This document shows, one piece after another, positions 1 to 64,000 of a DNA stretch of 64,000 nt (the stretch's first letter is position 1; the number at the start of each line of letters is the position of its first letter). The translations under genes were made by a program, and so were the position numbers. Source of the DNA: Phaeosaccion multiseriatum. Its lineage: Eukaryota; Protista; Ochrophyta, other classes. The notes beneath the pieces were generated by a model that did no database searches, was not told where the DNA came from, and saw nothing but the letters and a program-made list of their open reading frames with translations. The stretch spans positions 1,178,001-1,242,000 of the forward strand of contig OZ218950.1 of assembly GCA_965112735.1 (NCBI GenBank). Direction: 5' to 3'.

Positions 1-2075
1 AGTGAGCCCTTGCTCCGAGCCACGCGTTCTCCCCGACTTGGACAGCCTTGAAGACGAGCCCTCCCGTGCCTTCGATGGTGTGCGTGAAGATTGTGGAGTC
101 TTGCAACACCACCGCTTCGTCTCCAATGACGAGAAGATGCGCATCATCAGGCCTGAGCCATAAAGATGTGTCCTTGCCAACACTTGCCCCCAGCAGCCGC
201 AGCCACGCCGCGTACACCGGCCCGCCCGCGAAGTACTTGATGCAGAGAGCCTCTATGAAGGCAGGGCCCATGCTGCCGAAGCGACGTAAATCGAACGAAG
301 GCGAATCGAACGCTATGGGAGGCTGCCCCTCTTTGGCCTGCAAGGATGTGCCCAGAACTCGATGGAAATGAATGGCTGAGAGAGCGCCCGCCAAGGCCAT
401 GAGAACTTGAAAGACGAAGCTCCCCAACACAAGGAAGAACACTCCAGTATGGCTCTCGCTCAGAGTATCCTTCGCCACCACTTCCGGAAGGACAAAGGGA
501 CAGAAGGCGGCAGCCCCATGCACATGGCCATTGCGAAGCAGCAGGTCAGATGCCGACGCGCTGATCAGCACCCCCGGACACCATACGCCGAGGAGCAGCA
601 CCACAGTCGCAAGCCCACGCAGCGCATTGTGCACCCTCGACGGAACAGGAAGATTGCCTGCTGCATCGACGCCATCCTTCTCAGCATCAGCACTCGCTGG
701 GTTCGGCAATACAAACGGCCGAGGGGCGCCCACTACAGAAGAGTTGCGCGGCACGTCGTCGTCTCTACCCACAACGGTGCGATCGGCGACCGTGCTTCCG
801 TCCCCAATGCAAGCTCCGCCCAGGAGAAGAGCTTCGTTCGCAACAACGCTGAAGCGCCCGATGGTGATGCTTTGCGTATCCTCCTCTCCACGAGTTCCCC
901 CATCATCGAAAAGGTGCACACGGTTCGCGAGCTGGGAGTTTTCCCCTATCCTGAGCTTCTCCCATATCGTAGTGATAGGAAGTGTATGAAGTGTGCACCC
1001 CCGCTCCAGTCTGGCGCCCATGGCGGAAGCAAAAACACGGCTGAGCCCACAGTGTGCCACAAGAAGGAAGCCAACCTTGAAGAGAGGACTCTCCTGAAGA
1101 ACTCCGAGTGACAGCCGTGTGGTGGCGCTGGGGCCCAGTAGCAAGAAAATACGCTGTAGCGATAGCACTGCCACCATGTACAGCAGGCTTCCGATCATCA
1201 GCAGCACGGGGAACGCCAATGCACGAGCGAAGATGGGGACACTCTCCCCCGCGCCATCGTCATCACCCCCACCGGCAAGCACGAGTATCCAGAGGGGCAG
1301 CAGGTACGACCCCAAGTTGGTCACTGAAAGCAGGGCCAAAGCACAAAGCTCTTTTCCTATCCGCCGCAGCCCCTGCTCGCGTTCGACCTCTGCCAGCGGG
1401 CCAGAGAGTGACGAATGACCGAGCGACGCGTACGGACCGAGCTCCATCCCCTCGCCGATGATCACGTCCTTTGGCTCCTCATTCAGGCCCTCCCCCCCCT
1501 CCTGCGTCTGCCCCCCCTCCCATGGAGACGGACACACGTTGGACAGTATGCCCACCTTTGCCCCCTTCCCGATCCTCACGCGATGGACATGGAGCATGCC
1601 ATTCCGAGTAATGACAGACGGGCGAATGACGGCTCCGTACTCGATCACGGCCCCTTCTCCAATCTCGATCAAGTCATGCTCGTGCAGCAGCCAGCTCTCT
1701 AAGCGCGCGCTTCCACTGATTCGTGCCCCCAGCAGGCGGTTCCACACCCGCAAGGCGAAGGTACCACGGAGGGTAGAAATCAGCAGTGCGGCAAGTTTCA
1801 GCACATTCTGCACAGCATACCACCGCCAGTAGTACCAGCTCCTCACGGACCATCGCCCCGGTCGCATGCGGCCCAGCACAGTCCACTTCACCACTGCAAT
1901 CAGGGCAAGGAACCAGCTTGCTGACACGACGACGAGGAGTGGTAGCCAAGAAAGAATCCTCGTATTGCCGCGCCCTGCTCTGCGTAGCAAGTACACGCCA
2001 ACGAAGCTGGGAGAAAACCCGCAGCTGAGCACAGCAACAACGAGCAGCCAACTCAGAATCTGCAGCACCACTTGC
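1..2075 (-). CDS. Pls (epsilon-poly-L-lysine synthetase)-type NRPS terminal domain: 3 x [hydrophobic helix pair + left-handed beta-helix], truncated by window edge
   Basis: Hand translation of the open frame 2287->1 (762 codons, no stop): [15 protein letters not shown]..., [65 protein letters not shown]; second repeat AMGARLERG...[10 protein letters not shown]...ITIGRFSVV...CIGDGSTV; third repeat [13 protein letters not shown]...[10 protein letters not shown]...IFTHTIEG...[10 protein letters not shown]. Confidence 0.85.
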
Positions 2076-5000
2076 TTGTCAGTGCTGAGCCTCCGGTGCG
2101 CTTTCATCGCTTCCCCTCCTCCATCGACTGACTCGAAATCGCGCTCCTCGTCCGCCACTCGGGGGGCCTCGCTTGCTGCCGACGACTCCTCCCCGCTGTC
2201 TCCTCTGCCTCCGCCCTCCTCCGCGGCACCAAGCACTGAAAGTGCCACAGCGGTTCGGTTCTGGAAGATCTGCATTACTGTCAGAGCCTGCAGGAGTCAC
2301 ACAGACACAACAGGGTCAGTAACAAGAGCGGGACTCAACACGACGAAAGCTTTGGGCTCAAAGTTACTCACCTCGAAGCCGGGCACCTCTGCCCGGATAC
2401 GCGAAACCGCCTGAGCCGCACTCAACGATGTGCCTCCCTCTGCGAACAAGTCGTCATTGGCCTGCAAGCGAGGCTGCTCTGTGGCCTGCCTCAGGATGCC
2501 CAGCACTTGGCGGGCAGTGTCGCCTAACGCCTCGTCGCCGTCGGACGACTGTACAGCGGTTTTAATGTTTGCTTCCGCCTTAATCATTCTCAGCACCTCT
2601 TTCACGTCTCGCTTCCCGCTGCTCGTCATCGGCAGAGCATCCACGGCCACAGCCGTGCTCGGCACCATGTATGCCGGTAGCAGCTTGCCCACTCCTTGCA
2701 GCACCACCTCAACGTCGGCACTAGGAGGTGTCAGAGCCGCCACAACCGTCTCACGCTCTCTGTCCACGGCTGCCACAGCGCTCCTCACACCCTCTTGATG
2801 GAGCAGCGCAGCCTCCACCTCGCCCAGCTCAATGCGATAGCCGCGCACCTTCACTTGAGAGTCTCGGCGACCCCTAAACACCAGCGATCCGTCTGCCAGC
2901 TGCCGCACCAAGTCACCCTGGTAGAAGGTGTTAAGTTTGAGACGCGTCAGATCAGAACAGTGCCACAGGGCAGCAGAGAAAACCACCTCGACCCCCCCCC
3001 CCCCGTTGCATTCTCTGCTGTTCACTGCATGACATGCCAAAAGCAAGCCAAATGTACACACAACACACGCACACACACAAAGCCGCACACCCATGGGCAA
3101 CCTTTTCCACTTACCGTACGATACACTCTGCGCTGGTCCGCCAAGAAGGGCGCGGGGATGAAGGCCTTCGACGTGAGCTCTGGGCGCTTCAAGTACCCAC
3201 GGGCCAGCTGTCTCCCCCCAATGCACAGCTCGCCCTCCACGCCCTGAGGCACCAGCTGCAGACGCTTATCCACCACATACACTTGCACGCCGGCTCGAGG
3301 CTTGCCGATGACGAACCCATTCGACATGGCACCCGGACTGTACTCATGCGTCGTCACGGCATTCGTTTCGGTTGGGCCGTAGCTATTCACAAGGCGCACA
3401 TGGTGCCTCCACATGTCCACTTGGCCTTCCTTGATCGGCTCCCCAATCAATGCGATGGACCGTAGGGTGGCCTCCTTAGCTCCAGTGGTGATGTCTTGCG
3501 GTCGGAGCAGCGACAGCAGTGACGGGGTGCAGTACATGTCCGATACCCTCAAAGACCGTATCAGCTCCGGCAGGTCGTTCAGCATGGAGCCCTTCTCTGC
3601 CAAGCAAAGCGTCGCCCCACACGACAACGGCCCGAACAGCGACGCCACAGACACATCAAATGTCAAAGCAGCACTCAGGAGCACACGAGAAGATGCCGTT
3701 ATCGTCAGCTCCTCTTCGAAGAGAGTCGCCATGAAGCTGGCCGTGCTTCCATGCTCAATCATCACGCCCTTTGGCCGGCCGGTACTACCGGACGTGTGAA
3801 TCACGTACGCCATGTTCTCGCCCACCGCGTGGCACACAGGCTCCGCGGTACTCTCCACTTGCATCACAGCCACCACGTCCACACAGCTCACGTCTCCGAC
3901 ACGCCGCGCTAAGCTGGCATCGGCGGTTGCCAGCACCTCAGACTCGCCTGCTGCCTTTGCCGTCGTCAGAACGACGCTCAGCCCGGCGTCTTGTGCGATC
4001 ATCGACAGCCTATCGTCGGGATGCTCGGGATCCAGGGGCACGTACGCCGCCCCGGCCTTGAGCACGCCCAGCACTGCCACAACCGCCTCCACGCAGTCCC
4101 CAGCAATCAGCACCCCCACCAGGCACTCCGGCCCCACGCCCCTCCCCTGCAGCATGCATGCCACCGCATTCGCATGCCCATTCAGCTCCCCGTAGCTCAT
4201 CACCCGACCCGTCTCATACTCGTGCAGGGCCTCCTGCTCCGGACTGCGAGAGGCCATCTCTTCGAAAGCCGCGTGCAGGAGGGGCGGTGGTGGCGATGCT
4301 TCCTCTGCACCTCCCTCCGTGTCTCCATTGGCATCCCCCGCCACCAGTGCAGCGCCGCTCAACGTATCCACCACCTTCACACGGTCCTCGTGTGCCAAGA
4401 GATTCAGCTTCCACACGCTCTCGCCCGGCCTGCCCACTGCACTCTCCAGCAGCGCCAGGAAGCTCCGCCCCAGGGTCTCCACTGTGGCCTGGTCGAGCAC
4501 CGCCGTATTGTAGCACAGGCTGCCGTGCATATCCGACGCACTGTCCGTGCTGCGCACAAGGCATAGCTCGATGTCAGCCGTATTCTTCCAAGTATCCACA
4601 CCCGCCTCCTGCAGTACAAAGAAAGCCTGCAGCGCATTACCACGACCATCTCTGCCCAGCTGGGCCCGCTCCACCACCTTGTGGAACGGTGCCTCGGCAT
4701 GCTTCATGGCACCCAGATACGCGACCTGTACGCGAAGAAGCACCTCCCGAAAGCTGGGGCTTCCTCCCAGGCCCAGACGGAACGCGAGGGTGTTGACGAA
4801 GCATCCCATCACGCCCTCCAAGCCTTGCGCCACGTCTCTTCCGAAGTGCGCAGTGCCCACCACCACGTCCTCCGCTCCGCACACACGAGCCAGCAGCACT
4901 TGGAACGCGCCCATGAGCCCCACAAACAGCGTGGCGGAGCTATCCGCGCACAGTTTACTCAACTTGACCAGCATTCCATTGGGTAGGACCAAGTCCACCC

Positions 5001-8000
5001 TCCCGCTTCCTCCCACACGGATATCTTCACGCACCATTTCTCCACTGAGGCTCATTTGGTCATGTCGCTGACGGAGAGGCAGCTGCAGTGGACTGGTACC
5101 AGCCAGTTGACCCTGCCAGTATTCAAGCAGCTCCTCAATACGGCCTTCGCCGTCCAGCCGAGCTCGTTGCCACCTGGAGTAGTCCGCGAAGCTGAAGGGC
5201 AGAGCCGGTAGGTCTTGTGCGATTCCTCTCCCGGCCATGGCAGCCGCGCATGTGGCCTTGAACTCGCCCTGGAAGAGCAAGTAGGATGCACCATCAAAGA
5301 TGCAATGATGGAAAGTAGATACTGCGGCATACTGCTCCTCTAGTCCGCTCTGCTGCGGGAGGTGTACGACCAACGTACGCCATAGAGGCTGGCTCCGCTC
5401 CAAATCGAATGGCCGAGCGATATCGGCCTCGATCAGGCTCCGAGCGGCCCCAACACTGGTGGCCACGGCAGAGGAGAGACCAGCTGACACCACCGCGGCT
5501 GCCGTAGTTCCAAGCTGTACCTGCCTCAGAGAGCCCTGCTTTGTCCACTCAAGCGACGTCCGGAGCACATCATGTCGCTCCACTATGCTGCCTAACACTT
5601 GTGCTATCATGTCCACAATTTCAGCGGATGTTCGTCCGGAGATCAGCGAGATTGGCAGCGGCAGCACAAGTGGGAGATTGTACGCGCTCTGCCCGCCAGG
5701 GGAAGTCGTCCGCAGTGCTATGTCTGAAAAGTACATGTGTTCCTGCTGGTAAGCCGCGGGGGCGTCAGCATCCAAGGAGAAGTAGTGCGAAAGACCTGTT
5801 GCTTGATCATCAGGCTCACTCAGATGCCCCGAGTCCGCTCCCAGCACTTCCTCTTGGATCCATGCAGCCATTGCAGACACCGATGGATACGTAAACAAGG
5901 CGCCGCTCGACATGGTGACACCACACCAGGCCTCGACTCGCTTGCCAAACTCCACGGAACCCATCGAATCGAGCCCGGCTTCCATCAAGGGCATCGTTGC
6001 TGTAATGGTCACGTCATCGCCAACACACTCGACTGCCATACCCGTCAGGACATGCTCGATCCTCTCCCGCCGTGCTGACTCCGGCAAGTGCAGGAGCTCC
6101 TCCCGCACCTCGGCATTAACCTTTGCCGCCTCACCACTTTCTCCGCGGTCCGTCAACTGCCCGAGAAAATCGCTGTGCACAGGGGCCAAGCTCGCTCGGA
6201 ATCTGGACCACCTCATGGCCGGCATGACGGCCACCTCCTGCACGTTGGCTTGCGATTGACTTGCAAGGACGGCATCCAGAGTCTTCATACCTAGCGCCGA
6301 TGAGATCAGGCCCACTCCGGCCATCTCCGCAGCTTTGGACACCATTTCAAGCCGCACCGCCATACCCACGTCGCCCCATGGGCCCCACTGAATGTTGGAA
6401 GCAGGAAGGCCAAGCTGGCGTCGGCGGTACCGCATCAGCCCGTCCAAAGCAGCATTGGCCCCCGCGTAGGCGCTCTGATTGGACAAGCCAAGCAAAGCGG
6501 AGGTCGATGAGTACGAGGCGAAGAAGTCGATCTCCTCCCTGCCGCTCGCCGCCCACTCGAGGCACAGCGCGTGGAGATTCCAACCTCCCTGGATCTTGGC
6601 GGCAAAGACATTTCGCACGTTCTCTTCCGTCTCGCCCGACAACATTCCCTTTGCGCCAGTCACCCCCGCTGCGTGAATCACACCCCGAATGTGAGGCAGC
6701 CCCACCAAGGCCGTTGCTACAGCATCTCGAAGCTGGCCCATATCGGACACATCGCAGGCCACGGCCACAGCGGTGACACTCTCCATGCTCTGCAGGGCCT
6801 GCCACAGCTCTGAAGCTTCCTCTGTCGCCCGGCCGCTTCGAGAAAGGAGGAGCAGGTGTCGAGCACCCTGGGAGACCAAGTGATTCGCCGTCGCCAGACC
6901 CAGCCCCCCCAGACCACCGCTGATCAGGTAGGTCCCATCCTCCCTGCACGTGAAGCGATCGACTCCTGCCGGCGTCAGATGGAGTGTGCTGGGCACCAGC
7001 CTCGGAGCGAGGATCTCACACCCTCGAACCAGCAGGTCCACGCCTCGGCCGCCGTCGCGGGCTCCTGCAGCCAGCGTCACAGCCTGGGAGATAGCTTGGG
7101 CTTCCATCTTCTCTACTCTAGGTCGTGCATCCTCAAACTGTGGATACATGGCATACTCAAGGTCGATGTGGTTCACATCGAGGTCGCCCCGCTCCAGGCG
7201 TACGCTTCTCACCAGTCCCACTGCCCAGCTGTCCTGCCAACCAGCACCGCTGTACACTCCCGTTGTCACCACCGTGATCGGCATCACTGCCGCGTCCCCG
7301 TCTAAGCTCTGTACAGTTTGCACAAAGTGGATTGCCCCATCGGTAGCAGAGCCCGTTGCTGACGTCAAGTAGAAGAGATGGGCCCCACGTGGCTGCGCGT
7401 CCGAGCCGAGCGCCTCCACCATGTGCACCTCCACACCACTTGCTGTCGCCGCGCTTCGGACAGCTTCCAAGGCTCTGTGGTTGTTCGATGCGTGCTGCCC
7501 TTCGGCTGCCTCGGGAATCACGACGAGCCACGGAAGGCTGTCGGGCGCAGAAGCCTGCTGCGAAGCCGTGGGCACCTCCACCGCCTCCCACTCAACAACA
7601 TAGAGCGGGCCCTGCTCAGCTTCACTCTGCGGCTGAGGTGCTGCTGTGGCTCGCGCTGTGTACCAAGGAAAGGCTTTGCGCGTTGGGAACAGGATATGCT
7701 CCTTGCCCTTACTCTCTGGCTGCTGCACTGTGCTCAGAGCAAATCGAAACGAATCCTCAGAGTTCTGCCCTCGTGTGAGGGAGGAGATCCACGCCAGCCC
7801 CTCGCGACGCTCGCACATGGCTCCCATGCTGCTCAGCACAGGGTTGGGGCCCACCTCAACGATGCTCAGGTCAGCCCCCCTCCCGTCTCCCATCCAGTGC
7901 TGCACCAGCGTGTGGATGCCTTCTGCGAACAGCACTGGCGACAGCATGTGTTGCACCCAATACGTCGCCTGCGTCACCTCCTCCTCTCTTACCACCTCAC

Positions 8001-11000
8001 CCGTCACGTTGGACACCAGGGGAATGCGTGGAGCGCTGAATGACACCTGCCTCAGAACCTCCTCCAGCGCACCTACAGCGGGCTCCATCAGAGGAGAGTG
8101 GAAGGCGTGCGATACCTCCAGGGCCTTGCAGCCCACCCCATCTGCCGTCAGCCTCTCCACCACCTTGTCCACACCGCTGCGCGCTCCAGAGATCACGCTC
8201 GCGCTCGGTCCATTCGACGACGCCAGCACCACCTCGCCTGCCCCCCCCGCAGCGTCGATACTTGCCAAAGTCGCCTCCTTGCCTGCCCTCACTGCGAACA
8301 TCACTCCCTTGCCCTCGGGGCAGGCCTGCATGGCGGCTCCTCTCTTGGCGGACAGCATCAGTCCATCCTCCAGCGACATGACGCCGGCCACGCACGCCGC
8401 CACCACCTCGCCCAGGCTGTGGCCCATCACCATGGACAGCTCCACGCCCTCCGACTTCCAAAGCTCACACAGGGCGTACTCCAGCACAAACAGGCACGGC
8501 TGGCAGTAGCGTGTCTCCTTCAGCAGCGCTTGTGCAGTCTCCTCCTCCTCCTTCTCGTCCTCAGCGACCGCCGGGTACATGAGCTCCACCACAGACTTGT
8601 CCAGCCAAGCCCGCTCCATGAGCAACCTGCTGCACCGCTGTATGCACTCGCGGAACACGCCCTCCTTCTCGTACAGCTCTCTGCCCATGCCCACGTATTG
8701 CGAGCCCTGTCCAGTGAACACAAACGCCACCGGTGCACGCTTCTTGCTTTGCTGTCCATCCAGCTGCAGCAAGGCTTCGCCCCTCTCAACCAACGTTGGT
8801 CCGAAGCTGCTGAGCACTGCGTGGGCATTCGTGCCTCCAAATCCGAAGGAGCTCACCCCCACCACCACAGATCCATCGGAGTTGGTGGGTAAAGGGGTCA
8901 TGGAAGATGGGAACAGGACTGCAAGTCCCTCCATGTCGAGCTCTGGATTTTGCTCGATGAAGTGAAGATTGGGTGGAGCGGTCTTGTGCTGCGCCATCAG
9001 CACTGCTTTGATGAATCCGGCAATCCCTGCTGCACCCTCCAAGTGCCCAATGTTTGTCTTGAGCGCCCCCACGATCAAAGGCTTCGCTTCATCGCGGTCG
9101 TGGGCGAACACTCCTCTCAGAGCGCTCATCTCGATGGGGTCGCCGAGAGACGTGCCCGTGCCGTGCGCCTCCACGAAACTGACGTCGTTCGGACACAGCC
9201 CAGCGTCGATCAAGGCGTCTGCGATGAGCTGCTTTTGAGCGCCAGGGTTTGGAGCCGTCATCCGCGCGGTGGGCCCATTATGGTTCACAGCCGAGCCTCG
9301 CAAGACAGCCAGCACCTCGTCGTCGTTGGCAAGGGCGTCGTCTAGGCGCTTCACCACGATTGCTCCGCACCCCTCGCCTCTGACGTAGCCGTTGGCGGAC
9401 TTGTCAAATGTTTTACAGTGCCTTGAGAGTGAGGACGGAAGAGGGAAACAGGGGAGATTTAGCTAAGAAGGCGGGAGGAGAAGGGGCGATCTAAGGTTCT
9501 CACTCTACCTCCCTGAACGAAACAGTGGTGCGTAACCAGGTGCCTGCCGACTATAATACTAGCTTCCACCTGCCGGGGTATCATACTCATTCACTCTCTC
9601 CCTCCCTTCCTCCCTCCCTCCCTCCCTCCCTCCCTCCCTCCCTCCCTCCCTCCCTCCCTCCCTCCCTCCCTCCCTCCCTCCCTCCCTCCCTCCCTCCCTC
9701 CCTCTCTCACCCCCTCCCTCCCTCCTTCCCTCCCTTCCCTCCTTCCTTCCTCCCTACTCTCCCCCCAACGCACACTCACGCACTCACCCGTCTGGCGAGA
9801 GAAACCCTCCTGAGGAAAGGACCTTGAAGGGCGCCTCGCTGAGTAGCAGGTTCACTCCTCCGACGACAGCTGCGTCACACTTGCCCAATCGCAGGCTGCT
9901 GCAGGCGTTGTCCAGGGCGACCAAGGAAGAGGAGCACGCCGTGTCTACCGTTGAGCTCGGCCCCTTCAACCCCAGCGCGTAGGAAACTCGGTTGGCCAAA
10001 TTCGACATGGAGGCTCCTGACGCCACGTACACGCTCTCGCTTGCCTCGCCAGCTCCTTGGCTTGCTTTGACCTGCAGCCAATCGCTTCCAGCGCAGCCAA
10101 CAAAGACCCCTGTCTCGCTCTTGCGGAGACTGCGCTTGTCATAGCCTGCCCTGTGCAGCGCCTCGAAGGCCACCTCCAGCAGCACGCGCTGATTGGGGTC
10201 CATGCTTTCCACTTCCGCTGACGAAATACCAAAGAAGGTGTTGTCGAAGAGGTGGACGCCCTCTATGAAGCCTCCTCGCCACTCCTTAGAGCCGCTTCCC
10301 CACCGGTCTGCTGGAGCTGTAGAGATGCAGTCCGATCCCGTGCAAAGCATGCTCCAGAAACCTTGGGGCGAAGTCACTCCTCCTGGAAAGCGGCACGCCA
10401 TGCCCACCACCGCCAGCGGAGCTCGCACGCCTTGAGGCGAAGCCGAGGTGGGGCGCAAACCTCGCATTGGGTCTGTGGCAGCCCTTCCCATTACCTCGCC
10501 ATCAAGCCAGCCCACAAGCTCCGCCAAGCTGGGGTACTCAAAGAGCACATCGACGGTGGCTGTAACCCCAAAGTCCGTGTGAAGGCGATTCCGCACCTCC
10601 ACGAGGGCCATCGAATCCAGGCCTGCCTCCATCAAGGGCACATTGTCGTCCAGCGGGGGCATGTCTGCATCAACACACTTCAGCACGGTCGCCTTGAGCG
10701 CTTCCAGGAGAGCAGCGCGCCGATCCTCTGGGGAGAGAGCAGAGAGAGTCTCGCGCAGCTGTGAGAGGGCGTCTCCAGCTGGGGGAGGAGCAGATACAGG
10801 ACCCTCGCAATCATGCGCTGGTGTTGCCCTCTTCGGGAGGGGAAACTCTCGCGACGAGGGGAACCCCTGCCAAGGGGTGCCCACTCTCTCTGCTGCGCCT
10901 TTGGGCCTCATGCCGCCGTAGCTGCCCAAGATGACGTGGGCGTTGAAACCGCCAGCAGCGTAGGAATTCACTCCTGCGAGCAGCGTCGAGCCGTCGGAGC

Positions 11001-14000
11001 AGTAGGAAGAGAGGGGCGTCCTTCGGGTGGGCAGCGTGACGGGCACGCCCTCCAGCTTCAGGTTGGGGTTGACCTCCTTCAGATGTAGGTTGGCTGGGGC
11101 CTCTCGGTGCTGTACTACCAAGATGGCCTTGATGAGCTGAGCCATCCCTGACGCCCCTTCCATGTGGCCTAGAGTAGTCTTGACAGTGCCCACTACAAGG
11201 GGGGAGGCATCAGGCCTGTTGGGGGTGAACGCTGCCTTGAGTGCGCCTAATGAGTACCACGCGACGTGCGTGCGTGCGTGCGTGCGTGCGTGAGAGGGGG
11301 AGAGAGGGAGGGAGGGAGAGAGGGAGGGAGGGGGGGAGGAAGGGAGAGGGGGGGTAGGAGGGTGGAAGGGAGGGAGGGTAGGAGGGAGTGAGGGAGGGAG
11401 GGAGGGAGGGAGGGAGGGGGGAGGGATGGAGGGATGGAGGGAGGGAGGGAGGGGGGGGGGGAGGGAGGGAGGGAAGGAGGGAGGGAGGTAGGGAGGGAGA
11501 GAGGAGGGATGGAGGGAGGGGGAGGGAGGGAGGGAGGGGGAGGGAGGGAGGAAAGGATGGAAGGAGGAGGGATGAAGGGAGGAAAGGAGGGAGGGAGGGA
11601 CGAGTGGAGGGCACGAATACGCTTTATTATGTCTCATCACATCATCATTTTTCTAGTTGAGACGTAAGAGAGACATCACAATGATGGTCCAACACGAATC
11701 CCCTCCTTTAACCCCCTTTGCTTCCTTCAACGTACCCAGCTCGATGGCGTCGCCCATGACCGTTCCCGTGGCGTGAGCCTCAACGTAGCCCACTTCTCTC
11801 CCCTCGCACGCTGCCTGCCGCAGGGCGCTCCTCGCCAAGCTCTCTTGGGCGGCTCCCTTCGCGGCAGACAGAGAACTGCTGACGCCGCTGTGGCTGACAG
11901 CCGCTGCCTTGATGACGGCAAGGATATTGTCTCCGTCCTTGATGGCGTCCGGCAGGTACTTCAGCACGACGGCCCCGCTGCCCTCACTGCGCACGTAGCC
12001 GTCCCCGGCCGCGTCAAAGGATTTGCAGTACCTGGAGCAGGAGACGGGACACAGAAAGTAGAGTGGGGGGGGGGTGGATCAGTGTCCAAGCAAGGGACCA
12101 GAGAGAAGAGAAAGGGTGCTTTGGAAGGAAGAACATAGATGCAGCAACAGCTGCAGGAGCAAACTCACCCTTCCTTCGACAGAAGTCCTGCACTGGCCAG
12201 GGCGCCAAAGCCTTGGTCGTGGAGCAGCAGGTTGACCCCGCCAACGACGGCAGAGCTGCACTGCCTCAGTTTCAGACTGTTGCACGCGTTGCTAAGGGCC
12301 ACTAGGGCCGACGAACATGCTGCGTCTATGCTTTCGCATGGACCTACAAGGCCGAGTGTGTGCGAAATGCGGCCAGCGAAACATGCTCTGCTTGCCCCTA
12401 CCGACGTGTAGGCGCTGAGAGAAACACCATCCGCGCTCTCACGCAGCAAAGCCGGCCAGTCACTCCCTGCAGCGCCCACAAACACGCCAACTCGGTGACC
12501 TTCAAGCCTGCGTCGGCCCTCGTAGCCGGCTCTGTGCAGAGCCTCGTACGCCACTTCGAGCATGATGCGCTGGTTGGGATCTTGGGCCTCCGCCTCGGCG
12601 GTGGACATGCCGAAGAATGCGTTGTCGAACACTTCAACACCGTCGATGAAGCCACCTGCTCGCATGACGGGGAGAGGAGGAGCGTTCAAAATGGGGTGAG
12701 TGGGGCACAGAGACGGGCAAAGAAGCGCCCAGCAGCAAAGCTGTTCATGCCCTTCAAGACTAACATTTGCAAGCCTCGTGGACACAGGGTAAAAACGCAC
12801 CTCTCACTCCTGTTCCCAAGCCTCGCTCAAGGGGTGCATCGGTGACGCAGTCCTCTTTATTGCACAGCTTCGCCCAGAGCTCTTCCGGGCTGTTGCAGCC
12901 ACCGGGGAACCGACAGGCCATCCCAAGGACTGCAATATCGCCGCTGCTGCCGTCATAAGAAGGTACCCCAGGAATGGAGCGAGGCAGTCCGTCAATGCCA
13001 GGAAGTGTGTCCTCCCTGCTCGCACACAAGCGAGACACACCCCTCGCGGTGGGTGTGTGGAACATCTCTGCCACCTGGAGCGCCTAAGTACAGCAACGAG
13101 TAAAGAGATCCGACGGTCAACGACTACATTAGCAAACCATTTGGAACCACCGGCCACACCAGAAAGACAGCCCTCCGTCCCACTCACCTCGAAGCCTGGC
13201 ACCTCTACGCGGATGCGCGCTGTGACACTTACAGCGTCAAGCGAAGTGCCTCCCTCGGCGAACAAGTCGTCGCTGGCTCGCAGACCCGGCCGCCCAATGG
13301 CCTCTCGCATAATGCCGAGCACTTGACGGGTGGTGCCGTCCATAGGTGCGTCATCGCTGACGCTTAGGCTCCGTTGCTGGCCAGGGCCATGGTGACGTGC
13401 AGCTCGAATGGCTCTGAGAACCTCTTTCACGTCTCGCTTCCCGCTGCTCGTCATCGGTAGAGCCTCCATAGCCACAGCCGTGCTCGGCACCATGTATGCC
13501 GGTAGCAGCTTGCTCACTCCTTGCAGAACCATCTCAACGTCGGCACTAGGAGGTGTCAGAGCCGCCACAACCGTCTCGCGCTCGCTGTCCACGGCTGCCA
13601 CAGCACTCCTCACACCCTCTTGATGGAGCAGCGCAGCCTCCACCTCGCCCAGCTCAATGCGATAGCCGCGCACCTTCACTTGAGAGTCTCGGCGACCCCT
13701 AAACACCAGCGATCCGTCTGCCAGCTGCCGCACCAAGTCACCCTGTCCGAAGGTGTTAAGTTTGAGACGCGTCAGATCAGAACAGTGCCACAGGGCAGCA
13801 GAGAAAACCACCTCGGCCCCCCCCCCCCCCCGTTGCATTCTCTGCTGTTCACTGCATGACATGCCAAAAGCAAGCCAAATGTACACACAACACACGCACA
13901 CACACAAAGCCGCACACCCATGGGCAACCTTTTCCACTTACCGTACGATACACTCTGCGCTGGTCCCCCAAGAAGGGTGCGGGGATGAAGGCCTTTGACG

Positions 14001-17000
14001 TGAGCTCTGGGCGCTTCAAGTACCCACGGGCCAGCTGTCTCCCCCCAATGCACAGCTCGCCCTCCACGCCCTGAGGCACCAGCTGCAGACGCTTGTCCAC
14101 CACATACACTTGCACGCCGGCTCGAGGCTTACCGATGACGAACCCACTCGACGTGGCACCCGGACTGTACGCATGTGTGGTCGCGAAAACCGTCGCCTCT
14201 GTTGGGCCGTAGCTATTCACAAGGCGCACATGGTGCCGCCACATGTCCACTTGGCCTTCCTTGATCGGCTCCCCAGCCAATGCGATGGACCGTAGGGTGG
14301 CCTCCTTAGCTCCAGTGGTGATGTCTTGCGGTCGAAGCAGCGACAGCAGTGACGGGGTGCAGTACATGTCTGTTACCCTCAAAGACCGTATCAGCTCCGG
14401 CAGGTCGTTCAGCATGGAGCCCTTCTCTGCCAAGCAAAGCGTCGCCCCACACGACAACGGCCCGAACAGCGACGCCACAGACACATCAAATGTCAAAGCA
14501 GCACTCAGGAGCACACGAGAAGATGCCGTTATCGTCAGCTCCTCTTCGAAGAGAGTCGCCATGAAGCTGGCCGTGCTTCCATGCTCAATCATCACGCCCT
14601 TTGGCCGGCCGGTACTACCGGACGTGTGAATCACATACGCCATGTTCTCGCCCACCGCGTGGCACACAGGCTCCGCGGTACTCTCCACTTGCATCACAGC
14701 CACCACGTCCACACAGCTCACGTCTCCGACACGCCGCGCTAAGCTGGCATCGGCGGTTGCCAGCACCTCAGACTCGCCTGCTGCCTTTGCCGTCGTCAGA
14801 ACGACGCTCAGCCCGGCGTCTTGTGCGATCATCGACAGCCTATCGTCGGGATGCTCGGGGTCCAGAGGCACGTACGCCGCCCCGGCCTTGAGCACGCCCA
14901 GCACTGCCACAACCGCCTCCACGCAGTCCCCAGCAATCAGCACCCCCACCAGGCACTCCGGCCCCACGCCCCTCCCCTGCAGCATGCATGCCACCGCATT
15001 CGCATGCCCATTCAGCTCCCCGTAGCTCATCACCCGACCCGTCTCATGCTCGTGCAGGGCCTCCTGCTCCGGACTGCGACAGGCCATCTCTTCGAAAGCC
15101 GCGTGCAGGAGGGGCGGTGGTGGCGATGCTTCCTCTGCACCTCCCTCCGTGTCTCCATTGGCATCCCCCGCCACCAGTGCAGCGCCGCTCAACGTATCCA
15201 CCACCTTCACACGGTCCTCGTGTGCCAAGAGATTCAGCTTCCACACGCTCTCGCCCGGCCTGCCCACTGCACTCTCCAGCAGCGCCAGGAAGCTCCGCGC
15301 CAGGGTCTCCACTGTGGCCTGGTCGAGCACCGCCGTATTGTAGCACAGGCTGCCGTGCATGTCCGATGCACTGTCCGTGCTGCGCACAAGGCATAGCTCG
15401 ATGTCAGCCGTATTCTTCCAAGTATCCACACCCGCCTCCTGCAGTACAAAGAAAGCCTGCAGCGCATTACCACGACCATCTCTGCCCAGCTGGGCCCGCT
15501 CCACCACCTTGTGGAACGGTGCCTCGGCATGCTTCATGGCACCCAGATACGCGACCTGTACGCGAAGAAGCACCTCCCGAAAGCTGGGGCTTCCTCCCAG
15601 GCCCAGACGGAACGCGAGGGTGTTGACGAAGCATCCCATCACGCCCTCCAAGCCTTGCGCCACGTCTCTTCCGAAGTGCGCAGTGCCCACCACCACATCC
15701 TCCGCTCCGCACACACGAGCCAGCAGCACTTGGAACGCGCCCATGAGCCCCACAAACAGCGTGGCGGAGCTATCCGCGCACAGTTTACTCAACTTGACCA
15801 GCATTCCATTGGGTAGGACCAAGTCCACCCTCCCGCTTCCTCCCACACGGATATCTTCACGCACCATTTCTCCACTGAGGCTCATTTGGTCATGTCGCTG
15901 ACGGAGAGGCAGCTGCAGTGGACTGGTACCAGCCAGTTGACCCTGCCAGTATTCAAGCAGCTCCTCAATACGGCCTTCGCCGTCCAGCCGAGCTCGTTGC
16001 CACCTGGAGTAGTCCGCGAAGCTGAAGGGCAGAGCCGGTAGGTCTTGTGCGATTCCTCTCCCGGCCATGGCAGCCGCGCATGTGGCCTTGAACTCGCCCT
16101 GGAAGAGCAAGTAGGATGCACCATCAAAGATGCAATGATGGAAAGTAGATACTGCGGCATACTGCTCCTCTAGTCCGCTCTGCTGCGGGAGGTGTACGAC
16201 CAACGTACGCCATAGAGGCTGGCTCCGCTCCAAATCGAATGGCCGAGCGATATCGGCCTCGATCAGGCTCCGAGCGGCCCCAACACTGGTGGCCACGGCA
16301 GAGGAGAGACCAGCTGACACCACCGCGGCTGCCGTAGTTCCAAGCTGTACCTGCCTCAGAGAGCCCTGCTTTGTCCACTCAAGCGACGTCCGGAGCACAT
16401 CATGTCGCTCCACTATGCTGCCTAACACTTGTGCTATCATGTCCACAATTTCAGCGGATGTTCGTCCGGAGATCAGCGAGATTGGCAGCGGCAGCACAAG
16501 TGGGAGATTGTACGCGCTCTGCCCGCCAGGGGAAGTCGTCCGCAGTGCTATGTCTGAAAAGTACATGTGTTCCTGCTGGTAAGCCGCGGGGGCGTCAGCA
16601 TCCAAGGAGAAGTAGTGCGAAAGACCTGTTGCTTGATCATCAGGCTCACTCAGATGCCCCGAGTCCGCTCCCAGCACTTCCTCTTGGATCCATGCAGCCA
16701 TTGCAGACACCGATGGATACGTAAACAAGGCGCCGCTCGACATGGTGACACCACACCAGGCCTCGACTCGCTTGCCAAACTCCACGGAACCCATCGAATC
16801 GAGCCCGGCTTCCATCAAGGGCATCGTTGCTGTAATGGTCACGTCATCGCCAACACACTCGACTGCCATACCCGTCAGGACATGCTCGATCCTCTCCCGC
16901 CGTGCTGACTCCGGCAAGTGCAGGAGCTCCTCCCGCACCTCGGCATTAACCTTTGCCGCCTCACCACTTTCTCCGCGGTCCGTCAACTGCCCGAGAAAAT

Positions 17001-20000
17001 CGCTGTGCACAGGGGCCAAGCTCGCTCGGAATCTGGACCACCTCATGGCCGGCATGACGGCCACCTCCTGCACGTTGGCTTGCGATTGACTTGCAAGGAC
17101 GGCATCCAGAGTCTTCATACCTAGCGCCGATGAGATCAGGCCCACTCCGGCCATCTCCGCAGCTTTGGACACCATTTCAAGCCGCACCGCCATACCCACG
17201 TCGCCCCATGGGCCCCACTGAATGTTGGAAGCAGGAAGGCCAAGCTGGCGTCGGCGGTACCGCATCAGCCCGTCCAAAGCAGCATTGGCCCCCGCGTAGG
17301 CGCTCTGATTGGACAAGCCAAGCAAAGCGGAGGTCGATGAGTACGAGGCGAAGAAGTCGATCTCCTCCCTGCCGCTCGCCGCCCACTCGAGGCACAGCGC
17401 GTGGAGATTCCAACCTCCCTGGATCTTGGCGGCAAAGACATTTCGCACGTTCTCTTCCGTCTCGCCCGACAACATTCCCTTTGCGCCAGTCACCCCCGCT
17501 GCGTGAATCACACCCCGAATGTGAGGCAGCCCCACCAAGGCCGTTGCTACAGCATCTCGAAGCTGGCCCATATCGGACACATCGCAGGCCACGGCCACAG
17601 CGGTGACACTCTCCATGCTCTGCAGGGCCTGCCACAGCTCTGAAGCTTCCTCTGTCGCCCGGCCGCTTCGAGAAAGGAGGAGCAGGTGTCGAGCACCCTG
17701 GGAGACCAAGTGATTCGCCGTCGCCAGACCCAGCCCCCCCAGACCACCGCTGATCAGGTAGGTCCCATCCTCCCTGCACGTGAAGCGATCGACTCCTGCC
17801 GGCGTCAGATGGAGTGTGCTGGGCACCAGCCTCGGAGCGAGGATCTCACACCCTCGAACCAGCAGGTCCACGCCTCGGCCGCCGTCGCGGGCTCCTGCAG
17901 CCAGCGTCACAGCCTGGGAGATAGCTTGGGCTTCCATCTTCTCTACTCTAGGTCGTGCATCCTCAAACTGTGGATACATGGCATACTCAAGGTCGATGTG
18001 GTTCACATCGAGGTCGCCCCGCTCCAGGCGTACGCTTCTCACCAGTCCCACTGCCCAGCTGTCCTGCCAACCAGCACCGCTGTACACTCCCGTTGTCACC
18101 ACCGTGATCGGCATCACTGCCGCGTCCCCGTCTAAGCTCTGTACAGTTTGCACAAAGTGGATTGCCCCATCGGTAGCAGAGCCCGTTGCTGACGTCAAGT
18201 AGAAGAGATGGGCCCCACGTGGCTGCGCGTCCGAGCCGAGCGCCTCCACCATGTGCACCTCCACACCACTTGCTGTCGCCGCGCTTCGGACAGCTTCCAA
18301 GGCTCTGTGGTTGTTCGATGCGTGCTGCCCTTCGGCTGCCTCGGGAATCACGACGAGCCACGGAAGGCTGTCGGGCGCAGAAGCCTGCTGCGAAGCCGTG
18401 GGCACCTCCACCGCCTCCCACTCAACAACATAGAGCGGGCCCTGCTCAGCTTCACTCTGCGGCTGAGGTGCTGCTGTGGCTCGCGCTGTGTACCAAGGAA
18501 AGGCTTTGCGCGTTGGGAACAGGATATGCTCCTTGCCCTTACTCTCTGGCTGCTGCACTGTGCTCAGAGCAAATCGAAACGAATCCTCAGAGTTCTGCCC
18601 TCGTGTGAGGGAGGAGATCCACGCCAGCCCCTCGCGACGCTCGCACATGGCTCCCATGCTGCTCAGCACAGGGTTGGGGCCCACCTCAACGATGCTCAGG
18701 TCAGCCCCCCTCCCGTCTCCCATCCAGTGCTGCACCAGCGTGTGGATGCCTTCTGCGAACAGCACTGGCGACAGCATGTGTTGCACCCAATACGTCGCCT
18801 GCGTCACCTCCTCCTCTCTTACCACCTCACCCGTCACGTTGGACACCAGGGGAATGCGTGGGGCGCTGAATGACACCTGCCTCAGAACCTCCTCCAGCGC
18901 ACCTACAGCGGGCTCCATCAGAGGAGAGTGGAAGGCGTGCGATACCTCCAGGGCCTTGCAGCCCACCCCATCTGCCGTCAGCCTCTCCACCACCTTGTCC
19001 ACACCGCTGCGCGCTCCAGAGATCACGCTCGCGCTCGGTCCATTCGACGACGCCAGCACCACCTCGCCTGCCCCCCCCGCAGCGTCGATACTTGCCAAAG
19101 TCGCCTCCTTGCCTGCCCTCACTGCGAACATCACTCCCTTGCCCTCGGGGCAGGCCTGCATGGCGGTTCCTCTCTTGGCGGACAGCATCAGTCCATCCTC
19201 CAGCGACATGACGCCGGCCACGCACGCCGCCACTACCTCGCCCAGGCTGTGGCCCATCACCATGGACGGCTCCACGCCCTCCGACTTCCACAGCTCACAC
19301 AGGGCGTACTCCAGCACAAACAGGCACGGCTGGCAGTAGCGTGTCTCCTTCAGCAGCGCTTGTGCAGTCTCCTCCTCCTCCTCCTCGTCCTCAGCGGCGG
19401 TAGGGTACATGAGCTCCACCACAGACTTGTCCAGCCAGTCCCGCTCCATGAGCAGCCTGCTGCACCGCTGCACGCACTCGCGGAACACGCCCTCCTTCTC
19501 GTACAGCTCCCTGCCCATGCCCACGTACTGCGAACCCTGTCCTGTGAACAAGAACGTCACCGGCGAACTTTTCTTGCCTCGCTGCCCATCCAGCTGCAGC
19601 AAGGCTCGGCTCTCGCTCTCCCCTACCATCGTCGGTCCGAAGCTGCTGAGCACCGCATGGACGCTGGCTCCTCCCGCGCCGAAGGAGCTGACAGCAGCCG
19701 TGCGCCTCTCCCCGTCCCTGGCACTTAGTGGCACCATCGTAGACGGCAAAGTCACCGGAAAGCCATCCAAACGAAGCTCCGGATTGAGCTTCCTCATGTG
19801 GAGATTTGGCGGAGCAGATCCATGCTGAAGGACCAGCAGAGCTTTGATGAGGCCAGCAATTCCGGACGCACCCTCTAGATGCCCGATATTGGTCTTCACC
19901 GCCCCAACCACAAGGGGCCGAGCTTCCTCGCGGCCATGGCCATACACGGCCCTCAAAGCACTCATCTCGATGGGGTCGCCGAGAGAAGTCCCGGTGCCGT

Positions 20001-23000
20001 GTGCCTCCACGTAATCAATCTCCAGACCGCTCAAGCCGGCCTCCGCCAGTGCCTGCTCCATCAGACGCTGCTGAGCAGAAGGGCTCGGGGCAGTGTAGCG
20101 CAAACTTCTCCCGTTGTGGTTCGCAGCGCAGCCATTGACGACTGCGAGGATGTGGTCGCCAGCGGTCTGTGCATCGCCCAGTCGCTTCAGTACCACGGCG
20201 CCACAGCCATCACCTCGGACGTAACCGTTGGCCGCAGCGTCGAACGTCTTGCAGCGCCTGACCATGAGGAATTGTGGGTTTGCAAAAGTGAAGAACAGAG
20301 AAGTGGTAATCACATCAGCAACAGGGGCCTTTCAAACAATCTTGGGGCCTTTTGATATGGCTCTCATCGCGCCCCCAAGAACAAGCTTCCACCCACACAA
20401 AAGAGACACGCACTTACCAGTCAAGACTCAGGAAACCTCCTTCGGCGAGGGTCTCGAACGCCTGTGTACCCAGCAGCAAGTTGACGCCTCCCACTAAGGC
20501 GATGTCACACTTCCCCAGCCGCAAGCTGCTGCAGGCCCCTTCCAGTGCCACCAAAGACGACGAGCACGCCGTGTCGACACTCATGCTCGGCCCTCCGAGG
20601 CCCAACACGTAAGACATCCGATTTGCCGGACTCGCATTGGACATGCCCATGACGGAGTACGCACCCTTGTTCGCATCGTCTACCACTGAGCCCCACTCGC
20701 TGCCGGACATACCCACGAACACACCGGTGTTGCTGCCATGTAGTGTATCCTTGCGGTATCCCGCCCTGTGCAGCGCCTCGTACCCCACCTCCAGCATGAC
20801 GCGCTGATGCGGGTCCATGGCACCCGCCTCGGCCGCAGAAATGCCGAAGAAGGTGTTGTCAAAAGCCTCCACTCCATCAATGAAGCCCCCATGCCACTGC
20901 TTCTGACCCTCATCGGCCCAGCGACCAACAGGGCTGGCTCCAATACAGTCTGTCCCTGCACAGAGCATAGCCCAGAAGTCCTCGGGGTTCTTAACCCCTC
21001 CCGGGAAGCGACAGGCGATCCCGACGACGGCCAGCGGCGCCCTTGAGTCAGTGGGGTGCGCTTCAGCAGCGATCGCCGCAGAGCGACTGCTAGAGGGTCC
21101 CTCTACCTCGCCAAGCATCTCCGCTTCGATCCATACTGCCAGCGCCGCTACCGTGGGATATGCGAAGAGCACATCAGGGGTCACTATAACTCCGAAGCGA
21201 TCCTGCAGCTGGCCGCGCAGCTCCCCTGTTGACAAAGAGTCAAGACCTGCTTCCATCAAAGGACTGTTCTCGTCCAGCTCTTCGGCACCCTCCTCAAGGA
21301 GGTCCTTGGCGATATCAAGCACCGCCAATCGCACTGATTGCTGTCGCTCGCCAGGGGGCAGTCTCAAGAGCGCCTCGCGCACTTCATTGTTGATGTCAGT
21401 GTTGCTGGACGCGCCTGCTGCTGTTGAGACAAGCCCTGACAGCAGGAACGAGCCGCGGGACGCACCCAAGCTGTCTGCAAACTTGCCCCAGTCCATGCCA
21501 GGCAGAACGGCCACATCGCCCAAATACGCTGACGACATCGCAGCGGCATCTAAGGCAGCCATGCCCAGCTCAGCTGACACCGTGCCCACACCAGCCAGCT
21601 CCAACTGCTTTTGAACGATATCGAGCTGGGCGGCCATACCAACGTCAGCCCACGGCCCCCACTGCAATGACGTCCCTGCGAGCCCGAGCTGTCGCCTGTG
21701 CCGCATCAGCCCGTCCACAGCCGTGTTCGCCGCAGCGTAGTTGGCCTGTCCAGCGTTACCCAGTACTCCGGCCATGGATGTGAAGCAAAAGAAGAAGTCA
21801 AGGCCAGGAGCGCGCCCCTCCTCCTTCGCCCAAGCCAACGAAAGCTCGTGCAAGTTTATCGCCCCCTGCACCTTCGGTCGGAACACGTTCGTCACGCTCT
21901 CCGGCGTTTGCTCTCCGAGCAGCTTATCATCCAGCACCCCGGCAGCATGCACCACGCCGCGCACAGGGGGCAGCAGGGGCAGCACGCCCCCCAGGCAAGT
22001 CCGAAGTGCCTCAGCATCAGCAACATCACAAGTAGGAGTATGGATCAGCTCCACCGTGTTCCGAAGCTGCTGCAACTGCTCTGTCATGCTCTCAGCGACC
22101 TTCCCACTCCTCGACAGCAGCACAAGGTGACGAGCGCCCCTCGACGCGAGGTGCTGGGCCGTCACGAGGCCGAGAGCCCCCAGTCCGCCGCTGATGACGT
22201 ACGTGCCGTCGGACACCACTGGCACACCGTACGAGGGGTTGGTCAGCACCACCTTGCCGATATGCTTCGCTTGGCTCATGAGTGCCATGGCCTTCTGAGT
22301 GTCCTCCCTCATGTCAAAGGGTATGGTCGGTAAGGGCTTCACATTGCCAGACATGCAGTCTTCAGCAAGACGCTGCAGCTCGTCGCTTATCCAGCCCGGC
22401 TCACCCGCCGAAAAGTCGAAATTGATAATGGTGTCCACAGCGACGAGGTTGTACCTTACATCGGGCCGGGCGGTGTGCATCTGCTCGTGACTCCATACAC
22501 CTCTCTTCCCAATCTCGACGAATCTGCCTCCCTCTGTCAGCATGTCCAATGAGAAGGGAATGTAATCCTCGCTCAGTGAGTTGAGCACCACATCCACCTT
22601 CATCTCACCCATGGACTGCTTGAATGCCTCTGCGTCTCTTGATGACGCAATGTGCTCCACTCCCAAGCTCCGGAGGAAGTCATGCTTAACAGCAGCACCG
22701 GCAGTGGCGTACACATCTGCGCCGACCCGCTGAGCATACTGCACGGCGGCAAGGCCCACACCGCCCGATGCGGCGTGAATCAACACCTTCTCTCCAGCCT
22801 TGAGGTCGTGGAAGGCCTTCGCTACCGTCAAGCACACGGTGGGAAGTGCAGCGGCCTGCTCGAAGCTCAGCACGGCCGGCATCACGGCCAGACACACATC
22901 ACTCGTCGTCACATGACTGCGCAGACATCCCGCATCCCCAAAGCCAAACACTGAGTCGCCGACACGGAAGCGCGAGCTTCCTCCCACACTGATCACCTCG

Positions 23001-26000
23001 CCGGCAAACTCGGAGCAAGGATCTCCAGGGTCGCCAGGGTACATGTCCAGCACATTCAGCACGTCCCGGAAGTTAAGGCCAACGGCCCTTACGGCCACCT
23101 CCACGGAGCTGTCATCAAGGGGCTGATGTTTGCCATTGTTCACATCATCACGAAGGGCGAAAGCGTTGGCAATGCTGCCTCTTGCCTTCAAGTCAAGCAC
23201 GAAGGGAAGCTGCAGGGGCTGACGTATAAGATGAGGAGCCCAGCACTGTCCGTCGCGTACCCACACATCTTCTGTGGTGGCAGGGAAGGCCAAGCCTAAG
23301 GCAAGCTCGGTGTCTTGCGCCTTCTGGCCGCTGAGGTCCACCACGCCAATCTGCATGGAGGGGTGCTCCATCCTCGCAGTCCGCACCAGTCCAGTCACCC
23401 AGCTGTGACGCCAGTCCTCGCCACTTTGGACGCCTCTCGTCAAAACCGTCAGCGGCGCCCTTGATGCAGTACACAGGCTCCTAAGTAGAGTCATCAGGGC
23501 GTAGGCCGCTCGTGCTTGGCGGCTTCCTTCTGCGTCTTCTTCGCCAGCTCCGGGTATCAGCACGTACAAGACGCGATCCCACTCGTCCTCTCCGAGAAGA
23601 AGATTACCATCATCCCCGGAGGCGTCCATCCGCCCATATCGAGTGTGTACGTCCACGTTCTCCGGAGCACAGCGCCGCACTGCAGCAATGATTGCAGTCT
23701 CTCCCTCCCTCTCGTCCTGCGGAATAACCACGAGCCACTTTTGGCGCGCCGCCGCCTCAGCAGGGTCAGTATCACTTCCAGGGGCCTCCTCTTGTGTGTG
23801 TGTAGACGGCTCAGTGGTCTGCCATTCCAGCGTGTACATCGCCCGACGAAGCGGATTGGGGCGCGCAAAGCCTCTCGCCCGCTGAGTGCGGAACCCACGC
23901 ATCTCCACAAGAATCTGCTTGCTATCAAAGTCGGCAATCTTGATATCAAACTTGATGCTGTTGCCCCCGGGCTCCACTTCACCGAGCGTCGTGTGCACCC
24001 AAACTGTCTCTCCCGTTATGGGGGCAGAAACGATCACCTCGTCAAAGCCAACAGGCAGGAATGGAGCTCCATCCCTCGCTCTCAGCAACTGGCGTGGGAT
24101 TGCCTGCAAAAGTGAGTGAGTCGCATTGTCGAGCACCGCAGGGTGCATAGCAAAGCCCATCACCTCCCATGGCTCGCACAGGTCCGAGTCGAGAGCACGC
24201 ACGACCGATAGCACCTCTCCGTCATTGGCGAACACCTGTAAATTCCGCTCAAAGCGAGGGCCATAGTTAAAGTTGGCATCCGCCATTGCCTTGTACAGGC
24301 CATGGGCCAAGTCCTCAGTCCCTACCCGCCCCTTGATTCCCTCTACATCGAGCATGTCACGCGGCTCGGTTCGCTCCATGACAGACACGTGGTCCATCCT
24401 CGCGGTCGCTCCCTTGTCACCCTCAACGCCTCCGAAAAACTGCATGCTTCCATCGCTCGCGTATAGAGCACTCAAGCCGTCACAGACAATAGTATTGCGG
24501 CTCTGCGCTTGGTCCGTGCCCGTGTGCTGGAAACCCTCAATCTCCAATGGAGCCACAAAGCTGGCTCCTTGCAGGACTACCTGCTGCTCCGTCCCGAGCT
24601 GTCTTCCTCCTAGAACAGTGACAACACTCACTTCAATGTACGTTACCCCTGGAATGATCACCACATTGTTGACTGCGTGGTCCTTGAGAAGGTCCTTGAT
24701 GTGAGGCGAGAAGGGGCAACAGAGCCGCATTCCGTCTCCCTCTTGGACCACCTCGCCACTGGGCATGAATGCCAGTGGAGGCCTGAACCAACGAAATGCT
24801 TGGCGTGTGCGGTACAATGCGCCACGCCCTGACTCGCTGTCCTTCTGAAGAGCATCGTTGAGACTCACGCCCTCTCTGTCGGCATGCGCGGCCGTCCTCC
24901 CAGCTCTGGGACCGGATAGCACGGCGTGAGCATTGGTTCCACCCGCACCGAAAGAGCTCACGGCAGCAACGAGCGCTCCTGTCCACCCGCCTTGACCCAC
25001 GGGCTCCAGGGTCACAGGTAACGTCACGGGGACGCCCGTGAGCTCCAGCTCGGGGTTGATGTCCTTCAAATGCAGGTTCGGAGGGGCGACGCGGTGCTGC
25101 AGCACCAGTACGGTCTTGATGAGGCCTGCAATACCTGCTGCACCCTCCAGATGGCCGATGTTGGCCTTCAGCGCACCTACCATCAAGGCATTTGCCTCGC
25201 TGCGGTCCGGTCCGCAGTACACTGCCTTAAGGGCGCTCATCTCGATGGGGTCTCCCAGCGCCGTGCCCGTGCCGTGCGCCTCCACGAAGCTCACCTCTGC
25301 GGGGTCCCTTCCCGCTTCTGCCAGAGCGGCAGACAGGAGTTGCTGCTGAGCAAGAGGACTGGGTGCCGTCAGACGAGCGCTGGCCCCATTGTGGTTGGCA
25401 GCACAGCCCTCGATCACCGCTAGGACAGTGTCCCCGCTGGCCACAGCATCATCAAAGCGCTTCAGTACAATGGCACCACATCCTTCGCCTCTGACATAAC
25501 CATTTGCCGATGCGTCAAACGTCTTGCAGCGCCTGTCGCAAGGCAGAGAAAGGTTGGTGGGGTGTGAGTGGGGTGCAGCGGAAGGTCTTGTTTGACTGTA
25601 GAGAAGACGCCCAAGAATGAGCTGCACGGAGCAGAAAAGGGAAAAATGCTTCAGAGCACTCAGACCAGAGCGGCCAGTGCCACTTACCAATCGGGGGAGA
25701 GGAAGGTCCCCGCAATCAAGGACTGAAAGGCGCTTTTCCCGAGCAGCAGGTTCACGCCACCGACCACCGCCGAGTCGCACTTGCCCAGGCGGAGGTTGCT
25801 GCAGGCAGCGTCCAGAGCCACCAGGGACGACGAGCATGCTGTCTGCAGCAACGCACTGGGGCCGCAGAGGCCCAGAGTGTAGGATACGCGATTAGCAATG
25901 TTCGAAGCCGTCAGGCCCATTCCGCCGTAGGCGCTCTGAGCAGCGGCATCTCCTGCCACGAAGCCCCAGTCCGTGTCCGACAAGCCCACGAACACGCCGG

Positions 26001-29000
26001 TGTTGCTGCCCCGCAGGCTGCTCTTGCTGTGGCCGGCGCGATGGAGGGCCTCGAAGGCCACCTCCAGCATGAGGCGCTGATTGGGGTCCATTGCCTCTGC
26101 CTCGGCAGCACTGATACCAAAGAAGGCATTGTCGAACATCTCCACGCCCTCGATGAACCCTCCCTGTAGCTGCAGCTCGCCCTTATTACTCTCCCACCTG
26201 TCGTGTGGCGCTGCCGTAATGCAATCTCTGCCCTCGCACAGCAGCGACCAGAACTGCTCCGGGCTATTGGCTCCGCCGGGGAGGCGACACGCCATACTCA
26301 CTACAGCGATGGGGGATCGAGAGTCCGAGGACAAGCGCTGTCCTGTCAGCACCTCTTTACCCCCCTCTGCATCATCCAGCACCTCAAGAATCTGGGCCTC
26401 GAGCCACGCGGCCATTGTAGACACTGATGGATACGAGAAGAAGGCACCATTCGAAACGGTGACACCACACCAGGCCTCGACTCGCTTGCGAAACTCCACG
26501 GACGCCATCGAATCGAGTCCGGCTTCCATCAAGGGTGTCGTTGCTGCCAAGGTGAAGTCCTCGCCAACGCACTCCACCACCATGTCCGTCAGGACATGCT
26601 CGATCCTCTCCCGCCGTGCTGACTCCGGCAAGAGCAGGAGCTCCTCCCGCACCTCGGCGTTGACGCTGTAGCCCTTTGACGCTTCACCATTTTCTCCGCG
26701 GTCTGTCAATTGCCCGAGGAAATCGCTGTGCACAGGGGCCAAGCTCGCTCGAAATCTGCCCCACCTCATGGCCGGCATGACGGCCACCTCCTGTACGTTG
26801 GCTTGCGCTTGACTTGCAAGGATGGCATCCAGAGCCTTCATGCCCAGCGCCGATGAGATCAGGCCCACTCCGGCCATCTCGAAAAGACTGTGTGACGTCG
26901 TAGACCTCGCTGCCATGCCCGCCTCACCAAAGGGCCCCCACTGAATGCTGGTGCCCGCCAGCTTGAGCTGCTGCCGGCGGTAGCGCATCAGACCATCGAG
27001 CGCGGAGTTGGCTGCGGCATAATTCATCTGTCCAATGTTACCAAGTATCCCAGCCATAGATGAATACGATATGAAGAAGTCCAAGTTCTCTTCCCTCTCG
27101 GCCCACTCAAGCGACAGCTCATGCAGGTTCCAAGCCCCCTGAATCTTTGGTGCGAACACTTTCCGCATGCTCTGGTCGGTCTGCCCAGTCAACCTGCGGT
27201 CATCTAGAACCCCCGCTGCGTGAATCACACCCCGAATATGAGGCAGGCCCACCAAAGCCTTGGCTACAGCGCCTCGAAGCTGATGCATGTCGGACACATC
27301 ACAGGCCACGGCCACAGCGGTGACACTCTCCATGCTCTGCAGGGCCTGCCACAGCTCTGAAACTTCCTCCGCCGCCCGGCCGCTTCGGGATAGGAGAAGC
27401 AGGTGTCGAGCACCCTGGGACACCAAGTGATTCGCCGTCGCCAGACCCAGCCCACCCAGCCCACCGCTGATGAGGTAGGTCCCATCCTCTCTGTACGTGA
27501 AGCGATCGACTCCTGCCGATGTCAGATGGAGTGAGCTGGGCACCAGCCTCGGAGCGAGGATCCCACACCCTCGAACCAGCAGGTCCACGCCTCGCGCTCC
27601 GTCGTGAGCTTCTGTAGCCAGCGTCACCGCCTGGGAGACAGTTCGGGCTTCCATCTCCTCTACTCTAGGTCGAGCATCCTCAGACTGTGGAGACATGGCA
27701 CACTCAAGGTCCACGTGGTTCACGGAGAGGTCGCCCCGCTCCAGGCGTATGCTTCTCACCAGCCCCACCACCCAGCTGTCCTGCCAACCAGCACCGCTGT
27801 ACACTCCCGTTGTGACCACAGTGACGGGCATCATTGCCTCGTCCCCGCCTAAGCTCTGTACAGTTTGCACAAAGTGGATTGCCCCATCGGTAGGAGAGCA
27901 CGTCCCTGACGACGCCAAGTAGAAGAGATGGGCCCCATGGAGCTGCGCGTCTGAACCGACCGACTCCACCACGTGCACATCCACACCATTTGCTGTCGCC
28001 GTGCTTCCGATAGCTTCCAAGGCTCTGTGGTTGCTCGATGCGTGCTGCCCTTCGGCTGCCTCGGGAATCACGACGAGCCACGGAAGGCTGTCCGGCGCAG
28101 AAGCCTGCTGCGAAGCCGAGGGTACCTCCACCGCCTCCCACTCAACAACATAGAGCGGGCCCTGCTCAACCTCACTCCGCGTCTGAGGTGCTGCTGTGGC
28201 TCGCGCTGTGTACCAAGGAAAGGCCTTGCGCGTTGGGAACAGGATGCGCTCCTTACACTTCTGCTGCTGTACTGTGCTCAGAGCCGCTCCAAAAGAATCC
28301 TCAGAGCTCTTCCCGCGCGTGAGGGAAGAGATCCACGCCAGGCCCTCGCGACGCTCGCAGTTGGCCCCCATACTGCTCAGCACCGAATTGGGCCCCACCT
28401 CAACGATGCTCAGGTCAGCCCCCCTCCCGTCTCCCATCCAGTGCTCCACCAGCGTGTGGATGCCTTCTGCGAACAGCACTGGCGACAGCATGTGTTGCAC
28501 CCAATACGTCGCCTGCGTCACCTCCTCCCCTCTCACCACCTCACCCGTCACGTTGCACACCAGGGGAATGCGTGGGGCGCTGAATGACACCTGCCTCAGA
28601 ACCTCCTCCAGCGCACGTACAGCGGGCTCCATCAGAGGAGAGTGGAAGGCGTGCGACACCTCCAGGGCCTTGCAGCCCACCCCATCTGCCGTCAGCCTCT
28701 CCACCACCTTGTCCACAGCACTGCGAACTCCAGAGATCACGCTCGCGCTCGGTCCATTCGACGACGCCAGCACCACCTCGCCTGCCCCCCCCGCAGCGTT
28801 GATACTTGCCAAGGTAGCCACGCGGCCTGCCCTCACTGCGAACATCACTCCCTTGCCCTCGGGGCAGGCCTCCATGGCGGCTCCTCTCTTGGCGGACAGC
28901 ATCAGCCCGTCCTCCAGCGACATGACGCCGGCCACGCACGCCGCCACTACCTCGCCCAGGCTGTGGCCCATCACCATGGACGGCTCCACACCCTCCGACT

Positions 29001-32000
29001 TCCACAGCTCACACAGGGCGTACTCCAGCACAAACAGGCACGGCTGGCAGTAGCGTGTCTCCTTCAGCAGCGCTTGTGCAGTCTCCTCCTCCTCCTTCTC
29101 GTCCTGAGCGGCGGTAGGGTACATGAGCTCCACCACAGACTTGTCCAGCCATTCCCGCTCCATGAGCAGCCTGCTGCACCGCTGCACGCACTCGCGGAAC
29201 ACGCCCTCCTTCTCGTACAGCTCCCTGCCCATGCCCACGTACTGCGAACCCTGTCCTGTGAACAAGAACGTCACCGGCGAACTGTTCTTGCCTCGCTGCC
29301 CATCCAGCTGCAGCAAGGCTCGGCTCTCGCTCTCCTCCACCATCGTCGGTCCGAAGCTGCTGAGCACCGCATGGACGTTGGCTCCTCCCGCGCCGAAGGA
29401 GCTGACAGCAGCCGTGCGCCTCTCCCCGTCCCTGGCACTTAGTGGCACCATCGTAGACGGCAAAGTCACCGGAAAGCCATCCAAACGAAGCTCCGGATTG
29501 AGCTTCCTCATGTGGAGATTTGGGGGAGCAGATCCATGCTGAAGGACCAGCAGAGCTTTGATGAGGCCAGCAATTCCGGACGCACCCTCTAGATGCCCGA
29601 TATTGGTCTTCACCGCCCCAACCACCAGGGGCCGAGCTTCCTCGCGGCCATGGCCATACACGGCCCTCAAAGCACTCATCTCGATGGGGTCGCCGAGAGA
29701 AGTCCCGGTGCCGTGCGCCTCCACGTAATCAATCTCCAGACCGCTCAAGCCGGCCTCCGCCAGTGCCTGCTCCATCAGACGCTGCTGAGCAGAAGGGCTC
29801 GGGGCAGTGTAGCGCAAACTTCTCCCGTTGTGGTTCGCAGCGCAGCCATTGACAACAGCGAGGATGTGGTCGCCAGTGGCCTGTGCATCATCCAGTCGCT
29901 TCAGTACCACGGCGCCACAGCCCTCACCTCGGACGTAACCGTTGGCCGCAGCGTCGAACGTCTTGCAGCGCCTGACCATGAGGAATTGAGGGTTTGCAAA
30001 AGTGAAGAACAGACAAGAGGAAATCCATCAGCAGCAACAGGGGCCTTTCAGACAGCTTGGGCCTTTTGATATGGCTCTCATCGCGGCCCCAAGAACAAGC
30101 TACCACCCACACAAAAGAAACACACACTTACCAGTCAAGACTCAGGAAACCCCCTTCAGCGAGGGCCTCGAACGCCTGTGTACCCAGCAGCAAGTTGACG
30201 CCTCCCACCAAAGCGATGTCACACTTCCCCAGCCGCAAGCTGCTGCAGGCCCCCTCCAGTGCCACCAAAGACGACGAGCACGCCGTGTCGACACTCATGC
30301 TCGGCCCTCCGAGGCCCAGCACGTACGACATCCGATTTGCCGGACTCGCATTGGACATGCCCATGACGGAGTACGCACCCTTGTTCGCATCGTCTACCAC
30401 TGAGCCCCACTCGCTGCCGGACATGCCCACGAACACACCGGTGTTGCTGCCATGTAGTGTGTCCTTGCGGTATCCCGCCCTGTGCAGCGCCTCGTACCCC
30501 ACCTCCAGCATGACGCGCTGATGAGGGTCCATGGCACCTGCCTCGGCCGCAGAAATGCCGAAGAAGGTGTTGTCAAAAGCCTCCACTCCATCAATGAAGC
30601 CCCCTTGCCACTGCTTCTGACCCTCATCGGCCCAGCGACCAACAGGGCTGGCTCCAATACAGTCTGTCCCTGCACAGAGCATAGCCCAGAAGTCCTCGGG
30701 GTTCTTAACCCCTCCAGGGAAGCGACAGGCGATCCCGACGACGGCCAGCGGCGCCCTTGAGTCAGTGCGGTGCGCTTCAGCAGCGATCGCCGCAGAGCGA
30801 CTGCCATAGGCTTCCTCTACCTCGCCAAGCACCTCCGCTTCGATCCACACTGCCAGCGCCGCTACCGTGGGATACGCGAAGAGCACGTCAGTGGTCACTA
30901 CAGCCCCGAAGCGAGCCTGTAGACGGCCGCGCAGCTCCACCGTTGACAAAGAGTCAAGACCTGCCTCCATCAAAGGCGTGTTCGCGTCCAGCTCTTCGGC
31001 ACCCTCCCCAAGTAGGTCCTTGGCGATATCAAGCACCGCCAATCGCACTGATTGCTGTCGCTCGCCAGGGGGCAGTCTCAAGAGCGCCTCGCGCACTTCA
31101 TTGTTGAGTTCGGTGTTGCTGGACGCGCCCACTGCTGTTGCGACAAGCCCTGACAGAAGGAACGAGCCGCGGGACGCACCCAAGCTGTCTGCAAACTTGG
31201 CCCAGTCCATCCCTGGCAGCACGGCCACATCGCCCAAATACGCTGACGACATCGCAGCGGCATCTAAGGCAGCCATGCCCAGCTCAGATGACACCGTGCC
31301 CACACCCGCCAGCTCCAACTGCTTTCGAACGATATCGAGCTGGGCGGCCATACCCACGTCAGCCCACGGCCCCCACTGCACTGACGTCCCTGTGAGCCCG
31401 AGGTGTCGCCTGTGCCGCATCAGCCCGTCCACTGCCGCATTCGCTGCAGCGTAGTTGGCCTGTCCAGCGTTACCCAGTACTCCCGCCATGGATGTGAAGC
31501 AAAAGAAGAAGTCAAGGCCAGGAGCGCGTCCCTCCTCCTTCGCCCAAGCCAACGAAAGCTCGTGCAAGTTTATCGCCCCCTGCACCTTCGGTCGGAACAC
31601 GTTCGTCACGCTCTCCGGCGTTTGCTCTCCGAGCAGCTTATCATCCAGCACCCCGGCAGCATGCACCACGCCGCGCACAGGGGGTAGCAGTGGCAGCACG
31701 TGCCCCAGGCATGTCCGAAGTGCCTCAGCATCAGCAACATCACAAGAAGGAGTATGGATCAGCTCCACCGTGTTCCGAAGCTGCTGCCACTGCTCTGTCA
31801 TGCTCTCAGCGACCTTCCCACTCCTCGACAGCAGCACCAAGTGACGAGCGCCCCTCGACGCGAGGTGCTGGGCCGTCACGAGACCGAGAGCCCCCAGACC
31901 GCCGCTGATGACGTATGTGCCATCGGGCACGACTGGCACACCGTACGAGGGGTTGGTCAGCACCACCTTGCCGATATGCTTCGCTTGGCGCATGAATGCC

Positions 32001-35000
32001 ATGGCCTTCTCAGTATCCTCCCTCATATCAAATGGCATGGTCGGTAAGGGCTTCACATTGCCAGACATGCAGTCTTCAGCAAGACGCTGCAGCCCGCCAC
32101 CGATCCAGCCTGGCTCACCCGCCGAAAAGTCAGACTCAATCATACTATCCAATGCCAGCAGCTCGTACCGTATACCGGGCCGGGTGGTGCGCATCTGCTC
32201 GTGACTCCATACACCTCTCTTCCCAATCTCCACGAATCTGCCTCCCTCTGTCAGCATGTCCAATGAGAAGGGAATGTAGTCTTCACTCAGAGAGTTGAGC
32301 ACCACGTCCACCTTCATCTCACCCATGGACTGCTTGAACGCCTCTGCGTCTCTCGATGACGCAATGTGCTGCACTCCCAAGCTCCGGAGGAAGTCATGCT
32401 TCACAGCAGCACCGGCAGTAGCGTACACCTCTGCGCCCACCCGCTGAGCATACTGCACGGCGGCAAGGCCCACACCGCCCGATGCGGCGTGGATCAGTAC
32501 CTTCTCTCCAGCCTTGAGGCCCTCAAGGGCCTTCATCACGGTGAGGAACACGGTGGGAAGTGCAGCGGCCTGCTCGAAGCTCAGCACGGCCGGCATCACG
32601 GTCAGACACACATCACTCGTCGTCATATGACTGCGCAAACATCCCGCATCCCCAAAGCCAAACACTGAGTCGCCGACACGGAAGCGCGAGCTTCCTCCCA
32701 CACTGATCACCTCCCCGGCAAACTCGGAGCAAGGATCTCCAGGGTCGCCAGGGTACATGTCCAGCACATTCAGCACGTCCCGGAAGTTCAGTCCAACGGC
32801 CCTCACCGCCACCTCTACGGAGCTGCCAGCTGCTGGGTCGAGGGACTGATGCTTACCAACGCTCGTATCGTCACGCAGGGCGAAAGCGTTCACAATGCTG
32901 CCTCTTGTCTTCAAGTCAAGCCCGAAGGGAAGCTGCAGGGGCTGACGTATAAGCTGAGGAGCCCAGCACTGTCCGTCGCGTACCCACACATCTTCTGTGG
33001 CAGGGAAGGCCAAGCCTAAGGCAAGCTCGCTGTCTTTGGCCTTCTGGCCGCTGAGGTCCACCACGCCAATCTGCATGGAAGGGTGCTCCACCCTCGCAGT
33101 CCGCACCAGCCCAGTCACCCAGCTGTGACGCCAGTCCTCGCCGCTTTGAACGCCTCTCGTCAAGACCGTCAGTGGCACACTCGTCGTAGCGGACATGCTC
33201 CTCAGTAGAGCCATGAGGGCGTAGGCCGCTCGTGCTTGCGGGCTTCCTTCTGCGTCTTCTTCGCCATCCCTGGGGATCAGCACGTACAAGACCCGAGTCC
33301 ACTCTTCCTCTCCAAGCAGCGCACCAGCATCCCAAGAGCCGTCCACCCCCCCGTATCGAGTGTGCACGTCCACGCCCTCCGGAGCAGAGCGCCGCACTGC
33401 CGCAGTCATTGAAGTCTCGCCCTCCCTCTCCTCCTGTGCGACAACCACCAGCCACTTCTGCCGCGCCGCCTCCGTATCATGAAGAGGTAGCTGTGCAGGC
33501 AAGGAAAGCTCAGTGGCCTGCCATTCCAGCGCGTACATCGCGCGACGAAGCGGATTGGGCCGCGCAAAGCCTCTCGCCCTCTGCAGACGGAAGCCTCGCA
33601 TGCCGACAAGAACCTGCTTGGTCTCGAAGTCGGCGACCTTGATGTCAAACTTGATGCTGTTGGCCCCGTTCTCCACTTCAGTGAGTAGTGTATGCACCCA
33701 CACCTTCGCTCCTGTTGCGCCACCAAATACCACCACCTCGTCGAAGCCAGCGGGCAGGAATGGAGCCCCACCCCTCGTTCCCAACAACTGGCGTGGCATT
33801 GCGTGCAGGGTGGAGTGAGTGGCATTGTCGAGCACCGCAGGGTGCACAGCAAAGCCCATCACCTCCCATGGCTCGCATAGCTCCGGGTCGAGAGCACGCA
33901 CGACCGACAGCACCTCCCCGTCATTGGCGAATATCTGCACATTCCGCTCAAAGCGAGGGCCATAGTTGAAGTTGGCGTCCGCCATTGCCTTGTACAGGGT
34001 ACGGGCCAAGTCCACCGCCCCTACTCGCCCCTGGATGCCTTCTACATCGAGCGCGGCGCGTGGCTCTGTTCTCCCCGAGACGGACACGTGGGCCATCCTC
34101 GCCGTCGTGCCATGGTCGCCCTCGGCACCCCCGAAAAACTGCATGCTTCCATCGCTCGCGTGCAGGGCACTCAGGCCGTCACAGACGATTGTATTGCGGC
34201 TTTGCGCTTGGTCTGTGCCGGTCTGCTGGAAACCCTCAACCTCCAACGGAACCACAAAGTTGGCTCCTTGCAGGACTACTTGCTGCTCCACTCCAAGCTG
34301 TCTCCCTCCTAGAGCAGCGACAACGCCCACCTCGATGTACGTCACGCCTGGAATGATCACCACGTTGTTGACGGTATGCTCCTTGAGAAGGTCCTTCAGG
34401 TGAAGGGAGAAGGGGCTGGAGAGGCGCATCCCGTCTCCCTCTTGGGACAGCTCGCCACTCGGCATGAATGCCAGCGGAGGTTGGTACCAGCGAAAGGACC
34501 GACGCGTCGGGAAAAGCGTGATATGCTCTTGCCCGGCTACTCTGCCCACCGCCTCGCCAAACGACTCCTCAGCGCTCTTTCCTCGCATAATGGAGGAGAT
34601 CCATGCCAGCCCCTCCCGACGCTCGCACTTGGCTCCCATGCTGCTCAGCACAGGGTTGGGGCCCACCTCAACAACATTAAAGCCACTCCCATCCCCCATA
34701 GATTGCTCCACCAGCGTGTGGATGCCTTCTGCGAACAGCACTGGCGACAGCATGTGTTGCACCCAATACGTCGCCTGCGTCACCTCCTCCCCTCTCACCA
34801 CCTCACCCGTCACGTTGGACACCAGGGGAATGCGTGGGGCGCTGAGTGACACCTGCCTCAGAGCCTCCTCCAGCTCACGTACAGCGGGCTCCATCAGAGG
34901 AGAGTGGAAGGCGTGCGATACCTCCAGAGCCTTGCAGCCCACCCCATCTGCCGTCAGCCTCTCCACCACCTTGTCCACAGCACTGCGCGCTCCAGAGATC

Positions 35001-38000
35001 ACGCTCGCGCTCGGTCCATTCGACGACGCCAGCACCGCCTCGCCTATCCCCCCCGCAGCGTCGATACTTGCCAAGGTAGCCACGCGGCCTGCCCTCACTG
35101 CGAACATCACCCCCTCGCCCTCGGGGCAGGCCTGCATGGCGGCTCCTCGCTTGGCGGACAGCATCAGCCCGTCCTCCAGCGACATGACGCCGGCCACGCA
35201 CGCCGCCACTACCTCGCCCAGGCTGTGGCCCATCACCATGGAAGCCTCCACGCCCTCCGACTTCCACAGCTCACACAGGGCGTACTCCAGCACAAACAGG
35301 CACGGCTGGCAGTAGCGTGTCTCCTTCAGCATCGCTTGTGCAGTCTCCTCCTCCTCCTTCCCATCCTCAGCGACGGCAGGGTACATGAGCTCCGCCACAG
35401 ACTTGTCCAGCCAGGCCCGCTCCATGAGCAGCCTACTGCACCGCTGCACGCACTCGCGGAACACGCCCTCCTTCTCGTACAGCTCCCTGCCCATGCCCAC
35501 GTACTGCGAGCCCTGTCCGGTGAACAAGAACGCCACTGGAGTCCCTGCTTGCCCCGGATTAGGGCCTGGCGCACCCTCACTCTTCTCCCCATAGCTCCTC
35601 AGCAGCACGTGTGCATTCGTTCCTCCCGCCCCGAATGAGCTCACCCCCACCAACATGTCTCCCTCGTCCTCCAGCTGCACCATCACCGACGGGAGCTGCA
35701 CGGGGAAGCCGTCCATGTCCAGCTCCGGGTTGACGCTCTCGAGGTGAAGGTTGGCGGGCACGGCGCGGTGCTGCAGCATCAAGACGGCCTTGATGAGCCC
35801 GGCAATGCCCGCCGCACCCTCCAGATGGCCAATGTTGGTCTTGACTGCACCCACCACAAGCCGGAAAGAGTCGTCACGGTTCTTCCCGTACGTGGCCTTC
35901 AGAGCGCTCATCTCGATGGGGTCGCCTAGCGAGGTTCCCGTGCCGTGCGCCTCCACGATGCGTACCTCGGAGCCCTCTCGACCGGCCTCACGCAGCGTCG
36001 CCTCGATGAGTCTCTGCTGGGCGGCGGGGCTGGGGGCCGTGAGGCGGGCACTGGTTCCGTTGTGGTTCACGGCACAGCCCTCAATCACAGCGAGGACCGT
36101 GTCTCCGGCAGCGAGGGCGTCATCCAAAAGTTTCAGCACAACGGCACCGCATCCTTCACCACGCACGTATCCGTTTGCCGACGCGTCGAACGTCTTGCAG
36201 CGCCTGAGAAGGGCATGGGAATTGTGGGATGGGGTGAGGTAAGTTGACTTGGTAAGGCACTCAAGTCGTTCTCACTTGTTGCCTGTACACTGTGCGATTT
36301 GCCAGAGAGGCGATGGCCAAAGGGAGAAGAGGGGTGAACACAAACAGGAATGGAAGCACTCCACACATAAGCGCACGTACCCGTCGGGCGATAAGAAACC
36401 ACTTCCCTTCAGCCTTTCGAAGCTCTGCGTGCCCAGCAACAGATTCACTCCGCCCACCACGGCTGCGTCGCACTTGCCCATGCGTAAGCTGCTGCAAGCG
36501 CTGTCCAGGGCCACCAGAGAGGACGAGCACGCCGTGTCAGTGGTCATGGACGGGCCCTGCAGTCCGAGCGTGTACGACAGACGATTGGACACGCTTGCCC
36601 CGGCTGCGCCCATGGTGCTATACGCGCCTGTCGAGGATGAGCCTTCCCCGACTGCTCCCCAGTCACTGCCGCTCATGCCCACGAACACTCCGGTCTGACT
36701 GCCCCTCAGGCTTCGCTTGGTATAGCCCGCATTCACAAGCGCCTCCAGTCCCACCTCCAGCATCACCCGTTGGTGTGGGTCCATGGCAGAAGCCTCAGGA
36801 CTGGATATGCCGAACACAGATGAATCGAACATTTCCACGCCGTCGATGAAGCTTCCTTGCCACTGCTGCTCATCCTCCTCCTTGCTCGCCCAGCGGTCGA
36901 GCGGAGCAGGATGGACACAGTCCTTGCCATTGCTAAGCATGGCCCAAAACTCCTCTGGGCTGTTCGAACCACCTGGCAAGCGGCAGGCCATGCCCACCAC
37001 TGCCAACGGTGCCTTCGTGTCGCCCCCCTGGTATCCAACCGACTCACTCTCACCCTCATCATCCTCCTCAGATCCCATCACCAAGGTTTCCAGCCAGGTA
37101 GACAGTGCTAGGACTGAGGGGTGACTGAAGAGCACGTCGTTGGGGACGGACACGCCGAAGCGAGCTTGGAGTCGACTCCGAAGCTCCACCGTAGACATGG
37201 AGTCCAGCCCAGCCTCCATCAAAGGCGTATCAGCCTTGAGCACGGTGCCCGCTTCACCAATGCATGCCGTTGCGATCTCCGTGACGACGCCTTCCAGCAT
37301 GGGCTTCCGACTCGGCTCTGGCATCTCCAGCAGGTCACGCCTCACGGCAGCAGTAACGCTGTTCTCCACCCTGCTACCCAAGCCCGCACCCTCTACGAGG
37401 GCCTCAAGCATTGTCGAGCCACCAAAAGCCCCCGGCGCGGATGCTTGCCAGTCCATTCCCGGCGCCACCAGGAGCTCGCGTGATGCCGCAGATGGGGCTG
37501 ACACGCTGGCATCAAGCGCCGCCATACCCAATGCCTTACTGATGAGCCCAACGCCGGCCATCTCCAGACTGGCCATGGCAACTTCGGACCGAGCGGCCAT
37601 GCCAGCTTCGGCCCACGGCCCCCACTGCAGGGCCACAGAGCTGGAGTGACCGAGACGCCGACGATGCTGCATCAGCCCGTCCACAGCAGCGTTGGCTGCA
37701 GCATAGTTGGCCTGGCCTGCATTACCTAGCACACCTGCCATGGATGTGTAGGACACAAAGAAGTCCAAGGGCCAGGCCATCTGCAGCGACAGCTCGTGCA
37801 GATTCCAAGCGCCCTCCACCTTCGGCTTGAAGACCTCTTTGATACTCTCGGGCGTCTGGTCCACCAGCAAGCGATCGTCGAGCACGCCAGCAGCATGGAT
37901 GACACCTCGCACGGGCGGCATGCTGCTGAGCGCCGTGCCTAGGGCCTTCTCAAGCGACTGCGCGCTAGACACATCGCACGATACAGCCTTGGTGCTCACC

Positions 38001-41000
38001 CCGCCGGGCACGTTGAGAAGCTCCTCCCACAGCGACTGGGAGTCCGCCTTGACCTCTCCCCCTCGCGAGAGCAGTACAAGATGACGAGCTCCTTTATCAG
38101 CCAAATGCTTCGCAGTCGCCAGCCCCAGTGCCCCCAGCCCACCGCTGATAACGTAAGTCCCATCTCGCACGACGGGAATGCCACACTCAGGGCTACTGAG
38201 CACAACCTTCCCTATATGCTTCGCAGTTCTGAGGAAGTTCATTGCCTCCGCAAGCTCATCCCTCAAGTCGAACGCCTTCACTGGTAGCGCCTCAGCCCTG
38301 CCCGCCTCACTGTCCGCTGTCAGCTGCTCCAGCCCAGCGAACGCCCAGCCCTGCTTCTCGGCCTTGAAGTCGTCTGCTATCATGGAGTCCAGCGCAATCA
38401 GCTCGTACAGCACGTCGGGCCTGGCAGCCTTCATCGCCTCCCTGGTCCACACGCCTCGCTTGCCGATCTCCATGAAGCGCCCGTTCTTCGTCAGCAGCTC
38501 CAGAGAGTAAGGGATGAAGTTGTCGGACAGGCAATTGAGCACCACATCCACCTTTGCAGCTCCCATGGAAGCCTTGAAGGCCTCCGCATCTCGCGACGAC
38601 GCAATGTTCTTCACGCCCAGGCCTCGCAAGTAGGCGTGCTTCTCCTCGGATCCAGCAGTGGCGTAGATCTCCGCTCCGATGCGCTGAGCAATCTGCACGG
38701 CCACCAGACCCACTCCACCTGACGCGGCATGGATGAGCACCTTCTCACCACGCTTCAAGCCAGCGAGTTGCTCAAAGGCGTGCACCACTGTGAGCCACGC
38801 GATAGGCAGCGCTGCCATGTCCTCGAAGGTCCTGTTAGAAGGCATGATGGCCAGACACACGTCACGTGTCGTTACGTGGGAGCAGAAGCATCCCTGGTCC
38901 GGAAACCCGTAGACCTTGTCTCCCACTTGAAAGCGCGAGTTTCGCGATGCTCGAGTGACCACCCCCGATAGCTCGATGCCAGGCTGTCCAGGGTCGCCAG
39001 GGTACAGGTCGAGCACGTTCAGCACGTCTCTGAAGTTGAGCCCCACCGCCTTGACACAAATTTCAATCTCCCCGTCCTGCAAGGCAGTGTCTCTCTCGGA
39101 AGGGAGTACGTCTCTGCGCTTCAAGCCTCCTTCGATGCTTCCCCTCGCCATGAGATCGAAGGAGAAGGGAAGGCTGACTACCGAGGAGCGAGTCAACTGA
39201 GGCGTCTCGCACTCTCCTCCTTGCACACGCACGTCCTGACTCTGAAGGGGAAGACACAACACCAAGCTCATGTCCTCCACATCCGCTTCCACGACCATGA
39301 TCTGCATCTCTGGCCGCTCGATACGAACGGAGCGAATCATGCCAAAGACCAGCATGTGTGCCCATCCCTCGCCCCCACCGCTCAGCGTGTCGTGTAGTAG
39401 CACCATCAAGGGGAGTTGTCTCTTGGCCAGCTGCTGCGTTACCGCCAGCAGCTTCTGTGCTTCCTGCTGAGCGGCGCTGGCTGACGACCTTGCCGTCTGT
39501 CCCTCCTCTCTCCCACCGCCGATCACGTACAGCACTCGCGACCACTCGCCCCTCTCCAAGGCCCTCACCACATCCTGGTCATAGGCACGCTCCTGCACAC
39601 GCAGCGTAACGTGCTCGGGCACTGATTGCTCAATACGCTTCACCAACGCTGTAGCTGCACTTACTCTATCTACCAAAGCCAGCCACGTCTCCTTCTCCAC
39701 ACCATCCTTCCCCGTGGTGGTTGCCAGAGCCAGAGCCTTGTCTGGCTGCCACTCCAGATAGTATAAGGCTCGACGAAGAGGGTTCAGGAGCGTAAAGCCC
39801 TTGGCCCTCTGCAGCTTGACGCCCTTCATGGTCACGAGCACGTACTGGCTGTCAAAGTCGGCAATGACAATGTCAAAGTTGACGCTGTCGCGCTTGTCGC
39901 TGATCTCGGTGAGCACGGTATGCACCCACACCTTGTCTCCTCTGATGGCGCCCTTCGCAACCACGTCATTGCATCCAGCTGGCAAGAACGTACCACCCTT
40001 GGTTAGATCAGAAGGTAGAAGCGCAAGCATGGTGTGTGCGGCACTGTCCAGCACGGCGGGGTGGAGGTAGAATCCACGCACCTCCCACTCAGAGCACAGG
40101 CTGGGGTCCTGCGCTGTCGCCACGGACAGAGCCTGTCCCTCGGCAGCGTACAAGCGCTCTGTTCGCCTGAAGCGGGGGCCGTAGTTGAAGCCGGCCTTGG
40201 CGAACGTGGCGTACAGCTCACCCGACACGTCTCGCTGCCCCACTGCCTCCTGGATGCTCCTCACGTCCATCATTGCAGTAGCCTCTCTTGCCTCCAGCAC
40301 CACTGACGCCGCCCTGGCCACAGCCTCACCTGCCTTGCCGCGGGAGCCGCCCGTGATCCGCGTCTTACCGTGGGCAGAGAGGAACACGTTCACCTCCGAG
40401 CATGCCACCGTCGTGGACCCATCCACCATCCGCTCCACGCCAGGTACACGGACGCCTGCCACCTCCAGCGGGGCCGTGAAGACGAGGCCCTTCATGCGCA
40501 CCTGGCCATCTGCGGGGAAGGCCTCGCCCCTCAGCAGCGTGGCCAGGGCCAGCTCAATGTAGCCCATGCCCGGCATGAGCACCACCCCCCCCACTGCGTG
40601 CTCCTGCAGCAGGCCCTTGAGCCTTGGAGAGAATGGGCAGGACAGCAGCACCCCGCCCTTCTCATCTCGCACCCCTCCACTCGGAAATAAAGCGTGATTA
40701 TCGCTCTTGTACCACGGGAAGGCCACACGATTCGGGAAGAGCGCCTCCTCCTTGACGAAGCGGCCCCCATCGCTTTTCATACCAGCCGTCAGTACGGAGT
40801 CACTCTTCTCCCCATGGCTCCTCAGCAGCACGTGTGCATTCGTTCCTCCCGCCCCGAATGAGCTCACCCCCACCAACATATCTCCCTCGTCCTCCAGCTG
40901 CACCATCACCGACGGGAGCTGCACGGGGAAGCCGTCCATGTCCAGCTCCGGGTTGACGCTCTCGAGGTGAAGGTTGGCGGGCACGGCGCGGTGCTGCAGC

Positions 41001-44000
41001 ATCAAGACGGCCTTGATGAGCCCGGCAATGCCCGCCGCACCCTCCAGATGGCCAATGTTGGTCTTGACTGCACCCACCACAAGCCGGAAAGAGTCGTCAC
41101 GGTTCTTCCCGTACGTGGCCTTCAGAGCGCTCATCTCGATGGGGTCGCCTAGCGAGGTTCCCGTGCCGTGCGCCTCCACGATGCGTACCTCGGAGCCCTC
41201 TCGACCGGCCTCACGCAGCGTCGCCTCGATGAGTCTCTGCTGGGCGGCGGGGCTGGGGGCCGTGAGGCGGGCACTGGTTCCGTTGTGGTTCACGGCACAG
41301 CCCTCAATCACAGCGAGGACCGTGTCTCCGGCAGCGAGGGCGTCATCCAAAAGTTTCAGCACAACGGCACCGCATCCTTCACCACGCACGTATCCGTTTG
41401 CCGACGCGTCGAACGTCTTGCAGCGCCTGAGAAGGGCATGGGAATTGTGGGATGGGGTGAGGTAAGTTGACTTGGTAAGGCACTCAAGTCGTTCTCACTT
41501 GTTGCCTGTACACTGTGCGATTTGCCAGAGAGGCGATGGCCAAAGGGAGAAGAGGGGTGAACACAAACAGGAATGGAAGCACTCCACACATAAGCGCACG
41601 TACCCGTCGGGCGATAAGAAACCACTTCCCTTCAGCCTTTCGAAGCTCTGCGTGCCCAGCAACAGATTCACTCCGCCCACCACGGCTGCGTCGCACTTGC
41701 CCATGCGTAAGCTGCTGCAAGCGCTGTCCAGGGCCACCAGAGAGGACGAGCACGCCGTGTCAGTGGTCATGGACGGGCCCTGCAGTCCGAGCGTGTACGA
41801 CAGACGATTGGACACGCTTGCCCCGGCTGCGCCCATGGTGCTATACGCGCCTGTCGAGGATGAGCCTTCCCCGACTGCTCCCCAGTCACTGCCGCTCATG
41901 CCCACGAACACTCCGGTCTGACTGCCCCTCAGGCTTCGCTTGGTATAGCCCGCATTCACAAGCGCCTCCAGTCCCACCTCCAGCATCACCCGTTGGTGTG
42001 GGTCCATGGCAGAAGCCTCAGGACTGGATATGCCGAACACAGATGAATCGAACATTTCCACGCCGTCGATGAAGCTTCCTTGCCACTGCTGCTCATCCTC
42101 CTCCTTGCTCGCCCAGCGGTCGAGCGGAGCAGGATGGACACAGTCCTTGCCATTGCTAAGCATGGCCCAAAACTCCTCTGGGCTGTTCGAACCACCTGGC
42201 AAGCGGCAGGCCATGCCCACCACTGCCAACGGTGCCTTCGTGTCGCCCCCCTGGTATCCAACCGACTCACTCTCACCCTCATCATCCTCCTCAGATCCCA
42301 TCACCAAGGTTTCCAGCCAGGTAGACAGTGCTAGGACTGAGGGGTGACTGAAGAGCACGTCGTTGGGGACGGACACGCCGAAGCGAGCTTGGAGTCGACT
42401 CCGAAGCTCCACCGTAGACATGGAGTCCAGCCCAGCCTCCATCAAAGGCGTATCAGCCTTGAGCACGGTGCCCGCTTCACCAATGCATGCCGTTGCGATC
42501 TCCGTGACGACGCCTTCCAGCATGGGCTTCCGACTCGGCTCTGGCATCTCCAGCAGGTCACGCCTCACGGCAGCAGTAACGCTGTTCTCCACCCTGCTAC
42601 CCAAGCCCGCACCCTCTACGAGGGCCTCAAGCATTGTCGAGCCACCAAAAGCCCCCGGCGCGGATGCTTGCCAGTCCATTCCCGGCGCCACCAGGAGCTC
42701 GCGTGATGCCGCAGATGGGGCTGACACGCTGGCATCAAGCGCCGCCATACCCAATGCCTTACTGATGAGCCCAACGCCGGCCATCTCCAGACTGGCCATG
42801 GCAACTTCGGACCGAGCGGCCATGCCAGCTTCGGCCCACGGCCCCCACTGCAGGGCCACAGAGCTGGAGTGACCGAGACGCCGACGATGCTGCATCAGCC
42901 CGTCCACAGCAGCGTTGGCTGCAGCATAGTTGGCCTGGCCTGCATTACCTAGCACACCTGCCATGGATGTGTAGGACACAAAGAAGTCCAAGGGCCAGGC
43001 CATCTGCAGCGACAGCTCGTGCAGATTCCAAGCGCCCTCCACCTTCGGCTTGAAGACCTCTTTGATACTCTCGGGCGTCTGGTCCACCAGCAAGCGATCG
43101 TCGAGCACGCCAGCAGCATGGATGACACCTCGCACGGGCGGCATGCTGCTGAGCGCCGTGCCTAGGGCCTTCTCAAGCGACTGCGCGCTAGACACATCGC
43201 ACGATACAGCCTTGGTGCTCACCCCGCCGGGCACGTTGAGAAGCTCCTCCCACAGCGACTGGGAGTCCGCCTTGACCTCTCCCCCTCGCGAGAGCAGTAC
43301 AAGATGACGAGCTCCTTTATCAGCCAAATGCTTCGCAGTCGCCAGCCCCAGTGCCCCCAGCCCACCGCTGATAACGTAAGTCCCATCTCGCACGACGGGA
43401 ATGCCACACTCAGGGCTACTGAGCACAACCTTCCCTATATGCTTCGCAGTTCTGAGGAAGTTCATTGCCTCCGCAAGCTCATCCCTCAAGTCGAACGCCT
43501 TCACTGGTAGCGCCTCAGCCCTGCCCGCCTCACTGTCCGCTGTCAGCTGCTCCAGCCCAGCGAACGCCCAGCCCTGCTTCTCGGCCTTGAAGTCGTCTGC
43601 TATCATGGAGTCCAGCGCAATCAGCTCGTACAGCACGTCGGGCCTGGCAGCCTTCATCGCCTCCCTGGTCCACACGCCTCGCTTGCCGATCTCCATGAAG
43701 CGCCCGTTCTTCGTCAGCAGCTCCAGAGAGTAAGGGATGAAGTTGTCGGACAGGCAATTGAGCACCACATCCACCTTTGCAGCTCCCATGGAAGCCTTGA
43801 AGGCCTCCGCATCTCGCGACGACGCAATGTTCTTCACGCCCAGGCCTCGCAAGTAGGCGTGCTTCTCCTCGGATCCAGCAGTGGCGTAGATCTCCGCTCC
43901 GATGCGCTGAGCAATCTGCACGGCCACCAGACCCACTCCACCTGACGCGGCATGGATGAGCACCTTCTCACCACGCTTCAAGCCAGCGAGTTGCTCAAAG

Positions 44001-47000
44001 GCGTGCACCACTGTGAGCCACGCGATAGGCAGCGCTGCCATGTCCTCGAAGGTCCTGTTAGAAGGCATGATGGCCAGACACACGTCACGTGTCGTTACGT
44101 GGGAGCAGAAGCATCCCTGGTCCGGAAACCCGTAGACCTTGTCTCCCACTTGAAAGCGCGAGTTTCGCGATGCTCGAGTGACCACCCCCGATAGCTCGAT
44201 GCCAGGCTGTCCAGGGTCGCCAGGGTACAGGTCGAGCACGTTCAGCACGTCTCTGAAGTTGAGCCCCACCGCCTTGACACAAATTTCAATCTCCCCGTCC
44301 TGCAAGGCAGTGTCTCTCTCGGAAGGGAGTACGTCTCTGCGCTTCAAGCCTCCTTCGATGCTTCCCCTCGCCATGAGATCGAAGGAGAAGGGAAGGCTGA
44401 CTACCGAGGAGCGAGTCAACTGAGGCGTCTCGCACTCTCCTCCTTGCACACGCACGTCCTGACTCTGAAGGGGAAGACACAACACCAAGCTCATGTCCTC
44501 CACATCCGCTTCCACGACCATGATCTGCATCTCTGGCCGCTCGATACGAACGGAGCGAATCATGCCAAAGACCAGCATGTGTGCCCATCCCTCGCCCCCA
44601 CCGCTCAGCGTGTCGTGTAGTAGCACCATCAAGGGGAGTTGTCTCTTGGCCAGCTGCTGCGTTACCGCCAGCAGCTTCTGTGCTTCCTGCTGAGCGGCGC
44701 TGGCTGACGACCTTGCCGTCTGTCCCTCCTCTCTCCCACCGCCGATCACGTACAGCACTCGCGACCACTCGCCCCTCTCCAAGGCCCTCACCACATCCTG
44801 GTCATAGGCACGCTCCTGCACACGCAGCGTAACGTGCTCGGGCACTGATTGCTCAATACGCTTCACCAACGCTGTAGCTGCACTTACTCTATCTACCAAA
44901 GCCAGCCACGTCTCCTTCTCCACACCATCCTTCCCCGTGGTGGTTGCCAGAGCCAGAGCCTTGTCTGGCTGCCACTCCAGATAGTATAAGGCTCGACGAA
45001 GAGGGTTCAGGAGCGTAAAGCCCTTGGCCCTCTGCAGCTTGACGCCCTTCATGGTCACGAGCACGTACTGGCTGTCAAAGTCGGCAATGACAATGTCAAA
45101 GTTGACGCTGTCGCGCTTGTCGCTGATCTCGGTGAGCACGGTATGCACCCACACCTTGTCTCCTCTGATGGCGCCCTTCGCAACCACGTCATTGCATCCA
45201 GCTGGCAAGAACGTACCACCCTTGGTTAGATCAGAAGGTAGAAGCGCAAGCATGGTGTGTGCGGCACTGTCCAGCACGGCGGGGTGGAGGTAGAATCCAC
45301 GCACCTCCCACTCAGAGCACAGGCTGGGGTCCTGCGCTGTCGCCACGGACAGAGCCTGTCCCTCGGCAGCGTACAAGCGCTCTGTTCGCCTGAAGCGGGG
45401 GCCGTAGTTGAAGCCGGCCTTGGCGAACGTGGCGTACAGCTCACCCGACACGTCTCGCTGCCCCACTGCCTCCTGGATGCTCCTCACGTCCATCATTGCA
45501 GTAGCCTCTCTTGCCTCCAGCACCACTGACGCCGCCCTGGCCACAGCCTCACCTGCCTTGCCGCGGGAGCCGCCCGTGATCCGCGTCTTACCGTGGGCAG
45601 AGAGGAACACGTTCACCTCCGAGCATGCCACCGTCGTGGACCCATCCACCATCCGCTCCACGCCAGGTACACGGACGCCTGCCACCTCCAGCGGGGCCGT
45701 GAAGACGAGGCCCTTCATGCGCACCTGGCCATCTGCGGGGAAGGCCTCGCCCCTCAGCAGCGTGGCCAGGGCCAGCTCAATGTAGCCCATGCCCGGCATG
45801 AGCACCACCCCCCACTGCGTGCTCCTGCAGCAGGCCCTTGAGCCTTGGAGAGAATGGGCAGGACAGCAGCACCCCGCCCTTCTCATCTCGCACCCCTCCA
45901 CTCGGAAATAAAGCGTGATTATCGCTCTTGTACCACGGGAAGGCCACACGATTCGGGAAGAGCGCCTCCTCCTTGACGAAGCGGCCCCCATCGCTTTTCA
46001 TACCAGCCGTCAGTACGGAGTCACTCTTCTCCCCATGGCTCCTCAGCAGCACGTGTGCATTCGTTCCTCCCGCCCCGAATGAGCTCACCCCCACCAACAT
46101 ATCTCCCTCGTCCTCCAGCTGCACCATCACCGACGGGAGCTGCACGGGGAAGCCGTCCATGTCCAGCTCCGGGTTGACGCTCTCGAGGTGAAGGTTGGCG
46201 GGCACGGCGCGGTGCTGCAGCATCAAGACGGCCTTGATGAGCCCGGCAATGCCCGCCGCACCCTCCAGATGGCCAATGTTGGTCTTGACTGCACCCACCA
46301 CAAGCCGGAAAGAGTCGTCACGGTTCTTCCCGTACGTGGCCTTCAGAGCGCTCATCTCGATGGGGTCGCCTAGCGAGGTTCCCGTGCCGTGCGCCTCCAC
46401 GATGCGTATCTCGGAGCCCTCTCGACCGGCCTCACGCAGCGTCGCCTCGATGAGTCTCTGCTGGGCGGCGGGGCTGGGGGCCGTGAGGCGGGCACTGGTT
46501 CCGTTGTGGTTCACGGCACAGCCCTCAATCACAGCGAGGACCGTGTCTCCGGCAGCGAGGGCGTCATCCAAAAGTTTCAGCACAACGGCACCGCATCCTT
46601 CACCACGCACGTATCCGTTTGCCGACGCGTCGAACGTCTTGCAGCGCCTGAGAAGGGCATGGGTAGCGTGAGGGGAGTTTTAGTCGGCGGCGCAAGTAAA
46701 GTCGGACGAGACGGAGGAGCAGAGAGCGGAGGTACAAAATGTGTTAGAAGTCGTACTTAGCACTTACCAGTCCGGCGACAGGAAGCCGCTGCCCTGAATG
46801 TCCTCAAAGGCCACTGGCCCGAGCAAGCAATTGACGCCCCCGACGACAGCGGAATCGCACTTGCCCATGCGTAAGCTGCTGCAAGCGTTTTCCAAGGCCA
46901 CCAGCGATGACGAGCACGCCGTGTCAGTGGTCATGGACGGGCCCTGCAGCCCCAGCACGTACGAGAGCCGATTGGCAACGCCACATTGGATGCGACCCAT

Positions 47001-50000
47001 AGTGCGGTATACTCCAGCCCCTACATCCTTGCCCTGGTAGCCCCAGTCGCCGAGGCTCATCATGCCGATGAAGACGCCTGCCCGACTGCCCGCCAAGCTT
47101 GCTTTGTCGCACCCCGCGTTGACCAATGCCTCGTATCCAACCTCCAGCATCACTCGCTGGTGCGGATCCATCGCAGCCGCTTCGGCAAACGAGATGCCGA
47201 ATACGGCGGGGTCAAACATTTCCACCTCAGCAATGAAGCTGCCTTGCCAATCCTCGCTCCCCTCTTTTCCCGCCCACCGGTTCAGAGGGGCAGTCTGAAT
47301 GCAGTCAGTACCTGCGCGCAGCATTGACCAGAAGGCCTCTGGACTGTTCGAGCCCCCCGGAAAGCGGCACGCCATGCCCACAATAGCCAGGGGGGCAGTC
47401 ATGCTACCTCCAGCCGGTTCAGCATTCCTCTCCTCATATTCACCCTCCTCAGCCCCCAAGACCAAGCCCTCGAGCCACTCAGCCAGCGCTGCCACTGAGG
47501 GGTGACTGAAGAGCACGTCGTTGGGGACCGGCACGCCGAAGCGAGCTTGGAGTCGACTCCGAAGCTCCACCGTAGACATAGAGTCCAGCCCAGCCTCCAT
47601 CAAAGGCCTCAAAGCGTCGAGCTCGATGTCTGCTTCCCCAATGCATGCTTTCGCCATCTCCATGATTAAAGCCTGCAGCATGGGCTTTCGCTCTTCCTCC
47701 GACAGCTCCAGTAGGTCGCGCTTAACCTCGGTAGTCACACTGTTGCTAGCCTTGTTCTGCGGTCCCACCATCGAAGCCTCTCTAACGAGAGCATCAAGCA
47801 TCCCCGGGTTGCCAGCCGCCTGAGAAAAGGCGGGCCAGTCCATGCCAGGCAGGACCAAGAGCTCGCGCGATACCGCAGATGGGGCTGACACGCCGGCATC
47901 AAGCGCCGCCATACCTAATGCCTTACTGATGAGCCCAACGCCGGCCATCTCCAGACTGGCCATGGCAACTTCGGACCGAGCGGCCATGCCAGCTTCGCCC
48001 CACGGCCCCCACTGCAGGGCCACAGAGCTGGAGTGACCGAGACGCCGACGATGCTGCATCAGCCCGTCCACAGCAGCGTTGGCTGCAGCATAGTTGGCCT
48101 GGCCTGCATTGCCTAGCACACCTGCCATGGATGTGTAGGACACAAAGAAGTCCAAGGGCCAGGCCATCTGCAGCGACAGCTCGTGCAGATTCCAAGCGCC
48201 CTCCACCTTCGGCTTGAAGACCTCTTCGATACTCTCGGGCGTCTGGTCCACCAGCAAGCGATCGTCGAGCACGCCGGCAGCGTGGATGACACCTCGCACG
48301 GGCGGCATGCTGCTGAGCGCCGTGCCTAGGGCCTTCTCAAGCGACTGCGCGCTAGACACGTCGCACGATACTGCCTTGGTGCTCACCCCGCCGGGCACGT
48401 TGAGAAGCTCCTCCCACAGCGACTGGGAGTCCGCTTTGACCTTTCCCCCTCGCGAGAGCAGTACAAGATGACGAGCTCCTTTATCAGCCAAATGCTTCGC
48501 AGTCGCCAGCCCCAGTGCCCCCAGCCCACCGCTGATAACGTAAGTCCCATCTCGCACGACGGGAATGCCACACTCAGGGCTACTGAGCACAACCTTCCCT
48601 ATATGCTTCGCAGTTCTGAGGAAGTTCATTGCCTCCGCAAGCTCATCCCTCAAGTCGAACGCCTTCACTGGTAGCGCCTCGGCCCTGCCCGCCTCACTGT
48701 CCGCTGTCAGCTGCTCCAGCCTAGCGAACGCCCAGCCCTGCTTCTCGGCCTTGAAGTCGTCTGCTATCATGGAGTCCAGCGCAATCAGCTCGTACAGCAC
48801 GTCGGGCCTGGCAGCCTTCATCGCCTCCCCGGTCCACACGCCTCGCTTGCCGATCTCCATGAAGCGCCCGTTCTTCGTCAGCAGCTCCAGAGAGTAAGGG
48901 ATGAAGTTGTCGGACAGGCAATTGAGCACCACATCCACCTTTGCAGCTCCCATGGAAGCCTTGAAGGCCTCCGCATCTCTCGACGACGCAACGTGCTTCA
49001 CGCCCAGGCCTCGTAAGTAGGCGTGCTTCTCCTCGGATCCAGCAGTGGCGTAGATCTCCGCTCCGATGCGCTGAGCAATCTGCACGGCCACCAGACCCAC
49101 TCCATCTGACGCGGCATGGATGAGCACCTTCTCACCACGCTTCAAGCCAGCGAGTTGCTCAAAGGCGTGCACCACTGTGAGCCACGCGATAGGCAACGCT
49201 GCCATGTCATCAAAGGTCCTGTTGGAAGGCATGATGGCCAGACACACGTCACGTGTCGTTACGTGGGAGCAGAAGCAGCCCTTGTCCGGAAACCCGTAGA
49301 CCTTGTCTCCCACTTGAAAGCGCGAGTTTCGCGATGCTCGAGTGACCACCCCCGATAGCTCGATGCCAGGCTGCCCAGGGTCGCCAGGGTACAGGTCGAG
49401 CACATTCAGCACGTCTCTGAAGTTGAGCCCCACCGCCTTGACACAAATTTCAATCTCCCCGTCCTGCAAGGCAGCGTGTCTCTCGGAAGGGAGTACGTCT
49501 CTGCGCTTCAAGCCTCCCTCGATGCTTCCCCTCGCCATGAGATCGAAGGAGAAGGGAAGACTGACTACCGAGGAGCGAGTCAACTGAGGTGTGAGATATC
49601 GTCCGTCTCGCACCCAAACGTCCTGCCCCAGTGATGCAATGGCCCAGCACTTGGGCAGGTCCTCGCTGCCCACGTCCACCACTGTCATGGCCAGCGAAGG
49701 GTGCTCGACACGAGCGGTTCGAATCATGCCGTACACCCAGTGATGCCTCCACCCCTCGCCGCCACTCAGCGTGTCCTGCACCAGCACCATCAAGGGAGCT
49801 GGCCTTCGTAAGAGCTGCTGTAGCAACGAGAGGAGCGTCTGTGCCTCTTGGCTGGGGCTCTGCTGCTTGCCGCCGAACAAGGTGCACACCACACGGCCCC
49901 ATCCTGCTGGCGCTTCTGACGCGAGGGTGGAGTCGTCGATGATCTTGACCTCCCTCTCCGTCAGTGTCACAGATATGGGCAAGCTCTCTTTCGCTGCCTT

Positions 50001-53000
50001 GTCCAAGCTACCACGAGCGCCGCTGGTGAGGAGCAGCCAAGCTTCCTCTCGCTCTTCCACGTCACCTCTGCTGCGGGAGATGGAATCGTTGGGCAGCCAC
50101 TCTAGAGAATACAGCGCTCGGCTGACAGGGTTGGTGCGGGAGAAGCCTCGGGCGAGCTGCATCCGGAAGCGGTTAAGCTGCACGAGCACTTGCTTCGTCT
50201 TGAAGTGTGCTATCACGATGTCGCACTCGATCGCAAGAGCTTGAGAGTCCACCTCCTTCACCACCGCATGAACCCACACCTTCTCGCTCGTGATGGCCCC
50301 TCGCACAAGCACCTCTTCGCAGCCGGTGGGCAAGAAGACGGCGGCAAAGGCCTTGCTCGTCAGCTCCTCCGGCAAGAGCGCCAACATCGTGTGCGCGGCA
50401 TTATCCAACACTGCAGGGTGAAGGTAGAAGCCGTTGATCTCCCACTCCGCCGATAGGCTGCCATCCATTGCCGCCGCAACCGACAAGGCCTGTCCACTGG
50501 CTGCGAAAAGGTGCTGCGTTCGGACAAAGCTGGCACCGTAGTCATAACCAGCACCGGCAAGCTTGAGGTAGAGCCCCTCGGCGATGTCCTCGTCCCCCAC
50601 CGCGGCTCTCACCCGCGCCACGTCCAATGTCTCTGCCTCCGTCCTTGTGCACAATTGAAGGGAAGTCGCCTTCGCCACCGTCTCTCCAGCCTTGCCGTGG
50701 GGACCTCCGATAAACTGCACGCTGCCGCGGGCAGTGACGAAGGCACTGACTTCAGAAGCGACCACAGTGGTGGAGCCCTCCACCGTACGGTCCACATCGG
50801 GGGCACGAGCGCCTGCAATTTCCAGTGGAGCCATGAAGACCAGGCCCTTCAGGACCACTTGCCTCTCACCAGGGAAAGGCTTGCCCTTCAGCAAGGCGGC
50901 AAGGCCAATCTCGATGTACCCCATGCCCGGCATGAGCACCACTCCTCCCACCGCGTGATCCTGCAGCAAGCCCTTGAGCTGAGGGGTGAAGCGGCATGAG
51001 AGGAGTGTTCCTCCCTTCTTCTCGACGACGCCGCCGCTTGGTACCATCGCATGCGCCTACTGCTCGAACCAAGGGAGCGCACGACGGGTGGGGAACAGAG
51101 GTGTGGGCTTGCCCAGTACTGCCGCCACTGCTCTGTCGAACGAGGCGGTGTCGCTCCCCTCCCGCCGCATGGACGGCTGCCACATCACGTCCGACCTCTC
51201 TCCCTCGCATTGCCGCGCCATGTTGATCAGCACAGAGCTGGGCCCAATCTCTACCACTCGTACACCCTCAGGCCTCTCCCGGAGCAGCGTGGTGATACTC
51301 TCCACGAACAGCACCGGCGATAGCATGTGTTGCACCCAGTACGCTACCTGCGTCACCTCCTCAGCCTTCACCACCTCGCCTGTCACGTTGGACACCAGGG
51401 GGATGCGTGGGGCGCTGAATGACACCTGCCTCAGAACCTCCTCCAGCGCACGTACAGCGGGCTCCATCAGAGGAGAGTGGAAGGCGTGCGATACCTCCAA
51501 GGCCTTGCAGCCCACCCCATCGGCTGTGAGTCTCTCCACCACCTTGTCCACAGCGCTGCGAGCACCAGAGATCACGCAGGCCTGAGGGCCGTTGGAGGAC
51601 GCCAGCACAACCTCGCCTGCCACCCCCGCAGCGTCGATCCTTGCCATTGCTGCTTCCCTGCCCGTTTTCACTGCGATCATCACTCCATCCCCCTCGGGGC
51701 AGGCCTGCATGGCGGCTCCTCTCTTGGCGGACAGCATCAGCCCGTCCTCCAGCGACATGACGCCGGCCACGCACGCCGCCACTACCTCGCCCAGGCTGTG
51801 GCCCATCACCATCGACGGCTCCACTCCCTCCGACTTCCACAGCGCGCAAAGGGCGTATTCCAGCACAAACAGGCACGGCTGGCAGTAGCGTGTCTCCTTC
51901 AGCAGCGCTTGTGCAGTCTCCCCCTCCTCCTCCTCCCCGTCCTCATCGACCGCCGGGTACATGAGCTCCACCACAGACTTGTCCAGCCAGGCCCGCTCCA
52001 TGAGCAGCCTGCTGCACCGCTGCACGCACTCGCGAAAGACCGCACGCTGTTAAGGCACCAAAAGAGAGACAGAGAGCGGAGGGAACAAGAGAGAGAGACG
52101 AATATGAGAACGAGGGCAGGTGGGCCGAGGTGATGGAGCACAACAGAGGCAATGCCAAGAGAGGACTGAGACGGAGATGGTGCGCGCAACGAATCAACTA
52201 ACCTCGTCGTAGAGCTCCTTGCCCATTCCGGGGTACTGCGAGCCTTGCCCCGTGAAGACAAAGGCGTGCGCAGGTGAGGCGACCTCCGTATCCTCACTCC
52301 CCTTCGGCGCTTTCGAGACCCCTCCCTCCACTCTCGGCGCAGCGCTGCTCAGCACCACATGGGCGTTGGTGCCTCCTGCTCCGAACGAGCTTACTCCTGC
52401 GTACAGCACCTCCTCGCTGTCATTGGCGTGTCCCTCCTCGCTACCCAATGGAGATAGTCTCGACGAAGGGAATGCCACCGCAAATCCATCAACACCAATC
52501 TCAGGATTGAGCTTGCCGAGGTGCAGATTGCGTGGAACAGCTCGGTGCTGAAGCGCGAGGATGGTCTTGATGAGTCCCGCGATGCCTGCGGCGCCCTCCA
52601 AGTGACCAATGTTGGTCTTGACCGCTCCCACCATGAGTGGGAAAGAGCTCTCCCGCCCTTCTCCGTACGCGGCTTTGAGAGCGCTCATCTCGATGGGGTC
52701 GCCAAGAGCCGTGCCCGTGCCGTGCGCCTCCACGAAGTGAACCTCGCTGCCCGCTACACCCGCCTCCTCCAAGGCTGCCTGCATCAGCGTCTGCTGTGCG
52801 TCTGGACTGGGTGCTGTGAGCCGCATAGAGCGCCCATTGTGGTTCACGGAGCTTCCCCGCACGACGGCCAGGATGTTGTCTCCGCTGCGCTTCGCGTCGT
52901 CAAGCCGCTTCACCACCAAGGCGCCGCAGCCCTCTCCTCGGACGTAGCCGTCAGCCGCTGCGTCGAACGTCTTGCAGCGCCTTCGGTAGCAGCACGAGGC

Positions 53001-56000
53001 AGATGGGGGCAGAGAAGGAAGGACAAGCCGATGAGAGGGATGATGCTTGTGTTTACCTGTCAGCAAGCCCTCTATGACTCTACTCGAGCTACAGGAGCTC
53101 GATGCTCCCCAAGGCCAGCCCCCCCATTGTCCGTTCTCCGTACGTACCAGTCCTTGGACAAGAAACCTCCCTTGTCGAACTGCTCGAAGGAACGGGAGCT
53201 GAGTAGCAGGTTCACTCCTCCCACAACCGCAGCTTCGCACATGCCGAAGCGAAGGTAGCGACAAGCCGTGTCCAAGGCAACGAGCGAGGAAGAGCAAAGC
53301 GTATCAACAGATATGCTTGGGCCTCGCAAGCCCAGTGCGTAGGACAGGCGATTTGCAGGGCAGCCTGCTGACTCGCCCATCATGGAGTGAGCTTTGGTGT
53401 CACCATCCTTGTTCAGCGCGGCCCAGTCGCCGTGCTGCATGGAGCCCACGAACACTCCGGTGTTGCTATTGCGCAGCGTGTCCATGGAGAAGCCTGCCTC
53501 GTGCAGCGCCTCGTAGCCGACCTCGAGCATGATGCGCTGAGTGGGGTCCATGGCCTCCGCCTCGGCTACGGAGATGCCAAACGTGGCGTTGTCGAACATC
53601 TCCACGCCGTCGATGAAGCCTCCGTGCCACTCCTTCGCCGCACCAGTGAGTCTTCCCGAGGGCATGGCGGCGATGCAGTCCCTTCCCTCCAGCAGCATGG
53701 ACCAGAAAGCGTCAGGGCTGTCTGCGCCTCCAGGGAAGCGGCACGCCATGCTCACTATTGCCAGCGGGGCAGAAGCGTCGCCCCCCCCTTGAGACGATGG
53801 CATCCTCCTGGGCAGGCGCAGGCTGCTCGCACTTCCCTCCATGAGCGCTGAGCCCAACCACTCCGCCAAGGCCGCCACGGTGGGGTGGGCGAAGAGGGCG
53901 GCACTACTAACGGGAATGTCCGTGAGCAGGTGCAGACGCTGCCTCAGCTCCATGAGCGCCAACGAATCCATGCCAGCCTCCATGAGAGGTTTGTCCATGT
54001 CGATGCCGACAGAGCCTGCCGTGCTGGAGAGGGCGATATCGGAGATGACGGATCGAAGCCTCTCTTGGCGTTCAGCTGGACTGACACCGCGGAGCTCTAC
54101 TGCCAAGGAGTTTTTTCCGGCCGCCGATGTCGGTGGGGCGGGCAGCAGCTTGAAGGCCTTTCTGCTCGTGAACGGGGAGGCTCTCACGTTGGTCTTCTCC
54201 GCGTGTGAGATGGCCGTCCCCTCCAGGATGACGTGGGCATTGACACCGCCAAACCCAAAGGAGTTGACAGCTGCAAAAGGAGCAGAAGTAACCACAGCGA
54301 GCAGAAGGGCATGGTGAGAACAGATTCAGCCATTATCCATCACACGATAGCTCATACCCTCTAAAGTCCTCCTTAACTTGTCTCAAGAAGACGCGAGTGA
54401 GTGAGTGGGAGTGGGTGAGTAAGTGATGAGTGAGTGAGTGAGTGAGTGAGTGAGTGAGTGAGTGAGTGAGTGAGTGGGTGAGTGAGTGAGTGAGTGAGTG
54501 AGTGAGTGAGTGAGTGAGTGAGTGAGTGAGTGAGTGAGTGAGTGAGTGAGTGAGTGAGTGAGTGAGTGGTGAGTGAGTGAGTGAGTGAGTGAGTGAGTGA
54601 GTGAGTGTTACGAGATAAGGCATCCCAGTATGCCTTCAGTATTATCCAAATAGAGTGAGTGAGTGAGTGAGTGAGTGAGTGAGTGAGTGAGTGAGTGAGT
54701 GAGTGAGTGAGTGAGTGAGTGAGTGAGTGAGTGAGTGGTGAGTGAGTGAGTGAGTGAGTGAGTGAGTGAGTGAGTGTTACGAGATAAGGCATCCCAGTAT
54801 GCCTTCAGTATTATCCAAATAGAGTGAGTGAGTGAGTGAGTGAGTGAGTGAGTGAGTGAGTGAGTGAGTGAGTGAGTGAGTGAGTGAGTGAGTGAGTGAG
54901 TGGTGAGTGAGTGAGTGAGTGAGTGAGTGAGTGTTACGAGATAAGGCATCCCAGTATGCCTTCAGTATTATCCAAATAGAGTGAGTGAGTGAGTGAGTGA
55001 GTGAGTGAGAGAGTGAGTGAGTGAGTGAGTGAGTGCGGGAGTGAGTGAGTGAGTGAGTGAGTGAGTGAGTGAGTGAGTGAGTGAGTGAGTGAGTGAGTGA
55101 GTGAGTGAGTGAGTGAGTGAGTGGCTGAATGACTGAGTGAGTGGTCGCAGGAAACGTTTTTTAATAAGGGCCCCAACGCACCTCCGATTCGGGTGGAGAT
55201 GGGGGTCATGCGTCCGGGGATGGGCAGCAGAGCGCTGTTGCCCTCCGTCTTCAGTGCAGGGTTCAGCGTGGACAGGTTGAGATTGGGAGGCGCTTGGACA
55301 TGCCTGAGCACCAGCACCGTCTTGATGAGCCCTGCAATGCCTGCCGCAGCCTCCGCGTGACCAAGGTTGGTCTTGATCGCTCCAACGACGATACGGCGGG
55401 CTGTTGCCAGGTCGTGGTCTCCGTAGGTTCCGGCGATGGAAGCCCACTCCGTGCGGTCCCCGAGGGGCGTGCCCGTGCCGTGCGCCTCGATGAAGCTCAC
55501 GTCGGACAGAGCGATGCCCGCCTCTGCTACGGAGTCCAAGACCGCGGCCTTCTGTGCCGCTTCGTTGGGAGCGGTGAGGGTCGTGCCGTGGCCCGTGTGA
55601 TTGATGCAGGAGCCTCGAATCACCGCCAATATGTTGTCTTGGGCCTCTATGGCGTCTTCGTGGCGCTTTAGCACGACAGCGCCGCAGCCCTCTGCTCGCA
55701 GCCGCAGGGCACACGCAGCAAATGGAGGTGACTGGAGGGTGAGCTAGGTGGTGGTCGAGCCGTGCTCATCAGGTTTATAGAACAAGGATAATCTCAGACC
55801 CAGCCAAAGAAACACTCTCCGCTCATCCTGCACTTCTCTCCTTCCCTTTCCTCCCCCCTTCCTCTCCCTTTCCCTTTCTCCTTATCTGTGCCCCTGCCCC
55901 TCTCCATATCTCCGTCCCGCCCTCTCCCTCTCTGTCCCGCTACCTCTCTCGCTCTCCCGATCTTTCTCTCCATCTCCCCTTCTCTCCCTCCCTGTCTCAT

Positions 56001-57894
56001 TTCCTCTCCCTCTCCATCTCCCGCTCCTGCTCCCTCTTCCCCTCTGTCCCTCTCCCCGCCTCTCCCTCTCCCTCTCTCCGCCCTCCTTGCGGAGCTGGAA
56101 AGGGCCATCATCATAATCAGAAGCGCTGCGGTAAGCTCCTCCACATGTCAATCTCATTCTCGTCCATCTAGTCTTCTTTACAGTCTCGCAGGCGCCGCTC
56201 GTGCTCACCTGCCCGCACGTAGCCGTTGGCAGCGGCATCAAAGACCATGCACTTGTCTGACAGCAAGTGCAGCGATGACATGGCGGAGAAGGGCTCGGGG
56301 TTGGTCATGATGGACACTCCTCCCGCCAGGGCCATGTCGCAGTCGCGGCTTTGGAGGCCTCGGCAGGCCTGGTGCACGGCCACGAGAGAGGAGGAAGAGG
56401 CCGTGTTGATGGTCTGCGAAGGTCCAGTCAGACCGAGGGCGAAGGAGACCCGATTGGCCACGAGAGCCTCTGAAGCGCCCGTAGCAACGTACGGTCCAGG
56501 AGCGTGAGACTGCATTTTGGACATCCAGTCTCCGTTGCCGCACCCGATGAACACTCCTGGACGTTCGAGAACAGGACTTTGTGGTGAGGTATGGCTGTGG
56601 TGAGGTCAGTGACCATCAGAGCATCAGAGCAGTTTCTCCCTCTTCGCCTGATTCTGCTCGCTATTTGCTTCAGTCATCACTACTGAAAGGGGTACATTGA
56701 CCCACCTGTTTTGCTCTCAAGAAGAGCTTCCTTGTCAAGCCCTGCGTCGCGAAAGGTCTCGTAGGCCACCTCCAACATGACTGCGTGTGTTAAGGAGAAC
56801 AGCAAAGCAGGTGAGACCCCTTGTTGGTTATACTGAAGACGAAACAAGTCCGAGCGAGTCACCATTGTGACGCTTTGCGTACCTCGCTGCTGAGGGTCCA
56901 TTGCGGACGCCTCCCGGTCAGAGATGTTGAAGAAGGCGTTATCGAACAGCTCTACGTCGGGGAGGAAGCCCCCCCGCGTGGGGTAGCCGCTGTCCAAGGC
57001 CGCAGGCTCCCATCTGTGAGAGAGAAGTGCGCGAAAGCGGGAGGAGTGTTTTGGGAGGCGCCAGCCAGGCAGCAAGGGCAGTGAAGCAGGGAGGGGGCGC
57101 GGTGAAAGGAGAGAAAGATAAGTGTGAGAGCCATGAGCTCTCCTCGACCGTGTGTACAGTGATTCTTCAGCCCTCATCCCGTCCACTACCATCCCAACCA
57201 CTCCAGCAAGATCTGCTGCGGTGGCAGGAGGGGCGCGGGGCGGGCGGGGGCAAAATGCTAAGCAAGAAGCGCCGTGATGCACGCTGCCCATCATCTCCAA
57301 GGTTCCGTCGCCCAGACCCAACCACCGCCCACTCACGCACCTATCTGTGGGCATGTCTGTGATGCCGCTGCCCTCCCTGCAGAGCAGGTCCCACAGCTCA
57401 GGAACGGAGTTGGCACCTCCAGGGAAGCGGCAGGCCATTCCAACAATGGCAATGTCGCCACGACGATGGCCGCCTTTCTGGCTTCTCGTTGGTCCGCTGC
57501 CCATGTTTGGGTGCGTGGGGGAGAGAGGCGCCCTTCCAACCTCCTCCTCTTTGCCCTTGCCATCGTACCAAAAGTCAAAGGGCTTCTTGTCGCCGAGGTC
57601 AGCAACAACCTCCAATTGAGCCCTCCTCCTCGTTTGAGAGGCCGAGACTCCTTCGTCGATTCCGCCTCGTTGTTCCTCCTTTTCGTCGCCTGCCGGAGAG
57701 TCTCGCTCCCACAAGACTTGCGTCACCCCCCCCATTGGAACGTTACGACGGCCTTCCTCGCCCCTGGAACCTTCATTTCCCTTAGGCCTACCCGAGAGGA
57801 GGAAGGGCTTCTTCTGGTCATCCCCTCTGCCTGCTGTCTCGCCGGACGTCACTCCTCCCAGGGCATCGTCCCCTCCTCGTCCACCATGATCCAT
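1..57894 (-). CDS. Giant multi-exon modular type I PKS-NRPS hybrid megasynthase (>=17,630 aa, 3' end outside window): loading module, 9 PKS modules, 2 NRPS modules and a Pls-type membrane C-terminal domain
   Basis: Consecutive minus-strand ORFs join in frame via GT-AG introns, restoring conserved motifs (GFLSxD[G/W]|RCKTFD, YRT|GDL, GDAIELG|ALK, RA|EGCG). Exons high->low: 57894-57341, 57013-56883, 56780-56706, 56556-56209, 55691-55182, 54270-53148, 52980-52203, 52046-46768, 46647-41604, 41426-36381, 36203-30132, 29971-25688, 25532-20418, 20257-13942, 13742-13188, 13083-12801, 12655-12169, 12031-11736, 11246-9788, 9421-3115, 2917-2372, 2287-1. The start codon is inferred (first ATG after an in-frame TGA). 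Contains one in-frame TAG and one 2-bp frameshift. Confidence 0.88.
2230..5767 (-). CDS. NRPS module 2: C-A-PCP
   Basis: HHCIFDG; full A-domain core motifs; [11 protein letters not shown], completed across intron 2371-2288 (GFE|[12 protein letters not shown]). Confidence 0.93.
2595..8776. repeat. Direct repeat copy B (AT-KR-ACP-C-A), partner 13420-19606, offset about 10,830 bp
   Basis: Identical peptides at offset 10830 (4214/15044, 5052/15882, 7646/18476); the A-domain intron is also duplicated. Confidence 0.95.
5840..10425 (-). CDS. PKS module 9: KS-AT(malonyl)-KR(non-LDD)-ACP
   Basis: DTACSSS, HGTGT, GHLEG; AT-KR-ACP nearly identical to module 7. Confidence 0.92.
9596..9765. repeat. (CCCT)n microsatellite in intron 9422-9787
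   Basis: Direct inspection. Confidence 0.95.
10495..12942 (-). CDS. PKS module 8: divergent minimal KS-ACP (no AT, no reductive domains)
   Basis: [30 protein letters not shown]; [13 protein letters not shown]; 3 introns. Confidence 0.88.
11264..11600. repeat. (CGTG)n followed by degenerate (GGGA)n microsatellite in intron 11247-11735
   Basis: Direct inspection. Confidence 0.93.
13030..16597 (-). CDS. NRPS module 1: C-A-PCP
   Basis: C domain HHCIFDG; A domain [43 protein letters not shown]|[19 protein letters not shown]; [11 protein letters not shown]. Confidence 0.93.
13420..19606. repeat. Direct repeat copy A (AT-KR-ACP-C-A), partner 2595-8776
   Basis: Near-identical nucleotide sequence to 2595-8776. 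Confidence 0.95.
16670..21040 (-). CDS. PKS module 7: KS-AT(malonyl)-KR(non-LDD)-ACP
   Basis: DTACSSS, GHSLG, HAFHS; [12 protein letters not shown] with catalytic YAGAN; ACP GLDS. Confidence 0.92.
21110..26316 (-). CDS. PKS module 6: AT-less KS-DH-ER-KR(B)-ACP
   Basis: QTACSSS; ORF 20414..25837: no AT motifs; [26 protein letters not shown]. Confidence 0.92.
26390..30754 (-). CDS. PKS module 5: KS-AT(malonyl)-KR(B-type)-ACP
   Basis: ORF 25684..29979: AT followed directly by the KR structural subdomain; [13 protein letters not shown]; no DH or ER motifs. Confidence 0.92.
30820..37012 (-). CDS. PKS module 4: KS-AT(malonyl)-DH-ER-KR(B)-ACP
   Basis: ORF 30128..36166: [42 protein letters not shown]. 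Confidence 0.92.
35575..46663. repeat. Near-perfect tandem duplication, period 5,223 bp (about 2.1 units), including an intron
   Basis: ORF-track entries recur at +5223 (36166/41389) and +5221 (46610, after the 2-bp deletion); introns 36204-36380 and 41427-41603 read identically. Confidence 0.95.
37077..42235 (-). CDS. PKS module 3: AT-less KS-DH-ER-KR(B)-ACP (tandem copy of module 2)
   Basis: Same motifs as module 2; intact frame (ORF 36272..41389). Confidence 0.9.
42300..47397 (-). CDS. PKS module 2: AT-less KS-DH-ER-KR(B)-ACP
   Basis: DTACSSS; KS runs via a short linker into DH with no GQGSQ/GHSLG; [10 protein letters not shown]; KR VLDD; frameshift at 45808-45813. Confidence 0.9.
47460..53775 (-). 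CDS. PKS module 1: KS-AT(malonyl)-DH-ER(variant)-KR(B-type)-ACP
   Basis: DTLCSSS, HGTGT, GHLEG; AT GQGSQ, GHSLG, HAFHS; [12 protein letters not shown] and HPAVLD; [10 protein letters not shown]; KR GGLGALG, VLDD, YAAAN; ACP GLDS. In-frame TAG between AT and DH. Confidence 0.9.
53850..57459 (-). CDS. Loading module: KS with active-site Cys->Ser (KS-S) plus ACP, no AT
   Basis: [15 protein letters not shown] start; active-site motif reads [10 protein letters not shown] (TCT at 56398-56396); EAHGTGT and [10 protein letters not shown] histidines intact; [13 protein letters not shown]. Split by 5 introns. Confidence 0.9.
54394..55143. repeat. (GAGT)n microsatellite array interrupted by three identical 45-bp units, within intron 54271-55181
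   Basis: Unit ttacgagataaggcatcccagtatgccttcagtattatccaaata at 54608-54652, 54777-54821 and 54934-54978. Confidence 0.95.
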
Positions 57895-58375
57895 CCTCAC
57901 TTTTCGTTCCCTTCAGCACCACTAGAGGGCAAGAAACACATGGGGAGAGTTGAGTGCGGATTTCTACCCAAAAAAAAAAAAATCTTGAAATTTCACCGCA
58001 TCAAGAAGGCGCGGCCCGGCCCGGAAGGCGAGGAACTTTAAAAAGGGGTAGATGATACTCTACAATGATGAGAAAGTCACTAAGACAGTGGTATATCGAT
58101 GCAGGAGGAGGAGGGAACAGGCGTACCGGTGGACGAAGGAGAGGCCAAACAATCAGACGAAGGAGATACAGGGCAAGAGGAGAACGACGACGTGGCACTA
58201 GTCTCGGGTGCCAAGTCTCGAGCGGGCAGAGCGCTGAAGCGCCCAAGGATCAATTGGACATAAACCCCCCCTGCCACGCTACGTGCCTAGCTACGTGCTC
58301 TACGAAGCGTGCGCACGAGTCGGCCCTGGACATGATTATCTGATTATTGATTGTGGCCGGCGCCAGCCAGCCTGA

Positions 58376-60746
58376 TTATTGATTATGGCCGGCGCCAGCG
58401 GACCTGATAATTGTTTTGGGGCTCACTTTTTTCCCCTTCAGCTTTGGATCATTCAGCTCTGCAGAGAAGATGGTAAGTCGGACGTTGCCGTACAGCACAT
58501 TCTCGAACTCGAGGGACTTGAACACCTTGAAAGAGTCATCCAGCTGAACATCGGCAAAGCACACGGCAATGGAGGGCGGGGAAGAGTGGAAAATGGGGTG
58601 AGGGCATGCAAGAGTGAAGGCCTCAGGAAAGGGACACACCAGCAGGCAGCATCCTCTGACTCTGGCTACGAGAATGATGAGCCCTCCTTGTTCCTCACCT
58701 GCAGCATGCGCCCCCAGATCATCTGTAGCCTGTAGAGCAGCTGCCGCTCCTTTCCGCGCACACACTTTAGAAGTAAAAAACCTGCACAATGCTCCAAAGC
58801 CTGGGACATAGATGCCCAGACTATCAGCAGTTATCGACTGTTGCTGCGGTTGCTGCGGTTGCTGCTACTGCTGCTACTGCTGCTGCTGCTGCTCCTGCTG
58901 CTGTGCTGCTGCCCCGTACTGCTGCTGCTCCTGCTGCTGTTGCTGCTGCCGACGCCTGCTGCTGCTGCCCCCCGCTGGTGCTGCCCCTGCCCCGTGCTGC
59001 TGCTGCGGCGTACCCAACCATCGAGTGTGCTCGACGCTGCCCCGCTTCCCTGCGACACGCCCTTGCTTTTGTTTCTGCTTCGGCCCCTTAGCCTCACCAC
59101 GCCGCTTGAGTCGACCCCCTGTAGGCCCTAGAACTGTAGCTGGCTGTTTTTGGCTCAGGGAATGCGACTTCATTTCCTTCATCATTTTCTCCGCGTCACC
59201 GATGCTGCCAGTTGATGCACCGTTCCGCACGAGAAGCAGGGCCGCTGAGGTTACAAGGGCCGTATTGCCTGGTCCTACCTCAACGGGCAGCTCTGCAGTC
59301 ACCCACTGGAAGCACACGTTCTCCTTGTACACTGTGGTCACGCGCGGGTCGTAGGAGTAGAAGGAGCTCGAGTACTCGTTTACGGCTTTCTTCTGAGCGG
59401 CAAGATGGACGGGGATGGGGACAAGGAAGGAGGGCGAAGTGAGGAAGGAGAAGGGAAGAAAAGAGGCGAGGCGTGTTCATCCAGAACCCTAGAGAGTAGC
59501 GCAAATGAGACACAACCGAAGCACACGAACCTGCTCTTGTGATGTTTCCTTCTTTCTCTCCGCCTCGTTGTACTCCGCTTTCATCCGTTTCTTCTCGTCC
59601 AATCGCTCTGTACACCGATGCCTTGCCCCCACCATAAAAAAGTCGTCCTCGAGGCTGTGGTATACACAGCCCGCTGCGGTGACGTCCACCCATAAGCTTG
59701 CACACACTCTGACGATGCATGCGCAAAGAGGCCCCAGACAAAGACGTCACGTTGGGCGTGCCCTCCCACTTCAGACTGGCGGCTTGGCGTCGAGGCCCTG
59801 TAGTAGGGAGTTTGCCAAGTAGGCAACCCTTCCTTTGGAACCTTTGCCGCCTCGAGTGCTACTTTGATGAACCATCTGCGCCGGTGGTCTATTGTTCCTC
59901 CAAAACCCTCCCCCACCACCACCCCCCCCCTCCTCGCCCGTGTTTCCATCCTCCTCGTCCTCATCCTCGTCCCTTCACCCCTGTCAGCACCAAAAAGACG
60001 TCCCATGGGAGCGAGAACAACAGGGAGAAGAAGTGTGATCAGGTAAGTACAGAAAGGGCGGCCCGAGAGTGGGCGGGATGGGGGTGGGGGGGGTGCGGGG
60101 GGTGGGCAAGAGCAGGCATCAAGAAGGAAGAGACGATACTCGAGAACGTACCGCTTAGACGTGCGACCAAGGGGCAGCGAGTAAAACCCTACGAAGTGGT
60201 CACCACTTGCACCATCTACCCTGTCTGCGCTCGAAGACATGTCACCACCCCCTTCTTTCTCTCCTCCATCTCCTTCTTTCGCTTCTCTTCCTGCTCCGCT
60301 GGGAGCAGCAAACCCTCATCAATTCCTTTCATTGCTGCACCAATCAACCGCAGCTTCTCCATTTCTTCCTGCGTGTGCCGGCCTCGTCCTCCTCAATCCT
60401 TGTAACCAGCTTCTATACCCGCCTTCTGGTTGCTCAAGTCCTGCTTAGCTGCCTGCAATTGTTTCCACTTCTCCTCCTGTGCCCTGGCGATCGTCACAAG
60501 CTCAGTCTCCAATGCTGCTTGAGTGCCAGGTTTCGAAGCGGCTGCTGGTTGTACCGCCGCAGCGGCTTCATCTGCCAGAGCATATCCGTTGGCTCAAATC
60601 ATGTCATCGGGCTCCTGCGGCCTTTCCACTAATTCTCTCAGAGCCCTGCGCGCCAGAAATATCTTCAGGACTGTCACACAGGTGATGCTGTTCCATCCTT
60701 ATGTACTGCCCCGCCACAGCTTCTTCATCCTTCTCCATTTTTTGAG
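58376..60746 (-). pseudogene. Degenerate multi-exon gene of unknown function (coiled-coil-like and polyQ/CAG segments)
   Basis: Protein-like frame (AQEEKWKQLQAAKQDLSNQK...EQEEKRKKEMEERKK) interrupted by same-frame stops at 60699-60701, 60594-60596 and 60393-60395; further exon-like ORFs at 59489-59707, 58874-59341 and 58376-58789 with splice-like borders. Confidence 0.4.
58842..59005. repeat. Degenerate (CTG/CAG)n trinucleotide repeat
   Basis: Direct inspection. Confidence 0.85.
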
Positions 60747-60953
60747 ATGCGCCTCTGATGGCCAGATAGATGGTCAGCAATCAAAATCAAGAAATCAAGA
60801 CACAGGAGGTTTCCGCGCCAAGAGGGCTCATCAAGATACTCAAATCCTCCCCCGTTCCTGTCTCCCGTTCTCCTCCCTCTGCTGCTTGCTGCTGTTGGTG
60901 CTGCTGCTAACAGAAAGGGCCTTCAGCTTGCTCTACCGATCGATATTGTTACC

Positions 60954-62259
60954 ATGCAGCGAGGAGTCAGTATCGAGGTAGGAGAGGGAAAAAAGGGAAG
61001 GAAAGGAAGACACCTCCGAGGGGGGTGAGCGGACTCTATCTTTCCCTCTCCTCTCCTCTCAACCTCTTTTACCTCCTTCCCCCCTTTTTCTCTCTGCACT
61101 ACCATCTTTCCCCGCTTGCCTTTGCCTCACAGGCTAATCGCCTGTATGAAGCCATTATCGGGGGGGACAGCGTCCAAAGGGTGCGAGCGGCCGCGAGGGC
61201 CCTCGTCGCCAAAAACGGAGGGAGGAAGGCATGCTTGGATGGGCCCCTCGATAACGAGCTGCGTCCTGCCCTGTACACAGCTGTATATGTGGGGAATGGG
61301 GACATAATTGCTCTTTTGCTGCAAGAGGGGGCGTCGCCGAATGTTGCAAGGCCTTCAAATGGCTGCACTGCACTGCTGCTCGCAGCTGAGCATGGGGATC
61401 CTGCTGCGGCACAGCAGCTGCTTTCAGCGGGTGCTAATCCCAACCACGTGGATGACAGAAATGTTTCCGGCTTCACCCCCTTGTTGATGGCCGCACAGCA
61501 TGGGCACGACAGCGTGACGCAGCTGCTGCTCAACTCCGGGGCAGATGCGGATATGGTACACCGCGGCGGATGTTCTCCGCTTGCTATTGCGAGCCAGGAA
61601 GGGCATGGTATTGTGGTGGAGCAACTCATCAGAGCTGGTGCTGACGTCAACAAACGTAACCATGAAAAGAGGAGAACGGTGTTGATGCCAGCGTGCACCT
61701 ACGGCCACCGAAGTATTGTACGAAAACTGCTCAGGGCTGGTGCCGAGGTGAATGCACTGAGTGGCGACGGGTTCGGAGCGATACACTTGGCGTCTACAAA
61801 TGGCCATGCTCGTGTCGTGGAGGAACTCGTCTCAGGAGGGGCCGATGTGGAGATGCCCAACAGTGAGGGCCTCACAGCTCTGTACATGGCTACTTATCTT
61901 GGCCACAGGGCAGTGATCCGTGAACTCTTGTCTGCGGGGGCTGATCCGGACAGGGGGGCAATGTCAATGGGATGATGTCCTTGTTTGTTGCGGCAATGAA
62001 GGGTCACACTGGGGCGGTGATGGAGCTTCTCTCAGGAGGGGCCTCCCTGGCAAAGGCTCTGACTCAGGCACGAGGGAGTCACGCTGTAACCTCAATCGAG
62101 CGCCTTCTGGCCGCGGACAGACAGCACTTTGCGTCACAAAGCGCTTTGGACCTGATGCGAGGCACTGACCCTCTCTTTCGCAAGGAAGGGAGGCTGAAGG
62201 TGTCCCAGAGAGAGCTTAGCCCTGAGGTGCTGCAGGAGGTGGCGGAGGAGATGGCATGA
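60954..62259 (+). CDS. Ankyrin-repeat protein (about 8 repeats); exon 60954-60977, intron 60978-61132, exon 61133-62259 with a frameshift at the G6 run 61953-61958
   Basis: Repeats GCTALLLAAEHG, GFTPLLMAAQHGH, GCSPLAIASQEGH, GLTALYMATYLGH with LLxxGAD/N; GAG|GTAGGA donor and pyrimidine-rich CAG acceptor; one extra G joins ORF 61025..61975 to ORF 61972..62259. Confidence 0.88.
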
Positions 62260-63280
62260 ACAGAGGAGTGCCTCTCACCGGCGGTGTGGAGTCGGCTTGG
62301 GAAAGGAGGACTGGTGCTGATCTGAGGGAGAGGACGAGGATGAGAAGGAAGGGGTGCGTGGGCGTAGGAGGTCAGCGTGAGGGGCTGGGGGGTAGGCTGT
62401 TCGCTACCACTCTCCAGGACGCAGTGTCTTTGTAACAAACAGGACCTAAGTTACGAAAAGAAGGAGAGACGGGAAAGAGCGCAGATTGGGAACCGTGATC
62501 GTGACTGACGTTTAACAAGGCAAAAAGTAGACAAAATATTCACAACGCTGGAACAAAACGAATCAATGCTTGGACTTGACTGTCCTTGATTGGCGCCTCC
62601 CCGCCTCTCATCATCTCTCCCTCCATCTCTCTCTATCCACATCCCTCTTATCTCTCTTCTCTCTCTCTCTCTCTCTGCTGCTCCATAGAGAAGAACGCAA
62701 CTTCCGGTGTGTCTCCCTCTCTCTCTCTCTCTCTCTCGCTCCATAAGAAGACAAGTTGACCATCGATCAGTGGAAGGCCGGCAAGTCTGTACGGCCTACT
62801 TTGGATGAGACAGGCGCCTACCACTTCCCCACCTGAGGTGACCAAGAGAGTGAACAATCACAAAGCAAGGCCATCACCATGGCATGGAAGGGAAGAGAGG
62901 CGGCGAAAGAGAGGGGGGAGGGGGGAAGGGAGGGGGAGGAGAGAGAGAGGTGTGGGGAGAGGTAGCGCGAAGGAAAATCGAGCAGAACGGCAACGGCATT
63001 GGTGGGTGAGGGATCCGCGGCAGGATCGATTCAGCTCAACGCGCACAAGCAATCGCATCATGCAAACAATATCAAAACACACACACACACACACATATCC
63101 ACACACATATCCACATGCCCATGGGGCAAGAAGACGGCAGGGGTACTCGGTAAAGAGCAACGCAACACCACAGAACAAACACATGGGCCCTCAGTACAAC
63201 GCATCTGGATCATGCTTGCTCGTAACGTCGTGCTTCCCTTCCGTTTCCCTTCCTTTCCCTCCTCTCCCCTTCCTTGCTTA

Positions 63281-63790
63281 CATTTGCGAAAGCAGCAGGC
63301 CTTTACGGTCATCGATTCGGCCCCGTCCTTCTCCTGCCGCTGCCCCTGCTGCCCCCGTCCCTGCCTTTGCCCCTGCCCATACTCCTCCTGCTGCTGCCGC
63401 TCCTGCCCCTCCGCCTGCCCCTCCTCCTGCCTCTTCTCCTGCCCTTGCTCCTGCCCTCCGATCTGATGTTCTTCTTGAGGTTGACGATGATAATGATAAT
63501 GATGACGATGATGATGATGATGGTGGTGATGATGACAGCAGCGTGGGAAGGCTCTCCTCCAAGAAGTCCGTGGCTCGCATGTCTGAGTACTGTGCTCCCA
63601 TCACCTCCGCTGCTGCCTCCGCCTCCACCTCCGCCTGCCCTGCACAAGCAGTGGCAGCGGCAGCGGCAGCGACATTGGCGGCTTCTGTCTCTGCCTGTGT
63701 TGGTTCTTCGTCGTCATCCAAGTCGCTGCAATTTGTTGGAATCGTCTGAAGGAGGTCAGACAGATCCGTCCGGGCGACGCCGCGCTTCTC
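63281..63790 (-). CDS. Low-complexity (Ala/Ser/Glu/Gly-rich) exon of an unidentified gene, probably continuing beyond the window
   Basis: ORF 63278..63958 has a protein-like core (DLSDLLQTIPTNCSDLDDDEEP...), ends at a GTAAGC donor-like site and is preceded by a CT-repeat tract; no recognisable domain. Confidence 0.35.
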
Positions 63791-63817
63791 AAGAGGTGAG
63801 AAACACGCACACACACA

Positions 63818-63827
63818 GAGAGAGAAG

Positions 63828-63865
<38 letters not shown>

Positions 63866-63945
63866 AGAGAGAGACAAGAGGGGGAGAGAGAGAGATAGAC
63901 CGAGGACGAGAGGGAGGGAGAGGAGAGAGAGAGAGACAGAAAGAT
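63818..63945. repeat. (GA)n microsatellite region
   Basis: Direct inspection. Confidence 0.85.
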
Positions 63946-64000
63946 AGACAGGGAACAAGACAGAGGACAGAGGACAGAAAAAAGGAGGCGGAAGGGGGGG

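Follow-up and report, generated by a model that had tools for sequence, protein, structure and literature searches.

The terminal exon of the PKS-NRPS gene

The window, which is the whole 64,000-nt stretch of Phaeosaccion multiseriatum DNA analyzed here, carries a PKS-NRPS gene on the minus strand that runs to the first position. The upstream part of the gene has about ten KS-containing PKS modules and two C-A-PCP modules, which fits the 12-module line described in the initial annotation. The line contains KR-only modules, so that the chain would carry hydroxyls. The exon at 3115..9357 (minus strand) encodes KS (C-terminal half)-AT-KR-ACP-C-A by Pfam, which belong to the final PKS and NRPS modules. 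It is followed by a 197-nt intron (3114..2918, minus strand, GTAAGT..CAG) that splits YRT|GDL. The last A domain is continued in the penultimate exon (2372..2917, minus strand) by its C-terminal subdomain (from GDLVRQ...), after which comes the first half of the last PCP. A Pfam AMP-binding_C match lies inside ORF 2297..3226 and the phosphopantetheine Ser of the last PCP (GGTSL) is codon 2428..2426.

The initial annotation had placed an 84-nt intron after the second PCP. The sequence is present (2371..2288, minus strand, GTGAGT...CTGCAG) and splits this last PCP, and its retention results in in-frame stops at once in a read-through translation. Beyond it, the minus-strand frame from 2287 to 1 has 762 codons and zero stops up to the window edge. 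As had been noted, this frame is missing from the ORF listing, since it runs off the end of the window. The terminal exon starts with the last helices of this PCP (2222..2287, minus strand), where the first ~20 residues complete the PCP. The predicted splice 2372/2287 would join ...CCCGGCTTCGAG to GCTCTGACAGTA.

The exon is, judged from the sequence, a genuine 3' part of the PKS-NRPS gene in frame with the last PCP. It is very unlikely that the open frame instead stands apart from the PKS-NRPS, as a gene of its own or as a relic outside the spliced transcript, because the frame starts in the middle of a PCP, where a start codon context is not needed, and the PCP is incomplete without it. The intron position is also common to a paralogous module: in the first NRPS module an intron interrupts the PCP at the identical codon (...VPGFE|GTGAGT, 13187..13075, 113 nt), and the end of the PCP in the terminal exon parallels the module 1 stretch that follows this equivalent intron. 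Homologues are collinear over the junction, with single BLASTP alignments that span the A domain, the junction and the membrane domain (e.g. 97-807 in the Chrysoparadoxa australica protein CAM9397790.1, P0038, and 101-1046 in P0001). A separate gene would be consistent with four sequencing runs that hold the locus, which gave only short polymorphic contigs and no joint at 2372/2287 or 3114/2918. These runs were considered as RNA evidence but are DNA-like and have no intron joints; they were treated as DNA and are uninformative for splicing. A separate search limited to RNA-Seq runs listed none. Loose contig ends (2920 and 3313) differ from the spliced sequence and were ascribed to a duplicated module. 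Indels of 1-2 nt at 1492 and 1511 in poly-G runs were treated as homopolymer noise.

The membrane domain

The domain encoded by the exon is of the Pls/PosA type and combines a membrane part with a triple beta-helix. An acidic, Gly-rich linker (residues 23-68; 2084..2221, minus strand) separates it from the PCP and is predicted to be disordered, with pLDDT <50 at residues 24-50. Repeat 1 (1388..2083, minus strand) has a helical hairpin at 69-103 and 108-138, a KW..GR..PG..W..YY.RW motif, an LLGARIS turn and the beta-helix block C1, and the AlphaFold2 model places a low-confidence insert at 257-295. It is better conserved than the other two and aligns with each of the three repeats in homologues. 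Repeat 2 (653..1372, minus strand) has a hairpin at 306-338 and 352-384, an AMGARLE turn and block C2. Its KW...W motif is deleted, and its LQRIFL motif is common to the query and Chrysoparadoxa P0038. Repeat 3 (1..637, minus strand) has a hairpin at 551-585 and 614-648, an LLGASVG turn and block C3, which is cut by the window edge; homologues extend about 43 to 90 residues past the last residue in the window. The LLGA-type turns are at residues 186-191, 423-428 and 699-704. Both strings quoted in the initial annotation occur in the translation: the 23-residue string starts at residue 134, and FTHTIEG is at residue 734, which makes its His residue 736 (codon 82..80, in agreement with the annotation).

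Kyte-Doolittle hydropathy gives three hydrophobic pairs (73-98/115-133, 314-337/357-375 and 559-577/616-641), in agreement with the earlier expectation of about six membrane helices. The AlphaFold2 model (pLDDT 78.8, pTM 0.84) has six long helices and three strand blocks. Hydropathy and model together give six helices in three pairs around three soluble domains, as in the TIGR02353 layout, where the soluble domains have about 180 residues each. The best Swiss-Prot fold match is PosA (A0A5K6CNB8, residues 626-1288) over query residues 74-760, with an E value of 2.6e-18 and a TM score of 0.60 by query, both structures being predicted. Against the PDB, Foldseek returned only single beta-helix acetyltransferases; the matches to serine, Vat and maltose acetyltransferases have a probability of 1.0 and weak E values. 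Pfam Hexapep matches residues 474-508, in block C2, with 34.6 bits (cut-off 27). At the sequence level, the exon matched no PDB chain.

The three repeats that had been proposed are hardly alike when compared with each other. Repeats 1 and 3 are weakly alike (31% over 83 residues, E 7e-5) and repeats 1 and 2 show no significant likeness in direct comparison. Therefore, the three-fold layout is based on the match to the profile and on the model.

Family membership and relatives

The query matches TIGR02353 in three stretches with an E value of 2.7e-37 and 128.5 bits, for a domain that the window edge deprives of its last 50-90 or so residues. The curated cut-off of this equivalog family is 423.1 bits, so the query is below it and is not a TIGR02353 equivalog. 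Full-length sister-clade domains are also below the cut-off (171-330 bits), whereas main-clade domains score 580-764 bits. The Pls/TIGR02353-type layout named in the initial annotation is therefore borne out by a significant profile match and by the fold, but the score is below the cut-off and the query falls in a sister clade apart from the polymerases.

The query groups with the metagenomic protein P0020 and with P0038 in two trees (support 97 and 99), and the main (polymerase) clade is split off with support of 98 and 99. The second tree was built without the long branches P0061, P0087, P0150 and P0143 and without most main-clade rows. The sister clade has long branches. By its sequence, the query falls outside the polycation polymerases, in their uncharacterised sister clade. 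This clade includes Chrysoparadoxa, Stygiella and bacterial proteins with a Pls-type domain.

The fusion of PKS or NRPS modules to a Pls-type domain is not unique to the query, since public, uncharacterised proteins from other eukaryotes and from a bacterial MAG also have it. Chrysoparadoxa P0038 is ER-KR-ACP-C-A-PCP-Pls, and its protein model ends 19 residues past the domain. A Stygiella incarcerata transcript (P0064) is PKS-Pls and Phalansterium P0002 is C-A-T-Pls. The Pseudomonadota MAG protein MFH0784194.1 (P0114) is A-T-C-A-T-Pls, with neither a TE nor another NRPS gene nearby. The sister-clade proteins P0040, P0053 and P0090 have FMN_dh after the Pls-type domain. A length-based 'A-T-Pls' label for some sister-clade proteins was dropped, as Pfam gave acyl-ligase-type loaders and an extra FMN_dh. 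No paper describing a PKS-NRPS fused to a Pls-type domain was found in the literature, in agreement with the earlier remark that such a fusion had no characterised example. The characterised Pls/PosA family members are single A-T modules (PMC10522769), also as previously stated.

Loader pocket and conserved residues

In the known polycation synthetases, pocket positions 1 and 3 of the A domain are Asp and Glu, respectively (PMC10522769). This Asp/Glu pair (D-x-E at positions 1 and 3) is present in 71 of the 73 main-clade loaders, but in none of the nine sister-clade NRPS-type loaders and none of seven further acyl-ligase-type loaders. The pocket of the last A domain of the query reads D-V-A, from motifs including FDVSVAS and ALIGE. 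Since position 3 is Ala and not Glu, no side-chain amine is expected on the donor. The predicted substrate is an alpha-amino acid that is not basic, a call limited by pocket position 4 (residue 278), which is not reliably placed. The strong PDB match of the A domain to LgrA (325 bits) adds up two domains and is uninformative as a clue to specificity.

His736 lies in a column that is conserved in 98% of aligned Pls-type domains, and the QTHLFED motif around it is reduced to T-H-x-x-E in the query. The literature gave no report on the role of the conserved His in any Pls-type member. His717 (codon 139..137) replaces an Asp found in 65 of 65 other aligned domains (D717H). The query keeps 31 of the 47 testable well-conserved columns and 16 are changed. 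These changes, D717H among them, could mean that catalysis is altered or lost.

Comparison with known systems

Pls of Streptomyces albulus makes epsilon-poly-L-lysine and PosA of Acinetobacter baumannii makes delta-poly-L-ornithine. In both, as in the query, the domain follows a carrier domain and has six helices in three pairs, three beta-helix blocks and about three-fold symmetry, the C-terminal layout described in PMC10522769. The His of the QTHLFED motif is also conserved in all three. Pls and PosA, however, are single A-T enzymes that load a diamino acid through the Asp/Glu pocket and polymerise it, whereas the query domain follows a PKS-NRPS line whose last A domain has a D-V-A pocket. 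The query also differs in its score of 128.5 bits, its separate clade, the T-H-x-x-E motif and the change of the invariant Asp to His. The closer comparison is with the sister clade. The KR-ACP-C-A-PCP-Pls tail of P0038 is the same as that of the query, and both have the LQRIFL-type motif in repeat 2. In the sister clade more widely, the Pls-type domain is found at the end of lines made of PKS, of PKS-NRPS or of several NRPS modules. These proteins, P0038 included, all fall short of the TIGR02353 cut-off, are without the Asp/Glu pocket and share only 24-29% identity with the query, and some differ from it as single-module acyl-ligase forms with an FMN dehydrogenase.

The trimeric left-handed beta-helix acyltransferases (serine acetyltransferase, LpxA/LpxD, Vat and maltose O-acetyltransferase) have the fold of each query block. 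These enzymes use a His as base to move the acyl group of a pantetheine thioester onto a hydroxyl or amine. They are soluble homotrimers of separate chains, whereas the query has three unequal blocks in one chain, with membrane hairpins between the blocks and a carrier domain fused to them. Assembly lines are known to release their chains by thioesterase, reductase or terminal condensation domains. These occupy the same position as the query domain, directly after the last carrier domain, but the query domain has an unrelated fold and is predicted to be membrane-embedded.

Proposed function

The domain is most likely the catalyst that releases the chain from the assembly line by acyl transfer (probability of roughly 0.6), although its sister clade is uncharacterised. 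The spliced exon would complete the last PCP and add a membrane-embedded domain of the Pls/PosA fold, in which six helices form three hairpins and the three left-handed beta-helix blocks pack into a pseudo-trimer. The chain would return to the same side of the membrane after each hairpin, which would let all three blocks face the PCP. The model systems for the chemistry are Pls/PosA, in which a free amine attacks a carrier-bound aminoacyl thioester, and the beta-helix acyltransferases that use acyl-ACP donors. His736 may activate an incoming amine or hydroxyl, or possibly water. The activated nucleophile would then attack the thioester of the finished hydroxy-acyl peptide, and the chain may be freed to an acceptor at, or through, the membrane.

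The initial annotation also allowed for polymerisation. A domain working iteratively as in Pls would either join many finished hydroxy-acyl peptides to give a polyamide or polyester, or extend the product at the membrane with a poly-amino-acid tail. The fold shared with the polymerase PosA and the retention of His736 are consistent with this, and hydroxyls from the KR-only modules could act as nucleophiles. Polymerisation is nevertheless quite improbable, since the last A domain has Ala at pocket position 3, where the rule for polycation synthetases calls for Glu (PMC10522769), no loader checked in the clade of the query has the Asp/Glu pair, and each turnover would require a full pass through a multi-module line. 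Since the donors are not diamino acids, a one-shot transfer is likelier than growth of a homopolymer. The sister-clade placement, the missing Asp/Glu pocket and the D-V-A pocket of the last A domain thus make release by acyl transfer likelier than polymerisation, and it is the preferred reading of the two.

A degenerate domain, or one that mainly tethers the megasynthase to a membrane, is unlikely as well, though the 16 of 47 changed columns, including the otherwise invariant Asp (D717H), and the absence of the KW...W motif from repeat 2 point in that direction. Release would then fall to a reductase, thioesterase or other domain beyond the window edge or to a separate enzyme, and the further C-terminal FMN_dh in P0040, P0053 and P0090 agrees with the former. 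Against this, the frame has been kept open over 762 codons, the AlphaFold2 model is a confident one and the query retains His736. In P0038, the nearest relative, the protein stops right after the domain, and the bacterial A-T-C-A-T-Pls protein has no other release candidate.

Release by acyl transfer may extend beyond the query. Tentatively, the sister-clade Pls/PosA domains of eukaryotes and bacteria may form a further general class of release domains. Such a domain would act as an acyltransferase built from one membrane-embedded chain with a pseudo-trimer of beta-helix blocks, and would either hand finished polyketide or peptide chains to an acceptor on the membrane side or couple release to export. 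No paper was found in the literature on a membrane-embedded, polylysine-synthetase-like domain that releases long polyketide-peptide chains. If true, acyl transfer by the domain would be new as a release chemistry and would connect megasynthases directly to membranes. Since the sister clade occurs in Chrysoparadoxa, Stygiella, Phalansterium and a MAG bacterium, a single characterised member would annotate many orphan genes. The Asp/Glu loader pocket, the TIGR02353 score and the clade can together serve in practice to separate polycation polymerases from other Pls-type proteins.

Terminal Exon and Its Probable Junction with the PKS-NRPS

The terminal exon (2287..1, minus strand) is a real feature, and the domain that it encodes belongs to a known family, in a variant that is uncharacterised. 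Its translation gives 762 codons with zero stops after an 84-nt intron, bearing out the initial annotation; the frame is absent from the ORF list solely because it runs off the window. All of the protein strings quoted in that annotation are present, with His736 at codon 82..80 (residues numbered from 2287), and three LLGA-type turns start at residues 186, 423 and 699. The intron (2371..2288, minus strand) lies directly upstream, starts with GTGAGT and ends with CTGCAG, and reading through it leads to immediate stop codons. Public contigs from two sequencing runs differ by 1-2 nt in two poly-G stretches at 1485-1515, which encode part of a low-confidence loop of C1 (the beta-helix block of repeat 1). 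Homopolymer noise is the probable cause. The frame on either side agrees with the homologues.

The exon upstream of the intron ends in 28 residues that form the first half of a PCP, serine included, and the terminal exon begins with 19 residues typical of the last PCP helices. The other NRPS module of the gene is a near copy with an intron (13187..13075) at exactly the same PCP codon (...VPGFE|GTGAGT), after which it resumes with a 16-residue stretch ahead of the next KS. BLASTP with the spliced tail gave single alignments that span the A domain, the PCP and the membrane domain, for example to Chrysoparadoxa australica CAM9397790.1 (P0038; 97-807) and to the canonical 1341-residue homologue P0001 (101-1046 on 411-1298). 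Four public runs that contain this DNA showed no joint at 2372/2287 or 3114/2918 and behave like DNA; a search limited to RNA-Seq listed no run. Splicing of the terminal exon to the PKS-NRPS is therefore a strong inference and not an observation.

The same-codon PCP introns (13075-13187 and 2288-2371, minus strand) would fit if a KS-AT-KR-ACP-C-A-PCP block had been duplicated in tandem together with its intron. The two A domains (3025-4290 and 13852-15117, minus strand) are near-identical, yet their pocket positions differ (by motif counting, A-L-I-GE vs A-L-A-GE and PTE-TNAV vs PTE-ATVF).

Domain Identity and Conserved Residues

NCBIfam TIGR02353 (Pls/PosA NRPS terminal domain) matches the translated exon in three stretches (E 2.7e-37), a check that the initial annotation had proposed, and Pfam Hexapep matches at residues 474-508. 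Hydropathy analysis gives three pairs of hydrophobic stretches. An AlphaFold2 model from an alignment of 66 domains (mean pLDDT 78.8, pTM 0.84) predicts six long helices (69-103, 108-138, 306-338, 352-384, 551-585 and 614-648), in line with the six or so membrane helices expected; each pair is followed by a strand-rich block. Among Swiss-Prot models, the best fold match is to residues 626-1288 of a characterised enzyme, the delta-poly-L-ornithine synthetase PosA (E 2.6e-18, TM 0.60), with residues 74-760 of the modelled query covered. Matches to solved structures were limited to single beta-helix acetyltransferases, and a sequence search of PDB chains with the terminal exon gave no match. The PosA layout of ~730 residues, with six helices in three pairs, three five-turn left-handed beta-helices and approximate three-fold symmetry (PMC10522769), is found in the terminal-exon domain. 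The profile match, the hydrophobic pairs and the PosA-like model all agree with the Pls-type membrane domain first proposed. With two helices per hairpin, all soluble blocks would face the same side of the membrane as the PCP.

Homologues run ~43-90 residues beyond the last window residue; therefore the window, not the gene, truncates the domain. At a conservation threshold of 85% across the 65 other domains there are 53 conserved columns, 47 of them within the window; the query retains 31 of these 47, and its nearest relatives retain 32-37 of the 53. His736 of the QTHLFED motif is retained in the query version, FTHTIEG, and the alignment places it in the motif column to which it had been likened. 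Residue 717 (codon 139..137, minus strand), 19 residues before His736, is His in the query vs Asp in all 65 other aligned domains, and His717/His736 may be a changed catalytic pair. Residue 717 sits one beta-helix turn ahead of the conserved His736. Repeat 2 of the query is without the KW...W motif.

Homologues and Clade Placement

A search of 1.84 billion representatives returned 967 matches, the best just 32% identical to the query. The majority are A-T-Pls proteins of about 1300 residues, and a few have long architectures. A Stygiella incarcerata transcript (4380 residues) encodes a PKS ending in a Pls-type domain, a Phalansterium protein is C-A-T-Pls, a Pseudomonadota MAG protein is A-T-C-A-T-Pls, and a metagenomic protein has two amine-oxidase domains, an ACP and a Pls-type domain. 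The Chrysoparadoxa protein (ER-KR-ACP-C-A-PCP-Pls) has a tail architecture identical to that of the query gene, and its gene model stops 19 residues past the Pls-type domain. The initial annotation knew of no characterised example of the fusion, and a literature search found no paper on a Pls/PosA-type domain at the end of a PKS or of an NRPS with several modules. The Chrysoparadoxa, Stygiella and MAG proteins mean that the fusion is not unique. Eukaryotic homologues are mentioned in the PosA paper, whose network was restricted to proteins 1100-1800 residues long (PMC10522769).

Trees from FastTree (123 domains) and IQ-TREE (46 domains) both group the query with P0038 and the metagenomic protein P0020 (support 97 and 99). 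Both also split a main clade from a sister clade that includes the query (support 98 and 99) and contains nearly all extended architectures. Fine placement within the sequence trees is unsure because the branches are long. The split is matched by two independent markers. The first is the TIGR02353 score: main-clade domains reach 580-764 bits, seven sister-clade domains 171-330 bits and the query 128.5 bits, which is below the curated cut-off of 423.1 bits. The second marker is the loader pocket, in which an Asp/Glu pair is conserved in all cationic homopolymer synthetases (PMC10522769). Of 73 main-clade proteins, 71 have Asp at pocket position 1 and Glu at position 3, as against 0 of 9 sister-clade NRPS-type loaders; seven more sister-clade loaders are acyl-ligase-like, without even the Asp. 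Positions 1-3 in the last A domain of the query are D, V and A (FDVSVAS), and no acidic residue occurs at its other placeable pocket positions.

The MAG gene is stand-alone, adjoins a PPTase gene and has no thioesterase nearby. It could serve as a small bacterial model of the sister clade. A few kb beyond the MAG gene (L001 10001-18111, GCA_043798185.1) and the PPTase gene lies a type III CRISPR-Cas locus. The uncharacterised sister-clade proteins P0040, P0053 and P0090 have an acyl-ligase-type A domain, a T domain, the Pls-type domain and then an FMN-dependent alpha-hydroxy-acid dehydrogenase domain (FMN_dh); P0040 has an N-terminal cyclic-nucleotide-binding domain in addition. In P0006, a main-clade A-T-Pls protein, a 4'-phosphopantetheinyl transferase domain is fused C-terminal to the membrane domain.

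Possible Function

In Pls-type domains a carrier-bound aminoacyl thioester is attacked by a free amine, and beta-helix acyltransferases such as LpxA and LpxD use acyl-ACP donors and a His base. By analogy with both, the Pls-type domain is probably the release catalyst of the assembly line. At the membrane face, an amine, a hydroxyl or water would take over the completed hydroxy-acyl peptide from the last PCP, and this transfer may be linked to export. Offloading at the membrane, as initially suggested, is retained in this form. The accompanying suggestion of polymerisation is judged unlikely: no diamino acid is predicted as the donor, and the query lies outside the polymerase clade, so homopolymer growth by this domain is improbable. 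It is possible that the domain is only an anchor. The D717H change leaves room for this, and so does a further domain that may follow beyond the window edge; sister-clade proteins can bear FMN_dh after the Pls-type domain.

Other Features of the Window

Past the 5' end of the megasynthase gene lies an ankyrin-repeat ORF of 316 residues (61025-61975, plus strand); Pfam gives no match for the ORF next to it (62805-63749). GC skew is positive in the 2-kb bins 10001-12000 and 54001-56000 and steadily negative along the rest of the gene.

Follow-up and report, generated by a model that had tools for sequence, protein, structure and literature searches.

A predicted hybrid PKS-NRPS megasynthase gene with a Pls/PosA-type terminal domain in the alga Phaeosaccion multiseriatum

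The giant assembly lines that microalgae encode in single genes have become readable only recently, with the PKZILLAs, and for hardly any of them is the product known. PKZILLA-1, PKZILLA-2 and PKZILLA-3 of Prymnesium parvum are supported by RNA-seq and proteomics (bioRxiv 10.1101/2024.01.29.577497). Like the gene described here, they are giant, intron-split, single-gene modular microalgal PKSs with GT-AG introns, highly similar internal repeats and a colinear product reading, but they reach 4.7 and 3.2 MDa, use trans-AT modules, include numerous KS0 domains that do not elongate, and terminate with a TE (10.1101/2024.01.29.577497). In contrast, the Phaeosaccion multiseriatum gene is predicted to encode 1.9 MDa of mostly fully reducing modules, with ATs integrated in five of them, and also has two NRPS modules and a Pls-type end. 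The PKS-NRPS of Chrysochromulina tobin likewise has NRPS modules embedded in a type I PKS of an alga, on a contig of >50 kb (PMC4580454); this haptophyte hybrid, however, includes MT, crotonase and aminotransferase domains, has no reported Pls-type end, and its splicing was not resolved (PMC4580454). PKS1 of Chlamydomonas reinhardtii is also a single giant (∼80 kbp) algal type I PKS, with unknown product (Heimerl et al. 2018, as summarised in 10.1101/2024.01.29.577497). In that summary the protein belongs to a green alga with a zygospore-wall phenotype upon knock-out, and neither NRPS modules nor a Pls-type end are among the features reported.

The best sequence matches are bacterial cis-AT PKS and NRPS lines, which share domain families and motifs with the Phaeosaccion gene, although identity is just 30–40% and spliceosomal introns occur only in the algal gene. 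The best PKS matches come from cyanobacterial, myxobacterial and actinobacterial cis-AT lines. In a protein search with exon 12, the sole eukaryotic match among those listed is a partial Chrysoparadoxa australica protein (39%), the rest being bacterial cis-AT PKSs; a protein-database search with the C-A region returned bacterial multi-module NRPSs only (31–37% identity).

The window analysed is a stretch of 64,000 nucleotides (assembly GCA_965112735.1, contig OZ218950.1, forward-strand positions 1,178,001 to 1,242,000). The exon model was rebuilt independently from stop-to-stop frames, Pfam matches and paralog-guided placement of splice sites. An earlier note on this DNA had proposed 22 exons summing to about 52.9 kb; the rebuilt gene starts at ATG 57894 and reaches window base 1 along the minus strand, with 22 exons and 52,895 exonic bases, or ∼17,630 codons within the window (Table 1). 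The translations of these exons sum to 1.87 MDa and all 21 introns (84–911 nt, median 160) are GT..AG, in agreement with the earlier description of a eukaryotic, spliceosomal-intron-split PKS-NRPS of ∼1.9 MDa. Phases agree across all junctions, each of which was checked, if the frame jumps 2 nt at 45813/45814; the consistent phases claimed earlier thus hold, and the jump itself is real in the sequence. Pfam E-values for the KS, AT, KR, C and A domains range from ∼1e-40 to 1e-75, which excludes chance as the source of the domains. At the 5′ end, an in-frame stop lies upstream of the ATG (57915-57913), the NCBIfam PKS matches of exon 1 begin at residue 139–148, and the donor reads GTGCGT. Removal of an in-frame 102-nt intron upstream of exon 3 brings back a 13-residue motif of KS0. 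Since the frame is still open at base 1, the 3′ end of the gene lies outside the window. A search for upstream loader exons (FAAL or AT) among ten ORFs in the 58–64 kb region gave no Pfam match except for an ankyrin-repeat ORF on the other strand.

Table 1. Exons and frame breaks of the PKS-NRPS gene in window coordinates
Feature	Position	Strand	Content and evidence
Exon 1	57341..57894	-	ATG 57894; ∼145 residues without family match, then start of loader KS0
Exon 2	56883..57013	-	KS0; tblastn with paralogous KS; splice sites CAG / GTACGC
Exon 3	56706..56780	-	KS0; donor CAG/GTGGGT
Exon 4	56209..56556	-	KS0 active-site motif TASSSS, Ser for Cys at ∼56404
Exon 5	55182..55691	-	C-terminal half of KS0, HGTGT and GH histidines; Pfam PF02801 E 2.6e-36
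Exon 6	53148..54270	-	End of KS0, ACP0 (GMDSL), KS1 N-terminal part (TLCSSS); Pfam PP-binding, ketoacyl-synt
Exon 7	52203..52980	-	KS1 C-terminal part, linker, AT1 start; Pfam
Exon 8	46768..52046	-	AT1, DH1, ER1 (HAASDGVG), KR1, ACP1, KS2 N-terminal part; holds TAG; Pfam and motifs
In-frame TAG, codon 1503	51057..51059	-	Exon 8, AT1-DH1 linker
Exon 9	41604..46647	-	KS2 C-terminal part, DH2, ER2, KR2, ACP2, KS3 N-terminal part; no AT; holds 2-nt jump; Pfam
Shortened G run	45807..45820	-	2 nt shorter than copy at 40591-40592; frameshift in 10-residue DH2 catalytic motif
Exon 10	36381..41426	-	KS3 C-terminal part, DH3, ER3, KR3, ACP3, KS4 N-terminal part; no AT; duplicate of exon 9
Exon 11	30132..36203	-	KS4 C-terminal part, AT4, DH4, ER4, KR4, ACP4, KS5 N-terminal part
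Exon 12	25688..29971	-	KS5 C-terminal part, AT5, KR5 (LDD type), ACP5, KS6 N-terminal part
Exon 13	20418..25532	-	KS6 C-terminal part, DH6, ER6, KR6, ACP6, KS7 N-terminal part; no AT
Exon 14	13942..20257	-	KS7 C-terminal part, AT7, KR7 (no LDD), ACP7, C1 (HHCIFDG), A1 to Y-R-T motif; TIGR01733 315 bits
Exon 15	13188..13742	-	End of A1 (SSGKRD Lys), T1 (GGTSL)
Exon 16	12801..13083	-	T1 last helix, linker, KS9 start
Exon 17	12169..12655	-	KS9 N-terminal part (AACSSA, Cys present)
Exon 18	11736..12031	-	KS9 middle (HATGT)
Exon 19	9788..11246	-	End of KS9 (TLGH), ACP9, KS10 N-terminal part; no AT, no reducing domains
Exon 20	3115..9421	-	KS10 C-terminal part, AT10, KR10, ACP10, C2, A2
Exon 21	2372..2917	-	End of A2, T2 (GGTSL)
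Exon 22	1..2287	-	T2 last helix, Pls/PosA-type terminal domain with six hydrophobic helices; open at window edge

An intron occupies the same codon in nine of the ten KS domains, and introns also interrupt both A domains (between Y-R-T and G-D-L) and both T domains (between P-G-F-E and A-L). As these introns split KS, A and T domains, the large open frames are unlikely to be separate genes, and the gaps separating the coding blocks do not exceed 911 nt. From the domain-splitting introns we infer one transcript for the whole locus. The single megasynthase proposed earlier would fit the phases and the intron positions, but the assembled frame is broken twice, by the TAG at codon 1503 and by a 2-nt gap that shifts the frame after ∼codon 3210.

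In the alignment with modules 3 and 4, the TAG falls on a linker position that varies, and an in-frame ATG is found three codons downstream. An intron was rejected as the explanation of the TAG: the sequence on either side of it is homologous to coding sequence of modules 3, 4 and 6, which leaves no place for an intron, and the closest GT..AG pairs enclose much too short a stretch. A genetic code in which TAG specifies Gln was rejected as well, because the 52.9 kb of exonic sequence contains this one TAG and no other stop codon (TAA, TAG or TGA). Its position is absent from the differences listed for four public contig sets (94 further differences fall outside that listing), and the 200 residues that follow the TAG had no match among public proteins at E 1e-20. 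The 2-nt gap lies in the first of two tandem 5.2-kb module copies (modules 2 and 3; 46663-41400 versus 41442-36177), which are 99.96% identical and show two differences only, a substitution (46409 versus 41188) and the G run, of which the first copy lacks 2 nt. At 45807, the contigs of public sets X2, X4 and X5 show only the 2-nt-longer G run, while X1 shows both forms, with most of its depth lacking the longer one. Because the second copy is identical, contigs cannot be assigned to this particular G run; with both forms present in X1, the shorter run may be genuine. The divergence between the public runs and the window is ∼1.3% (share of words 0.66), so these runs represent another haplotype or strain. 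Homopolymers between near-identical repeats are classic sites of consensus errors. Either the TAG and the 2-nt gap arose as errors during assembly or polishing, or this single haplotype carries them as lesions. In the exon model, no further stop or shift occurs in the 43 kb downstream of the gap. The 40 listed differences between window and public contigs in exon 8 comprise 28 synonymous and 12 non-synonymous changes (expected synonymous fraction 0.25, P ∼2e-9), with 8 versus 2 in the part of the exon without close paralogs. This excess indicates purifying selection on the gene, at least until recently.

Exon structure, domain order and catalytic motifs are direct observations. The order of the domains is KS(Cys>Ser)-ACP, seven PKS modules, C-A-T, KS-ACP, KS-AT-KR-ACP, C-A-T and a Pls/PosA-type membrane domain. 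The reducing domains follow the order described in the earlier note, in which four fully reducing modules precede a KR-only, a fully reducing and a second KR-only module, and the two C-A-T modules indeed flank the KS-ACP and KS-AT-KR-ACP modules. The Cys/His/His triad is complete in nine of the ten KS domains (KS1–KS10), KS0 having Ser/His/His. All five ATs carry GHSLG and the HAFH motif of the malonyl type, as claimed before, as well as the Arg. Modules 1, 3, 4 and 6 have intact DH His and Asp motifs, none of the eight KRs lacks its Tyr, and ten ACPs, one per module, contain the phosphopantetheine Ser in G-x-D-S-L/M. ER1 reads HAASDGVG where its paralogs read HAASGGVG. This difference bears on the possibility, raised earlier, that ER1 is dead, but the Asp codon is Gly in all contigs at 49105, a position at which the paralogs are confounding.

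With five ATs for nine elongating modules, an AT is absent from the loader and from four elongating modules (2, 3, 6 and 9). The assembly line corresponds neither to a cis-AT system, with an integrated AT in every elongating module, nor to a PKZILLA-like trans-AT system, in which integrated ATs are lacking throughout. In the AT-less modules the post-AT linker is all that remains; each hence descends from a cis-AT ancestor by clean loss of the AT. The PLMEAGLDS motif of their ACPs also occurs in ACPs of the AT-bearing modules. Decarboxylating loader KS domains canonically have Gln in place of the Cys. KS0 retains both His residues and is accompanied by an ACP, but its active-site residue is Ser and it has no AT, so it departs from KSQ-type loaders, which combine Gln with their own AT and ACP. 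It may nevertheless work like a decarboxylating loader, though it is no KSQ member by definition. The Ser for Cys exchange is thus compatible with the acetyl start suggested earlier, short of proving it.

Both C domains contain HHCIFDG, are matched by Pfam PF00668 with E ∼1e-48, and directly follow a PKS ACP. The A domains contain the motifs FDVS, NSYGPTE and SSGKRD (with the equivalents of Asp235 and Lys517) and precede a T domain with GGTSL. The A domain scores 315 bits against TIGR01733 (cut-off 317), a score that covers only part of this intron-split domain. About 6 kb of exon 20 is nearly identical to exon 14, and A1 and A2 are ∼97% identical, with the changes clustered just after the GPTE motif. 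The hand-read pocket codes, DVAYAASVFK for A1 and DVAYAISAVK for A2, differ at three of ten positions, which suggests that the second amino acid differs from the first. To our knowledge these codes match no described code. Among A domains of solved structure, that of the Gly-activating module 2 of LgrA comes closest; most pocket positions differ.

The Pls/PosA family, named after epsilon-poly-L-lysine synthetase (Pls), makes polymers. Its members share with exon 22 a predicted architecture in which three pairs of membrane helices surround soluble acyltransferase-like domains, directly after A-T (TIGR02353). In exon 22, a hydropathy scan predicts three such pairs around soluble domains (residues 73-133, 314-375 and 559-633), and a Hexapep, acetyltransferase-like stretch spans residues 445-524. 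The exon matches positions 2-302 of the 695 positions of TIGR02353 with E 2.7e-37 and 128.5 bits, below the curated cut-off of 423.1 for a domain that here runs off the window. Pls itself consists of a lone A-T with the terminal domain and makes a homopolymer, whereas in Phaeosaccion the domain closes a PKS-NRPS line of ∼50 domains and scores 128 versus 423 bits. A literature search on Pls-type ends in algal PKS-NRPS found no paper naming TIGR02353 and, for epsilon-poly-lysine in algae and PKSs, yielded bacterial genome papers only. Given this type of end domain, the chain is probably released by transfer to an acceptor rather than by hydrolysis. The earlier note had regarded the product as readable; with a Pls/PosA-type end present, the final product is not legible from the sequence.

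We consider it likely that the locus is one nuclear gene for a hybrid modular PKS-NRPS of ∼50 domains, running from 57894 to 1 and beyond the window, and that its product is colinear with its modules. The starter unit, AT sharing, product and release mode given here are what we infer from the architecture. KS0, with its Ser for Cys, would decarboxylate malonyl-ACP0 to an acetyl starter, and seven malonate extensions, by modules 1–4 (fully reducing), 5 (KR-only), 6 (fully reducing) and 7 (KR-only), would give a 3,7-dihydroxy-C16 acyl-ACP. C1-A1-T1 would then amidate this chain to the first amino acid, KS9-ACP9 followed by KS10-AT-KR-ACP10 would add two ketide units, and C2-A2-T2 would attach a second, different amino acid. 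Unloading would take place at the membrane, where the embedded Pls/PosA-type end would pass the chain to an acceptor, probably an amine. For the loader and the AT-less modules, malonyl units could come in trans from the five near-identical malonyl-specific ATs of neighbouring modules, or from a discrete AT. The C16 length follows from the colinear reading, but hangs on the correct assembly of the copy number of the tandem repeat, because modules 2 and 3 are near-identical 5.2-kb copies. A pass-through, statine-like role of KS9-ACP9, as had been suggested, is made less likely by the Cys/His/His triad of KS9.

Protist PKSs often break colinearity, and it is quite possible, though not what we favour, that the gene is intact and expressed while its product is not colinear: AT-less modules might be skipped, a neighbouring module might act twice, a separate enzyme might place a longer fatty acyl group on ACP0, or the Pls-type end might polymerise the chain or transfer it to a lipid or polyamine. 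The domain order reproduces the colinear extension read earlier, but an AT acting in trans has to be assumed for modules 2, 3, 6 and 9 and for the loader; the lack of these ATs, the Ser of KS0 in place of the canonical Gln of decarboxylating loaders and the polymers known from the Pls family all leave room for such a departure. Ordinary extension nevertheless fits the AT-less modules, since each of their KS domains has Cys/His/His and their ACPs carry the same PLMEAGLDS as those of the AT-bearing modules.

The frame breaks raise the question of whether the assembled copy is functional at all. We think it unlikely that this copy is a recently inactivated allele or pseudogene, in which the TAG, the 2-nt loss in DH2 and the Gly-to-Asp change in ER1 are real mutations and no full-length enzyme is made, another haplotype or strain possibly being intact. 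These three potentially damaging changes do fall inside 5.3 kb (51059 to 45813); the differences listed for the four contig sets do not contradict the TAG, the bulk of the X1 depth at 45807 is without the longer G run, and the contigs with Gly at 49105 stem, like all public runs, from a haplotype or strain ∼1.3% away from the window. On the other hand, all catalytic motifs are intact in the 43 kb downstream, which has neither stop nor shift, the 28:12 excess of synonymous changes points to constraint until recently, and the homopolymer that holds the 2-nt gap belongs to a pair of repeats with 99.96% identity. Far less probable still is a locus of two or three cooperating polypeptides, a layout that would resemble the split modules of bacterial trans-AT systems, with KS0-ACP-KS1-AT ending at the TAG and another protein initiated from the ATG three codons on. 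The in-frame ATG speaks for such a layout, but the break falls in a conserved AT-DH linker that is continuous in modules 3, 4 and 6, the locus lacks any intergenic spacer, polyA region or gap resembling a promoter, and eukaryotic mRNAs are monocistronic as a rule. As the two breaks illustrate, megasynthase genes rich in repeats should be checked against the reads in long-read assemblies before they are called intact or dead.

Taken as a single, colinear PKS-NRPS, this assembly line is unusually easy to interpret, as the predicted chain is largely saturated, has no branches and includes two amino acids, and it offers a concrete target for mass spectrometry. Three of its features can be tested together, i.e., the sharing of ATs within one polypeptide, the Ser-type loader KS and the membrane off-loading domain of the poly-lysine-synthetase type. 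Tentatively, and with more doubt than confidence, we propose that the enzyme is one membrane-anchored polypeptide of at least ∼1.9 MDa, in which a few integrated, sequence-homogenised ATs serve their AT-less neighbours and the Pls-type end either couples the chain of hydroxy-fatty-acyl, amino-acid and ketide units to an amine acceptor or strings such units together at the membrane. If this is true, the product would belong to an undescribed class of algal lipopeptide-like compounds of the membrane or cell surface, released by a mechanism so far unstudied in any PKS-NRPS.

On the minus strand, very long open reading frames, the largest with 2,160 codons, fill the interval between about 57.9 kb and base 1, and the Pfam domains along them follow the order KS, ACP, AT, DH, ER, KR, C and AMP-binding, with E-values of about 1e-40 to 1e-75 for the KS, AT, KR, C and A domains. 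When the Pfam hits are compared with the frames, nearly all frame borders are found inside a domain. The N-terminal KS matches each end near position 222 of the 252 profile positions, with the remaining KS starting in the next frame, and at the borders the DNA reads GTAAGT or GTGAGT directly after one exon and CAG directly before the next. Because the frame borders split domains and carry these signals, the locus is, judged from its sequence, a spliced eukaryotic gene; the same borders rule out separate genes in a row as well as an operon of bacterial type.

Junctions were placed by paralog-guided scoring and by eye. The final model contains 22 exons with 52,895 coding bases, whose translations within the window together amount to 1.87 MDa, matching the 22 exons, about 52.9 kb and about 1.9 MDa of the earlier note. 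All 21 introns are of the GT-AG type (84-911 nt, median 160), and the phases agree at 21 of 21 junctions, provided that a 2-nt frame jump is allowed in DH2. Thirteen introns are module-periodic: nine lie at one KS codon, two between Y-R-T and G-D-L of the A domains and two between P-G-F-E and A-L of the T domains, the pattern that module duplication following intron gain would give. Upstream of the start codon an in-frame stop is present, and none of the ten ORFs at 58-64 kb contains a PKS-related Pfam domain. The frame is still open at base 1, so the gene end lies outside the window.

Three introns are filled by 4-nt microsatellites; the GGGA and CCCT arrays occupy neighbouring introns and are mutual reverse complements, and the CACT intron additionally carries three copies of a ~130-nt unit. 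In both of the homologous A-domain introns there is a G run, 13-15 nt long and unequal between the copies, likely a further homopolymer prone to consensus errors or slippage. Antisense ORFs of 260-290 codons face four of the five AT domains, most likely as a by-product of GC-rich codon usage. Within 6 kb upstream of the megasynthase, the sole recognisable gene is an ankyrin ORF on the opposite strand, which matches Pfam Ank (E 4e-45) and has at least five repeats.

Modules of the predicted megasynthase, in coding order, and positions of features at the locus.
Feature	Position	Description
Loader		KS0-ACP0
Module 1		KS-AT-DH-ER-KR-ACP
Modules 2 and 3		KS-DH-ER-KR-ACP each, identical twins
Module 4		KS-AT-DH-ER-KR-ACP
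Module 5		KS-AT-KR-ACP
Module 6		KS-DH-ER-KR-ACP
Module 7		KS-AT-KR-ACP
First NRPS module		C-A-T
Module 9		KS-ACP
Module 10		KS-AT-KR-ACP
Second NRPS module		C-A-T, then terminal domain
Start codon	57894	ATG
In-frame TAG	51059-51057	codon 1503, AT1-DH1 linker
ER1 Asp codon	49104-49106	GAT
Frame jump	45813/45814	2 nt
G run compared with contigs	45807
5.2-kb unit; tandem twin	46663-41400; 41442-36177
Loose contig end	46663
Region compared with public runs	45700-51700
Identical AT-KR-ACP-C stretches	15788-18788; 4958-7958	3.2 kb
A-domain pocket-loop stretches	14038-14288; 3211-3458	250 nt directly past GPTE
A-domain intron G runs	13820-13835; 2990-3005
Microsatellite introns	9594-9755; 11298-11600; 54395-55143	GGGA; CCCT; CACT (coding strand)
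Antisense ORFs (+)	7646-8509; 18476-19339; 28196-29053; 34464-35315
Ankyrin ORF (+)	61025-61972

In KS0 the motif reads TASSSS, in which Ser replaces Cys and both His are retained; the remaining nine KS domains, KS9 included, all have Cys/His/His. The combination of GHSLG, HAFH and Arg is an established signature of malonyl specificity in AT domains, and it is present in each of the five near-identical ATs, which bears out the malonyl-specific HAFH motifs described earlier. A tblastn search with an AT query finds exactly five ATs. Because modules 2, 3 and 6 yield the post-AT linker only, they have undergone clean AT loss from a cis-AT ancestor. The DH domains have intact His and Asp motifs. 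KR1-6 contain an LDD motif, which KR7 and KR10 lack while keeping the Rossmann motif and Tyr. The NADPH-binding glycine motif of ER1 is HAASDGVG, compared to HAASGGVG in the other four ERs.

Both C domains contain HHCIFDG. The two AT-KR-ACP-C-A blocks are near-identical over ~6 kb, including a stretch without one difference, and directly upstream of them the divergence of the KS stretches is 30-65% per 250 nt; these sharply bounded twin AT-KR-ACP-C blocks look like the products of a recent duplication or gene conversion. Of the few differences that separate the blocks, twenty, a 3-nt length difference included, are packed in the part of the A domains that encodes the pocket loop, a clustering that suggests selection for an altered substrate. 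The pocket codes, read via motif anchors and checked on an LgrA alignment, are DVAYAASVFK and DVAYAISAVK for the first and second A domain, respectively (3 of 10 positions unlike), and the loop is one residue shorter in the second.

The reading frame is broken twice, and both breaks were bridged solely by a frame jump or X, with no sequence letters inserted. The frame jump falls within a run of G that codes for Gly-Gly of the DH2 catalytic motif; between the 5.2-kb unit and its tandem twin, the two G and one substitution are the sole differences. An intron hiding the TAG is ruled out, since the flanking residues align to uninterrupted coding sequence of modules 3, 4 and 6, and so is stop-codon reassignment, the TAG being the only in-frame stop in the whole exon model. 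For the single megasynthase with a corrected 2-bp deletion that the earlier note proposed, the architecture and phases stand, but a single intact polypeptide is not established, the frame as assembled being broken at both places.

The public comparison material consists of contig sets, none recorded as RNA. These runs carry 0.62-0.66 of the 31-mers of the window and, at ~1.3% divergence, represent another haplotype or strain. At the G run only the form longer by 2 nt occurs in X2, X4 and X5 (two studies) and both forms occur in X1, in contigs not assignable to either copy because the twin is otherwise identical. No difference at the TAG is found among the contig differences listed, which is weak support for the TAG, as the differences are known as this subset only. 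Of the differences listed, 40 lie in exon 8; 28 of them are synonymous, where a fraction of 0.25 would be expected (P about 2e-9), and the part without close paralogs has 8 synonymous and 2 non-synonymous ones; this excess argues that the coding sequence past the TAG was under purifying selection until recently. At the ER1 Asp codon the contigs all have GGT (Gly), with paralogs confounding, and either the Asp is a private change of this haplotype or the contigs derive from paralogous modules. The loose contig end matches the intron preceding later module copies and shows the existence of a repeat junction, not the copy number. Across the compared region every public run differs from the window by ~1.3%, mainly at synonymous sites, and the deepest run contains both versions; the organism is probably heterozygous, unless it carries a second, near-identical copy.

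Spliced PKS genes of giant size have precedents in algae. The PKZILLAs (4.7 and 3.2 MDa, trans-AT) have RNA and peptide support, and Chlamydomonas PKS1 is cited in the same account as another giant algal PKS gene (10.1101/2024.01.29.577497). In Chrysochromulina tobin, a PKS-NRPS exceeding 50 kb is described whose blocks are separated by a stop and a frameshift (PMC4580454). The relatives found in the protein database come from bacteria (30-40% identity), apart from one Chrysoparadoxa fragment. Exon 22, with six predicted hydrophobic helices in three pairs, scores 128 bits against the Pls/PosA family TIGR02353 (cut-off 423 bits), the domain being cut by the window edge; no paper on a PKS-NRPS with a Pls-type domain at its end was found in a literature search.

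For the product proposed in the earlier note, architecture and colinear reading are both upheld, but neither establishes the exact compound. The reading assumes that four modules and the loader are served by ATs in trans, that the number of tandem twin modules is right and that no other starter is delivered. The option that the KS-ACP after the first C-A-T only passes the chain on is less likely, since KS9 looks competent. By colinearity, the Ser-type KS0 would decarboxylate malonyl-ACP0 to an acetyl starter, and seven extensions would give a 3,7-dihydroxy-C16 chain. This chain would be amidated to amino acid 1, extended by two ketide units and joined by a second amide to amino acid 2, after which the Pls-type domain may free it at a membrane, probably onto an amine.

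Follow-up and report, generated by a model that had tools for sequence, protein, structure and literature searches.

Does an intron shared by every extension KS of a PKS gene allow whole modules to be spliced in or out, or does it record how those modules were multiplied? The window, that is, the whole 64,000-nt stretch of Phaeosaccion multiseriatum DNA that was analysed, carries on its reverse strand a gene predicted from its domains to encode a modular type I PKS or hybrid PKS-NRPS, with sets of KS, (AT), (DH, ER), KR and ACP together with C and A domains. Pfam matches in every exon far exceed the cut-offs. The intron was probably gained once, in an ancestral condensing KS, and then copied by duplication, with module number changing in the DNA and some KS halves being re-paired at the intron. 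This reading draws on the intron anatomy, a genome-wide census, a KS clade, duplication tracts and half re-pairings, all of which are directly observed. The intron would then serve as an internal marker for the way in which assembly-line modules were multiplied in a eukaryote. KS halves and exons were handled separately in searches, alignments and trees.

Intron site, module exons and state of the gene copy

Nine introns, all GT..AG, interrupt the extension KSs after base 2 of a TGG or GGG codon, exactly as the preliminary description had placed them at one KS site and phase. They are j1 (52981..53147, 167 nt, phase 2, split TGG; orthologous introns in the paralogues are 94-99% identical), j2 (46648..46767, 120 nt, where similarity between KS halves switches and the match to j3 and j4 is limited to the last 16 nt), j3 (41427..41603, 177 nt, split GGG), j4 (36204..36380, 177 nt, 100% identical to j3), j5 (29972..30131, 160 nt), j6 (25533..25687, 155 nt), j7 (20258..20417, 160 nt, 91% identical to j5), j8 (12032..12168, 137 nt, in a divergent KS after the NRPS module) and j9 (9422..9787, 366 nt, with many GGGA repeats). 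In silico joining of the flanks at the nine sites rebuilds the motif LSx(D/E)(W/G)(R/Y/H)CK(T/S)FD...GYVR, a stop is soon met when the introns checked are read through unspliced, and bacterial KS homologues have no break across the site. With nine matches to one codon and phase among ~1260 codon-phase positions, counted as independent, chance was dismissed. The nine are therefore predicted, from their sequence, to be spliced as spliceosomal GT-AG introns of phase 2.

All nine extension KSs have the catalytic Cys and the first His, and the second His (GH motif) was read in eight; in KS8 its position lies past an extra intron, outside the part read. The nine are accordingly predicted to be condensing KSs with a Cys-His-His triad. 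An upstream tenth KS, the loader-type KS0 (approximately 55285..56602), is unbroken at the canonical codon and has its own intron of ~0.5 kb (~56208-55710), which begins ~16 codons downstream. The earlier wording that "every extension KS" has the intron holds because KS0 has Ser at the catalytic Cys position.

Four clean exons run from one KS C-half to the next KS N-half, with the reported sizes of 5046, 6072, 4284 and 5115 nt confirmed and no in-frame stop. Each opens with PF00109 positions 223-252 and PF02801 (KS C-half), continues with AT (two of four) and DH-ER (three of four) followed by KR and ACP, and closes with PF00109 positions 1-222, the N-half of the next KS. The 5046-nt exon (36381..41426) is the 99.9% identical twin of its neighbour 41604..46647, at a tandem period of 5223 nt. 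The 6072-nt exon (30132..36203) encodes KS C-half, AT, DH, ER, KR, ACP and KS N-half; the 4284-nt exon (25688..29971) has AT, KR and ACP between the two halves; the 5115-nt exon (25532..20418) has DH, ER, KR and ACP there, without AT. Inter-intron lengths are multiples of 3 because the introns share a phase and the reading frame is intact, and the frame symmetry of the module exons is thus an automatic outcome of one phase, adding no evidence of design.

The other three inter-intron stretches (52980..46768, 20257..12169 and 12031..9788) are composite and hold further introns. The first contains KS1 C-half, AT, DH, ER, KR, ACP and KS2 N-half, its AT domain being cut by a phase-0 intron of 156 nt (52202..52047). 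The second (8089 nt) contains KS7 C-half, AT, KR, ACP, NRPS C and A, and KS8 N-half, with at least two further introns. The third (2244 nt) contains KS8 C-half, with an extra intron inside, ACP and KS9 N-half. The KS9 C-half, AT, KR, ACP, C and A follow at 3022..9421, which includes a 97% copy of 13413-20011 starting 247 nt past the acceptor.

The exon at 41604..46647 (5044 nt; KS2 C-half, DH, ER, KR, ACP, KS3 N-half) is frameshifted. Apart from one substitution, a G run at 45813 (G6 versus G8) is all that separates it from its twin. An in-frame TAG at 51059..51057 replaces the CAG or CAC of the paralogues, so this gene copy may be decaying. It is possible, if doubtful, that the copy is a young pseudogene or a local mis-assembly, in which case its exon arithmetic would be uninformative on function; besides the TAG and the run 2 nt short in one of two near-identical tandem copies, a KS intron of the sister gene R1 contains a 12.7-kb retroelement, and R1 also has a KS that is truncated. 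Against such a reading, the reading frame stays open through four other exons of 4.3-6.1 kb, dN/dS between the window gene and paralogue R2 over one 2023-codon exon is 0.35, and homopolymer errors are a common assembly artefact. The intron pattern is in any case independent of the state of this copy.

Duplication tracts and pairing of KS halves

A 643-nt block, made up of 627 nt of KS C-half and 16 nt of intron, occurs in three copies, at 35577-36219, 40800-41442 and 46021-46663. Paralogue R2 has one tandem copy fewer, with the 643-nt repeat already present at 97.8% identity. The additional 99.9% identical module probably arose by crossing-over between two 643-nt blocks, the paralogue keeping the two-copy state. 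More generally, module number probably changes in the same ways as in bacterial PKSs, through gene conversion and unequal crossing-over where KS, AT and linker sequences are nearly identical. Neighbouring modules that are nearly identical, paralogues that differ in module copy number and tracts that end at the KS-AT linker, post-AT linker and ACP end are features shared with modular type I PKSs of bacteria and algae (PMC4661987; PMC6718629), unlike the inherited spliceosomal intron found here in each condensing KS.

At its upper end, the tandem tract reaches 16 nt into intron j2 or j3. Of ~8 sharp tract ends in the window, this is the only intronic one. As introns account for 3.7% of the region, an intron "seam" is statistically insecure from the window alone. 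The other ends fall in the post-KS linker, the post-AT linker, the ACP end, 247 nt into a KS C-half and the A domain. Similarity between modules stops at the intron because the intron drifts quickly; in paralogue R3, BLAST tracts that end 3-5 nt from acceptors were set aside as seam evidence since they show only where coding similarity ends.

Genome-wide, the N- and C-half types pair one-to-one except in two cases, C_B standing behind N_B, N_C and N_E, and N_E standing before C_D or C_B (N_B-C_B 7, N_C-C_B 14, N_E-C_B 4, N_E-C_D 12, N_D-C_C 20). N_B and N_C share 78% nucleotide identity, yet their common C_B is 99.7% identical; similarity switches 16 nt within the intron. Agreement with the type is 94-98% for the last 50 as well as for the first 50 residues at the four N_E-C_B loci; these loci were typed from genome-search coordinates and identities, and the switch was mapped at the protein level, to within ~50 codons. 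Half-KS phylogenies, which the preliminary description had put forward as a check on shuffling, agree on types; C_B is nevertheless paired with three N types and N_E with two C types. Shuffling at the intron in the DNA has real but limited support, with at least two re-pairings in which the sequences switch at the intron and halves otherwise mostly co-inherited. Selection for hybrids joined between two structural KS halves, rather than a property of the intron, could account for the re-pairing. The intron may also limit conversion tracts, acting as a barrier that would give KS N- and C-halves separate histories.

Exon shuffling by recombination inside introns, instead of homology in coding DNA, might be taken as the main engine of module multiplication. 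The intronic end of the tandem tract would fit, as would the switch at the intron in the N_E-C_B and N_B/N_C-C_B re-pairings and the recurrence of exon types, e.g. C_B...N_D, behind different upstream exons. However, between KS types the introns offer no alignable stretch for homologous exchange, N_D-C_C pairs are intact in 20 of 20 cases, and the 8.1-kb and 6.6-kb duplications of the window begin and finish within exons. Coding DNA holds most of the tract ends, at linkers known as hot spots in bacteria (PMC6718629). One switch was placed within 16-25 nt inside the intron, and most other tract ends are exonic. Overall, such an engine is unlikely.

A comparison can be made with animals at this point. 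In classical metazoan exon shuffling, equal-phase introns flank units that are duplicated, deleted or re-ordered in frame. The recurrence of one exon type behind different upstream exons is alike in the alga, whereas its units are 4-6 kb long, multi-domain and phase 2-2, with a boundary through a catalytic domain, and most of its rearrangement ends are not intronic.

Proposed module skipping by splicing

Equal-phase introns might let the cell skip module exons of 4-6 kb, giving shorter or differently reduced products and bypassing damaged exons. If true, one gene would yield several assembly lines and product families differing by whole extension units, a eukaryote-only programming of polyketide length and a new level of control over natural-product structure. 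The flanking introns are indeed all of phase 2, and joining any donor to any acceptor gives TGG or GGG in frame, with Trp or Gly at the split codon, because every acceptor supplies a G. Natural KSs that pair one C-half type with three N-half types also indicate that hybrids at the seam are tolerated. Frame symmetry is nevertheless expected from common descent alone.

The gene architecture argues against skipping. Where splicing is intron-defined, passing over a near acceptor for one more than 4 kb away is unlikely, and here introns of 112-366 nt alternate with exons of 4.3-6.1 kb, so that a skip would have to ignore an acceptor ~150 nt off for one more than 4 kb off. No conserved regulatory block was found in the flanking introns within a type, where introns (65-100% identical) diverge faster than exons (91-100%), and between types the introns cannot be aligned. 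The suggestion that skipping could bypass the frameshifted exon fails, because the preceding exon carries the TAG and this copy would not be rescued; the frameshift itself is the G6/G8 run-length difference. Paralogues differ in module number at the DNA level, for which splicing is not needed. Protein word searches for transcript-derived products, with a 1427-aa exon and with a 238-aa ACP-end plus KS N-half, returned nothing above 63% identity, so spliced products of the window gene are not on record. Nothing found here supports module skipping; it is unlikely at the splice level, and a splice-programmed assembly line is highly improbable. The product is presumably that of the full-length transcript.

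Descent of the intron and relation to known systems

The window gene is one of ~20 related loci in the genome. Across the genome, 116 of 121 large PF00109 (KS N-domain) matches end at profile positions 220-233, and all 37 junctions read in four paralogous genes have the same site, phase and GT..AG ends. Sixteen sampled intron-bearing KSs form one clade (UFBoot 98 / SH-aLRT 90). The only KSs without the canonical intron are non-condensing, namely the loader KS0 (Cys to Ser) and an intron-less KS with the second His changed to Asn, and both fall outside this clade. Within one KS type introns are 65-100% identical and flanking exons 91-100%, with many changes in intron length. The census and the tree, together with homologous introns in recent duplicates (j3 and j4; j5 and j7), support the earlier proposal that modules multiplied after intron gain.

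A single phase-2 spliceosomal intron would thus have entered the Gly codon of LSxDG-RCK (the hyphen marking the insertion point) in an ancestral condensing KS, to be copied with each duplication of a module, module block or whole gene, and the "cassette" appearance would be a by-product of equal phase in every copy. Separate gains at a hot insertion site in the KS motif of each KS, which might explain why introns of different KS types cannot be aligned and why the KS0 intron lies only ~16 codons from the canonical site, are most improbable given the same codon and phase in ~116 KSs, exon flanks (TG-G, GG-G) that make a poor proto-splice site, the single clade of intron-bearing KSs and the visible inheritance of the intron by recent duplicates. 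A single gain would date the expansion of ~116 KSs to after it, and the intron sets condensing KSs apart from loader and non-elongating ones.

A metagenome scan with an acceptor-plus-exon DNA pattern for KSs of other species with the intron gave five chance matches and no KS. Short single-domain matches on long contigs turned out to be bacterial fragments, unbroken across the site. Literature searches turned up no paper that describes a recurrent KS intron or module skipping at the level of splicing. The PKZILLA genes of the haptophyte Prymnesium parvum are likewise giant, intron-containing modular PKS genes with GT-AG introns, expressed as single transcripts according to the preprint passages matched (bioRxiv 10.1101/2024.01.29.577497). 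Those passages give 34 introns over three genes, with 17 exons in PKZILLA-1 and 12 in PKZILLA-2, so that the introns, unlike those here, are not one per KS; they make no mention of a repeated intron site.

In the revised PKS module definition of Keatinge-Clay and colleagues (AT...ACP-KS), the boundary follows the whole KS, ~10 residues past GTNAH (PMC11294587). The preliminary description had matched the alga's exons to it. The Cys-bearing part of the KS does share an exon with the upstream ACP, but the boundary itself does not coincide: the distance from the acceptor to GTNAH is 193-195 residues in the five KSs that yielded the motif. The algal intron is mid-KS, ~205 residues before the revised boundary and with the last 30 positions of the KS N-terminal Pfam model beyond it, parting the catalytic Cys from the two His; with the intron ~193 residues before GTNAH, both His travel with the downstream module. 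It is a separate DNA tract end, that of the 643-nt block, 627 nt past the acceptor and ~11 residues past GTNAH, that falls at the bacterial "updated module boundary" (PMC11294587). The three N-half types that share one KS C-half type are only 60-73% identical among themselves, which suggests that evolution tolerates a junction in mid-KS. That junction, ~205 residues upstream of the linker site at which bacterial PKSs are currently engineered, is a candidate fusion point.

The canonical KS intron and its host gene

The minus strand of the window, which has a G+C content of 60%, is occupied by one huge PKS gene extending from ~57,900 to beyond position 1. Pfam scans of its open pieces show that the gene begins with a loader-type KS (KS0) and then an ACP, followed by nine extension modules (KS1-KS9), which contain KR and, variably, AT and DH-ER; AT-bearing and AT-less modules are interspersed, and Pfam places NRPS C-A units at 13,849-16,600 and 3,022-5,800 (both minus strand). 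Between the KS0 C-half and the exon encoding the ACP sits a (GAGT)n microsatellite of 750 nt and ~187 units (54395-55143), which is probably intronic. Upstream of the gene, the opposite strand holds a 316-aa ankyrin-repeat ORF (61025-61975, plus). The whole genome (67 Mb, 22 contigs) contains more than 150 KS C-domain matches at ~20 loci.

Each of the nine introns previously assigned to the extension KSs starts with GT, ends with AG and splits a TGG or GGG codon after its second base, and their removal makes the LSx(D/E)(W/G)(R/Y/H)CK(T/S)FD...GYVR motif whole again, as it is, uninterrupted, in bacterial homologues. Four exons between these canonical introns (5046, 6072, 4284 and 5115 nt) are open, and each comprises KS positions 223-252 with the KS C-domain, processing domains, an ACP and KS positions 1-222. 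The intron coordinates and exon anatomy of the preliminary description are exact. The exon lengths are multiples of 3 because the flanking introns are of one phase in an unbroken spliced frame, and this divisibility adds nothing as evidence. Three other inter-intron stretches are composite; a phase-0 intron of 156 nt lies in the first AT (52202..52047, minus), additional introns interrupt KS8 close to its start and within its C-domain, and the A domains are likewise interrupted. Five of the nine window KSs (donors 53148, 46768, 30132, 25688 and 20418, minus) have Trp, encoded by a split TG|G codon, where bacterial LSPDG-RCK has a near-invariant Gly, and both states occur among close relatives. 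The longest canonical intron (9422-9787, 366 nt) is mostly GGGA/GGAG repeat.

A six-frame PF00109 search of the whole genome returned 121 large matches, 116 of which stop at profile positions 220-233; three extend to position 252, one to 243, and one is truncated. Junctions were read throughout the window and in 188 kb containing three paralogous PKS genes (R1, R2 and R3). Thirty-two carry CK(T/S/A)F(D/E) and five have variant motifs, and all are GT..AG, phase 2 and at the identical codon. There are two exceptions: KS0, the first KS in each gene, is uninterrupted at the site and has its own intron ~16 codons later, with the catalytic Cys changed to Ser; the other is an intron-less KS whose second His is Asn. 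Given these substitutions, the KSs lacking the canonical intron in the window and the three paralogous genes appear to be the non-condensing ones. The intron-less KS, at C1:2405706-2406965 (C1 being the contig of the window) with counterparts at C3:381710 and C8:1933227, is divergent, with 42-49% identity to other KSs; it keeps the Cys, shows HGLGS for HGTGT and GN for GH, and looks like a non-elongating KS. In a careful N-half tree, 16 intron-bearing KSs were set against 26 outgroup KSs, one of them from Chrysoparadoxa and the others bacterial; all 16 form a single clade (UFBoot 98 / SH-aLRT 90), and KS0 and the intron-less KS fall outside it. In a quick C-half tree, 14 of these 16 KSs behave likewise and two long branches are not resolved.

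Inheritance of the intron and pairing of KS halves

KS halves and exons were analysed separately throughout. The introns of the nine window KSs are unalignable between KS types, whose exon halves share 42-77% protein identity, whereas introns of the same type, in duplicates and paralogues, are clearly homologous (65-100% identity, with many length changes) and diverge, without exception, no more slowly than the exons beside them (91-100% identity). This pattern of homology and drift reads as that of a single old intron duplicated together with its host sequence.

At 32 junctions, the flanking 600 nt to either side fall into seven N-types and six C-types, which match one-to-one except that C_B is common to N_B and N_C. 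N_B and N_C junctions share 71-78% identity upstream and 99.7-100% downstream, with the switch located in intron sequence, 16-25 nt upstream of the acceptor. Genome-wide pairing used N_B, N_D, N_E, C_B, C_C and C_D as queries, N_C being scored via its identity to the N_B query, and gave N_B-C_B seven times, N_C-C_B 14, N_E-C_B four, N_E-C_D 12 and N_D-C_C 20. The four N_E-C_B junctions lie on C7 at ~558.1-559.5 kb and on C2 at ~973.2-974.6, 2663.0-2664.4 and 4370.4-4371.8 kb. There, the 50 residues leading up to the intron match N_E at 94-98% and the first 50 past it match C_B at 94-98%, whereas true C_D gives 86-90%. Congruent half-KS trees had been proposed as evidence against shuffling; the trees do agree on types, yet the sequences point to at least two re-pairings of KS halves, both switching at the canonical intron. 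Conversion or crossover tracts would pass through conserved KS coding DNA and end where homology ends, in the fast-drifting intron. Alternatively, selection may tolerate hybrids only where the join falls between the two halves of the KS fold.

Duplication of modules in DNA

Self-comparison of the window mapped three large duplications: 35577-41442 versus 40800-46663 (99.9% identity, tandem, period 5223 nt), 16687-24781 versus 26401-34480 (90%, covering two modules) and 2588-9175 versus 13413-20011 (97%). One duplication end lies 16 nt within an intron, and another lies 627 nt past an acceptor, ~11 residues after GTNAH, at the updated module boundary of bacterial PKSs (PMC11294587). Further ends fall in the post-AT linker, at the ACP end, 247 nt into a KS C-half and within an A domain. 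One intronic end among ~8 in the window, where introns make up 3.7% of the sequence, is by itself not significant. The updated boundary falls after the entire KS (PMC11294587, PMC6718629), whereas the canonical intron lies mid-KS, ~193 residues upstream of GTNAH, and separates the catalytic Cys from both His. The suggested match between intron and revised boundary is therefore only partial; the boundary (PMC11294587) is present in the window, but as the end of a DNA tract distinct from the intron.

AT segments are 90-93% identical across otherwise diverged modules (7747-8730, 18577-19560, 28270-29274, 34538-35536 and 51305-52034), which suggests that ATs are homogenised independently of the modules around them. 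R2 is one module shorter than the window gene and already contains a 643-nt block twice (97.8% identity), so the extra window module is best explained by unequal crossing-over between those two blocks. The series of B- and C-type KSs is B,C,C in the window, C,C in R1, B,C in R2 and C,C,C in R3. In R1, a 12.7-kb insert (C1 ~1290883-1303617) interrupts a canonical KS intron ~12 nt past the donor; on the opposite strand, a 2099-aa ORF of the insert encodes reverse transcriptase, RNase H, a DNA_pol_A_exo1 3'-5' exonuclease domain and integrase, and the insert looks like a Ty3-type retroelement.

Module skipping and lesions of the window copy

Since any donor-acceptor pair would keep the frame, skipping of whole module exons by splicing is formally possible. 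Indirect considerations argue against it: short introns (112-366 nt) alternate with exons of 4-6 kb, within-type intron comparisons reveal no conserved splicing control elements, and module number already differs in DNA between paralogues, so that chain-length variation is encoded there. No near-identical protein was found in a collection of 5.8 billion proteins.

Two differences separate the frameshifted exon (41604..46647, 5044 nt) from its twin (36381..41426, 5046 nt): a single substitution and a run of G6 against G8 at 45813 (45807-45815, minus). The run is the sole indel between these two 99.9%-identical tandem copies and is either an assembly error or fresh slippage. Differences specific to individual copies include 46409 A/G and 51059 T/C besides this run. 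The preceding exon has an in-frame TAG (51059-51057, minus) at the AT/DH junction, where two paralogous genes have CAG and CAC; on this comparison, the TAG appears to be a derived C-to-T change in the window copy. Skipping of the frameshifted exon alone, which had been suggested as a bypass, would therefore leave the TAG in place and not rescue the copy. The dN/dS of the window gene against R2 is 0.35 (one 2023-codon exon), and the window copy may be a young pseudogene.
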